Positions 1 to 64,000 of a DNA stretch of 64,000 bases are shown one piece after another. The position numbers and the translations under genes were made by a program. The stretch comes from Macrostomum lignano. Taxonomy: Eukaryota. The stretch covers positions 62,001 to 126,000 of the forward strand of contig NIVC01001995.1 in the NCBI GenBank assembly GCA_002269645.1. The letters run 5' to 3'. The notes below the pieces were generated by a model. That model saw only the letters and a program-made list of their open reading frames with translations, did no database searches and was not told where the DNA came from. Within the stretch, counting starts at the first letter, position 1. Each line of letters begins with the position of its first letter.

Positions 1-124
1 GTGGATATGAGTGAATGAACAGTATGCGTGAGTGAATGAACAGTATGTGTGAGTGAATGATCAGTGGATATGAGTGAATAAACTGATTGTGAGTGAATGA
101 TCGGTGATCAAATCCAAGGCTCAC

Positions 125-3100
125 CTGCAGAATCTTGCCCCGGAACTCCTCCAAGAAGATGAGCTGCTGCTGGTACAGCGGGTCCAGAGTCCTCCTAGTC
201 ACTGTGGTCTTCTGCTTCTCGACACAGTTGCGACCCTCGAGCAGGTAGACTTTCACGTAGGGCGCCGGCAGGAGCTTGGCGCCCTTCTTGGCGTAGAGAC
301 CTCGCGCTCGGATGACCTCCACCTCCAGGTGGCCTTTCCTGTTGTACAAACTCAGCTGGATCTCGCCAAGGCAGGGCGCGCCCAGCACCTGCCTGCCCAC
401 CAGCTGGCCGGGGCCCAGGCCGTCCACGAATTCCGTCAGGGCAGCCCTGCGGATTCAGGGCGGGTTCACTGGGTGCGGATTGGCGGGTTCACTGGGTGCA
501 GATTGGCGGGTTCACTGGGTGCAGATTGGCGGGTTCACTGGGTGCGGATTGGCGGGTTCACTGGGTGCGGATTGGCGGGATCACTGGGTGCGGATTGGCG
601 GGTTCACTGGGTGCGGATTGGCGGGATCACTGGGTGCGGATTGGCGGGTTCACTGGGTGCGGATTGGCGGGTTTACTGGGTGCGGATTGGCGGGTTCACT
701 GGGTGCGGATTGGCGGGTTCACTGGGTGCGGATTGGCGGGTTCACTGGGTGCGGATTGGCGGGTTCACTGGGTGCGGATTGGCGGGTTCACTGGGTGCGG
801 ATTGGCGGGATCACTGGGTGCGGACTTGCTCCAGCCACTCACGGGTCCAAGCTGGTGAAGCTGCCCTCCCGCGAGCCACCGCCGAGCGACCGGCCGGACC
901 TGCTGACCCCCGAGGCCATGGGGTCGGGACCGACGGCGCCGTAACTGCCGACATCGCCTGCCGGGCCGCCGGCGGCCACCATGTGCATCGGCAGCACCTC
1001 CTCGGAGCGGATGGAAGTCTTGTGCCTGCGTTCTGAAGATTTGAAACGTGGAGTTAGGCCATTCTCTATTGCAGAATCGCCATTCCCTAATTTAGAATCG
1101 CCATTCCCTATTCAGAATCGCCATTTCCTAACTCAGAATCACCATTCTCTAATTCAGAATCGCCATTATCTAATTTAGAATCGCCATTCTCTAATTCAGA
1201 ATCGCCATTCTCTAATTCAGAACTGCCATTTTCTTCTAATTCAGAATCGCCATTCTCTAATGAAGAATCGCCATTCTCTAATGCAGAATCGCCATTCTCT
1301 ATTGCAGAATCGCCATTCCCTAATTCAGAATCGCCATTCCCTATTCAGAATCGCCATTTCCTAACTCAGAATCACCATTCTCTAATTCAGAATCGCCATT
1401 CTCTAATTCAGAACTGCCATTTTCTTCTAATTCAGAATCGCCATTCTCTAATGAAGAATCGCCATTCTCTAATTCAGAATCGCCATTCTCTAATTCAGAA
1501 TCGCCATTCTCTAATGAAGAATCGCCATTCTCTAATTCAGAATCGCCATTCTCTAATTCAGAATCGCCATTCTCTAATGCAGAATCGCCATTCTCTATTG
1601 CAGAATCGCCATTCCCTAATTCAGAATCGCCATTTCCTAACTCAGAATCGCCATTCTCTATTGCAGAATCGCCATTCTCTAATTCAGAATCGCCATTCTC
1701 TAATTCAGAATCGCCATTCTCTAATTCAGAATCACCATTCTCTAATTCAGAATCGCCATTTCCTAAGTCAGAATCGCCATTCTCTAATTCAGAATCGCCA
1801 TTCTCTAATTCAGAATCGCCATTCTCTAATTCATAATCGCCATTCTCTAATTCAGAATCGCCATTCTCTAATTCAGAATCGCCATTCTCTATTCAGAATC
1901 GTCATTCTCTAACTCAGAATCGCCATTCTCTAATTCAGAATCGCCATTCTCTAATTCAGAATCGCCATTCTCTAATTCAGAATCGCCATTCTCTAATGCA
2001 GAATCACCATTCTCTAATTCAGAATCCAGAACCCCGAGCTCCCCAGCGCACCCTGCAGGTTGTTGGTGCTGTTGCTCTTCCTGCCCAGGCTGGGGAACAG
2101 AGTGCTGAACCGGTGTCCGGAGCTGGAGCGACGGCTCCGGCCGCTAGCGGACGCCGAGGAGGCAGCGGCGGCGTCCCCGTGAGCGGAGATTTTTCGCCCG
2201 GTCGCTCCAGCGGCTGCGGACATCGCCGAGGAGCGGGACGCGGTGGCGGAAGCTGCGGCGGCATGCGCAGCGGCGGCACCTCCGCGCATCATCCTCGGTC
2301 GTTCGCTCTGCGTCGAAACGACGGACAGTTTCGACAACTCGGAGGCGGCGTCTGAATTCTCCGAGACGTCGCTGCCGCCGCCCTCTTCGAAGTCGAACCC
2401 GGCGCCTGGTCGGCGCCGATGCTGCTGCTGCTGGTACTGCGGGTGCTGCTGGTAGGCGTAGGGGTACCGCGGCTGCGGCTGGTCCGCCTGGAACTCATCT
2501 GACTGTCTTCGATGACGCGGCCGGCCGGTGACGCATTCGGACGCGGCCGGACTGGCCGAGCGGTCCAGCGAGTACGAGCTGCTCCGACCGTAGCCGCCTC
2601 TGCTGACGCCACCGCCAACCAGATGCTGCTGAGGCAGGATTGGCAGCTGTCGCTTTCGGCTGTTGACGCCGCCGAAGTCGCTGGTTGGGGACAGGGTCCG
2701 GCCTGTCGGGTCGAAGCCAATCATCGCCCGGCTGCGTGGGTCTGGAAAATATGCTCAAAAATTAGATGACAGTAACTGTTTAAATTATTTAATGCAAATT
2801 TTTACTCATCCCATTCGGAGCATTAAAAATTAGCTGAGACTTATCTATTTACATTTTAATCTGACCAACCAGAAATCAATTCTAAAAATCAATCCGGAAA
2901 ATCAATCCGGAAAATCAATCCGGAAAATCGGAACAATGGAATACTAAACCGGGAAATTAACCCGAAAGTCAGTCCGAAAATCTATTTATTATCTAACTTA
3001 AGTACAAAATTAATTTCAAGAAAAGTTTTTTATCATGTGAAACTAATTTTGGAGAATAAATTTAACATAACTTTTTAAACTTACCATATCGATACGAGTC

Positions 3101-6100
3101 CACAAAATCGTTACTGAATGTCTGCAATGTTAAGCATGTTGCCACACATACATGTATCCATTTTTCGTCATTACCTCTTGTTTTTCGAAACAACGAATGT
3201 CTATCGTTTGAGAATTTGTCTGACTATACATATTTTTACGAAACTCACTGGAGTTGGGGCATCCGACTCGCATTGCGAGGTCAAACTGTACCAGGCCGGC
3301 TCATTGTTCAGGTCGCATTCGATCAGGTTCAGGGTAGTCTGAAATGCCAGTTGTTTTTGTACGGCTTGCAATTCGTGCTTCAAATCTAATGGGAAAGATG
3401 TACATTTTGTGTGAAGATTCTGTGGCATGTCAGATCTAGACTGTCAGAAGATTTGTGTCAAAACTTAGGTCTGGAGCTGTAAGATGCAGAATGTCCGCTA
3501 TAGAATGTCAAATATAGAATGTCAGATATAGAATGTCAGATATAGAATGTCAGATACAGAATGTCAGATATAGAATGTCAGATATAGAATGTCAGATACA
3601 GAATGTCAGATACAGAATGTCAGATGCAGAATGTCAGCTATAGAATGTCAAATATAGAATGTCAGATATAGAATGTCAGATACAGAATGTCAGATACAGA
3701 ATGTCAGATACAGAATGTCAGATACAGAATGTCAGATACAGAATGTCAGATGCAGAATGTCAGCTATAGAATGTCAAATATAGAATGTCAGATATAGAAT
3801 GTCAGATACAGAATGTCAGATACAGAATGTCAGATACAGAATGTCAGATACAGAATGTCAGATGCAGAATGTCAGCTATAGAATGTCAAATATAGAATGT
3901 CAAATATAGAATGTCAGATACAGAATGTCAAATATAGAATGTCAGATACAGAATGTCAGATATAGAATTTCAGATACAGAATGTCAGATATAGAATTTCA
4001 GATACAGAATGTCAGATATAGAATGTCAGATATAGAATGTCAGATACAGAATGTCAGATATAGAATTTCAGATACAGAATGTCAGATATAGAATGTCCGC
4101 TATAGAATGTCCGCTATAGAATGTCAGATATAGAATGTCAGATACAGAATGTCAGATATAGAATGTCAGATACAGAATGTCAGATATAGAATGTCAGATA
4201 TAGAATGTCAGATACAGAATGTCAGATATAGAATGTCAGATACAGAATGTCAGATATAGAATGTCAGATACAGAATGTCAGATACAGAATGTCAGATATA
4301 GAATGTCAGATATAGAATTTCAGATATAGAATGTCAGACACAGAATGTCAGATACAGAATGTCAGATACAGAATGTCAGATATAGAATGTCAGATATAGA
4401 ATGTCAGATACAGAATGTCAGATACAGAATGTCAGATACAGAATGTCAGATACAGAATGTCAGATATAGAATGTCAGATACAGAATGTCAGATACAGAAT
4501 GTCAGATACAGAATGTCAGATACAGAATGTCAGATATAGAATGTCAGATACAGAATGTCAGACCGATGGCCCAGACTCCACCCCAGCCAACAGACCTCTC
4601 CAATGAGTTGTTTGCCATTTCTGTCATCTGAGTCGATGACTTCGATCTGCAGGCTGCCCCTGGCCACGATTTCCTCCGTGACGGGCGCGAAGGTGAACAG
4701 CTGATTCCATTGGGGGTCGAAGCTGAACGGCACCACTTTGGACTTGCGCTTCTGGCTGCCAATTGTGGGGCGGGTTCAACGGGAAAGGTTTTTTGAGCTC
4801 AGCTTTGAGCAGCATAGACTTGAAGCTTGAGCATAGCCGCCTGTATGCGTCACATGCTGTGGCTCCTGTGTCTTCTTAGGGTGGGCTCCTGTGTCTTCTT
4901 AGGGTGGGCTCTTGTGTCTTCTTAGGGTGGGCTCTTGTGTCTTCTTAGGGTGGGCGCCTGTGTCTTCTTAGGGTGGGCGCCTGTGTCTTCTTAGGGTGGG
5001 CGCCTGTGTCTTCTTAGGGTGGGCTCTTGTGTCTTCTTAGGGTGGGCGCCTGTGTCTTCTTAGGGTGGGCTCTTGTGTCTTCTTAGGGTGGGCTCCTGTG
5101 TCTTCTTAGGGTGGGCTCCTGTGTCTTCTTAGGGTGGGCGCCTGTGTCTTCTTAGGGTGGGCGCCTGTGTCTTCTTAGGGTGGGCGCCTGTGTCTTCTTA
5201 GGGTGGGCGCCTGTGTCTTCTTAGGGTGGGCTCTTGTGTCTTCTTAGGGTGGGCGCCTGTGTCTTCTTAGGGTGGGCTCTTGTGTCTTCTTAGGGTGGGC
5301 GCCTGTGTCTTCTTAGGGTGGGCTCCTGTGTCGTCTTAGGGTGGGCTCTTGTGTCTTCTTAGGGTGGGCGCCTGTGTCTTCTTAGGGTGGGCTCCTGTGT
5401 CGTCTTAGGGTGGGTCCTGTGTCTTGATATATTCAGGTAAAAAACTTTTTATGATAGATTTGCCCTGTTCAAGAGGTGGCTGAAACTAAAAGTCCAGCTC
5501 AACCGGCCTGCGCACGCCTCTGCACACAGGCACGGTACGCTCTAGTCGTCTGCTCCCTCTCCAGAGACTCTCTGCTCACTCAATCTCCGGTACAAGACCG
5601 AGCACAGCGAATGCGCTCGGTGGTGCACCGTCTGGAGCCGACGGTGCCAGCCCAAAGGCCGACATCAGGCAGCAGGTCAGCTGGCAGACCAACGGGTCGA
5701 ACCACAGCTGAAGCTGGATTCGTCCAGCCGAACTGAATCGCGGAATCGGCGATGCGGCGCCGGCCATGTCCTGCGAGGCGGTTCGCGTGATCCGCATGGT
5801 TGGGATGCGGCTGTTGGTCAGGGGGCGGCTCCGCGGTGTTGCTGGCAGCCCTGCAAGGATTGGTGGTAATTAGTGCTTCGTTGCAGCCCATATGTTGCTC
5901 TCTGGCCTAGAGCTCTTCAACCTCCTCACTGCCTGCCCCGCCACCCCATTCTTCAACCCTCCTCACTGCCCGCCTCGCCACCCCATTCTTCAATCCTCTT
6001 CACTGCCTACCCCGCCACCCCATTCTTCAATCCTCTTCACTGCCTACCCCGCCACCCCATTCTTCAATCCTCTTCACTGCCCGCCCCGCCACCCCATTCT

Positions 6101-9100
6101 TCAACCCTCCTAACTGCCCGCCTCGCCACATTCTTAACCTTCTCGGTGTCTGCCCCGCCACCACCAACTCACCCATTAGATCGTCTGGCGGCAGTTGGTG
6201 CAGATGCTGCTGCTGCTGCTGTTGCAAATATTTAGCTTCCATTTCTTGCGTGCCGTCGCTGCAAGAGTTAATAATTTAATTACATGATTAAACTTTTTAT
6301 TATTCTGTCACAGTTAAATTTTCTAAGAATCCAGGACAGGCCGACACTCACTCCAAAGGCCGCTGTACAACTAGCTCAATCTGCCTGTCGCTTTTGCACT
6401 CCACCAAGATGGCGAACACCTCCTCGAATGTGAGGCCCTTTAGCGAGCGATTGTTCCACTCCAGCACCTCGTCATCTGGCCGAAGTTTGCCGACGCGGTC
6501 GGCCACGCTGCCCGGCTTCACCTTGGTGATGAAGGCGCCAAGCCTGCCGGACATAGTCATGCGACCACCGATCACCTTGACACCTGGAGTGGAGCGGGTA
6601 GGGCTTGCAGATTGGGCTGCTTGTCTGGGTTGATTTGGGCAGAGGCGCAGGGTGGGGTTAGCGGGTTATGAAAGAATCACAGAGAGGGTTGCTAGGGCCC
6701 GCTGAAGGATCAGGGAGGGGGTATCTAGGGCCCGCTGAAGGATCAGGGAGGGGGTAGCTAGGGCCCGCTGAAGGATCAGGGAGGGGGTAGCTAGGGCCCG
6801 CTGAAGGATCAGGGAGGGGGTAGCTAGGGCCCGCTGAAGGATCAGGGAGGGGGTAGCTAGGGCCCGCTGAAGGATCAGAGAGGGGGTAGCTGAGTAGCAA
6901 GTTGAGTCGAGTAGCCAGCGTCAGTCCCGACTCACCCAAGTCCAGCACATTGCCCCGATCGTCCAAATCCTTGGTGAGCAGCATGTGGCCGATGACTCTG
7001 CGCCTATCGCTGTGCACTTGCCAGGTCACCGGGTGCTGAGTAGAAAAATTACACGTGGATAAATGCAAAACGCGAGAATAATAAATATCCTACTGATCAA
7101 AGTAGCAACTAGCGAGTTTAACGTCAGTTTCATAAAAATCTGTTAAAACCGGGGGTGCAAATTTTTATTGCAAATTGTCAACACCCGTCTTTCCTCAGGC
7201 AATGAAACTCAAGGCTCGCACTAAGACAGATCGACACGCACTAATGTCTACTGAAAAATTTATATTATATAAACCAATCTGAAAGCAGGGGAAAACATGT
7301 CATGATTTTTTAATCAAAAAGTTTTAGAGTTCTAAATGTATTCTCAAATTCCTCGTACACTCACCGACAGAAAACTTTTCACTTTGGCATCGATGGCCGC
7401 CTGCCGCCTTCTGTCGCTGCCTGCAACGCGTGTTGTGACCTTTTTTTGTGAGGAAAACTCTGCGATATGCAAACCGCACAGACACAACAGACTGCAGACA
7501 CCTCAGACCGCACAGACACCTCAGACAGCACAGACACCTCAGACCGAACAGACACCTCAGACCGCACAGACACCTCAGACCGAACAGACACCTCAGACTG
7601 CAGACACCTCAGACTGCACAGACACCTCAGACTGCAGACACCTCAGACTGCAGACACCTCAGACCGCACAGACACCTCAGACCGCACAGACACCTCAGAC
7701 CGCACAGACACCTCAGACCGAACAGACACCTCAGACCGCACAGACACCTCAGACCGCACAGACACCTCAGACCGCACAGACACCTCAGACCGAACAGACA
7801 CCTCAGACTGCACAGACACCTCAGACCGCACAGACACCTCAGACCGCACAGACACCTCAGACCGCACAGACACCTCAGACCGCACAGACACCTCAGACTG
7901 CAGACACCTCAGACTGCAGACACCTCAGACTGCAGACACCTCAGACTGCAGACACCTCAGACTGCAGACACCTCAGACTGCAGACACCTCAGACTGCAGA
8001 CACCTCAGACTGCAGACACCTCAGACTGCAGACACCTCAGACTGCAGACACCTCAGACTGCAGACACCTCAGACTGCAGACACCTCAGACTGCAGACACC
8101 TCAGACTGCAGACACCTCAGACCGCACAGACACCTCAGACTGCAGACACCTCAGACTGCACAGACACCTCAGACTGCACAGACACCTCAGACTGCAGACA
8201 CCTCAGACCGCACAGACACCTCAGACAGCACAGACACCTCAGACCGAACAGACACCTCAGACCGCACAGACACCTCAGACCGAACAGACACCTCAGACTG
8301 CAGACACCTCAGACTGCAGACACCTCAGACCGCACAGACACCTCAGACAGCACAGACACCTCAGACCGAACAGACACCTCAGACCGCACAGACACCTCAG
8401 ACCGAACAGACACCTCAGACTGCAGACACCTCAGACTGCAGACACCTCAGACCGCACAGACACCTCAGGCCGCACAGACACCTTAGACCGAACAGACACC
8501 TCAGACTGCAGACACCTCAGACTGCAGACACCTCAGGCCGCACAGACACCTTAGACCGCACAGACACCTCAGACTGCACAGACACCTCAGACCGCACAGA
8601 CACCTCAGACTGCAGACACCTCAGACCGCACAGACACCTCAGACAGCACAGACACCTCAGACTGCACAGACACCTCAGACCGCACAGACACCTCAGACTG
8701 CAGACACCTCAGACCGCACAGACACCTCAGACAGCACAGACACCTCAGACCGAACAGACACCTCAGACTGCACAGACAACTCAAACCCACAAACATCCCC
8801 TGAAATCCAATTCAGCTAGCCCAGCCTCTTGCCTCTCTCCATCCCGAGCTCCGGTTCTGTCTCCGGGTCCCAGCAGTTGGCGGCCACCGGATCTGAGCCG
8901 GCCACACCTCGCTGCTCTTCGTCGCTGGAGCTGAAGCTGAACTGCTGCGGCTGCGGCTGCGGCTGAGTCAACTGTTTCGGCTGATGTTGTTGGTGTTGCT
9001 GATGATGCTGCTGATGAGTCCGGCTAGAGGAGACTGTGGCGGCATTGTACTGACCCGACGGATCGTAAATTCTTCTGCTGCCACCGCCGCTGCCACCGCC

Positions 9101-12100
9101 GCTGCCACCGCCGCTGCCACCACCGCTGCCACCGCCGCTGCCACCGCCGCTGCCACCGCCGCTGCCACCGCCGCTGCCACCGCCACCGCGTCTTCGAGGC
9201 GACGCCGATGACGCGGTTGCAGCGTTGGGAGCGGTGGGGTCGTCACCTGCTGGTGGCGCCTGTCGTTGATGTCGCTGCTGCTGTTGTTGTGGCTGCTGCT
9301 GCTGCTGTTGCGGCTGCTGCTGCTGTTGTTGCGGCTGCTGCTGCCTCTGCGATTGCCGAGGTGAGCGGTACTGCTGCTGCTGATGGTCTCGAGCCTCCGA
9401 TCGGGCTCGAACCGCGGCCGACGACGGTGCCCCGGCGCCGGCGCCGGAAGCGCGCGAATTCGAGCGCGCCGTCGCAGCAGAGGCGTCGTTGCTGCCGCCG
9501 CCGCCGCCGCTGCCGTTGTTGTTTGGAAGTCTCGGCGACTGCCGACCGGAGCTGTCAGTGAGGGAATTTTGCCTGGGGGAGGTTTGAGGTAACTGAGGTT
9601 TGAAGAATGCAGCTCCCCCCAGAGCTAAAACTCCGAAAGAAAATAATAGTTTTTAAGATGCTTTTCAACCGAAAACTAGAATCGAGCAATCCAGGACAAA
9701 CTCAGGATCTCACCTGACTAGGTTTTGCGAATTGCTTCTGTTTTGAGATTTTTGCCGCGGCTGCTGCTGCTGAGGCTGCTGCTGCTGCCGATGTTGCGGC
9801 TGCTGCTGTTGCGATTTTTGATTTTCTTGCTGCTGTTTCTGACTCTGGTTGGCCACTGCACTGTTAGCCTGAGACCCAGAAGGTGCAGCAGCGGCAGACC
9901 CGGTCGTCGTCGCTGACGTGGCGGCTGCCGAGGCGCCTCCAGCCGACGCTCCACTTCGACGCCCAGCTGGCTGGCAGTTGGTGCAGACCCAGACGCTCTG
10001 CGAGTTTGGAATTATCTATAGTCAACTGTGATAGAAGCTCGCAGTTCCCCGAGCGCAGAAATTAAACGGTTGCTCAGGCAAAAACTCCAAGTTGAGAAAC
10101 TACTTCAAGTAGAACATAAACTGGTAGAACAGAACAGGCTGGCGTGCGAAGGCGTGTTGCGACCAGCGAAAGCAAAATTGAAAGGAACGGATAGAAGGAG
10201 AGGTGAGAAGAAGAGAAAGGGGGAGAGAGTAGAGAGAGGAACAGAAGAGAGAGAAGAGAGACGGAGAGAGAGGAGAGGACAGGAAGAGGAGAGAGGAGAG
10301 ATGGGGGGAGAGAGGAAAGAGAGAGAAGAGAGAGACGGAGAGAGGGGAGAGAGAGAAGAGGGGAGAGGGGGAGAGAGGGAGATGGGGAGAGATAAGGGAG
10401 AGGAGGAGAGGGACGGGAGAGAGAGGGGGCATAGAGAGGGAGAGAGAGGGGGCATAGAGAGGGAGGGGGAGAGGGAGAGGGAGAGGAACTCCCGCATCCC
10501 CGCAGAGCAGCGGCGAGAGGACAGAAGACCAGGAGGCAGAGAAGAGCAGCCAGAAAGCCCAGAGGAATCCAAAAGCGGCTTAGCTGGCACAAGAAGTGGA
10601 GAGTTAGCGCGCCGGGGACTTGGCTGACAAGCCGCAAATATGCCGGAGCCAGAGCGGGCCGGCAGGGGCGGCCAGTGTGCAATTCAGTAAGCAGGGAGCC
10701 CGGCATCTGGACTGCAGCTCTAATTGGCGGAGAAATCCACTTGATGCGCCCTAACGCGCTGCCGCCGCCTCTGCCTTTCCTTCTGCCAACCCCGGCTCTG
10801 GCAGATCCGTACTGCATGCGTTTCTGAGTGTATCTGAGTAACATGTCTGATTTTTCAACCGCATTCTCTGGGGACGAAAATTCGTGGCTGCCTTCGTTAC
10901 GCTCTCGCACTCACTCCACTCTTTGAACTGGATATTGGATGGGCGCTCCCGGAAGCGCCTGACTTTGCTCGAGTTCTTTCTTGGGAAGACAAGCGGGTGT
11001 GGAGAGCAGCCGCATGGCTTCGCGTGGATGCTTGAGGCCTTGTAAAGCCTTCGATTGTATGCACTGAGGAGCTTTCTCTAGGAATCTTTTAGTCCTTTGT
11101 GTGAGAGAGCAGAGGGAGAGGGAAGGAGTGAAAATGGAAAGGAAGTGTAAGTGAGAGATGGAGATACGAGTAGGACTGGTAGAGACAAGAGGTAGGGAGA
11201 GAGGGGATAGGGAGAGAGGGGAGAAAAGTGAGAGAGCGATGGAGATAGAAAAGAGGGAGATAGGAGGCAGGGAGATACGAGAGACAGATACGAGAGGGAG
11301 ATAGGAGGGAGGGAGATAGGAGAGAAAGAGATAGGGAGAAAAGGGAGAAAGCGATGGAGATAGAAGAGAGGGAGATGGGGAGGTAGGAGAGAGGGAGATG
11401 GGGAGGTAGGAGAGAGGGAGATAGGAGAGAGGGAGATAAGAGAGAGGGAGATTTGAGAGAGGGAGACGGGAGAGAGGGAGATGAAAGAGAGGAAGATAGA
11501 AGAGGGAGATAGGAAATGGGGAGATAGGAGAGATTGAGATAGGAGAGGGAGATGGGAGAGAGGGAGATGAGAGAGAGATAGGAGAGAGGAAGATGGGAAA
11601 CAGAGATTGGAGAGGGGAGATGAGAGATTTGGATTCTTAAAACACAGGAACTTGGACAGAGACGGGATTGAGATGAATGCGTATAATTATACATTTGAAT
11701 GCTTACGTACAATGGCTAACGACAATCATTCAAGCTTAGGCGTGCAGCGTTAACAATCAGCAAAGATGACAAGTAAGGAACTTCTATTAAAGTGCGAGTT
11801 TTCTGTGCAAAAGCTACACGGGTTGTGAAACGAGAAATAACAAGCGAACTAAACTGATATAAAGTCTAAAGTCTATAAAGGACCAACCATAACATGCTTC
11901 AAATCTAACGCAAGGACCACTGGTAGAGCTGTACGTGCGGAAGAAACTTTAATGTTTTTGTTTTTAGCACTAAACTTTTAGTATACTGGACTAGCCATCT
12001 TGAGCCCCCGTTGGTAGGCAAAAAAGGAAGGGATCGTTTATTTTCGAAAAAAATTAAAAAGGCTTTCGTTTGAATATCAAGCTTTCCTGCTTAAGATATC

Positions 12101-12808
12101 ATCTTTCCTCTGAGATTTGACTCAAAGCATCTCACCTTTGAGCCATTATGCTAAAAACCTAACCCTCTAACTTCCCCTTCCCAGTATACATTTTTCTCCG
12201 AGGCTGTTTCGAAAGTTTTCATCAATTTTGATTCAAAAAGTCCAAGGAATGGCGAGACTAGCAGTGGTCCTTGCCCGAATCTCTACCAACCTAACTCCCT
12301 TACCCTGGTCACTGATGCAGCGTTTGCATCGCTCGATGATGAGGCTGCTGCAGAAGAATCCTGACGGCAAAGGGCGAGTTGACCAGTTAACTCTAGTTAA
12401 GTAGTTTAAGCTTACACGGCGTTTCTGTGCTTCGAAGGCCGATAACTCTCTTACCTGCGTAGGTTTAATGCTGGTCTTTGTCCCGCACCTGGCGCAGGTC
12501 TTTAGCCGGCAATAGTGGCACAGGTGCCCGTAGCCTTCGGCGTATTTCACTCGGCAGCACACCTGACAGGTGCCGCCCTCGCTGACTGCCAGCTTCGGAA
12601 TCGTCGACGGGGCGACGGCGGCGGCGGCGGTGCCGGCGGGCAGGTCGGCATCGTGTGGTCCCGCCTGATCCTCGCCCGGCCGCCCGGCTGCCCGCACGCC
12701 GATCTCGTCCTGAATTCCCCTGAAAGCGTTCTCGGCCTGGTCAGTGACCTGCTTGGCCTGGTTCGACACCCAGTCGAATACTTTGCTGCCGAAGCCGCCA
12801 AAGTTCAT
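125..12808 (-). CDS. RIMS: RIM / unc-10 (regulating synaptic membrane exocytosis) active-zone scaffold; 3' end lies beyond the left edge of the window
   Basis: Manual GT-AG model: 12455-12808, 9714-9997, 8908-9551, 7365-7459, 6936-7035, 6352-6583, 6173-6258, 5580-5850, 4596-4755, 3249-3338, 3085-3121, 2052-2741, 843-1032, 125-446 (3555 nt, all phases consistent). Recognised RIM motifs: Zn finger CQVCCRVKYAEGYGHLCHYCRLKTCARCG..VWVCTNC; AKVKSFLSHPVTWQ; PDZ GVKVIGGRMTMSGRLGAFITKVKPGSVAD; C2A DPQWNQLF..NEPAWYSL; C2B FVDGLGPGQLVGRQVL..APYVKVYLLEG..RRTLDPLYQQ. An upstream coding exon is possible (acceptor at 12829). Confidence 0.93.
455..825. repeat. 23-bp minisatellite (GGATTGGCGGGTTCACTGGGTGC)n in a RIM intron
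   Basis: Direct tandem copies visible; source of spurious ORFs 104..1036, 312..944 and 496..858. Confidence 0.95.
1066..2024. repeat. 21-bp minisatellite (CAGAATCGCCATTCTCTAATT)n in a RIM intron
   Basis: Tandem copies visible; translate as repeated QNRHSLI. Confidence 0.95.
3484..4561. repeat. 14-bp minisatellite (CAGATAYAGAATGT)n in a RIM intron
   Basis: Tandem copies visible between the two C2A exons. Confidence 0.95.
4861..5424. repeat. 23-bp minisatellite (GGGTGGGCKCYTGTGTCTTCTTA)n in a RIM intron
   Basis: Tandem copies visible. Confidence 0.95.
5915..6140. repeat. ~35-bp minisatellite (CTCACTGCCYRCCCCGCCACCCCATTCTTCAAYCCT) in a RIM intron
   Basis: About six degenerate tandem copies. 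Confidence 0.85.
6690..6890. repeat. 33-bp minisatellite (GCTAGGGCCCGCTGAAGGATCAGGGAGGGGGTA)n in a RIM intron
   Basis: About six near-identical copies; translate on the minus strand as PDPSAGPSYPL. Confidence 0.92.
7480..8775. repeat. Mixed 16/18-bp minisatellite (CAGACACCTCAGACYG[CA])n in a RIM intron
   Basis: Tandem copies visible; source of spurious long ORFs 7336..8934, 7448..8554 and 7467..8486. Confidence 0.95.
10190..11625. repeat. Two GA-rich polypurine low-complexity tracts (about 10190-10490 and 11100-11625) in the long RIM intron
   Basis: Nearly pure A/G on the + strand. Confidence 0.85.
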
Positions 12809-14511
12809 GACTGCTGCTGCTGCTGCATCTGCGATGAGCTATGAGGCTTCGGGCCTGACGCCCTCTTTTACTTCTGCTTCTTCTAAGAGTTTTGTAGCAG
12901 TCTTCCCCTTTTAGTCTAATTGCCTCTGGGGGTTCGGGTCTCGGTTCAGCTGGAAGAGTAGCGCCTGTGCAGTTTTGGCCGCTGGCCAGCAGCAGAGTCG
13001 GCGCCAGCAAACACCGGGTCTGGGGGCGGCTGGAAACACTGCAGCAGCAGCTCTGCCGGAGTTGCAGTCGGAGGGGGTCGCAGCGGCCGGCCGGAGTGTG
13101 GAAACTGGCTGCGCGCACGGCTAGGGGTCGCGGGTATACATAGGGGATAGGGGATAAGGGCCGACCGAGAGAAGTGCAGATCGGCTGGAGTGGGGGAGGT
13201 TGGCCGGCCAGTCAGAGAACGGGATACGGCCGTTCCAGCCTCCTCCCTCATCTTCCTACTGAGCTCTTTCTCTCTCCCCTCCGCCAGTCTGCCTTCTCCT
13301 CCTCTAAGCTTAAAACTGAGTCCAGCTCTCCCGCCCCTGCTCAGCATCCCCTGTATCCGCGTCGCCCTGGAAGGGGAGGGGGAGGTTCAGGCAGATCTTC
13401 CTTGAGAATTCTGCGATCTGGTTCAAGGGGATGGATGACGAGGAAGTACAGTGGGAGCCCGTATTCCCTGCCTCCCCCCTCCGTCCCAGCCTCCTTCCCG
13501 CACTCCGCCCGCTCTCTGCGGCGGGATGAGCGCCGGGCATCTATTTTGCCTGAGCCGCCGGCGAGCCAAGCCAACTTATTGATCACACACGGCCGGCCAG
13601 ACAGCGGCCGCCAGTCTCAGTTTCCACCGCCATCAGCGCCGCATCTCTGGTCCCGCATGCCAGGAGCCTTGTTGGTCGGCCGGGCCGGACGGTGGTCAGC
13701 AACAAGGAGAACCAAAGCCTCCCCAACACACAGCTCAACTGCCCCAGTCTCCGGTCGCTGCCGGTCACTGCGGTGCACTTTAATACACTCATGCAGGGTC
13801 CCGGCCATATGCATAGGCGGCGGCGGGGAGCGGGCAGATGAAATAAATAATCAGCGGGCGCGGAGATCCCAAAAAGATGAACCCGCCGCCTCCCCCTCAC
13901 CCCCGGCCCGCGGCCCCTCATTTGGTGTGGCATCTCTGGGGAATCTCGGCGAGCTCATTTTCAGTGCATAAATTTCACCGCCTTCGCAAACCGCCTCTTC
14001 TTCTGGGAGCTCCTGCTTCAGTTTGCTTGCTTACCTACTTACCTACTTAATGCGCACAATAGTTTATAAATTAAAAAATCATTCAATCGAATAAGTTGAT
14101 AGACTTTGATTTCGGAGAAAATCACACTACTGGAGACTTTCAACAGGTAGAGCGAAAGCTCTGTTTATCTTCTTTTAAAGTACAAGCAGGCCTTTTTTGA
14201 ACACAGATTTTTAGAAACGAACGTTGTGCATGATACTAGATAGGAGCAATGCACAAGGACTGCATGCGAAATTAACCATATGCACAGGCAGATGCATCTT
14301 ACTGTTATCAAACATTGACATGGAAAAGCCAGAAAAGTCAGGAAGTCAAATGGCCTACTGGCAGTAGTACGAAAAATGTGCGTGTTCGCTCAAGCTTGAC
14401 TAATTTTCAAGATGTTGCCTCCAGCGCACCTCGACACAAGCCTTCCTCTTGCCTGTAGAGTCAAAGCTACTTTTAGAGGCAATTCTCTTCTCAACCGGAG
14501 TTAAGGGGCGA

Positions 14512-15183
14512 TTCTCAATCTGATTTCAGGGGCGATTCTGAATCTGGTTTCAGGGGCGATTCTCAATCTGGTTTCAGGGGCGATTCTCAATCTGATTTCA
14601 GGAGCGATTCTCAAGCTGGCTTCAGGGGCGATTCTCAATCTGATTTGAGGGGTGATTCTCAATCTGATTTCAGGGGCGATTCTCAATCTGGTTTCAGGGG
14701 CGATTTTCAATCTGATTTCAGGAGCGATTCTCAAGCTGGCTTCAGGGGCGATTCTCAATCTGATTTCAGGGGCGATTCTCAGGTTGGTTTCAGGGGCGAT
14801 TCTCAAGCTGGTTTCAAGGGCGATTCTCAATCTAGTGTCAGGGGCGATTTTCAAGCTGGCTTTAGGGGCGATTCTCCAGCTAATTTCAGGGGCGATTTAT
14901 CAGACTGATTTCAGGGGCGATTTTCAAGCTGGTTTCAGGGGCGATTCTCAATCTGATTTCAGGGGCGATTTTCAAGCTGGTTTCAGGGGCGATTCTCAAT
15001 CTGATTTCAGGGGCGATTCTCAAGCTGGTTTCAGGGGCGATTCTCAGGTTTGTATGCAGGGGCGATTCTCAAGCTGGTTTTAGGGGCGATTTTCAGGTTG
15101 GTTTCAGGGGCGATTCTCAGGCTGGTTTCAGGGGCGATTCTCAGGCTGGTTTCAGGGGCGATTCTCAGACTGATTTCAGGGGC
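14512..15183. repeat. 24-bp minisatellite (GGGGCGATTCTCAAKCTGRTTTCA)n
   Basis: Tandem copies visible upstream of RIM. Confidence 0.93.
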
Positions 15184-16076
15184 ACACCTAAGGACACCTA
15201 AAACTGCCTTTTAGGGTTGGCATCCCAGTTGATACTGAATCCACATCAATTTGCCTACCTGCAGAGTTGGCCAGCCAGGTGTGGAACCTCAGAATCCATG
15301 CATGGACTGGACAGCGGATCAAGGGTGTTGGACATCAAAAGCAATTGCAGAGGCGCAGGTCACAAAGCAGCGCGAACTCAGCTCATGTATTTAATACTGG
15401 CAGCCCTGCAGAACTTGTCCCCTGCCGCCGCTTGGCGCTCATTCGATGGCAGCAGACCGAGATTCGCCCACGAAACAAACAGGCCAGGGGATTGCGGAAA
15501 TGCGGGCGGAAGTGCCGCAGTCCAGCCGGGCAGAGGGGCGAGAGGGTGGAGGCTGAGAGACAGGCAGGCCGCTCCGCCATTGGCCGGGAAACGGGCAATT
15601 CTTAAGGAAGAACACAGAAAGAAAGGAACAAAATAAGCCGAAAGCTACGTTTCTTGGCGAGGAAGATTTGAAGCGGAAGAAAAAGAGAGAGAGGGACAGG
15701 CGCACACAGAAGCAGAAGACACGCAGGGCGGATCGCACTAGCTGCGGGAGAAGGCGTTATCCCAAATGCTTTATGCCATATCCCAATGCCAAAGGACTCA
15801 GTCAGTCCGGTCGCAGCTGGGTTTCGCTACAGAAACGCTCAGATGAGGCAGGCGACTCAATCCATTTGGCATTGCCTTTGCGCGGAGCAGCCGCAGAGAC
15901 ATTTAGAAGTCTGGAGATTATCTTTCTGCAACACCGCAAAGCCGTACAACTGCGGGCGCAGGGGCTCAAAAATCAATTCTATTTTTTCTAATGCATGAAT
16001 CCCAAAGACAAAAAGGACACGCGCGTCGGCTGAGTGTTCCGCACTGTTTATGCTTGGCATTGCGATGATTTTACTG

Positions 16077-17070
16077 GTTTTGGGGCGATTCTCGGGCTGG
16101 TTTTGGGGGCGATTCTCGGGCTGGTTTTAGGGGCGATTCTCGGGCTGGTTTTGGGAAGATTCTCGGGCTGGTTTTGGGACGATTCTCGGGCTGGTTTTGG
16201 GACGATTCTCGGGCTGGTTTTGGGAAGATTCTCGGGCTGGTTTTGGGACGATTCTCGGGCTAGTATGGGGGCGATTCTCGGGCTGGTTTTGGGACGATTC
16301 TCGGGCTGGTTTTGGGGCGATTCTAGGGCTAGTATGGGGGCGATTCTCGGGCTGGTTTTGGGGTGATTCTCGGGCTGGTTTTGGGGCGATTCTCGGGCTG
16401 GTTTTGGGGCGATTCTAGGGCTAGTATGGGGGCGATTCTCGGGCTGGTTTTGGGGCGATTCTCGGGCTGGTTTTGGGACGATTCTCGGGCTGGTTTTGGG
16501 GCGATTCTCGGGCTGGTTTTGGAACGATTCTCGGGCTAGTATGGGGGCGATTCTCGGGCTGGTTTTGGGGCGATTCTCGGGCTGGTTTTGGGGTGATTCT
16601 CGGGCTGGTTTTGCGACGATTCTCGGGCTGGTTTTGGGGCGATTCTCGGGCTGGTTTTGGGGCGATTCTCGGGCTGGTTTTGGGGCGATTCTCGGGCTGG
16701 TTATGGGACGATTCTAGGGCTGGTTGTGGGGCGATTCTCGAGCTGGTTTTGGGGCGATTCTCGGGCTGGTTTTGGGGCGATTATTACAGGTCTGAGGGGC
16801 GATTTTTCTGCTGGTTTTGGGGCGATTCTCGGGCTGGTTTTTGGGGGCGATTCTCGGGCTAGTATGGGGGCAATTCTCTGGCTGGTTTTGGGGCGATTCT
16901 TGGGCTTGTATGGGGGCGATTCTCGGGCTGGTTTTGGGGCGATTATTACAGGTCTGAGGGGCGATTTTTCTGCTGGTTTTGGGGCGATTATTACAGGTCT
17001 GATGGGCGATTTTTCTGCTGGTTTTGGGGCGATTATTACAGGTCTGAGGGGCGATTTTTCTGCTGGTTTC
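16077..17070. repeat. 23/24-bp minisatellite (GGGGCGATTCTCGGGCTGGTTTT)n
   Basis: Tandem copies visible; shares the GGGGCGATTCTC core with the 14.5 kb array. Confidence 0.93.
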
Positions 17071-17994
17071 GGGGTGACTCTTAGGCTAATATGGGGGAGA
17101 TATATTTCCAGACTCCTAGTTCTCCAGAGCTCCATGGTCGGGTGCTGACTGTCGTGAGTGAGCAGCGCCGCCCAGCAGCATGGAACGAGGGACTCAAAGG
17201 CCCCTCTACTATAGAGTAGCAAATTAAACAAGAATGCTGCAGGTGCAAGTCCCAGAGGTGTAGAATGCTCGCCATGCGGAGCTGCTGACTCTCTCTTTCT
17301 CGGCCTCTCTCCCGCCCTAATTATCGCGTTATACCTGAACACGCCACCCAGCCAGAGGTATAATTAATTATCACTGATTCACTCCCTCGCCTCTCTTCAG
17401 CCTTCACCAGGCGGCAAGGCAAATATTACTAGAGGATAGGCAGGAACCAAGATTTCAGCACAAAAATTAACAGACCACCAGACCATCAAGACCACTTCGC
17501 AACCGCATGGCCACCACACGCATGCACTCGCTACTCACCATGGGAAAAGAAACCAGTATAAACAAATACGAAGCCAGTAAAGTTGCCAGTGAAAAGACGC
17601 GCTCAGCCATTTATTATGGTCCTCGCGAGGACTTCCGACACCCGAAAATCGAAAATGGAAATGAGAAAAAATACAATAAATTTACTGAGAAACACTAATT
17701 TAGTTCAGTGATTGCGAAAGTAGTATACGCGGCGCATGCGATAAAGAAAAACAAAAAAGTGATAAAAAGATACGAAAAAACTCGAACAGCTCTGAATAAA
17801 CAAAAATATTAAACTGAAAATGAGCAACGAAAACTATCGAATTTGCAGAGCTTTGATTAAATATTTACAATTAGTTAAACTTGGGTAGGGCAAAAATAGC
17901 TCTTGTCAGTAGGGGGATGGATTTATCTACGGACCGGATATGACGCAAATGACGCGACTAACGTTTTTGTAGTCCAAACAGTTTCGCCCCCCCC

Positions 17995-18947
17995 CACTCA
18001 GTCACTAAATCCTCCAACTCAGTCACTAATCCCAAAAATCAGTCACTAATCCAACAACTCTGAAGTCACTAAATCCCTCACTCAGTCACTAATCCCCGAA
18101 CTCAGTCACTAATCCTCCAACTCAGTCACTAATCCCCCAACTCAGTCACCAATCCTCCAACTCAGTCACTAATCCAACAACTCAGTCACTAATCACCCAA
18201 CTCAGTCACTAATCACCCCACTCAGTTACTAGTCCCCCAACTCAGTCACTAATCCCCCAACTCAGTCACTAATCCTCCAACTCAGTCACTAATCCTCCAA
18301 CTCAGTCACTAATCCTCCAACTCAGTCACTAATCACCCAACTCAGTCACTAATCACCCCACTCAGTTACTAGTCCCCCAACTCAGTCACTAATCACCCAA
18401 CTCAGTCACTAATGCCACAAATTAGTCACTAATCCTCCAACTCAGTCACTAATCCTCCAACTCAGTCACTAATCCCACAAATCAGTCACTAATCCCCCAA
18501 CTCAGTCACTAATCCTCCAACTCAGTCACTAATCAACCTACTCAGTCACTAATCCCCCAACTCAGTCACTAATCCCACAAATCAGTCACTAATCCCCCAA
18601 CTCAGTCACTAATCTCCCAACTCAGTCACTAATCCCACAAATCAGTCACTAATCCCCCAACTCATTCACTAATTCTGCAAATCAGTCACTAATCCTCCAA
18701 CTCATTCACTAATTCTCCAACTCAGTCACTAATCCTCCAACTCAGTCACTAATCCTCCAACTCAGTCACTAATCTCCCAACTCAGTCACTAATCACCCAA
18801 CTCAGTCACTAATCCTCCAACTCAGTCACTAATCTCCCAACTCAGTCACTAATCACCCAACTCAGTCACTAATCTCCCAACTCAGTCACTAATCACCCAA
18901 CTCAGTCACTAATCTCCCAACTCAGTCACTAATCCCCCAACTCAGTC
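17995..18947. repeat. 20-bp minisatellite (CTCAGTCACTAATCCYCCAA)n directly downstream of the PINK1 stop codon
   Basis: Tandem copies visible. Confidence 0.95.
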
Positions 18948-18967
18948 AACAACGCCAGTTTGCCGGC

Positions 18968-21451
18968 CTAAACTCCGGGCAGCAGCAGCAGCGGACGCAA
19001 CCAGGGCAGCGGCAGGGCGGCAGCCATCGCCATCAGCTCCTCCGGTGTCCAGCGCCCGAAATTCCAACGCCGCCACTGCCGGCGCCGTTCCTCGCCTAGC
19101 AGACGCCGCAACGCCCTGGCGACCCAATCGGTGGTGGGCCGGCCAGCCGGATCCTCGGCCAGCGCCAGACAGCGCAGCAGACGATCAGCGCGCGGCCCCA
19201 GCCGGCCGGCCAGGCTGGGCAGGTCCTCCGGCCGGTAGGGCTGGCGCGAGCTGCGGCCGCCTCGCAGGAACGGATTGGCCAGGCCGAGCAGCTCCCAGGC
19301 CAGGCTGGCCACGGCCCACAGGTCCGACCGGCTGTAGTCTATGGCCGAACCCGGGCCGGGCCGAGCTCTGGCCACCTCGGGCGGCACCAGGTGCGAATTG
19401 CCCCAAGCGACGACGCTGCTGTGCGGCAGCGGCATCGTCAGTGGCGAGACGGCGGCGCCGAAGTCGATCAGCACGAGTCGGCGACGGTTTGGGCAGGCAC
19501 CGCGGACGGCTACGTTGCTGGACTTGATGTCGCGATGGGCGACGCCAACGGACGGATCTTTCAGGTAGGCGTCGGCCTCGCACAGCTGGGCGAGCAGCTG
19601 TAGCGACTCGGCCGGACTGACCGGGCCGCCTGCGGCTAGCAGATCCGACAGGCTGCCCTCGTACAGCGGCATCACCATGTAGTAGGTGGTGTTCCTGCCG
19701 AAGCCGTCGGGGTGCCGCGAGCTGCGAGAGGTGTGAGAGGATGATTGGCGGCTGTTTAACACCCTGTATGATCATGAAGCGACCCGCAGAAAATGCTCAC
19801 CTGGGCAGGTAGGCCGGCACCTCGGTCCAGTCGCCAGCCACCGGTTCGAACTCGGCCGCGAAGCCGGCCAGCGCCTTGGCCAGGCCCGGATGCGACAGCC
19901 GTTTCAGCAGGCGCAGCTCAAAGTCGAACTCGCGCTCCAAGCTGGCGAAGGCGGCCGACTCGACACTCGGATTGAAGTAGCGCTTCACGGCCAGCTGGGC
20001 GGAGCCTCCGGCCGCCGGGACGGCCTCCAGGACACCGCTGTAGCCACCGCGGCCGATCAGGCGGAGCAGGCGGAGGTCGCCGAGACCGGCTGGCCGAGGG
20101 AGCGACCGGTCGGCTGCCTCCCAGGCGCGGTCGCGCGCTGCTTCAATGCCGCAGCGCTGCTGTTGCTGCTGCTGTTGCTGCAAGACAAAAATAAAAGTAT
20201 AATAATTTAGTATATGTAGACTAGCGCACTCGCCCCCGCCTAGGGCAATTTTAATAAGCTGGGACTTCACAATAGCAATCCGGTCCGCTCAAGGCTTGTG
20301 TCTCTTCTCAGCTCTCGTCTATCTAATAATCTCTTCTCCTTTCTCTCCTCTCCCCCCTCCTTTCCTATTTCGTCTCTTATCTCTTCTGCTTTTTCCCTCG
20401 CCTCGCCATTATTTTTTCTTCTATCTTCTCTAACCCTCTGACCATCTCCTATCTCCCCTCCTGCGCAGTCAGGCACTAGATTCTCTCTCTGGCCCTTAAA
20501 GTAAGAAAGTTTTCCAATCTCTGCACTGTGGTAAGGACACAATAAATTGGACACCAAAGGAGATTTTAAAACATTTACTGTGTCTACTCAACACAGGCTC
20601 CAACATACAATACATTGAGGCAGGCACTAGAACATATTTAGTCAGGGGTACAAAGAGACAAACACAGACGAAACGACAGAAGTGATAGAAAATCGACATA
20701 CACAATCAATCCACCCACTTTATCTATTACTGTAGAGTATGGAGAAATTAATTGCTCGTAGCATAGTTGGATAATACAAACATAATACGCTATACTAGGA
20801 ATTTCTAGGAATTGCTTTAAAGCGCTGACTGACGAATGTGTTTGGCTTAATTCTCCAAGTAAGCACTGGCCTAAACCCGTAGGAGGGTCACCTTCTCACC
20901 TTCTCCGTAGGAGAGCCTTCTAACCCAGATTTCAGCTTTAGAGGTCCCTGCGGCTGTCGCCCCGCTGACCCCAGGCCACGCACACGGATAAGTACGCAGA
21001 CACGCTCTCACATAGTGTACAGCGGCCTTTCAATCGCCAGGAATGTACACTCTCTCCGCTTTGCACTCAGCGTTCAACTCACCTGGAAGGTGACAACGGC
21101 ACTCATTGAAGAGTCGGCTACCAGGCCGAGGCCTAAAGACAGTGCGGCCAAGGGTATCAGCCGCCTGCCGCCGCCGACGCCGCCAACGAAACGCCGTCGG
21201 GACACCGACAGCAGGAGTCTCTCCGCGCTAGACAAAGCCGGGTTCCTTCTGCCAATGCTGCTATTATAGTTGCCATGACGACTATGCGTGGTTAGCAATG
21301 GTCGATTCGCCTGTCGCAAGTGGTCGGCCGCGTTGCTAAGCAACCGGGACCATAGGGCGCGAGGCTGACGGAGCAGCAGCTGCTTCAGGGGCGGCAGCCG
21401 CTTGGCGCCAACAGCCAGTCGCTTGGCTAGCACCAGCGCCTTGGTGGCCAT
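18968..21451 (-). CDS. PINK1: PINK1-like mitochondrial Ser/Thr kinase, about 499 aa
   Basis: Exons 21083-21451, 19801-20177, 18968-19721 (1500 nt, phases 0 and 2 consistent). Arg/Leu-rich acid-poor N-terminus followed by hydrophobic LIPLAALSLGLGLV; IGRGGYSGV, LAVK, HP, RHPDGFGRNTTYYMVMPLY (PINK1 insertion-3 region), HRDIKSSN, DFG, GNSHLVPPEVARARPGPGSAIDYSRSDLWAV..LGLANPF, matching the PINK1 signature APEV..A.PGP...IDYSKAD.WA.G..AYEI.G..NPF. Confidence 0.9.
20255..20524. mobile_element. Degenerate relative of the hAT MITE at 28.2 kb, inside PINK1 intron 1 (20178-21082)
   Basis: CTTCACAATAGCAATCCGGYCCGCTCAA..TCTCTTCTCA and CTGGCCCTT..AAAGTTTTCC are shared with 28293-28460; right end TTTTCCAATCTCTG resembles a decayed TIR; left TIR not seen. 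Confidence 0.55.
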
Positions 21452-21604
21452 GGATCACCAATGCTAATAACAATATCTTTGGTTTACAACTGCAGTCTCG
21501 TAGTGCTGTGCGCTAAATATTTACTTAGCTTTCCGCATGAATTCAGAAACCAACTGCTGAAATCTAAATTTATTCCTCTTATTTCTAGCGTCTTCTCTGC
21601 TTTC

Positions 21605-22045
21605 TAACCAACCCCTAACCCCACCCTGTCTTTCCCACCCATAACCCCACCCTGTCTTTCCCACCCATAACCCCACCCTGTCTTTCCCACCCCCTAACCC
21701 GACCCTGTCTTTCCCACCCCCTAACCCGACCCTGTCTTTCCCACCCCCTAACCCGACCCTGTCTTTCCCACCCCCTAACCCCACCCTGTCTTTCCCACCC
21801 CCTAACCCCACCGTCTTTCCCCCCCTAACCCCACCCTGTCTTTCCCACCCCCTAACCCCACCCTGTCTTTCCCACCCCCTAACCCCACCGTCTTTCCCCC
21901 CCCCTAACCCGACCCTGTCTTTCCCACCCCCTAACCCCACCCTGTCTTTCCCACCCCCTAACCCCACCGTCTTTCCCCCCCTAACCCCACTCTGTCTTTC
22001 CCACCCCCTAACCCCACCCTGTCTTTCCTACCCTCTAACCCCACT
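21605..22045. repeat. 26-bp minisatellite (CCCCTAACCCCACCCTGTCTTTCCCA)n containing CCCTAA
   Basis: Tandem copies visible between paralog A and PINK1. Confidence 0.92.
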
Positions 22046-22739
22046 ACAAAATATCTGTATAATAACTGATAATGAAAAAATATGAAACTCGAACTGCATA
22101 GTTAAAATTATTACTGGAAGATGTAAGATGAATTAATTAATATTTGATGGTTAAATTCGTGAAAAAAAGGATAAAAGCTACGAGCGTATTGGAGAAACTA
22201 TTGGGGCAAAATACGATTAAGCGCAAACGAGTTTTAGAAGTGGCGCAATGATCAATTAACCGTTACATAATGAAAATTGACAAGATGCTTAATTTCAAAC
22301 GAAGCAGGGTATAACTGCCATTTTAGTAATTAGATCAGAATCAACCTTTTACGCAAAAGCGTCTTAATTCCTCACAAGAACTCGAAGTGAAAAACCATAA
22401 GGCGATGGGCCCACAATAGATAGAAAGTTGAGGCAGTTGCAGAAAAGCAAAAACCAAACGCCTTACTTCGAGTATTGAAGAATTGAAAACATTTTAAAAC
22501 ACACAAAAACACCCGGAATCCGTATGAAATATGAAGAATTTTAGCTGAAGAAAATAACAAAAAATTAAAAATTAAACAAGACAGTAAAATTCAGAATTAA
22601 ACAGGCTATTAGAGAGGCTAAACGATTTTTTTAAAAAGAGCCTTTGAAAAACTGAAAAACATCATAGTCAGTCCGTCATGACCATTACTAATTGGAGAAT
22701 TCTATTTATTAACCATGCCAAAGGCGTATAGCTCTGCGC

Positions 22740-25700
22740 TCACAGGCTGAGCACACAGACGCCGCGAGAGTCGCCAACAGCGAACTCCTGCGTGTTCATG
22801 TAGCAGCTGTCTGCCACCGACCAGCTCGCCGCCTCCGCCTGGCAGGACCAGCGAAGGCCAGCCGTCTCAGCCCCGGCGGGGACTGCCTTGTCCGGCTTGT
22901 CGAATGCGCGGCCTGCGGGCGGGGGCGAGGAGGGTGAGGAGGGTAAAGAGGGTGGGGAGGGTAAAGAGGGTGAGGAGGGTAAAGAGGGTGAGGAGGGTAA
23001 ATAGGATGAGGAGGGAAAAGAGGGTGAGGAGGGTAAAGGGTGAGGAGGTCAAATAGGATGAGGAGGGTAGAGGGTGAGGAGGGTAAAATGGTGAGGAGGG
23101 CAAATAGGATGAGGAGGGTAAAGAGGGTGAGGAGGGTAAAAGGGTAAGGCGCACAGAATGTACACAGAATGCTCAGTTACGCATTTTGAGAGAGTTTCTT
23201 GCCCAAAAATTACGAGTACATTCTTAACTAGCTACTGTCATAGTGAAGAAAGAAAAATTAAGTAGGCTAAACGGCACTTTAGTTTAAAGAAGGCAAAGGG
23301 GGTAGAGAATGAGAATGACAAGAAGTATAAGAAGCGAGGCGGGAGACCTTTCCCTTCAGGAGATAAACTCCAGAGTGTCTCACCAGCGGGAGTTCTGAGC
23401 ACCCGCCCGACCCCGGCAGAGTCGGTCATGGCCAGCAGCAGGGTGGATCTGAACACCAGAGCTGACGGTGGACAGTCGGGCAGTGTGTCCAGCAGGGCCG
23501 GCCGGTTGCACCAGCGGACGAGGCGGCTGCTGCTGCCGGCCAGCTCAAAGCGGAAGCGGTGGGCGGAGTAGCGGCCCGGACAGCCGGGCTCGCTGTCGAT
23601 GACCACCAGCCAGCGCTCGGCGAAGTTCCACGCCAGACGGACCGGCCCGTTCAGCCCGAGGCTGGCGTTCGTCTGCGTCAGCCGGAACTCCTCGACGTTC
23701 GATGGCGATGTCGGTCTGGCCGTTGCACCGTCGGCTTCGGGATGTTCAGATCTGGTGAGCGATGGCAGCGACACGATGAAGATGCCGACGCTGGGGCAGG
23801 CGATGAAGAGGCATTCGCCTGTGCAGACGACGTCTTCAGGCTGGTGCAGAGAGAAGCTGGAGAGAACGGGCGGGGCGATGGTGAAGGGTGAAAGTACATG
23901 TATTTAATGCGATGCTCAGTAAGGTGCTCAATGGGTGAGATGCTCAGTGAGGTTCTGAGTGAGATACTCGGTGAGGTTCTGAGTGAGATACTCGGTGAGG
24001 TTCTGAGTGAGATGGTCAGTGAGATGGTCAGTGAGGTGGTCAGTGAGATGGTCAGTGAGGTGGTCAGTGAGGTGGTCAGTGAGATGGTCAGTGGGATGGT
24101 CAGTGAGATGGTCAGTGGGATGGTCAGTGAGGTGGTCAGTGAGGTGGTCAGTGAGATGGTCAGTGAGGTGGTCAGTGAGATGGTCAGTGAGATGGTCAGT
24201 GAGATGGTCAGTGAGATGGTCAGTGAGGTGTTCAGTGAGATGCTCAGTGAGGTGGTCAGTGAGATGGTCAGTGAGATGGTCAGTGAGGTGGTCAGTGAGA
24301 TGGTCAGTGGGATGGTCAGTGAGATGGTCAGTGAGATGGTCAGTGGGATGGTCAGTGAGATGCTCAGTGAGGTGGTCAGTGAGGTGGTCAGTGAGGTGGT
24401 CAGTGAGATGGTCAGTGAGGTGGTCAGTGAGGTGCTCAGTGAGGTGCTCAGTGAGGTGGTCAGTGAGGTGGTCAGTGAGGTGGTCAGTGAGGTGGTCAGT
24501 GAGATGGTCAGTGAGGTGCTCAGTGAGGTGGTCAGTGAGGTGGTCAGTGAGGTGGTCAGTGAGGTGGTCAGTGAGATGGTCAGTGAGGTGGTCAGTGAGG
24601 TGGTCAGTGAGGTGGTCAGTGAGATGGTCAGTGAGGTGGTCAGTGAGATGGTCAGTGAGGTGCCCAGTGAGGTGGTCAGTGAGGTGGTCAGTGAGGTGGT
24701 CAGTGAGATGGTCAGTGAGGTGGTCAGTGAGGTGGTCAGTGAGGTGGTCAGTGAGGTGGTCAGTGAGATGGTCAGTGAGGTGGTCAGTGAGGTGGTCAGT
24801 GAGATGGTCAGTGAGGTGGTCAGTGAGGTGGTCAGTGAGGTGGTCAGTGATCGAGGTGCTCAGTGAGGTGCTCAGTGAGGTGGTCAGTGAGGTGCTCAGT
24901 GAGGTGGTCAGTGAGGTGGTCACTGCTACACAACACAGACAAGCGTCAGTCAGTCAGTGCGCACCGTTTAGTGATAGCCGGACCAAAGCTGGCATCCACC
25001 GAGCCGTTGCTCTTGACGCAGTGCACCTTGCCGGCGCTGCGATCCAGAATCAGCAGCCAGCCGCGCTGGTGACAGACGCGAACCCGGTGCGGCCGGGCCA
25101 CGCCGCCCATTCGCAGGAATCGCGGCGGGCCCGTTCGCAGCGGCAGCGGGTACTTGAATCGGCCGCGACGGTCGTACACGCAAATCACTACAGCGCCGCC
25201 GCCGCTGCCGCCCAGCTGCTCCAGCACGAAGAAGCTGCCGTGTAGAAAGGCCAGCGAAGCTGGTCGATTTTGAGTGTCGAAAGAATTTTTTGCGGCAACT
25301 GCCGGCCGATGCGAGTCGACGGAGGCAGCCAGCTCCAGACGGCCGATTGGCGGCTGATGCTGGGAGTGTTGGAACAAATCTCTGTCTTAATCCTGTTGCA
25401 GCGATACATTGCGCACCCCAAAGCTTCCAACCTATTTTGAATGTGTCTAGCAACCAATACGAGTGCTAACTTTATTCATACGGCTATTAGCCCGTGTGAG
25501 TGAGCATGTGGGGGCTGGATGATTTAGGTAAGTTTAACACATGTATATTTATCAGCTTGAAAAGTTAAGTTGCAGTCACTTGGGACATTTCTTACTCACT
25601 AAAGCCGAGTTTCCAATCCCTTCTTTCTATGGTAAACTTATATCGCAGTCGTCTCTGGTATAACTAGATAGGCCACTCAGCACATTTGCGTGTAAGCTAC

Positions 25701-27721
25701 TTTCAGTTCAGTACGTAGCAAGTTAAACACATAGATCTTATATTTCCTAGATAGGCCACTTTGTATGGCGGTAATAGGGAAAGTCACTTGTTTTGGTTTT
25801 GGTTTTGTTCACTTTTGGTGACTGTGTTTAAGTTTTGGTCACTTGTGCGAAAGCCGTGTATATATCTTTGGTTAAACAGAAGAATTTTAATGAATTTTTA
25901 AACTAAAGCCAAGGCTCATTTATTGGGCTCTTACTCCCCAGCTTAAACCCTCCAATCGCGCCTTTCTACACTACCCCCACCCCGCCCCATTTTTTATTGC
26001 CTTTCTTTGAATTCCAGCCTAAAGCTGTAGTTATTTTAGTGGTTTCGCCCGGTCACACGAGAGGCGAGAGAGGCAGAGGCAAAGAAAAGACTGGGTTTTT
26101 TTGGGGGGGGGGAGGCGCAGAGAGGAAAGAAGGGGACAGAGGGACAGGCATCCAGTGGACAGCCACGACACTTACCCCATCAGCCAGCCAATCAGGAGTC
26201 GCCGCCGGGGGCGAGGCACAGACAGGACGGAAAATAAAGCTGGGACACGGGCAGAGCATAGGCCAGGCCAGGGTGAGACTTGGACTCCCCCTCCCAACCC
26301 AGGCCTGACCCACCGGGCCCAATCAGAGCGAGAGGAGGAGGGGGAGAGAGACAGCCTAGCACAAAACAAGTAGATCCACCACACTACGATACGCCAACAA
26401 CAAAGGCCTGAAAGTTAACATCTTTTTTATTCAAAGACAAGAGCCATAGAATTAAGACAGACTTTGTCGCGGTGATGAAGCATTGGCCCTGGATTATGAG
26501 AGTAAATCGCGCAAGCTCTAATCATAGAATGAAACAAACAGAAGCTGAGTGCGCACACCTCATCGGCTAACGGAAGCGACTCCACTGGGTAGCTCGGGTT
26601 AGAAGCCTCGGCCATTGGCTGCTTCTGCTGCTGCTGCGATTGCTTCTTTCCCCTTGTTCTCGTCCTTTTCTTGTGCGGATGCTGTAGAGAATGGGGGGGT
26701 ATGGTTAGAATAGTTTGAATTGGGAAGATTGCATTGGGGAATGGCGATAAAGATCACCAAGTTAAATTTTACTGGGGGGAGGTAAAATTTACTTAGGGAA
26801 TTGTATCTACTCGCAACTGCTGAGGGGGTGGAGTGAGCTGGGGCAGATGGCAGCTACTGAGGGACAGAGTGAGCAGGGGTAGATAGCAGCTACTGAGGGG
26901 TAGAGTGAGCTGGGGTAGATGGCAGCTACTGAGGGACAGAGTGAGCTGGGGTAGATGGCAGCTACTGAGGGACAGAGTGAGCTGGGGTAGATGGCAGCTA
27001 CTGAGGGACAGAGTGAGCTGGGGTAGATAGCAGCTACTGAGGGGTAGAGTGAGCTGGGGTAGATGGCAGCGGCACTCACGGCAGCCGCAGTCGCCCGCTT
27101 GCCCCCGCCGTCTGGCTGCAGCACGGCCCCGAAGTCCAACAGGGCGCCCGTCAGCTGGTAGGGCGCCTTGGCCTTGGCCAGACTGTCCGACTCCGCCCCA
27201 GATGACTGCCAGTCCTCCTCCTGACTGTCGGCATCATCGGCATCCGCCTCCGCGGCCGCAGCCGCCGACGCCGCGAACGGGTTGTCGGCCTGGCGCCGCG
27301 CCGCCCACTCGTCGTGCCAGTCGATCCGCAGGCCATCTAGCAGTCGTCCCATTCGCCTCATCACCAGCTCGGCGTCGAACCGCCCGACCTGCAGCAGCTC
27401 CGCCTCCCGCAGCAGGCAGGAGTCCAGCCTCTCCTCAACATCGCGAAGCCGCTCCTCTGTCCAGTCGGCTGCTGACGGTGGCGTTGCTCGCGCCGAGTCG
27501 GCGAGCCGCTCGATCTCCGACACGACGCCGACGAGCTGCTGCTGCTGGTCGGCTGCCACCGAGTGGCGCCGGATGTCGGCGAGGAGCTCTGTTCGACGCG
27601 CCTCCAGCTGCTGGACGGCGTCGTCAAAAAAGCCGTTGACTTGGTCGATGAGCTCCTTGCGAGAGTCGACTCGGTTGAGCAGCAGGCGCAGATCGGAGGC
27701 TTTCGAGCCGATCCGCTCCAT
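22740..27721 (-). CDS. Array paralog A: coiled coil + linker + six-bladed NHL-like beta-propeller, about 601 aa
   Basis: Exons 27080-27721, 26559-26681, 24965-25359, 23384-23856, 22740-22912 (1806 nt, phases 0,0,2,1 consistent; the 25359 acceptor is the least certain). QVNGFFDDAVQQLEARRTELL coiled coil, RRQADNPF motif, blades RPASLAFLHG, RPHRVRVCHQRGWLLILDR, QPEDVVCTGECLFIACP, GPVRLAWNFAERWLVVID. AATAAA (forward TTTATT 22705-22710) follows the stop. Confidence 0.8.
22925..23150. repeat. GAGGAGGGTAAA-based purine-rich tandem repeat in the last intron of paralog A
   Basis: Tandem copies visible. Confidence 0.85.
23915..24920. repeat. 12-bp minisatellite (GGTCAGTGAGRT)n in a paralog A intron
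   Basis: Tandem copies visible; source of spurious ORFs reading VSEM, TDHL and SVRW. Confidence 0.95.
26026..26402. mobile_element. Probable solo LTR in paralog A intron 2
   Basis: Starts TGTAGTT and ends AACAACA (TG..CA with an imperfect 7-bp inverted repeat); flanks AAAGC / AAGGC (imperfect 5-bp TSD); contains two CCAAT boxes and AATAAA at 26233. Confidence 0.45.
26830..27070. repeat. 36-bp minisatellite (GAGTGAGCTGGGGTAGATRGCAGCTACTGAGGGRYA)n in paralog A intron 1
   Basis: About seven tandem copies starting just after the donor at 27079. Confidence 0.92.
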
Positions 27722-28216
27722 CGCCGCTGCTGCAGGTCATAAATAAATGGGTCAGCATGTTTTTGAAAACCATCGCCAGGTGAAAATTAAATTTCAAAGA
27801 TTATAAAGAGAAATGAAAATATAGCAAATTCTGCGTTAAATGAAGATTCTGAGTAGAATCAGTCAATTGTATTGAGTAAATCTTTCAACATCACCAGTGC
27901 ATACAGTTGATTGAAATAGAGCCAAACTATTGGATAAAAATGTAATAAAAATTTATAGACACAGTATTAGGCATTATTCCTTACAATGGAAAGACGGAAA
28001 AGTCAAATAAAAAGCCAAAAAACAAAAGTGCTGAATAAAAATGTATCCTTAAGGCCGTTTTCATGCTATTTGTTTAAAATATTAATAAGGCGCAAAAACC
28101 AGACAGACAAAAACATGGAGTGTTGTAAAGTTGTAAAAAACAAGTAAAATCCTTTTATCGCATACATGTTAATGCATCAAGAGTTAGCAACGAGTCGACT
28201 GGGTTTAATAGTAGCA

Positions 28217-28465
28217 CAGGGGTCGGCAAAGCCCGTCCGTCGGGCCACATGCGGCCCTCGAAGTCCCTCTACCAGGCCGTCGGGTCCTTTGAAGCTTCAC
28301 AATAGCAATCCGGCCCGCTCAATGTTTGTATCTCTTCTCAACTCTCTCCCCTCTCCTTTCTCCCACTCTCTTCTTCTATTCCCTCTCTTTTCCACTCTCA
28401 TTTGGCCCGCAGCCATGAGTTGGATTCTATACCTGGCCCTTGAGATAAAAGTTTTCCGACCCCTG
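28217..28465. mobile_element. hAT-family (Charlie-like) MITE, about 249 bp
   Basis: TIRs CAGGGGTCGGCAAA / TTTTCCGACCCCTG; subterminal GGCCACATGCGGCCCTCG typical of hAT elements; flanks share AGTAGC (degenerate TSD). Confidence 0.75.
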
Positions 28466-28714
28466 GAAGTAGCGAAACTATGCGTGCATAAATGTGTGCG
28501 ATGTGACACGGGGGTATGCTATTTAGTTAGTTCGCAGCGGTCAAGTCAAAGCGACAGTCAACTCGCAGCCAGCAATGCTCATTCCGCTGAATCGCTGAGA
28601 ACGCAAACTTCCTCAATCGTCAGGCATGTACACATTCTGTGTCTTGGCAGCTGGCCCTCAGGGGCCATTTTTGCAAATCAAACTCTGGAAAAATCAGACT
28701 CTGGACGATTTCAT

Positions 28715-29630
28715 TCACATAAAAGAACTCATAGCGGTCGAGAACACGCAGCCGTTGTTGCAGCAGGCGGCAATGGAGTCCCTGACGGGGCACAGATTCC
28801 AAACAAGCCAGGGCGCCCTGACTGGCACACTGCTGATCAAGCTGAAGCTGTTCCGATCCAGCACGAGAAACTCGGTCATCCCGCCAGTCCGACGCGACAA
28901 CAGCAGACGATTTTGCACGAATTCGACGCTGGGAATCACTAACGACTGGAACGCTTCGCCCTGACATTCTGCCCGCTCGAACTCAACCGACTTAGCGGAC
29001 TGTCGGCTGGTCGATTTGACAAGTTTAAGCGCGCATAGTCGATAGGCACCGGGCCCAGTCTGGTCCACTATGACCAGCCTGCTCTCATTGGCGTCCCAGG
29101 CCAGCCTGACCGGAGCAAAGAGTCCATAGGCCGCCAGTGAGGTGAATTGACGAATTTTAACCGGCTTTGATGCGTCATCAACAAGCGACACGATGTAGAT
29201 TCCAGCAGCTGGAGAACTGATTATCAATAATTCGCCAGTACTGATGGCGTCCTCTGGCGCTTCCAGCTGCCTGCTGAAATCAAGAAGCAGGCGCGATTGA
29301 TCAGGTTTTGTGAAAAATTCGCTAAACTAAATAAAATTCCCTTAAAAACAACATGAGCGTCAGGCTGTTGATGACTAAAACTCAGACTGGAATCCTCTAA
29401 ATTTTGGTAACTTAAAAAGGCTCTGAAGTGACGGGTTATTTTTTGGTCTCCCCCTTTGCGGCACAAACGCTACCTTTTTTGCTCGTCACAAATACATCTT
29501 CGCACCTCACTCAAACTAAACCTATGAACGCAACCTGGTCTCCGCTTACTGGATGCGACTTGGATTGAGAGTTGAATTCGTACAAAAACATCGGGACTTT
29601 TTCCTATATACTAAAAATGGTCTGTCTGTG

Positions 29631-29663
<33 letters not shown>

Positions 29664-30623
29664 GTGATCGATTAGAGAAAAAATGGCTGGACCGATTTTG
29701 TTCAAACTTGCACTGTTCGATCAGAAATTTTCCCGTGACTGTACATGCATCGCGGCTAAGAAATTGCTCGATGCTAAAGGCATTAAATATTCGAAAAACA
29801 TGCTTTTTTGCAAAGGTCAAGCAAACTTTTCGACTTGAAATGCATTGTAAGAATGCTAGAGAAAAAACTGACTGGTTGAATTCTGGTTCTGAAATAGATT
29901 GCATCATCACTGAATTGTAACTCCGACTTGAATTGAAAATGCAGTATGGAAGCGTAGCACCAGACTTGATTTAAATTGCGTAACCATATTGTTAACTGAT
30001 ACTGACTGACTGAGAAACTGATTATGTCATAACTGCTTCGTGTGATTTACTCTATGCTTGGATTTTAAAGTGTTGAATTATATAAGTGCAAAATTTGATG
30101 TTATCAAAAAGATGAGAACTAGCCTAGAGGTGAACAGACTGAACTGCTAAATGCAGCGACGATGGTTCGAATTTTCATAGAGTATAATTTTTTTAATTAA
30201 AGCTTTTCAACGTCAGGAAAACTAAAAGACTTTTTAAAAAGAAGCGTCATGTAAAAATCATAGTAGCGTCATGTAAAAAATCGTAGAAGCGTCATATAAA
30301 AAATTATAGAAGCGTCATATAAAAATCATAGATGCGTCATTTAAAAAATCATAGAAGCATCATATAAAAATCATAGATGCGTCATTTAAAAAACCATAGA
30401 AGCATCATGTAAACAATCATAGAAGCGTCATTTAAAAAATCATAGAAGCATCATATAAAAATCATAGATGCGTCATTTAAAAAATCATAGAAGCATCATG
30501 TAAACAATCATAGAAGCGTCATTTAAAAAATCATAGAAGCGTCATATAAAAATCATAGATGCGTCATTTAAAAAATCATGGAAGCGTCATGTAAACAATC
30601 ATACTAAAAATGGTCTGTCTGTG

Positions 30624-30656
<33 letters not shown>

Positions 30657-33600
30657 GTGATCGATTAGAGAAAAAATGGCTGGACCGATTTTGTTCAAAC
30701 TTGCACTGTTCGATCAGAAATTTTCCCGTGACTGTACATGCATCGCGGCTAAGAAATTGCTCGATGCTAAAGGCATTAAATATTCGAAAAACATGCCTTT
30801 TTGCAAAGGTCAAGCAAACTTTTCGACTTGAAATGCATTGTAAGAATGCTAGAGAAAAAACTGACTGGTTGAATTCTGGTTCTGAAATAGATTGCATCAT
30901 CACTGAATTGTAACTCCGACTTGAATTGAAAATGCAGTGTGGAAGCGTAGCACCAGACTTGATTTAAATTGCGTAACCATATTGTTAACTGATACTGACT
31001 GACTGAGAAACTGATTATGTCATAACTGCTTCGTGTGATTTACTCTATGCTTGGATTTTAAACTGTTGAATTATATATATATATAAGTGCAAAATTTGAT
31101 GTTATCAAAAAGATGAGAACTAGCCTAGAGGTGAACAGACTGAACTGCTAAATGCAGCGACGATGGTTCGAATTTTCATAGAGTATAATTTTTTTAATTA
31201 AAGCTTTTCAACGTCAGGAAAACTAAAAGACTTTTTAAAAAGAAGCGTCATGTAAAAATCATAGTAGCGTCATGTAAAAAATCGTAGAAGCGTCATATAA
31301 AAAATTATAGAAGCGTCATATAAAAATCATAGATGCGTCATTTAAAAAATCATAGAAGCGTCATGTAAACAATCATAGAAGCGTCATGTAAACAATCATA
31401 GAAGCGTCATGTAAAAAATCGTAGAAGCGTCATTTAAAAAATCATAGAAGCGTCATGCAAAAATCATAGATGCGTCATTTAAAAAATCATGGAAGCGTCA
31501 TGTAAACAATCATAGAAGCGTCATGTAAAAAATCATAGAAGCGTCATATAAAAATCATAGATGCATCATTTAAAAAAATCATAGAAGCGTCATATAAAAA
31601 ATCATAGAAGCGTCATGTAAAAATCATAGAAGCGTCATGTAAACAACCATAGAAGCGTCATGTAAAAAATCATAGAAGAGTCATGTAAACAATCATAGAA
31701 GCGTCATGTAAGCAATCATAGAAGCGTCATGTAAACAATCATAGAAGCGTCATGTAAACAATCATAGAAGCGTCATGTAAGCAATCATAAAAGCATCATG
31801 TAAACAATCATAGAAGCGTCATGTAAACAATCACAGAAGCGTCATGAAAAAATCATAGAAGCGTCATGTAAACAATCATAGAAGCGTCATGTAAAAAGCA
31901 TAGAAGCGTCATGTAAAAAAATCATAGTAGCGTCATGTAAACAATCATAGAAGCGTCATGTAAAGAATCATAGAAGCGTCATGTAAAAAAATCATAGATG
32001 CGTCATTTAAAAAATCATAGAAGCATCATGTAAACAATCATAGAAGCGTCATTTAAAAAAATCATAGAAGCGTCATATAAAAATCATAGATGCGTCATTT
32101 AAAAAATCATAGAAGCGTCATGTGAAAATCATAAAAGCGTCACGTAAAGAATCATAGAAGCGTCATGTAAACAATCATAGAAGCGTCATGTAAACAATCA
32201 TAGAAGCGTCATGTAAACAATCATAGAAGCGTCATGTAAAAAATCATAGAAGCGTCATGTAAACAATCATAGAAGCGTCATGTAAACAATCATAGAAGCG
32301 TCATTTAAAAAATCATAGAAGCGTCATGTAAACAATCATAGAAGCGTCATGTAAAAAATCATAGAAGCGTCATGTAAAAAATCATAGAAGCGTCATGTAA
32401 AAATCGTAGAAGCGTCATTTAAAAATCATAGAAAATCATAAAAATCAAAAATTAAATGCAGCTATAATGCTGTGCTGGGAAAAAAAACTGAGACGTAAAG
32501 GCTCTCAGAGAATAACTGCTGAGATTACGGGGGGGGGTTTCTGAGATGTCAAAGCAAAAGTCAGAAGCTACTTCAAAGTTCATGTACTTTACTCAATTTT
32601 TTTATTGCATTCTTTGTTGGCTCGCCACGGGAGGCGCTTATAGAAGAAGAGTCATGTAAAAAATAAAAGTAGCACTACGAGCGTATGTACGAGCTATACA
32701 TAAAAGAAAAGTCATGTTCAAGTTAAAAGATTCATTTGGGAATTGCTACGATGTCAAAGCTTGGTGGAAATCGTTATAGTGCTGTGATTCTTAAAGAAGG
32801 AATCACTAAAATGTCAAGGCTTAGGGGAGAAGAATTGCTGAGATTTCAAGGCTTTAGGTTGGGTTAAAGTTAGGTTTAGGTCAGGTGTGGGTTGAGGGTT
32901 ATATTTTATCGGGTTTCAAGGTTAACAGAATAACAGGGGATTTTTTAGATTTCAAGGTTTATGGAGGCCATCGCTGACATGTTAAGGCTTACGGGGGGAA
33001 TAGCTGAGATGTCAAGGCTCACGGGGTATAAATGAGATTTCAAGGCTAAAGTCAGAAGCTACATGTAGTTTATTGAAAACTTTTTATTACATTATTTGAT
33101 GCCTCCTCAGGGGAGGGATCGCTGATAAAAAAAGCGTAATGTAAAAAATAAAAGAAGCTTCATGTCGAAGTTAAGAGATTCATTTGGGAATCCCTACGAT
33201 GTCGAGGCTTGCAGGAAATCGCTATAATGCTGTAGTAGTGCTATAGTGACTCTTAGAGAGAATTACTGAAATTTCAATGTTAGGTTAGGGTTAGGGTTAG
33301 GGTTAGGGCTAGGGTTAGGGTTAGGGTTAGGCTAGGGTTAGAAGGTTGACAGATATTTTTAGATTTCCAAGGCTTATTGGGGGCATTGCTGAGATGTCAA
33401 GGGGGAAGTTGATATGTCAAAGCTTGTGGGGGGGGGAATTACTGACATGTCAAGGCTTACAAGGTTTGACAGGAGATTTTTTAAGATTTCAAGGATACAT
33501 GTAGCTTATTAAAAAAACGTGTATTGCATTTATTTGGCTCCCCAACGGGGGCGTAGATTGCTAGTCTTTGCTAAAACTTTTTCCCCAACATACTTGGCAT

Positions 33601-35319
33601 CGTATACGATCTTTTCCTGGGCTGACTTTCCTGGGTTTCACCGAGATGAAAAAATGACCTTTTTGTACACTACGTAGTGTATTTTTTTGAAAAAACCTGC
33701 CTCTAAAACTATCCTTTTTCTAAGAAACGTAATTTCCACCTTCCTACTTCAGTAGTCTTTGTGCACTCCACCATGGTTAGGGTTAGGCCTTTGCACTTTT
33801 CTCTGGATGTCTGCTGTCACGTCCTTCATTTAGCTTAGTCTTCAGCTTAACTCAATTTTAATTTAGCTGTTTTCGATCTGGAATTCATTTTATCGATCGG
33901 CGGAATCGCCTGGATTTAATAAAAATCGTGCTTAGTAAAAGTTGCAACCGATAGTTTATTGATGATTCATTGATAAACTTTGGTGATAAAAACAACAAGC
34001 ACTCACTTTCGACGGAATTCCGGCCCGATTCGGAACTCAAGGCGGCCGGTCGGATCGGTGACTAATACCTGACGATTCGACCTGTCAATCACAATTAGAA
34101 GATTCTGCCTGCTACACGATCGAATTCGATACGGATGAATCACGGGCGGACTGTCCACTTGATGCCTGTAGCTGAAGAAGAACACCTTGAGAAACTTGCC
34201 CGCTGCGCTGTACACAAATATCCTCTTCTGCGGCAGCTCAACAGAGAAATACATGTTTGACAAATAAGTCAGTGATACGGGAAAGTTGTGCAGACTGAAA
34301 GACATAATGATCTCAAATGGCAGCGCATCCTGCACCGCCGACAATGCATCTGCATTGCCGCAGTCAGCTCTGTCGGCATCAGGAGCTGCTGTAGGCAAGG
34401 TGTGACCGCCTCTATTAAAGCCACCTCTGCCTCCTCTGTTGGCTGAGGCGACATCGGACGAGCCGCGTTGAGACGGCCAAGAAAAGTTTCCACCACGAGA
34501 CCGAGACATGCCACGACCAGCTCGAGAACGAGGGCCGCTTCTACCTCGAGATGAAGCCACTTGACCCCTAACTGCAACAGGTGAAAAGAAGTGCGCAGCG
34601 TCATCTGCATCGCCTTCACAGTCATCCTGAGAAGGTGTGTTCGAATTTTCATCGGATGTTTCGTCTTCGACAGTCTGATTGAACTTGTGCAGTTCAGCAG
34701 CTGATCCGTGCTTAGCAGCGCCCCGACCATACGGCCTGGCTCGTGCACCCACACTGACTCCACGAATTCCGTGCGCTCGATAAGGCCTTCTGTGCAGCCA
34801 GGTGCCTCCACGAGCACCGAAAGATCGTTGTTCATCACCGCCAGCTTCATCTAGAGCTGCTGCACCACTGCATTCTTCTTCTCTACTGCTGCGCAACATT
34901 GTGCCAAAATCAACTTTCTGCAGCATCTGATAGTCACAGCTGGCGAAATCTTCAGCCTGGCAGTCTTCGCCGCTGTCGGCTTCTCCGGCGTCCGCAGTCG
35001 AGGCGAACGGATTGTCGGCCTCGCGCCGCATCATCCACTCGTCGCGCCAGTCGATCTTCAGACTGTCCAGCAGACGATGCGTTCGTCGACTAGCCAGCAT
35101 TGCGTCAAAATGGCCGCTTCTGAGACGGATTTCCAGTCTCTGTTCAGCATCAGAATTTGCAGCAGCTTTATAAGCATCCTCTCTGCCATCCTGCTGCTCC
35201 TCGTGCTCTTCAATATCTTTAATGAGCTCGGATCTGCGAGCCTCCAGTTGCGCTATAACGTCGTCAAAGAAACTATTGACCTGACTTTTAAGCTCCACGA
35301 TTCCGGCTGCTTGGCTCAT
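28715..35319 (-). CDS. Array paralog B: coiled coil + linker + NHL-like propeller, about 623 aa
   Basis: Exons 34007-35319 and 28715-29273, phase-2 intron (AA/gtgagt..tttcag/C). QVNSFFDDVIAQLEARRSELI, RREADNPF, PVSLTYL, PYRIRSCSRQNLLIVIDR, EAPEDAISTG, APVRLAWD. The true N-terminus may extend upstream. Confidence 0.8.
30238..32445. repeat. ~23-bp satellite (AGAAGCGTCATGTAAAMAATCAT)n inside Helitron copy 1 (30238-30600 and 31238-32445)
   Basis: Tandem copies visible. Confidence 0.92.
33279..33340 (+). repeat. Interstitial telomere-like (TTAGGG)n inside Helitron copy 1
   Basis: About ten TTAGGG/CTAGGG units; a shorter CCCTAA tract lies at the homologous position about 57890-57914 in copy 2. 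Confidence 0.85.
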
Positions 35320-35427
35320 CGAATGTGATCGGCGAAGTCGAGGAAAACATAAAAAAATGTTTTTAATAATTTAATAACTGTTAATAAAAACGGATCTTGC
35401 TATCAAAGATTTAAGCTTCAGTTGAGA

Positions 35428-35714
35428 ACTTTCCACCATCTTGCGCCGGCGGCGACTACAACTGGCGGGCCACGTGATCCCCTACTGCCTCCAACCTGTT
35501 CAGGACGTCCTGCTTCTCACCCTGCAGGGCCCGTTTAGGCCGGGTCAGGCCCAAACCCGTCGATACGTGGACTGCCTCCTACGCGACGCCGGGGCGCCCG
35601 ACACTGCCAAACTGGGCGAACTTAGTCCGCTCTCTCAGGCTCTTCGGCGCGCCATCTGACGCACCCTGCTGTGAATTTGCTTGCGGGTCTGCGTAATTTG
35701 TTGTTGTTGTTGTT
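35428..35714 (+). mobile_element. 5'-truncated LINE (RTE-like) 3' fragment with (TTG)n tail
   Basis: Translates as LSTILRRRRLQLAGHV..P..G.F..G....RYVD, the typical post-RT C-terminus of RTE-type LINEs; (TTG)n tail from about 35698; candidate TSD GTTGAGA at 35421-35427 and 35715-35721. Confidence 0.75.
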
Positions 35715-37187
35715 GTTGAGAGCTGTCTTTGGTTGATGGAGGACCAAAGTGAGAACAAGACTAACAACGCTGAAAACTTGTCATTTACTTTTTAGGCTAT
35801 AAAGCTAACTGTTGATCTTTTATCTCTAAACCCTATTTCGATTCCTGCTAGTGTAAAAAGTGTTACAAAATTACAATAATAATGCTCAGTCAGCCACAAA
35901 ACAGATAACTGCTTTGAGATTGCGATTTTTTATTTTGTAAAAAATTCCAAACAACCAAAATTGTGTTCGAGTAAAACACACCGACAAATTATAATCAACA
36001 GACACACTTATAAAATTGAGTTCGTTAAAAAATAAATGATGTGAGTTTGAGAAAAATGGTTTGAGTTATTATTAATAGAAGCGAGAAATATTGCGAGAAG
36101 TTGAATGCAAGGATTATGTAAAATCAGCACAATTATTGCTAACTGAGAAATGCAAAATGCGAAATGAAAAAAATTATTGATCAAGTTGAGTAGCTGATTA
36201 ACTATGACATGAAACAAGTAAGAGCTTATTTGATGATAAAATAGCAAAGCTAAGTGCAATACAACTTGGGTATAGTCTGGCATGAAAACAAACCGGTGAA
36301 AAATTCCAAATAATGTAGCACCATGGTTTTGAAACAACATTTTGCCATACACTATATAAAATAATAGATTGGCAGTCAAGACAAAGACACAAAACGATAA
36401 TATTAGCCTCGCCGAAAATTCATTAAAAAGTGTGTAGCGCATTCTGCACTAGATATTTTGCCCTTTCCCTCTTGTCTGGATAGGCCTCCCCGGGTGACCA
36501 AGTTCGGTCTGGTTAGGGGTGGTCCGGCACTTGGCTTGAGCCCTCACCCCTCCCTTGCGCGCGGCCTGATTGGTCGTTCAGCCGGTTTTAGCTGCGCTGG
36601 GCGGCTATTATTGGCTGGGCAAGGCTCGCTCGCTCTCTCTCTCTCTCTCGCTTACTTTTGTTCTAAAGCTCTATAGTTCTAAAGTTCTTCCTTTTGTTAA
36701 ACCACGAAATTAAAACTGAAAATTGAGATTCAGTAGCATACGCTCGTAAAGAATCAAGCAACAAAATGAACAAGCTCAACCCGAGTCCGGCGTCCGCCCG
36801 TTACGGCGGCTGATTGGTAATTTGTGTTGCTCCTCAACGTACATCAACGTACCTGCATTAACTATAGAAGCACGCCGTGAGTGTCCCAACAGCACACAGT
36901 GCCAGGCTAAGTCAGTGCATCCCAACGCCAGACCACCTCGGCCACCCGACAACAACGATCCAGTGCGTCCCGACTTTATTTATAACATACTCGAATAATC
37001 TTAATCTGACTGTGGAAACCAAACCGACCACAGCCACCACAAGTGTTCAGATAAATCTCTGGCTGGAATAGCAACTGCCTCTGAGACACCTCTGAATATG
37101 ACTAATATAACTCAAACCCAAGTCTAAAAAGCACTTGAGTCGATTTTAACGACTTTCTGACGATAGTAAGCGATTATATCCGCAGTG

Positions 37188-39492
37188 CTACATCAGGTAG
37201 CGTCTATCAACAACATAGACTTTTCCATTGTCGCAGCCGATAGCAGCTTGGCCACTTTCCAACGGGCAGAGGCAGATCGCTGGCCAAGGCGTCTTCACCG
37301 ACTGGAAGCTGGCGCGCCACAAGTTGACGCCAAGGAAGCTGAAAACGCGAAGGGTCCGGTCGCTGGTCCAGCAGCACAGCAGCAGGCGGTCGCCAAAGAA
37401 CTCCAGGCAAGGCGGCGTCTCCGATTCGAACGTCCCGCCGTCTGGCGCGCCCCAGTCGCTCGCCTCAACTGTAGTTTTAGCCGGCTTCAGATGGAACGCG
37501 CGCAGACAGTAGGTGCGGAGAGTCACGTGGTCGAGGACGCACAGCCTGGCCGCAGTCGGATTCCAGGCCAGTCGCATCGGCGCCGACAATCGCAGTTTGT
37601 CACGAGCCAGCGTCGCTTTGCAAGTTTTAGGTGCGGTCAGGGAGACCAGGTAGATACCCTGGCTTGGCGAGCAAATTGCCAGAAACTTGCCAGTGCTCAC
37701 GGCGTCCTCGGGTGCAGACAGGCGGTGACTGCAGAATGTTATTTAGGAGAAAGATAGATTCCACTAGCCGTTTATACTAGCAACGCACACACATACGTGT
37801 AAGTCACTATTGGCTAAGAAAAGTTATGTAACATCTGGCCCATCCCGCCACATCAGTTTCTGTGGCTATGATTCATACAATGCACACTTACAGTAAGCGT
37901 CTGGAAGAAATATGAGACTTACACGCAGCTAAAATACGGACCAACAGTGAGAATCGGTGACAAGTTTTGCCTGGCCAACAGGTGCACCTGACAGTTGCAC
38001 TTGTCAATTAGGATAAGCGCGTCCCATTCTCTAAACGAGCGAATACGATAGGCATTCTTTACGTGAGGGCCAATGTTGCGAGCTGTGCTAAACTTTCCAC
38101 TTGAATCGTACACGGAAATACTTTTTGGGTACGACTCAATTGAGTAGAATTCGTCAGGTAAATAGGCTAGTGACTTCGCTTTCTCACGGAGACTAATTGA
38201 AAGTTGGCAAGGAAACGGCGAGGAATCGCTACTCGAGGAATTTCGATGCTTACTAGTCGTAGATGAGGAATTTAAAGACTGGTCTGTTGATGTAAAGTGA
38301 TGTGACGCCTTTAGCTTATCCATGTGAGACGGTACCGACTTCTTTTTAACAATACACGGAGATTCACTTAGGATTGAAACGGAATAGCCTTTGCCGGTAT
38401 CTGATACAGACGCACTTTGTCCAGAAGCTGACACAGGTGTACCTTTTCCAGTCGCAGAAGGCATAGATGCACCTTTACCTGTCGCTGACGGCATAGATGC
38501 ACCTTTACCTGTCGCTGACGGCATAGATGCACCTTTACCTGTCGCTGACGGCATAGATGCACCTTTACCTGTCGCTGACGGCATAGATGCACCTTTACCT
38601 GTCGCTGACGGCATAGATGCACCTTTACCTGTCGTTGACGGCATAGATGCACCTCTTCCAGTAGCTGACACAGACGAGTAGCGGCTATTTTGAGCTGATG
38701 CGGAACCAATTTTAGTAGAAGCAGACACATTACCACCTTCATCAGAGGTTGTTTCAGATGCGCCTTTGTTGGCATCCAATGTTATTTCTGTATTGAATAC
38801 GGAACTCTGTAATGGTTTATAATAGTAGTTATAATCACATGCATGCGATTGACTTTATATGATCGTATATTTTTCAAGTGAACTGATAGACACCATCAAC
38901 TCACTTGTACACCAGCTTGCTTATTTTGAACTTCTGACAAAGCAGAGCGCAAGTTCTCCGTGCTAAGCAGTGAATACGCAGAGAGAATTTCGCTTTCTTC
39001 ATCACTCTCAACCTTCGCAGCGTCCACAGATGAGGCGAACGGGTTGTCTGCCTGGCGCCTCATCGTCCACTCGTCGTGCCAACTGATCTTTAGACTTTCC
39101 AGCAGACGCTCCGTTCGCCGCTTGGCCAGTTTTGTATCGAACTGCCCGATCTGCAGCAGGTCAGCTTCGCACCGCAGGCAAGCGTCAAGCCTCTGCTCGA
39201 CATCGCAGTGAGTCGCTGAGTGATCAGACTTATGATCACCGGAGCCCGTCAACTTCTCTGCATCCTCGGCAATAATGAGACTATTAATTCGCTGTTCAGA
39301 TGTCAGAGAGTGATCTTGTATCTCTCTGAGCAGGCCGGCTCTGCAAGTCTCCAACTTGGCGATTGTATCGTTGAAAAACTCGTTCACCTGCCTGAGCAGC
39401 TCTTTGTTGTCAGATGCGCGGTTAATCAGCGACCGGAGCTGCGTAGACTTGAACTGCATTGCCCCCGTGTCTATTATTGATGAGCGAGACAT
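37188..39492 (-). CDS. Array paralog C: coiled coil + repeat-containing linker + NHL-like propeller, about 670 aa
   Basis: Exons 38905-39492, 37923-38806, 37188-37728 (2013 nt, phases 0 and 2). QVNEFFNDTIAKLETCRAGLL, RRQADNPF, SAPEDAVSTG, APMRLAWN. Confidence 0.85.
38445..38660 (-). repeat. Coding 30-bp repeat (ATGKGASMPS, about 7 copies) in the paralog C linker
   Basis: GCATAGATGCACCTTTACCTGTCGCTGACG tandem copies, in frame within ORF 37919..38779. Confidence 0.92.
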
Positions 39493-40117
39493 TCGGCAAG
39501 CTGAAATAGGACGTTAGAAAATACGCGTAAATTACAACTGCTACGGTGCAAGACTGACTGGCTTCAAGGTAAAACAGCTGCAACTGTAAGCTCGTTTTAA
39601 CCACAATTAGAGCTTAGAAACGTTAGATAGATAGCCTATTTGGTGCCCAAGCTATACTGTCATTTGTCTGAAGCTTCACGTCTGGCTCTATCTGAAATAT
39701 TTTTGACAGCCTTTAAAAGAAAATTACCTAGTACTGTGGAGGTTCTACCACCGGAACCTCCCTATGTAACTAAAATTCAATGCATAATAGCAAAAAAAGC
39801 AAAGAAGCATAGCAATTCCAAAAAAGCCAATGGCAAAAGTATATATTTAAATGCCCACTTTGACGCCACACAATCAGTAAAACGCAGCTGCTTGAACGAA
39901 CAAACTTGCTAGACATGGAAGCTTCTCTAAAAAAGAAATGCTAGCTTTGAACGACAAAAACGGTGACCACAAAAAGAATAAATTTATATAAAAACTCTTA
40001 TGAGAGGTTAATAAATATACTTGACGAAACCTAATAGGACCCCAGACACAGAAATTATTTAGTGCCTTTAGACAGTTTTGCATTGCCACCAGCACAAGCT
40101 CTACTTGCTCAAGCTAA

Positions 40118-42517
40118 TTACGGCTCGAGGCGCAGCAGGCTGACGCGGCAGCCGCGCTTATCGCAGACTGCCAGGCGACTGCCGCCATCCCCGACCGGAT
40201 CGTCGACCCAGCAAACGTCGGTCAGACGCTCCCAGTTACCGAACTCACACGTGTAGTTCAGCCTGCGCAGCGGATTTCGGTCCAGTCGACGAAAAGATTC
40301 ATCGCGAAACTGCATCAACTCGTAGCCATCGACGATGACGGCCAACGGCGAAAAGCCGCTGCCGCCAGACGGCAGGTAGGCGATCTCGGGCGTCCTGTCC
40401 GAGGCCAGGCACGCGTAGAATTCACTGTTCAGCATGAGACCACCTGACGGTTTGTGACAGTTGGCGAATTCAAAAGCGCGCGCAACGTAGCGACCGTCTT
40501 CATCGTCCACAACCACCAGATGGCCGGCCGACTCGCACCAGGCCATGCGGACCGGCTGCTCGAGGTCCAGATATTCGCAGGTCTGCGTCACCACGCGAAC
40601 GGCGCTGTAAGCGGAGTCGACAACAAGGATAAAAATGCCAACCAATGGGCAACAGATAAAGAGACAGCTGCCGTTGCTCACAGCCTGCTCAGGATTCTCA
40701 AGAAAGTACCTGAAAATGAGAACATTTGATTGATCTTGTTTACGAGTGGAAACTTGCTTATATTATAGTTTGTCCGCTAACTAGAGCGAACTCTAATAAT
40801 ACCGACCATGGCTAGAACACATGATAATAATCAACCACAGAAGGCTTGCACTACTACGGAGGCAGTGTAACTTTAGGTTCAGTTGGTTTGCAGGCGGCTT
40901 TTAGCACTGTGGCAAATCAAGGCGAGTCAATCTACAGCCCATGACAGGATAAACATCCACGCCCATTTTTTTTAACCACCCTGAGCACGCAGGTATGTGC
41001 TCACATAGGGAGCATAGCGACCCAGACTTTTTATCGTCAGGCATGTACAAACTCTGTGCTTTAGGGGTTTGGCCCAGATGTAAGACAATCGCACAATCCC
41101 CAAATCAATATTTTAGTGCACGGGGCCCAAATTAATGTGGTCGCGCACGCCATCAAACCTGGTGACTTTGGTGCGAGAGTCGGGCGCGTTACCGCTGAGC
41201 AGCTCTACTATTCCCTCAAGTGGAATCAGATCAGGAGTTCAGAAAACTTCAACATGTAAATCAAAGCAGATCCACAACAGCGTATTAGACATCACTGGCC
41301 AGCCTCACAACTGATCAAATGATGAAACTAGACCGGGAAACGTTTAAAAATGTTTAGAATTCTAACGCTCACCTAGCACTAACTTTAGGACCGATTTCCA
41401 ACTCGCAGCGGTGCTTCGAATCGACACAAAGCACCATATCGTTGCGTTTGTCAACAGTGATGAGCCAGTCGTTAGTTTTACACGAGCTAAGCCGATAGGC
41501 TTTCGTATGCTGCATTTCCACGCCATCAAAATCTGTGACTCGAAGCTGGCCGCGATACTTTCCGCTAACTGCATCGTACCTGTGAACAGAGTTCTTCTCC
41601 ACAGTGTAGAATTTACCATGAATACTGGCGATAGAATAAGGCGAATTCATAGTGCGAAACTGCTGCACATACAATTTGGCATCGTGATCGACTCTGTTAG
41701 GTGAACCTAAGGCTGTTGAGTAGCTAGAACCACTTGAATTAGGACTAAACCCAGTAGCAGCCATGTTGCTTTGGTTCGTGTTAACCAAGGTGGTACGGGC
41801 AACTCCAGTAGCAGCAGCCAAGTTGCTTTGATTCGTGTTACCCAAGATGGTACGGGCAACTCCAGTAGCAGCAGTCATGTTGCTTTGATTCGTGTTACCC
41901 AAGGTGGTACGGGCAACTCCAGTAGCAGCAGTCATGTTGCTTTGATTCGTGTTACCCAAGGTGGTACGGGAAACTCCAGTAGCAGCAGTCATGTTGCTTT
42001 GATTCGTGTTACCCAAGGTGGTACGGGCAACTCCAGTAGCAGCAGTCATGTTGCTTTGATTCGTGTTACCCAAGGTGGTACGGGCAACTCCAGTAGCAGC
42101 AGCCATGTAGCTTTGGTTCGCGTTTCCAACGGTGCTATGAAAAACTTCAGTGGCGGCCATGTTGCTTTGGTTAGCGCTATTTGCTCCACTAACTGTGCCA
42201 CCAGTAGCTGTATAAACAGTATTGTAGTTAGAAGATCTTGAAGGCTCGACAGAGTTTTCCGATACCACAGTGTCAGGTGTCCAGTCAAGCCGCAGACAAT
42301 CCAAAAGATGGCTGACGCGCCTACCAGCTTCTGACAAGTCCAGGCCGATTCGCGGTGCACTGGACGATTCAGATGGAGCAGAAATTGTTTCGCTAAGCTG
42401 GCGATACAGCTCCGACTGACGCCGCTCGAGCTCGCTGACGGTCTCTTCAAAGAAGCCGCCTAGGCGGGCGCGCAGCAAGCGTAGCTGCTGCTGCTGCTCA
42501 ACGTTGGATTGTTGCAT
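40118..42517 (-). CDS. Array paralog D: short coiled coil + repeat linker + NHL-like propeller, about 578 aa
   Basis: Exons 41373-42517 and 40118-40709, phase-2 intron (AG/gtgagc..tttcag/G). RLGGFFEETVSELERRQSEL, SPYSIASIHG, AYRLSSCKTNDWLITVDK, ENPEQAVSNG, EQPVRMAWC. Confidence 0.85.
40966..41207 (-). mobile_element. Probable tRNA-derived SINE in the paralog D intron
   Basis: Minus strand reads GAGCTGCTCAGCGGTAACGCGCCCGACTCTCGCACC..CCAGGTTTGAT (A-box-like and degenerate B-box-like), ending GGGTGGTTAAAAAAAA. Confidence 0.45.
41770..42170 (-). repeat. Coding 60-bp repeat (NTNQSNMTAATGVARTTLG-type, about 6 copies) in the paralog D linker
   Basis: In-frame tandem copies within ORF 41369..42517. 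Confidence 0.92.
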
Positions 42518-43197
42518 CGGATGTACGCGAAGTTGGAGTCTGAGCGTGAGAAGCCACTTGGAAAAACGAAATAATTTTGTCGTTACCAGGCAAGCTGAAA
42601 GCAGCGGGAGAATGATGTGATTAAAAAGGATAAAATCGGAACTAAAACAGTGCAGTTCTATCTACATGCATAGTTTACCACGCAAAACACATTTAATAAG
42701 GACTAAGGCCTAAAATTGAAGGCCAAAATTCAATTCCATTCAGCTAAAGTAAAGGAAGACAAAATCTAAACTTAATTTTTTTTCAAATTTAAGTTAGGTA
42801 TTAAGTATTAAGTAATAAGTTAGTATTAAGTATTAACTTAGGTATTACTTTTCGAGCAGTAAATTTTAATTACAGATGTTAGTTACATCAAAAAGTCAAA
42901 AAGAACATGACTTATACCAATCAAGATTGCTCAGAAGATGTAAAGCTGCTGCATGAGCATTATATTTTCTCCGTTTATTAATCATACTTGATCGATACAA
43001 CTACTGAATTCTGTAGAAAATATGATAGCTAAAGAGGAATGTATGAAAACCGAAAAATATAGGCAATAAAAATATGTCTCAGAAATATGATACGTGCTGA
43101 ATCAGCAGTATACTTGATCCGCTGTACAAACGGAACAAAACAAACGGAATTCTAATCAAAGCAGTTTGATTTCGGGTTTAAGCAGTGTTGCTAAAAT

Positions 43198-45051
43198 TTA
43201 GCAGGTGTTTAGTAATCGAATCCATCGAGTTTTCTTATCGCAAACTGCAACGCGGAATTCGTCAACAACGCAAAGGTCCGTGATATGCCCCCAGTTGGCG
43301 GGCTTGCTAAAACTGTACAACTCATGGCACTGGGGGTCATACAAACACTCCCGATTGAAGGCTCCTACATATGTTTTATTGTGAGTGAAAACAACTCTAT
43401 CGGAGTCAGGTAAGCAGACGAAATCTGGCTCATAATCCGACTGAATACTCATACAATGATCGCTGGCCTTGGCAAGGCCGCCAGCAAAAGACGACCCAGT
43501 GACCTCCAATGCGTGAAACGTGTAAGAGGCAGAGTGACCTTCGTCGTTTATAACTATTAATCGATTGGTTGCGAGACTCCAAGCGATGCGAATAGGCCGC
43601 GACAAGCCAATGTGCTCAATTGTTTGTGTCACACTCCTGTTGTCGCTGAATCTTACAATAAATATAGCCTGCTCAGGACAGCAGATAAACAAATGACTGC
43701 CGTTGCTAACAGCATCGGTTGGATCTTGAAGTTTGTACCTGAAAAGGAGTAGAAAGCAGTGAAGATTTTTTGAATTGTGCTAAAGTTGGATCAATTTACG
43801 AGAATCGTAGAATCGTGAATACTCGCACGCTTGCTATAGGCCTACTTACTTGGCACTAATACGAGGCCCAGCCTGAAACCGGACAACACCGCCCGAGTCA
43901 ACACACAGGACTCGATCATTATCGCACTCAATAATCAATAACCAATCGTTTTTAGTGCAACGTCGAACGTACAGAGGTCGATAATCGACAGGATTACATT
44001 CATCATCAGTTAAGGCCAGTTTGCCCAAACAGCGCCCGTCCTGACAGCGGTATTGTCGAATGCAGCCGCCCTCAACTGTATAGAATTTGTCATGCACGTA
44101 GGTGAGAGACTTCGGCGCACCAACAGTGCGACAGTCTTCTATCTCACGAAAGATGGACGTATCGGAAGAATCAGACGAAGGAGAGTCGGATATGCTCGGT
44201 GGGCGGTCGTCTGCATCGAAACTTGCGTCATGCTGCAAATATGATAAGCCATTAGCACCTGCTGGTTGGATGCTTAAAGGCTGTGTTGCGCTTAGCGGCG
44301 GAAACATATCGATAGCAGAGACACTACCGGAATGCGTTGGAGTGTGATCTAATCTATAAGGATTAGGCGTTTCGGCACTGGACGATTGACTGCCAGTTGC
44401 GTCGCAAGCTTTGCGACTGTCGGAAGGCGTCAGGACATGCGAGAAGTCGATTGAGCCGCTTGAAGCAAACTCTCCGTAGGCGGACTCTGTCGTAGGCGGC
44501 TCAGAAACCGTTGCCGACGACGCACCTGCAGCAAATGGATTGTCGGCCCGGCGCTGCCGCACCCAATCGGCATCTTCGCCATCGCCATCATCATGACAGC
44601 TCGAGTTTAACCGAAGACAGGACAGTAAACGGCGAGTCCGACGTTCAGCCTCGGCGAGGTCGATGCCAGGTTGCTCTCGCAAGGCGATGGCATCATCCAG
44701 GCGTCGCAGAAGGTCGACCGAGGCGGCTTCCGAACAGACTGCTGAGGCCGCTTCGGCAGCTTCTGTCAGCAGCGTTTGTTCCTTCCCAGTATTTGCCGCC
44801 GCCGCTGCAGCTAACCGACGGTCGAGAGCTGCCTTCAGTTCTGTCCTGCGCCGCTCGAACCTTCGCAGCGTCTCATCGAAGTATGCGTCTAACTGAGTGC
44901 GCAGCTGTCGAGTCTGTGTCTCAGCTGCGCTAATCTGGTGTAAATTTTCGTATTCGGCTGCAGATTCGGCCGCGCTCAGCAAACGCTTCAGTTGTGTCGC
45001 TTTGACTCGAATCAAGTCAACATTAGCGCTTGCCTTTTCCGTGTTAAGCAT
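43198..45051 (-). CDS. Array paralog E: coiled coil + linker + NHL-like propeller, about 580 aa
   Basis: Exons 43850-45051 and 43198-43738, phase-2 intron (AA/gtaagt..tttcag/G). Start assigned to MLNTEK by homology (LIRVKATQLKRLL). RRADNPF, IDFSHVL and six recognisable blades. Confidence 0.85.
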
Positions 45052-48000
45052 TCTTTTTTTCTTTAGTGTAATTGTGCCAGAAAAAAGGTATGAGCAAGCA
45101 CGAAATATTTTTTTACACACAGAAGCACAATTAAACGACCCAACAGCCATCCTACGAATCGTATATAGCTGCTTTTTAGAATTACTAGGCCAACTAATTT
45201 TGTACAATCTGATATTAATCGCTATTATTCATAATATAATAATACTCGTTCCCTAGTGACTCAGTGAGAAATCAATCGAACTATATAGACGGAAGATTGA
45301 AGAGGAAAAAATATATATTTAAATGCTTGTTAATACCTCAAGCGACATTCAAAACTGCTTCCACGAACTCGTGACAGTGAAAGAAAGAGATACTCGTATT
45401 TAAACATAGAAAATAAATAGACCACAAAATAATACTTTTTAACATTAAATAATTCTGACAAAGCAAACGGCCACCTGTAAATACAAGCTACGAGCTACAT
45501 AAGTATTGCAAAAGCTGCAGCAAGCCAGAAAAGTCAAGCTTAGCACAAAAATACATTAATAAATTGCTAATCCATCTTTGGCAAAAATAGAAAAAGAAAA
45601 ACTTTACCAGATTGCTGTTACGATTATAATGACAAGCGAAGTTAAAGTATTAAACTGACAATAGGGAGAAATACTTTGAATGAAATGCACAAACTACCAT
45701 ATATGCTCAGCAACAGCCAAAAGTTCCACCCTCCAAGCGAGATTAAAATTTTCTCACTCATTGCGACAACTTCTCACTCACAATTCAACCCTCAAATTAC
45801 GCAACCAAGCCGCTGCGAGGAAGGAAAAGTTGATTGAATCAATAATAAATGTCAGTTACAAAAAATCATAAGTTTATGTTTCATGCAAAACGCATTTAGA
45901 ATCGCGATACTTAATAAGGCATGTGGGATCCCCTAGCACGCAGAATCTGCGGGGCATCCCCAGGATGAGGCGGCGCAGAAAGTCCTGGGGAAGACATGCT
46001 CTATGATGGATTCTTGTCTGGGGACCGAGAAGGCCAGCGCAGAGTGCGCAACTGTTCTTTCAGTTGATTAACAGCATCAGCTCGATGTGGCGGCTTTTGT
46101 TTTGTACCATTAAACAGACCCCAGCCACCCCAAGGTGGCAATAAGCTTCGCGCGTGCCGTAAGCTGCGTCACTTGCAATAGGTGAAAAAAAATTCATCTT
46201 TCTTGGAGGGTGGAACTTTTGACTGTTGCTCAGTACATATCTACGAAAATTTTCGCACAATGAACAACTCAAAAGTACTAAACGGTTATCTGCCATTCAG
46301 GTGACCTAAAAAAACATTTCATTTCATGCTTAGTACGCGAATCCATCGAGTCTTCTTGTCGCATACAGCCACCAGACCCTCGCATACGACACAGATACCG
46401 GAGAGTAGCTGTGACTGGACAAATCTGCACGTAGAATCGGTCTCGCCTGGGGGATTATAGAATATCTCACTGCCGAATAGGGTGACTTTAGAGTCGTTAG
46501 AAGTGTAAACAACTTTATCAGACTCAGGAAAGCAAACAAGATCCGGCTCGTTGTAAGAATCCAATTTCAAATATGAAATATTGGCCTTTGAAAGACCACC
46601 AATTCCACCACCAGTGACGTCAAACACATCCACAGTGTATGAGCCATTGTCTTTGTTGTCCATTACAATCAACCGACTGGTCACCTCACTCCAGGCAAGG
46701 CGAATGGGCCTGGATAAGCGCAGATGCTCTTTGGTCTGCGTCACAGTCCTACCGTCACTGATTCGTACAAAGAAAATGGCTTGTTCAGGACAGCAAATGA
46801 ACAGATGAGTGCCGCTGCTCACCGCTTGTACCGGGTCTTCTAGTGAGTATCTAAAAAGTAAGAATTACTTGGATATGCAGATAAAGAATGTTTAATAAGA
46901 GTGCACGTGGCAACTGTGAACAACAGCGAAATGATTTAACGAAGCTACAACTTACTTCGCACTGATACGAGGTCCGAATATTCGCTCCGCAGTGCCGAAT
47001 ATATTGACGCAAACGACACAACAATTTTCCTTGTCGACAATCAACAGCCAGTCATTGGTAGCGCAGCTGTGAAGAGAAAATGGCCGAATATGCTCCATAG
47101 GTTCTCCATCCTCGTCAACCAGTGCTAGTTTTCCCAGGCAGCGACTATCTTGCCAACTGTATTTACGAATACAGCCGTCTTCTACTGTGTAGAATCTGTT
47201 GTGCACGAATGCGATGGACTTCGGTGCACCAATAGTATGACAGTCGCTCATATCGAATAACCCAGACGATAGACTTGTTGATTCGTCATCAGAAGCATCA
47301 GCACTATAAAGCTTGTCTCCCGTGTTATGAAGGCTGGACGATTCGCAGCTACCTGAATTCGATTTATAATTAAGTCTATCAAAATCATAATTAAATGAAG
47401 ATGGCTCTGCTGAGCATAGTCTCTGACTGGTGTGCGTGGAACTTGTGACGGGACTGTCACCAGCAATAGCATCATTCGCCAATGGAGTCACAGACGCTGA
47501 AATTGTATGTTTGCTACGGTCGGAATCTTCAGAGCGAAGATTGCCAGTGGAATTAGTAGACTTGGCGTATAGCACGTAGATCTTTCTAGCCTTGTGGTCG
47601 CACACGGCCAAACGATCTTCGTCAATGACGCATATGTCTGAGAGGCGCTTCCACTCGTCGAATTTGCACAGCATTGTGGCCATTTTTATGGGTATATTAA
47701 ACGAATAGTAGTCAAACTGCATCAATTCAGTGCCGTAAGAAGTGTAAACAACTCTGCCAGACTTGGCTAAGCAAACAAGATCAGGGTCGTAGTTGGAATA
47801 TAATTTCAAATAAGAGTCGTTGACCATCGAAAGACCACCAATTCCACCACCAGTGACGTCAAACACATCCACAGTGTATGAGCCATTGTCTTTATCGTCC
47901 ATTACAATCAACCGACTGGTCACCTCACTCCAGGCAAGGCGAATGGGCCTGGTTAAGCGCAGATGCTCTTTGGTCTGCGTCACAGTCCTACCGTCACTGA

Positions 48001-49689
48001 TTCGTACAAAGAAAATGGCTTGTTCAGGACAGCAAATGAACAGATGAGTGCCGCTGCTCACCACTTGTACCGGGTCTTCTAGTGAGTACCTAGAGTGAAT
48101 AATTACAAAAGATATTTTTATATTCTGAGGCTTCAAATGAGACAAGAGACCTCTCAGGTCAGAAAACAATGATCATATTTTATTCTATGTGAACTTCTAT
48201 AATTAGGTCAGATTAGCATACTTATTTTAGTGCTGAGTACTTTTGATAAAAAATTAAGCTAAATACAGAACAAGGATACGCTAGAATCCTAGGTTATATG
48301 AATTGAAGCAAACAGTTTCAGCTGACGACGTACTTAGCACTAACTCGTGGTCCAAATTTGAATCTCACAATTTCGTATGAATCGACACAAGCAACACGAC
48401 AATTAACCATGTCGACGATCAACAACCAATCGTTGGTGTCGCAGCTTCGAACAGAATAGGGAGTAACATCTACAGACTCATCGTCTTCGTTAGTCAAGTT
48501 TAGCTTGCCTAGACAGCGTAAATCCTGCAAGCGGTATTTCCGAATGCAGTCCCCCTCCACTGTATAAAATCGTCCGTGTACGAAGGTCAAAGACACCGGA
48601 GCACTGACAGTATCGAAATTAGCCAATTCCTCACAGAAGTGTAATGATTCCGAGGACGGAAAATCAGAATTAGAAGAACTGCTTGGTTTGAACTCTACAG
48701 CTGCCTCTTGGTAATCAAAGTTGTCAGGCATATCCTGATAACTTGTAGATTCAATACGCTCTAAGTTGATTTTGGATTCAACCATCTCCTTTCTATCGGA
48801 CGCATCAATAGTAGGATGTGCGCTTCTATAAAAACTAGCCTCTTTGGAGATATTTTCCGAAATCTTCTTTAATGATGAAAACTCGCAAGGACCAAAGCCA
48901 GTAATAATCTTTGTCGAATCGTAAGAATTTTCAGCTGAGGCTGCCTGCGGGCCGCTATCGTTCATTTCATTGGTTAAATGCTTACAAACATTAGACGCGC
49001 TCAACACTCCACTGTCAGAAATGTTTTCAGGGCCACTCCATGGCGATAGGACACGTGAGAAGTCAATTGAGCCGTTTGACGCGATCTGTCCGTAGGCAGA
49101 CTCTTGAGCAGGCTCAGAAACCGTGGCTGGCGACGCACCCGCAGCAAACGGATCGTCGGCCCGACGCTGCCGCATCCAGTCAGCATCTTCCTCGTCACAG
49201 CCATCTTGATGGCTCCAAGCAAACGTCAGACAGGCCAGTAAACGACGAGTGCGACGTTCCGCCTCGGCGAGGTCGATGCCGGAACCATCGTCACCATCGA
49301 CGCTGGGTCGCTCGCGCAGGGCGATGGCTTCGTCCAAGCGTCGCATAAGATCGACCGAGGCGGCATCAGATGAGCCTGCTGATAAAAAAGCATTCGCTCC
49401 AGCTAGCAACGTCTGTTCCGCTCCGTCACCTGCAGCAGCAGCAACCACTAATCTCCGCTCGAGAGCTGCCTGCAATTGCGCCTGGCGCTGTCCCAGCTTC
49501 CGCAACGTCTCGTCGAAGAAAGAATTGAATTATAAGGGCCACAATTCATGTTCTCCAATTGAAAAGAGATAGCCCTGATGCGAACACACTGGAATGCTAA
49601 TGTAGCGACCTAGGTTTGAATCTTAGTAGTGCAAAAAAATTTTTTTATTAAAACACTTAAAAAAACAAAAAATGCTAAATATAAAAGAA

Positions 49690-51040
49690 GCGCAATGTCA
49701 AACATAGAAGAGACAACATATCGAACATAAAAGAGTTACCATGTCAAACATAGAAGAGCGACCATGTCGAACATTTAAGAGCCACCATGTCAAACATAAA
49801 AGACCCACCATGTCAAACATAAAATAGCCACCATGTCAAACATAAAAGAGCCAACATGTCAAACATTAAAAAGCCACCGTATCAAACATAAAAGAGTTAC
49901 CATATAGAACAAAAAAGATCCACCATGTCGAACATAAAAGAGCCACCATGTCAAACATATATGTGACTTTATGTCAAACAATAAAGAGCCACCATTTCAA
50001 ACATTAAAGAGCCACCATTTCGAACATAAAAGAGCCACCATGTCAAACATAAAGAGTCACTATGTCAAACATTTAGGAGCCACCATGTCAAACATATATG
50101 TGACTTTATGTCAAACAATAAAGAGCCACCATTTCAAACATTAAAGAGCCACCATTTCGAACATTAAAGAGCCACCATGTCGAACATTAAAGAGCCACCA
50201 TGTAGAATTTTAAAGAGCCACCATTTCGAACATTAAAGAGCCACCATGTCAAACATTTAGAAGCCACCATGTCAAAGATTTAAGAGCCACCATGTCAAAC
50301 ATAGAAGAGCCACCATGTCATAATAAAGAGAGCCACCATGTCATAATAAAGAGAGCCACCATGTCGAACATAAAAGAGCCACCATGTCGAACATTAAAGA
50401 TCCACCATGTCCAACATATATGTTACTTTATGTCAAACATTAAAGAGCCACCATTTCAAACATTAAAGAGCCACCATGTCGAACATTAAAGAGCCACCAT
50501 GTCGAACATTGAAGAGCCACCATGTAAAACATTAAAGAGCCACATTGTCAAACATAAAAGAGCCATTATGTCAAACATTAAAGAGCCACCATGTCAAAAC
50601 ATAAAAGTGCCATCATGTCAAACCTAAAAGAGCCACCATGTCTAACATAAAAGAGCCACCATGTCGAACATTAAAGAGCCACCATGTCAAAACATAAAAG
50701 TGCCATCATGTCAAACCTAAAAGAGCCACCATGTCTAACATAAAAGAGCCACCATGTCGAACATTAAAGAGCCACCATGTCAAACATTAAAGAGCCATTA
50801 TATCAAACCTAAAAGAGCCACCATGTCGAACATTAAAGAGCCACCATGTCAAACATAAATGTGGCATGATGTCAAACATTAAAGAGCCACCATGTCTAAC
50901 AGTAAAGAGCCACCATGTCGAACATTAAAGGGCCACCATGTAGAACATTAAAGAGCCACCATGTCAAAAATAGAAGAGCCACCATGTCAAACATTAAAGA
51001 GCCACTATGTCGAACAGTAAAGAGCCACCAAGTCAAACAT
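49690..51040. repeat. 22-23-bp satellite (AAAGAGCCACCATGTCAAACATW)n inside Helitron copy 3
   Basis: Tandem copies visible. Confidence 0.9.
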
Positions 51041-51149
51041 AGGAGACGCAATTTCAAATGTAAAAAGAAGCGTCATGCCAATCACAAAGGAGCCATTATA
51101 AAGCTAAAGAAATTGTTGCACTTGCTACTTATTGTCCAGTGGATGCTTG

Positions 51150-51690
51150 CTATTTAAGGATCAATACTTGCTATCAATTGGTTGCTTGCTATCTGGGGTG
51201 CTTGCTATCTTGGGGTGCTTGCTATCAATTGGTTGCTTGCTATCAATTGGTTGCTTGCTATCTGGGGTGCTTGCTATCTGGGGGTGCTTGCTATCTGGGG
51301 TGCTTGCTATCTGGGGGTGCTTGCTTTCTGGGGTGCTTGTTATCGGGGGGTGCTTGCTATCTGAGGGTGCTTGCTATCTGGGGGTGCTTGCTATCTGGGA
51401 GAGCCTACTATCTGGGGGTGCTTGCTATCTGGGAGAGCCTGCTATCTGGGGGTGCTTGCTATCTGGTGGTGCTTGCTATCTGGGGGTGCTTGCTATCTGG
51501 AGGTGCTTGCTATCTGGGGGATGCTTGCTATCTGGGGGGTGCCTGCTATCTGGGGGGTGCTTGCTATCTGGGGGGTGCCTGCTATCTGGGGGGTGCTTGC
51601 TATCTGGGGGTGCTTGCTAACTAGGGGTGCCTGCTATCTGGGGGGTGCTTGCTATCTGGAGGTGCTTGCTATCTGGGGGGATGCTTGCTG
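51150..51690. repeat. 16-17-bp satellite (GGGGTGCTTGCTATCT[G])n inside Helitron copy 3
   Basis: Tandem copies visible. Confidence 0.9.
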
Positions 51691-53798
51691 TCTTAGGATG
51701 TTTTCTTTTTGCATTGCACTTCATCTGAGCAGTTTTTTTATTGACTATGTGAATTGTGAAGGCTTTGTTTGACCATCTTATTGATACTTGCAGAGAACAG
51801 AGATTCTATCTAGATGTCCCCCATCGGGGGGCGAAGATTGCTAGTCTAATCTAATCCGCAACTTTTGAGTCGCCTCTTTTACAGCACTTATATTATCGGC
51901 ATCACAATTTGCGGCAGACTCAGACGCACCAAGCAGACGTTTCAGTTGAGTGGCCTTGGCTCGAATTAATTCGACATCTGTGTCCGATGATTTATTGATC
52001 GGCATCCAGCAGATAGTTGTAGCAGAGGTCACTGCAAAAGCAATTTAGCGAAATAATTATGACAATATGGAAGTGCGGCTTATCATAGATCTATAGGATC
52101 CCACTATTGAAGTGGCAATGGATGCAAAATTATAAAAAATCTTGTATCTCTAACGTTTCACTCACTCTCAGTAGATACTTCCAATATAGGGGTTTAAGTA
52201 AGATCCCTATTTCTCATTATTACCCATTGAGGGAGTTGTAGGAATCTAGGATTTTAAGATTTTACACGCAATGCGTGTGTATGAGTACAAGACGTGAGTA
52301 ATAGACGTGGGATCTGAAAGCGATACCGCCTTTCAATCAGACTTTACACTTCTGAGAGCCTAATTTCCAGATATAATTTGTTACTGCTAAATAGTATTTA
52401 GTTGTTTACAACTAAAAAGTACAAACTTTTACAATACTTTTGAAAACAATCAGCGGAACATTTCTTTAAAAGTCTATTACGTTATTGAAATAAATTGGAT
52501 TCAAATAAATACATGTACGACTACTATAAAGTTAAATCTGAACAGTAACAGAATTCACTTAATGTTAAAAGGTGAAAGTACATATAACAATCTATAGAAT
52601 TCAAAGCGTTGAAAATCAGAACATAAAACAATATTTAATACAATTTGATTAAGACTGAAGACCGTTTGCAAACATTTCCAAACATTTGGAATTAGTAACA
52701 CGGATAAAAAATTCAATCACTATTTCAGTATTGTATAATATTTTTTATGAAAGATTCGTCAACGCCATATCATTTTGTAATGAGTTAAGGACATGATATA
52801 CAGTAACTTAACACTTTACGCTTGTAACTAATTACTTCAACAGATGAGAATAGCTCAGAGGAGATTTTTAATTCCTGGCAGCTGTCGTTAAAAGCGTTAC
52901 GGTGGCAACATTTGAGAAAAAGCAAACAACTTTCTAGTGACCTTGAAGCGACTCTGGGGTAACGACTCTTAGGACTTTTAACGACTTCTGAAAGAGACTA
53001 ACAACAGAGGCGACTGTTGCGTGACGAGCCAATCACGCGAATTGTAGAGTCGCTAAAAAGTCGTTCAAGAGTTATTATGTCGTAAAACTTTTAACGAGTA
53101 CTAACTCAAGTAGACTAAATCGAGTTTAATAGGTTGCAATTAGTATTTACTACGTGTTTCCCTACTTATGCATATTTTGATCCAGAAGCTTTCCTAATAA
53201 TATTTTTGATGGTTTATATTGATTGGCTGGCTGAGCTGGAGAAACTCAAATAAGACTCTACGGCCCCAGAGTTGTTATACATGTAGAAGCGTCCCAGAGT
53301 CATTTGCGTCGCCCTAGAGTCGTTTCAGAGTCGCTGACAATAAAACGCCTCAAAATGACTCTTAGGCGACTCCTTGATGACTTTTTGGCGACTTGTACCG
53401 TGACACTCGTTGCTTTAGAGTCGTCGAGTCCCTTTTTTAATTTCCTGTTACTTACAACCACTCTGGGGACGCTTCTTGGCCTATTAACGTTTTCATCGTT
53501 ACTTAACCTGTTTTCTGTTTTGCAGAGTACTTATATGTAACTTCTCTAGTCCTCAGAGTCCTCGTTAAAAAAACTTGTCTAGATAAAACGAATCACTGGC
53601 TTTACTGAAACAGGCTAGGCATAGAGAAGTTTGAATTTATCGGCCTTTTGACTGTTAAATGATCAAATTTCTTAATCTTCAAAGCTCACAAAAAAGCTTA
53701 CACGTACAAAGCTTCAAGATTTCAGCGAGAAAAACACAATAAAACTTGACCTACTAAGCGACAGGCAGGACAGCAAAAAATAAAACAATTTAAAACGT

Positions 53799-55450
53799 TT
53801 ATTGCAAACTCTTCCAATTAACAATATCGGAAAAGCCATTCTCATAGAAAACAGAAATGGAGTCTTCATCCTCTAGACAGCAAATGTCAACAACGCCAGC
53901 CGCTCTTGAACTAAATAGAGGCGCACTGAGTTCTATTTCGCGACGGCCAGTAGATGGAGCGTTTGTATCAGACGATATGCTGATCAGCTTGCTCGAATCA
54001 CCAGCTGACACCGACACTATTACTCGACCACGCTGAGCAAATATGCTTGGAACGCAGCGACTATTGAAGTCGGTCCAGAGATTTCCAAAAGAAATAAGCG
54101 AAGCAGTTGTGACACTAACAGTAATCTTATACAAAACAATCTTAAACACGTTAGCAGTAGACACTCTGTCAAGAACGACAAGCAACCGCTTTTGTTGATC
54201 GAAGGACAATCGAACAGGTGAAATCAGCTTCAAAGACTCGTTTGACAGAGAGGCCTTGCATTGTTTGCTTTTCGTAAGTGATACAAGATAGATTCCAAAC
54301 TTTGATGAAGCGATAGCTATAACTTCGCCGGCTTCAATTGCATCATCTGGTGGTAGCAGCCGATAGCTGAAAGTAGAGTTAAATAGAGTTATCACAGGTA
54401 AAAAATAGCGAGCTAAAATAAATTTAAATAAAGAAATCTAGACTCTTAACGTTGCGACAATCTACTCACTGCACACTGAAATTCGGCCCCACAATTAAAC
54501 TGGCGACGCCGTCAGGCTGGGCAAGGATAACTTTGCTGTGACGCTGGTCGGCAATAATAAGGCAGTTATTTTTGCGGCATGAGCGAACAACGTGAGGTAT
54601 GAAAGATAGCGATTTTCCATCGATCGTCGATAGAGAAATATGATACTTGAAATCAGAAACTGGTTGAGCTGCTGCCGTCGGAGCGTCGTTGAAACACTTT
54701 ACGACGAACCGGATCGACGCAAATGTAATTGCCCCAAAAGAATGTCGCTGATGCTAGACTTGACAAACCAACAAATTGTGATTGGCAAACAGGTGAATTA
54801 GAAGCGATGGCAGCGGCATTGCTATCTTCACTAGCTACACTAACTGAATCTTTGAGTGATGCTGAAGACTTTGGAGGTAACTCATGTGGAACAAATTTTT
54901 CCTGACTAATCATCGTCCAAACTATGGACTCATTAGATTCTTTACTGCTTGTTTGTTGATCCACCGTTGTAGTTGCTATCTCATTTGTCACCGGACTTGC
55001 GGCGACCCACTCTAGACACTTGTCAAAACTTTGTAGCTCATGCCCTTCCCAGCTAATGCTTAGCGACTGCAGAAGATCGTTAATCTTGGAATTGACTTCA
55101 CTAGAATTCCAGTAGCCCTTCTGAATCGCAGGCTTGTCACTGCCAACAACAGCGTCCAAGTCGGCCTCAACGCGGCACAGCTCATCGATAGGCCAGTTGG
55201 ATTTCTCTGCCACAGAAGCCTCCCAAACGACCTCCTGCAGTTGAAGTCTCTTTTGACGCCAGTCAGTCAGCTCCCGAGCTGCCACAGCGCGCCTCCGCTC
55301 GAGGGCGACAGACAGGCGTTTAAAGTAATTGCAAGGAGGTGCCGGCTCGGTTCCCATTCTCTGGAGCAGCTGCGAAGCTCTTTCTGCCTTAGAGCGAACC
55401 GAGTCGACCAGTTCGCTTTTAGTAGAACAACCAGAATTGTTTGATGACAT
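53799..55450 (-). pseudogene. Array paralog G: coiled coil + propeller with a +1 frameshift near 54650-54680 (pseudogene or assembly indel)
   Basis: Exon 54470-55450 is 981 nt, one base too long for its phase-2 donor (CA/gtgagt); exon 53799-54366 is intact. Frame 0 matches the family up to RSDG and stops at 54653; frame +1 continues FKYHISL..PHVVRSCRKNNCLIIADQ..VGPNFSV. Confidence 0.75.
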
Positions 55451-56131
55451 TTGTTAGACGGAGCCAGAAAAATCATTAAAAGTTATACTGCAAGATTCAT
55501 AGGCCAGAACTTATAAGTTGACTACAAAATTCGTATGCTACATGTAAATAACTAGCTGCTAAAATAGTCATTAAAGCATTACAAAAATATTTCAAATATA
55601 CCGATTAGGGAACTAAATATTCTTACTCATGCAAAAAAGAAATGATTCAATCAAAGCCCACGTTCCTTTTTGAAAGCGTGAAAATTTGAAATGATTATCA
55701 ATTTATTGATTTTGTAAATCAGAAAGTAACTTTGTAGTCCGTTGCAACTAAGCCACCGATATACGAGATAAACTATACATGTACATTATTTAGAACTGGA
55801 GATATTGTCGAATAGGAGAATGTTTGGATCAGGAAAGTTCATAAACAATCTGTAAAGAAAACTTATTACGTCGCACTTAGTTCCGTGCAAATCTATATGG
55901 AAGGGAAAGAAAATTGAAAAGTGAAACTATAAAAAGACATTAATTGAATTTAGTAGTGTTCAAATAAAAAGACTACCTAGTGCTAATAGCAAACACCTTT
56001 GAATCAATCTGCTAATGAATAGCGGAATGAACAGATCTTCGAAACGAGTAAAACGTCAGCTTTAGGGTATAGCTTTTGTACTTATAGAAAGACAAAATTT
56101 GAGTAGTGCATCAGAACACTGCGCCACCTGC

Positions 56132-56557
56132 CTACTTGCCAGCCGGTGCTTCCCACTGAATCCTTAATGATTCAATTAAATCTGCCGTTTTACGGTCAAC
56201 ATCGCTAGCATTCCAGGAGCCTCGAATTCTAACAGCAGTCCTGTCGCTGTCAATGGCAGCATCCAGTTCGGCTTCAATGCGGCACAGCTCGGCGACAGAC
56301 AGGCTTGACAAATTGGCAGAGGAAGCTTCTTGCACAGCTTTCTGCAGTTGCGACTGCCTCCGGCGCCAGTCTGCCAACTCCTGCTCAATCGCGGCGCGTC
56401 TCCGCTCCAGAGCTATTGACAGGCGCTCAAACAAGTCACTAGGCAGGGCTGGCTCAGGGCCTATTGACTCCAATAACTGTGACGCCTTTGAAGCCTGCGA
56501 CCGAACAGACTCTAACAGTTCTTCGTTGGTTGAACCGCCAATGAATTCTGATGACAT
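56132..56557 (-). CDS. Array paralog H: coiled-coil-only copy most similar to G (about 141 aa), or an orphan first exon
   Basis: ELLESVRSQASKASQLL..FERLSIALERRRA..ELADWRRRQSQLQ aligns with the G N-terminus; start MSSEF lies 8 nt after a TTTTTTCATGCTAG acceptor; no propeller coding seen before G. Confidence 0.65.
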   Translation of the reverse strand: MSSEFIGGSTNEELLESVRSQASKASQLLESIGPEPALPSDLFERLSIALERRRAAIEQELADWRRRQSQLQKAVQEASSANLSSLSVAELCRIEAELDAAIDSDRTAVRIRGSWNASDVDRKTADLIESLRIQWEAPAGK

Positions 56558-57665
56558 CGGATTGGCTAGCATGAAAAAATCGAAAAAAAATATTTAACCA
56601 TGTTTGAGAACGAACATTTATGTATACTCAGCAACATTGAAAGTCGCCAATCTATGCGCCAGTGAGCGATTTCTCTTGGACTATACTGAGATAAAATATA
56701 CGAGAAAACTGATCGGGGTAGCTTCAATCCGTCCAACCCTCGCACACCGCACCCCCACTTCATTCCACAACTCAAGTCTGCCGCGGCGTAGCTGAGTTGC
56801 GTCACTCGCAAAGATTAAGAGACTTTACCTGCACTCTCTCAAAGTGGCGACCACAGACTGAATCTTCTGTGATGGTGACTTTTTTATGTTGCTGAGTATA
56901 AATGTAACAAATAGCTAAAAGTAACTACGTTTATTTTGTATATTCAAGTCAGAACATTTCTCAACATGGTGTAACTCGTAATTTAAGACAATTATAAATA
57001 ACCCCAGCTAAAAGTACATAACTCCACACCGAGTTATTTATTTATCTGCACATCAATATTATTATGCTCAACTAACTTAAAAACTGCAATTTTAATACGA
57101 AAAAGCAAAACAATTAAAAACAATTGGGTTCTCTATTGGATACAGAAGTACGAGCGTAACGTTAGCTGTAAATTACATGACATAGCCCGGATTTCGGTCT
57201 GTAAACAGAAATAACCACAAGAATCCGAGGAATACATGGAATAACCAAATGTCATAAAGGTATATTTTTATTATAAAAATAGTAAGCCTATTTAAATATT
57301 ATATCGATGGAACTTTTTGATAAAAACAGAAAATCGATTTTGGCAAAAAAAAATTTGGAAAGCGCTCTCACCAGCATTAAAATTTGCGGTCCTTGAATAC
57401 TTAGCCAGCATCCATTTTAACAAAGAGAAAACTTTACATACATGTATTATATTAGCGCTTATCGTTTTTATCTACAAATAAAATTATAAAAGCTATTAGG
57501 TGGTGCCGTTGCATATAAAGACAAAATTAGGACCAAAAATGAAAAAATTATAGTCTAAATAAAATGTTTATAAAATATATAAATATTAAAAACATGGACA
57601 TACATGTAAGAGTCCATAGTTTCCATTGACATGTTCAGGTAGAGATCTGCGCCTAGACACTTTGA

Positions 57666-60600
57666 CTAGCAATCTACGCCCCCCGTTGGGGAGCCAAAGA
57701 AATGCAATACACGTTTTTTTAATAAGCTACATGTATCCTTGAAATCTTAAAAAATCTCCTATCAAACCTTGTAAGCCTTGACATGTCAGTAATTCCCCCC
57801 CACAAGCTTTAACATATCAACTTCCCCCCTTGACATCTCAGCCATGCCCCCAATAAGCCTTGGAAATCTAAAAATATCTGTCAACCTTCTAACCCTAACC
57901 CTAACCTAACCCTAAAGCATTGAAATTTCAGTAATTCTCTCTAAGAGTCATTATAGCACTACTACAGCATTATAGCGATTCCCTGCAAGCCTCGACATCG
58001 TAGGGATTCCCAAATGAATATCTTAACTTCGACATGAAGCTTCTTTTATTTTTTACATTACGCTTTTTTAATCAGCGATCCCTCCCCTGAGGAGGCATCA
58101 AATAATGTAATAAAAAGTTTTCAATAAACTACATGTAGCTTCTGACTTTAGCCTTGAAATCTCATTTATACCCCCGTGAGCCTTGACATCTCAGCTATTC
58201 CCCCCGTAAGCCTTAACATGTCAGCGATGGCGCCCATAAACCTTGAAATCTGAAAAATCCCCTGCTAACCTTGAAACTCGATAAAATATAACCCTCAACC
58301 CACACCTGACCTAAACCTAACTTTAACCCAACATAAAGCCTTGAAATCTCAGCAATTCTTCTCCCCTAAGCCTTGACATTTTAGTGATTCCTTCTTTAAG
58401 AATCACAGCACTATAACGATTTCCACCTAGCTTTGACATCGTAGCAATTCCCAAATGAATCTTTTAACTTCGACATGACTTTTCTTTTATGTATATATAG
58501 TGCTACTTTTATTTTTTACATGACTCTTCTTCTATCAGCGCCTCCCGTGGCGAGCCAACAAAGAATGCAATAAAAAAAATTGAGTAAAGTACATGAACTT
58601 TGAATTAGCTTCTGACTTCTGCTTTGACATCTCAGAAACCCCCCCCCGTAATCTCAGTTATTCTCTGAGAGCCTTGACGTCTCAGTTTTTCTCCCCAGCA
58701 CAGCATTATAGCTGCATTTAATTTTTCCATGACACCTTTCATGTCTGACATGACGCTTCTTTTATTCTACTATGATGCTTCTTAATTTTTTAAATGACAC
58801 TTTCATTAGTTTTTAAATGACGCTTCTATGATTTTTTCATGACGCTTCTATGATTTTAACATGACGCTTCTATGATTTTTTCATGACGCTTCTATGATTG
58901 TTTACATGACGCTTCTATGATTGTTTATATGACGCTTCTATGATTTTTAAAATGACGCTTCTATGATTTTTTAAATGACGCTTCTATGATTGTTTACATA
59001 ACGCTTTTATGATTTTTACATGACGCTTCTACGATTTCTGCAGGACGCTTCAATGATTTTTACATGACGCTTCTATGATTTTTACATGACGCTTTTATGA
59101 TTGTTTGCATGACGCTTCTATGATTGTTTACATGACGCTTCTATGATTGTTTATATGACGCTTCTATGATTTTTTACATGACGCTTCTATGATTGTTTAC
59201 ACGATGCTTCTATGATTTTTTTCATGACGCTTCTATGATTTTTTACATGACGCTTCTATGATTTTTACATGACGCTTCTATGATTTTTTAAATGACGCTT
59301 CTATGATTTTTATATTACGCTCTTACGATTTTTTACATGACTCTTCTATGATTTTTACATGACGCTTCTATGATTTTTTACATGACGCTTCTATGATTGT
59401 TTACACGATGCTTCTATGATTTTTTACATGACGCTTCTATGATTATTTCGTGACGCTTCTACGATTTCTGCAGGACGCTTCAATGATTTTTACATGACGC
59501 TTCTATGATTTTTACATGACGCTTTTATGATTGTTTGCATGACGCTTCTATGATTGTTTATATGACGCTTCTATGCTTTTTACATGACGCTTCTATGATT
59601 TTTTACATGACGCTACTATGATTTTTACATTACGCTTCTATGATTGTTTACATGACGCTTCCATGATTGTTTACATGACGCTTCTATGATTTTTTACATG
59701 ACGCTTCTATGATTTTTACATGACGCTTCTATGATTTTTAAATGACGTTTTTTTGATTTTTATATGACGCCTCTATGATTTTTAAATGACGCTTCTATGA
59801 TTTTTATATTACGCTCTTACGATTTTTTACATGACTCTTCTATGATTTTTACATGACGCTTTAATGATTTTTTCATGACGCTTCTACGATTTTTTACAAG
59901 AAGCTTCTATGATTGTTTACATGACGCTTCTATGATTGTTTGCATGACGCTTCTATGATTGTTTACATGACGCTTCTATGATTTTTTACATGACACTTCT
60001 ATGCTTTTTACATGATGCTTCCACGATTTTTTACATGACTCTTCTATGATTGTTTACATGACGCTTCTATGATTTTTTACATGACACTTCTATGCTTTTT
60101 ACATGATGCTTCCACGATTTTTTACATGACACTTCTATGATTTTTTAAATGACGCTTCTACGATTTTTTACATGACGCTTTTATGATGTTTTAGATGACG
60201 CTTCTATGATTTTTTACATGACGCTTCTATGATTTTTACATGACGCTTCTATGATTGTTTACACGATGCTTCTATGATTTTTTACATGACGCTTCTATGA
60301 TTTTTTACATGACGCTTCTATGATTTTTACATGGCGCTTCTATGATTGTTTACATGGCGCTTTTATGATTGTTTACATGACGCTTCTATGATTGTTTATA
60401 TGACGCTTCTATGATTTTTTACATGACGCTTCTATGATTGTTTACACGATGCTTCTATGATTTTTTTCATGACGCTTTTATGATTTTTTACATGACGCTT
60501 CTATGATTTTTACATGACGCTTCAATGATTTTTACATGACGCTTCTATGATTGTTTACATGACGCTTCTATGATTGTTTATATGACGCTTCTATGATTTT

Positions 60601-63600
60601 TTACATGACGCTTCTATGATTTTTTACATGACGCTTCTATGATTTTTATATTACGCTCTTACGATTTTTTACATGACTCTTCTATGATTTTTACATGACG
60701 CTTTAATGATTTTTTCATGACGCTTCTACGATTTTTTACAAGAAGCTTCTATGATTGTTTACATGACGCTTCTATGATTGTTTGCATGACGCTTCTATGA
60801 TTGTTTACATGACGCTTCTATGATTTTTTACATGACACTTCTATGCTTTTTACATGATGCTTCCACGATTTTTTACATGACGCTTCTATGATTGTTTACA
60901 TGACGCTTCTATGATTTTTTACATGACACTTCTATGCTTTTTACATGATGCTTCCACGATTTTTTACATGACACTTCTATGATTTTTTAAATGACGCTTC
61001 TACGATTTTTTACATGACGCTTTTATGATGTTTTAGATGACGCTTCTATGATTTTTTACATGACGCTTCTATGATTTTTACATGACGCTTCTATGATTGT
61101 TTACACGATGCTTCTATGATTGTTTACATGACGCTTCTATGATTTTTTACATGACGCTTCTATGATTTTTACATGACGCTTCTATGATTTTTAAATGACG
61201 TTTTTTTGATTTTTATATGACGTCTCTATGATTTTTTAAATGACGCTTCTATGATTTTTATATTACGCTCTTACGATTTTTTACATGACTCTTCTATGAT
61301 TTTTACATGACGCTTTAATGATTTTTTCATGACGCTTCTACGATTTTTTACAAGAAGCTTCTATGATTGTTTACATGACGCTTCTATGATTGTTTGCATG
61401 ACGCTTCTATGATTGTTTACATGGCGCTTCTATGATTGTTTACATGACGCTTCTATGATTGTTTATATGACGCTTCTATGATTTTTTACATGACGCTTCT
61501 ATGATTGTTTACACGATGCTTCTATGATTTTTTTCATGACGCTTTTATGATTTTTTACATGACGCTTCTATGATTTTTACATGACGCTTCTATGATTTTT
61601 ACATGACGCTTCTATGATTGTTTACATGACGCTTCTATGATTGTTTATATGACGCTTCTATGATTTTTTACATGACGCTTCTATGATTTTTACATGACGC
61701 TTCTATGATTGTTTACACGATGCTTCTATGATTTTTTACATGACGCTTCTATGATTTTTTACATGACGCTTCTATGATTTTTACATGGCGCTTCTATGAT
61801 TGTTTACATGGCGCTTCTATGATTGTTTACATGACGCTTCTATGATTGTTTATATGACGCTTCTATGATTTTTTACATGACGCTTCTATGATTGTTTACA
61901 CGATGCTTCTATGATTTTTTTCATGACGCTTTTATGATTTTTTACATGACGCTTCTATGATTTTTACATGACGCTTCTATGATTTTTACATGACGCTTCT
62001 ATGATTGTTTACATGACGCTTCTATGATTGTTTATATGACGCTTCTATGATTTTTTACATGACGCTTCTATGATTTTTTACATGACGCTTCTATGATTGT
62101 TTACACGATGCTTCTATGATTTTTTACATGACGCTTCTATGATTTTTTACATGACGCTTCTATGATTATTTCATGACGCTTCTACGATTTCTGCAGGACG
62201 CTTCAATGATTTTTACATGACGCTTCTATGATTTTTACATGACGCTTCTATGATTGTTTGCATGACGCTTCTATGATTGTTTATATGACGCTTCTATGCT
62301 TTTTACATGACGCTTCTATGATTTTTTACATGACGCTACTATGATTTTTACATTACGCTTCTATGATTGTTTACATGACGCTTCCATGATTGTTTACATG
62401 ACGCTTCTATGATTTTTTACATGACGCTTCTATGATTGTTTACATGACGCTTCTATGATTGTTTACATGACGCTTCTATGATTTTTAAATGACGTTTTTT
62501 TGATTTTTATATGACGCCTCTATGATTTTTTAAATGACGCTTCTATGATTTTTATATTACGCTCTTACGATTTTTTACATGACTCTTCTATGATTTTTAC
62601 ATGACGCTTTAATGATTTTTTCATGACGCTTCTACGATTTTTTACAAGAAGTTTCTATGATTGTTTACATGACGCTTCTATGATTGTTTGCATGACGCTT
62701 CTATGATTGTTTACATGACGCTTCTATGATTTTTTACATGACACTTCTATGCTTTTTACATGATGCTTCCACGATTTTTTACATGACGCTTCTATGATTG
62801 TTTGCATGACGCTTCTATGATTGTTTACATGACGCTTCTATGATTGTTTGCATGACACTTCTATGATTTTTTACATGACGCTTCTATGATTTTTTACATG
62901 ACACTTCTATGCTTTTTACATGATGCTTCCACGATTTTTTACATGACGCTTCTATGATTGTTTACATGACGCTTCTATGATTGTTTGCATGACGCTTCTA
63001 TGATTGTTTACATGACGCTTCTATGATTTTTACATGACACTTCTATGCTTTTTACATGATGCTTCCACGATTTTTTACATGACGCTTCTATGATTGTTTA
63101 CATGACGCTTCTATGATTTTTTACATGACACTTCTATGCTTTTTACATGATGCTTCCACGATTTTTTACATGACACTTCTATGATTTTTTAAATGACGCT
63201 TCTACGATTTTTTACATGACGCTTTTATGATGTTTTAGATGACGCTTCTATGATTTTTTACATGACGCTTCTATGATTTTTAAATGACGCTTCTATGATT
63301 GTTTACACGATGCTTCTATGATTTTTTACATGACGCTTCTATGATTTTTTACATGACGCTTCTATGATTTTTACATGACGCTTCTATGATTTTTACATGA
63401 CGCTTCTATGATTGTTTACATGACGCTTCTATGATTGTTTATATGACGCTTCTATGATTTTTTACATGACGCTTCTATGATTTTTTACATGACGCTTCTA
63501 TGATTTTTTACATGACGCTTCTATGATTGTTTACATGACGCTTCTATGATTTTTTACATGACGCTTCTATGATTGTTTACATGACGCTTCTATGATTGTT

Positions 63601-64000
63601 TACATGACGCTTCTATGATTTTTTACATGACGCTTCTATGCTTTTTACATGATGCTTCCACGATTTTTTACATGACACTTCCACGATTTTTTACATGACG
63701 CTTCTATGATTTTTTACATGACGCTTTTATGATTTTTTTAGTTTTCTTGGCGTTAAAAAGCTTTAATTAAAAAAACTCTACTCTCTAAAAATTCGAACCA
63801 TCGTTTCTGCATTTAGCAGTTCAGTCTGTTTACCTCTAGGCTAGCTCTCATCGTTTTGATAACATGAATTCAGCACTTATAATTATAAGTTTCAAAACTC
63901 CAAGCATAGAGTAAATCACACGAGGCAGTTATTACATAATCAATTTCTCAGTCAGTCAGTATCAGTTAACAATATTGTTGCGCAATCTAAATCAAGTCTG
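57666..64000 (-). mobile_element. Helitron-like element (copy 2), inverted relative to copy 1, runs off the right edge
   Basis: 57666-58720 is the reverse complement of about 32450-33564, including the hairpin and CTAG end; 63740-64000 is the reverse complement of about 29960-30230. Confidence 0.85.
58730..63740. repeat. ~5 kb array of the ~23-bp satellite (ATGACGCTTCTATGATTKTTTAC)n inside Helitron copy 2
   Basis: Reverse complement of the copy 1 satellite; recurring variant blocks indicate higher-order structure. Confidence 0.95.

What the first reader, a model, noticed from the sequence alone, without database searches (positions are those of the whole stretch)
22740..56557. Tandem array of eight divergent coiled-coil + Cys-rich six-blade propeller genes that I cannot assign to a named family
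Seen: eight co-oriented paralogs (A-H) share a coiled coil (QVN.FFD..I..LE.RR.ELL), a W..D/EW...R.ADNPF segment, a very variable linker and six blade-like units (in E: APKSLTY, RPLYVRRC..DWLLI, QDPTDAVSNG..LFICCP, SRPIRIAWS, YEPDFVCL, GHITDLCVV). No signal peptide, TM segment, RING or B-box is visible. Known: a BBC coiled coil plus NHL propeller is the TRIM-NHL layout (Brat, LIN-41, TRIM2/3). Inference: this is a lineage-specific, RING/B-box-less TRIM-NHL-like family under birth-and-death evolution (five intact, one TE-disrupted, one frameshifted, one truncated). That pattern is typical of ligand-recognition or intracellular defence families.
Basis: partly seen in the sequence, partly recalled or inferred. 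Interest (0 to 1): 0.85.

Follow-up and report, generated by a model that had tools for sequence, protein, structure and literature searches.

The report
Flatworm coiled-coil plus NHL-propeller gene array
This stretch of the Macrostomum lignano (flatworm) genome carries a tandem cluster of fast-diverging genes found so far only in this species; each encodes a long helical stalk, a floppy repeat-rich linker and a six-bladed NHL propeller like that of TRIM-NHL regulators, but without their ubiquitin-ligase (RING/B-box) head.

Summary
The window is Macrostomum lignano contig NIVC01001995.1 (62001-126000). Between 22,740 and 56,593, all on the minus strand, lie 8 N-terminal helical modules and 8 C-terminal propeller modules (HMM E 1e-9 to 1e-112). 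They form eight units. A-E are intact. H has a 1-nt frameshift. I has the coiled coil only.

The C-terminal domain models as a six-bladed propeller (pLDDT 91, pTM 0.91). Its best matches, by sequence profile and by fold, are the NHL domains of TRIM2, TRIM3, TRIM71, Brat and Thin. Pattern and Pfam scans found no RING or B-box in the window. Relatives with E<1e-30 among 1.8 billion representative proteins are all M. lignano "hypothetical proteins".

So this is a lineage-specific, TRIM-NHL-like family without RING or B-box, showing gene birth, death and conversion. The coiled coil's homology to the TRIM coiled coil could not be shown. Function is inferred only: non-catalytic, probably dimeric, ligand-binding adaptors for RNA or protein.

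New: the array continues beyond the window. A RING-finger gene with a distantly related propeller sits inside that extension.

The parts
22740..27733 (-). Copy A (GenBank PAA61801, Mlig001862g6, 597 aa). Exons are about 27733-27080, 26681-26559, 25365-24965, 23856-23384 and 22912-22740. It encodes coiled coil, ADNPF motif, linker and a basic NHL-like propeller (pI 9.1). Its introns hold minisatellites (22930-23149, 23935-24922, 26831-27070).
28715..35346 (-). Copy B (PAA61802, Mlig001862g5). Exons are 35346/35319-34007 and about 29273-28715. It is intact. The conserved intron is swollen to 4.7 kb by a 3,966-bp insertion.
29599..33564 (+). Helitron/Helentron-like non-autonomous insertion in B's intron. 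It is absent from homeolog L004. It carries 23-nt satellites. Its 3' end is a hairpin CCCCAACGGGGG followed by CGTAGATTGCTAG, with no target-site duplication.
37188..39492 (-). Copy C (PAA61803, Mlig025850g1). Exons are 39492-38905, 38806-37923 and 37728-37188. It is intact. The linker contains a coding 30-nt x 7.6 minisatellite (38441-38669, GKGASMPSAT repeats). The propeller is basic (pI 9.0).
40118..42517 (-). Copy D. Exons are 42517-41373 and 40709-40118 (578 aa). It is intact. The coiled coil is short and lacks the NPF motif. The linker contains a coding 57-nt x 6.5 minisatellite (41756-42124). The propeller is acidic (pI 5.8).
43198..45051 (-). Copy E. Exons are 45051-43850 and 43738-43198 (580 aa). 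It is intact. This copy was used for the structure model. Its RRADNPF motif is at about 44541-44533.
46319..52005 (-). It is then cut by the insertion. The remaining exons are 49522-48334, 48089-46956 (end of propeller 1, a 108-aa linker, start of propeller 2) and 46850-46319. One ORF therefore holds two propellers (GenBank PAA model of 892 aa, Mlig012779g8). Propellers 1 and 2 are 83-97% identical over about 90 codons after the intron and 30-57% identical elsewhere, which indicates gene conversion.
49523..51844 (+). A 2,322-bp Helitron/Helentron-like insertion in F's first coding exon. It creates an immediate stop (GAC|TAG). It is absent from homeolog L004. It carries a 23-nt x 59 and a 17-nt x 30 satellite. 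Its 3' end is a hairpin CCCCCATCGGGGGG followed by CGAAGATTGCTAG.
53799..55450 (-). Copy H, the most divergent. It runs 55450 to about 54667, has a 1-nt frameshift, continues to 54470, and has a second exon at 54366-53799. The frameshift is also present on contig NIVC01000089 (L003) but not on NIVC01000019 (L004).
56132..56572 (-). Copy I, a 146-aa ORF with the coiled coil only (H-like). There is no propeller before the next gene. The same truncated form is present on both homeologous contigs.

Best explanation
This is part of a Macrostomum-specific tandem cluster of genes. All descend from one ancestor, since all share the same phase-2 intron.

Each gene encodes a cytoplasmic protein with three parts:
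(i) an N-terminal stalk of 100-190 aa made of long alpha-helices, predicted to form a coiled coil;
(ii) a disordered linker of 100-240 aa that evolves by expansion of coding minisatellites;
(iii) a six-bladed beta-propeller of about 275 aa, of the NHL type.

The propeller is most like those of TRIM-NHL proteins (TRIM2/3/32/71, Brat). The genes lack the RING and B-box, so they cannot be E3 ligases on their own.

The most likely mechanism is inferred by analogy with TRIM-NHL proteins, and with Brat in particular, which acts without a RING. The helical stalk would dimerise the protein. The two propellers would then bind ligands through their faces. The basic A/B/C propellers would favour RNA and the acidic D/E/F propellers would favour protein. 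The linker, with its conserved R-x-A-D-N-P-F motif followed by an acidic run, would recruit partners, possibly EH-domain endocytic proteins.

The cluster evolves by tandem duplication, internal propeller duplication, gene conversion and loss. In this haplotype or subgenome the losses are a Helitron-like insertion, a frameshift and a truncation.

Shown here: gene structures, fold, closest relatives, absence of RING/B-box, restriction to M. lignano, and the states of the copies.
Inferred only: dimerisation, the nature of the ligand, and the role of the NPF motif.

The confidence of 0.55 is for the whole statement: about 0.9 for the structural and evolutionary description, and about 0.35-0.4 for the adaptor mechanism.
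For: Paralogy: tblastn and HMM mapping, and the identical intron position and phase in all 8 propellers.

Fold: AF2 pLDDT 91, pTM 0.91, with 24 strands in six blades. Foldseek top hits are the NHL domains of Thin, TRIM71, TRIM2, TRIM3 and Lin41.

Sequence: the family profile hits only TRIM-NHL NHL domains in the PDB (TRIM2 E 1.5e-6; also TRIM3, TRIM71, Brat, Thin). NHL structures from outside the TRIM family do not appear among the hits, even at E<=10. More distant hits in the 1.8-billion-protein library are Pfam NHL-repeat proteins.

N-terminus: it is predicted as a 78-residue helix plus four shorter helices, with pLDDT above 90 for residues 10-50 and a low pTM, as expected for a stalk that needs a partner.

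No RING or B-box. No signal peptide or transmembrane segment.

Coding constraint: dN/dS against the homeologous contig is about 0.4 in stalk, linker and propeller, and 0.1-0.3 in the D, C, E and F2 propellers. GenBank gene names carry Mlig transcript-cluster numbers.

Copy states were verified against an empty-site homeolog. Gene conversion. Charge dichotomy and NPF motif.
Against: Pfam's own NHL model does not reach threshold on any window copy.

The TM-scores to NHL domains (0.65-0.69) are only slightly above those to other propellers.

The N-terminal profile and model match no TRIM coiled coil. Descent from a TRIM-NHL gene therefore rests on the propeller alone, plus the RING-bearing neighbour.

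No expression, localisation or binding data could be found.

A dN/dS of about 0.4 is loose constraint and shows no sign of diversifying selection. Three of the eight units here are damaged.
Confidence: 0.55

Rival explanations
1. Substrate-receptor model. The RING-less copies work together with the RING-finger gene embedded in the same cluster, or with another E3. They would hetero-oligomerise or hand over ligands, so the cluster as a whole would be a diversified ubiquitin-ligase targeting system.
For: A gene with a bona fide C3HC4 RING lies in the same orientation inside the extended cluster (zf-RING_UBOX 33.2 bits, zf-C3HC4 30.7 bits, zf-C3HC4_4 30.5 bits, all above Pfam cut-offs). It ends in a propeller that the family HMM recognises collinearly (18.3 bits, p about 5e-8 for this single test). 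Family members flank it on both sides. Its propeller has an intron within one residue of the family's intron position.
Against: The family's coiled-coil HMM finds no match in the RING gene region. There is therefore no evidence for a shared oligomerisation module. The intron phase differs (1 versus 2). The RING gene is at least 22 kb beyond the window. No interaction data exist. Its full protein could not be retrieved.
Confidence: 0.15
2. Decaying array. The copies are largely redundant relics in a neopolyploid genome and drift toward pseudogenes without a maintained function.
For: Three of the eight units in this haplotype or subgenome are disabled. dN/dS is 0.7-1.1 for F's first propeller and for B. 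Introns and linkers are invaded by satellites and transposable elements.
Against: Five copies keep long intact ORFs with correct splice sites despite 17-53% pairwise identity, which points to a long period of maintained coding. Pooled dN/dS is about 0.4, and 0.1-0.3 for several propellers. F and H are intact on the homeologous contig. The AF2 confidence is very high, which is unusual for decayed sequence.
Confidence: 0.1
3. Not TRIM-derived. An NHL-type (or merely NHL-like) propeller became fused to an unrelated helical region in the Macrostomum lineage. The resemblance to the TRIM-NHL layout would then be convergent.
For: The N-terminal profile and model give only non-specific helical matches. 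The strongest non-family hits in the large library are prokaryote-type multi-repeat NHL proteins. Pfam NHL is below threshold.
Against: Among solved structures, only TRIM-NHL propellers are hit by the sequence profile, and they lead the fold ranking. The order of modules (helical stalk, then linker, then NHL at the C-terminus) is that of TRIM-NHL proteins. A RING-plus-propeller gene sits inside the cluster. The high scores of the prokaryote-type proteins come from 8-13 summed repeat matches.
Confidence: 0.2

Closest known systems
TRIM-NHL proteins (TRIM2, TRIM3, TRIM32/Thin, TRIM71/LIN-41, Mei-P26, NHL-2)
   Same: The C-terminal six-bladed NHL propeller is the best match both by sequence profile and by fold. 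A long helical region lies N-terminal to it. The proteins are cytoplasmic, with no signal peptide.
   Different: There is no RING, no B-box and no filamin domain. The coiled coil is not detectably homologous. A long repeat-rich disordered linker replaces the short coiled-coil-to-NHL connection. The genes are multiplied in a tandem array and sometimes carry 2-4 propellers per ORF.
Brat (Drosophila Brain tumor)
   Same: Brat is a TRIM-NHL member that lacks the RING. From established knowledge of Brat, it acts non-catalytically, as an RNA-binding translational repressor through the NHL top face. The Brat NHL domain is among the profile and fold hits.
   Different: Brat retains two B-boxes and is a conserved single-copy gene. 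Here the B-boxes are absent, the family is lineage-specific, and half of the propellers are acidic.
NHLRC1/malin-type RING + NHL proteins
   Same: The RING gene embedded in the extended cluster has a RING followed, after a low-complexity region, by a propeller. No B-box pattern was found in it.
   Different: This comparison applies to the neighbouring gene, not to the window's copies. Its propeller is only distantly related (18 bits). Its full sequence was not recovered.
Lineage-specific TRIM expansions (e.g. primate TRIM5 cluster, fish finTRIMs)
   Same: A tandem array with gain, loss and gene conversion of a ligand-binding C-terminal domain placed behind a coiled coil.
   Different: Those families keep RING and B-box, use a B30.2/SPRY domain rather than NHL, and show positive selection. 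Here dN/dS between homeologs is about 0.4.

Membership tests
TRIM-NHL (tripartite motif + NHL) | N-terminal RING finger (C3HC4) | tested here: not met
   There is no RING pattern in any of the six frames of the 64-kb window. There is no Pfam RING hit in the ORFs, in annotated family proteins, or in five upstream spacers; the only hit there is a 13.6-bit fragment at noise level. The predicted proteins start 20-60 aa before the helical stalk.
TRIM-NHL (tripartite motif + NHL) | One or two B-box zinc fingers | tested here: not met
   B-box1 and B-box2 consensus patterns are absent from the window and from L001 and L003. There is no zf-B_box Pfam hit.
TRIM-NHL (tripartite motif + NHL) | Coiled coil homologous to the TRIM 'BBC' region, forming antiparallel dimers | tested here: inconclusive
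   AF2 predicts long helices (H2-79, H82-111 and three shorter ones). The profile search of the PDB and the Foldseek search give only non-specific helical matches and no TRIM coiled coil. Dimerisation was not tested.
TRIM-NHL (tripartite motif + NHL) | C-terminal six-bladed NHL beta-propeller | tested here: met
   AF2 gives pLDDT 91 and pTM 0.91, with six four-stranded blades. Profile hits in the PDB are TRIM2 (E 1.5e-6), TRIM3, TRIM71, Brat and Thin. Foldseek top hits are the same set (E 1e-11 to 1e-9, TM 0.65-0.69).
Pfam NHL repeat (PF01436) | Repeat matches above the Pfam gathering score | tested here: not met
   There is no NHL hit at E<=1 on any window ORF. One relative (P0012) scores 16.5 bits against a cut-off of 20. 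The link to NHL comes only from the family profile and the fold.
CNH (citron homology) domain, the UniProt label of relative A0A1I8GPZ1 | Match to the CNH profile; seven-bladed propeller | tested here: not met
   No Pfam CNH hit was found. The model has six blades and matches NHL best. UniProt's labels for family members are mutually inconsistent: CNH, Ig-like, MMS1_N, RIC1, DUF295, WD repeat and nucleoporin.
EH-domain ligands (NPF-motif proteins) | Accessible NPF motif that binds an EH domain | not testable with these tools
   R-x-A-D-(N/D)-P-F followed by an acidic run is conserved in A, B, C, E, F and their homeologs. It lies in a low-confidence segment of the model (pLDDT 55-65). Binding is inferred from general knowledge of EH domains only.

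The most novel reading that the evidence does not exclude
The cluster is a diversified intracellular recognition system. It would comprise at least 12 propeller modules over at least 72 kb, with a RING-finger relative embedded in it. The many RING-less coiled-coil-NHL paralogs would each recognise a different RNA or protein, for example transposon or viral RNAs. They would feed these either to the clustered RING ligase or, through the NPF motif, to EH-domain trafficking machinery. This would be an NHL-based analogue of the TRIM5/finTRIM type of innate defence, invented in macrostomid flatworms.
Probability: 0.1. Interest if true: 0.75.

Novelty: new variant of a known kind. Interest (0 to 1): 0.45.

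Why it matters
TRIM-NHL proteins are conserved regulators of mRNA fate and stem-cell differentiation. Macrostomum lignano is a stem-cell and regeneration model. A species-restricted, multiplied, RING/B-box-less offshoot of that architecture has not been described, as far as the literature held here shows. All members are 'hypothetical proteins' with contradictory automatic names.

The array gives a natural series of divergent NHL surfaces on a common scaffold. It can be used to ask what NHL propellers bind and how new specificities arise. It also shows, at base-pair resolution, how copies in a neopolyploid genome are lost, by a Helitron-like insertion and by a frameshift, while their homeologs stay intact.

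If it is only a fast-evolving adaptor family of modest function, it remains a useful annotation fix for about 30 M. lignano genes.

Tried and rejected
- Pfam on all large ORFs gave nothing significant.
- The N-terminal profile against the PDB, and Foldseek with the N-terminal model, gave only non-specific helical hits. TRIM coiled-coil homology therefore stays open.
- Two word-indexed protein searches, meant to recover the full RING-gene protein from its propeller exon and its RING exon, returned nothing.
- The UniProt label 'RING-type domain-containing' for relative P0010 was checked. No RING pattern or Pfam hit is present, so it is rejected as evidence for a RING in the family.
- I first read a 9-nt alignment overlap at both insertions as a target-site duplication. 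Inspection of the empty sites shows none.
- I considered a mini-intron to rescue H. The shift is a single nucleotide, so no intron can explain it.
- Literature and supplement searches for the family, for TRIM-NHL in flatworms, and for the Mlig gene identifiers found nothing.
- Rfam found no RNA family in the window.
- Paralogs are too diverged (17-53% identity) for paralog dN/dS. Only homeolog comparisons were used.
Full report
SOURCE. The spliced protein of copy E is 96% identical to GenBank 'hypothetical protein BOX15_Mlig019003g2' of Macrostomum lignano. A 23,028-bp locus from contig NIVC01001995.1 is 100% identical to the window. The window is therefore positions 62001-126000 of that contig, in plus orientation.

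OBSERVATION. tblastn with copy E lights up a series of minus-strand segments from 23.5 to 54.6 kb. I derived gene models by reading the frames and the splice sites. HMMs built from the paralog alignments then map 8 N-terminal modules and 8 propeller modules, with E-values from 1e-9 to 1e-112. All 8 propeller modules are split by an intron at the same codon, in phase 2, with canonical GT..AG ends and lengths of 103-4,733 nt. That is strong evidence for descent from one gene by tandem duplication.

The units, from low to high coordinates:
- A: 22740-27733, five exons.
- B: 28715-35346.
- C: 37188-39492, three exons.
- D: 40118-42517.
- E: 43198-45051.
- F: 46319-52005.
- H: 53799-55450.
- I: 56132-56572.

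A-E are intact. They correspond to GenBank models PAA61801-61803 and to homeologs of Mlig019003g2/g3.

F begins with 53 codons of coiled coil (52005-51845). A 2,322-bp insertion (49523-51844) then cuts it and creates an immediate stop. Downstream, the ORF runs from the end of the first propeller through a 108-aa linker into a second propeller.

H has a single-nucleotide frameshift near 54667. This cannot be an intron. I is a 146-aa ORF with the coiled coil only.

It is exactly reproduced.

COMPARISON WITH HOMEOLOGOUS CONTIGS. M. lignano is a neopolyploid (PMC10733133, title and abstract). The array occurs on three contigs. Contig NIVC01000019.1 (L004) is collinear with the window at 94-98% nucleotide identity. 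It lacks the F insertion, the H frameshift and a 3,966-bp insertion in B's intron (29599-33564).

The two insertions are related. On the plus strand both end with a short GC hairpin (CCCC[C]AWCGGGGG), then CGWAGATTGCTAG, then a host T. Neither has a target-site duplication. Both carry 23-nt satellites. These are the hallmarks of Helitron/Helentron-type non-autonomous elements. That assignment rests on my knowledge of Helitron ends and was not tested further.

Nei-Gojobori dN/dS between the window and L004 is 0.24-0.47 for C, D, E and F, and 1.07 for B, where substitutions are few. Pooled, it is 0.37 for the stalk, 0.41 for the linker and 0.40 for the propeller. This is loose purifying selection with no sign of diversifying selection.

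F's two propellers are 83-97% identical over about 90 codons directly after the intron, but only 30-57% identical elsewhere. That is a gene-conversion tract. Neighbouring copies are the most alike: E with F at 52-53%, and C with B at 35%.

WHAT THE PROTEINS ARE. Pfam finds nothing significant on the ORFs. A profile of the eight C-terminal domains, searched against all PDB sequences, returns the NHL domains of TRIM2 (E 1.5e-6), TRIM3, TRIM71, Brat and Thin as its 12 best hits. No other kind of NHL protein appears, even at E<=10.

AlphaFold2 on copy E's domain, with the paralog alignment, gives pLDDT 91 and pTM 0.91, with 24 strands in six four-stranded blades. Foldseek against the PDB ranks the NHL domains of Thin (6xg7, E 1.1e-11), TRIM71, TRIM2, TRIM3 and Lin41 first, with TM 0.65-0.69.

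A filter-free HMMER search of 1.84 billion representative proteins finds 13 proteins with E<1e-30. Those looked up are all from M. lignano. After a gap of more than 20 orders of magnitude come long multi-repeat proteins that Pfam calls NHL. The propeller is thus a divergent NHL domain, and the family is, as far as public data go, specific to this lineage.

Blades 1-4 are the more conserved (34-49% mean pairwise identity). Blades 5-6 are the more variable (20-29%). Propellers of A, B and C are basic (pI 9.0-9.2). Those of D, E and F are acidic (pI 5.2-6.2). Cys content is 2.1-6.1%.

The N-terminal 100-190 aa align well among the copies. The core is F-F-D-x-x-x-x-x-L-E-x-R-R-x-E-L, followed later by R-R-x-x-x-L-L-x-x-L-x-I-x-W. 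AF2 predicts a 78-residue helix followed by four shorter helices, with pLDDT above 90 for residues 10-50 and pTM 0.33. This is what one expects of a stalk that needs a partner.

Neither the profile nor the model matches TRIM coiled coils or anything else specifically. Homology to the TRIM 'BBC' region therefore remains open.

A motif R-x-A-D-(N/D)-P-F-A followed by an acidic run is conserved in A, B, C, E, F and their homeologs. NPF is the classical EH-domain ligand. That is a lead from general knowledge, not a result.

The linkers are unrelated between copies. In C and D they contain coding minisatellites of 30 nt x 7.6 and 57 nt x 6.5. There is no hydrophobic N-terminus. The only hydrophobic 19-mers are buried beta-strands of blade 3.

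RING AND B-BOX. Consensus patterns for RING, B-box1 and B-box2 are absent from all six frames of the window. The only CxxC cluster is the RIM-type zinc finger of an unrelated gene at 12.5 kb. Pfam finds no RING or B-box in the annotated family proteins. It finds none in three-frame translations of five upstream spacers either. One 18-aa 'CGHRFC' fragment upstream of C scores 13.6 bits at E 0.055, which is noise level. The 7.4 kb upstream of copy I are AT-rich and without ORFs.

BEYOND THE WINDOW. The same contig carries more members about 8-30 kb further upstream, in gene orientation. One is a two-propeller gene (PAA61810) preceded by an H/I-like coiled coil. Another is a 480-aa intronless copy.

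Just upstream of these, GenBank annotates a 1,083-aa gene (1,055 aa on the homeologous contig) with RING hits. On the homeolog, the RING CNVCNASFIDPRRIPCGHVFCAPCLVALQDARTRDLACPNC scores above the Pfam cut-offs for zf-RING_UBOX, zf-C3HC4 and zf-C3HC4_4. The gene ends in a propeller that the family HMM aligns collinearly, at 18.3 bits and p about 5e-8 for this one test. That propeller has an intron within one residue of the family's position, though in phase 1. Another family C-terminus lies upstream of the RING exon.

A RING-plus-propeller relative is thus embedded in the cluster. It is the best available hint that the family descends from a RING-bearing ancestor. I could not recover its full protein.

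A second locus encodes relatives with up to four propellers in one ORF.

MECHANISM (inferred). Without a RING the proteins cannot be E3 ligases. By analogy with TRIM-NHL proteins, the stalk should dimerise and the propellers should bind the ligand. Brat shows that an NHL protein can act without ligase activity, as an RNA-binding repressor (established knowledge). The basic propellers of A, B and C fit RNA binding. The acidic ones of D, E and F fit protein ligands. I rate the structural description at about 0.9 and the adaptor mechanism at about 0.35-0.4.

Three rivals are set out in the Rival explanations section:
- cooperation with the clustered RING gene;
- decay without function;
- convergent fusion of an NHL propeller to an unrelated helical region.

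NOVELTY. The fold is known, and lineage-specific expansion of TRIM-like genes is a familiar theme. What appears undescribed is a combination of features: no RING or B-box, this particular stalk, a minisatellite linker, multi-propeller ORFs, and a tandem array restricted to Macrostomum. Searches of the held literature found nothing on it. All members are unnamed or carry mutually contradictory automatic labels. I class it as a new variant of a known kind, of moderate interest.

Noticed in passing
L003 4477-4599 (RING), 7572-8830 (propeller); L001 7092-8100. This is the same contig as the window, about 22-30 kb beyond its high end.: A C3HC4 RING-finger gene, above Pfam cut-offs, ends in a propeller distantly related to the family. 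It is embedded in the upstream continuation of the array and flanked by family members on both sides.
   Followed up: partly
window 49523-51844 and 29599-33564: Two related insertions are absent from the homeologous contig. Both end in a GC hairpin followed by ...GATTGCTAG, then a host T. Neither has a target-site duplication, and both are filled with 23-nt satellites. They look like Helitron/Helentron-type non-autonomous elements. One kills copy F; the other sits harmlessly in B's intron.
   Followed up: partly
window about 48089-47820 versus about 46850-46580 (minus strand): The two propellers of F are 83-97% identical over about 90 codons starting exactly at the conserved intron, but 30-57% identical elsewhere. 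This is a gene-conversion tract between adjacent propeller modules.
   Followed up: partly
window 38441-38669, 41756-42124, 26831-27070, 23935-24922, 22930-23149: Minisatellites lie inside the genes. Repeats of 30 nt x 7.6 and 57 nt x 6.5 are translated as 10-aa and 19-aa repeats in the linkers of C and D. Repeats of 36 nt, 12 nt (82 copies) and 18 nt fill introns of A.
   Followed up: partly
window about 44541-44533 in E; equivalent sites in A, B, C and F: A conserved R-x-A-D-(N/D)-P-F-A motif followed by an acidic run lies at the end of the helical stalk. It is a candidate EH-domain-binding NPF motif. It is absent from D, H and I.
   Followed up: no
propeller domains of A, B, C versus D, E, F: There is a sharp charge dichotomy: pI 9.0-9.2 for A, B and C against pI 5.2-6.2 for D, E and F. 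This suggests two ligand classes.
   Followed up: no
window 53799-55450 versus L004 1741-3430 and L003 18761-20412: The 1-nt frameshift of copy H is shared with contig NIVC01000089 but absent from NIVC01000019. The truncated copy I is identical in form on all three contigs. The losses therefore have different ages.
   Followed up: partly
P0142, P0005, P0159 (contigs of 76, 125 and 480 kb; second locus): Relatives at another locus carry three to four propellers in tandem in one predicted protein, mostly without the N-terminal stalk.
   Followed up: no
window 18968-20270 (-) and 12233-12808 (-): Unrelated neighbours lie downstream of the array: a protein-kinase-domain gene (Pkinase, E 2.9e-12) and a RIM2-alpha-type zinc finger (E 4.2e-11). 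The first 22 kb are also riddled with GC-rich minisatellites that create long spurious ORFs.
   Followed up: partly
L004 1-1068: On the homeologous contig, GenBank joins the coiled-coil-only copy I to upstream exons that carry a PRP4 domain hit. This is either a chimeric gene model or a real fusion transcript.
   Followed up: no
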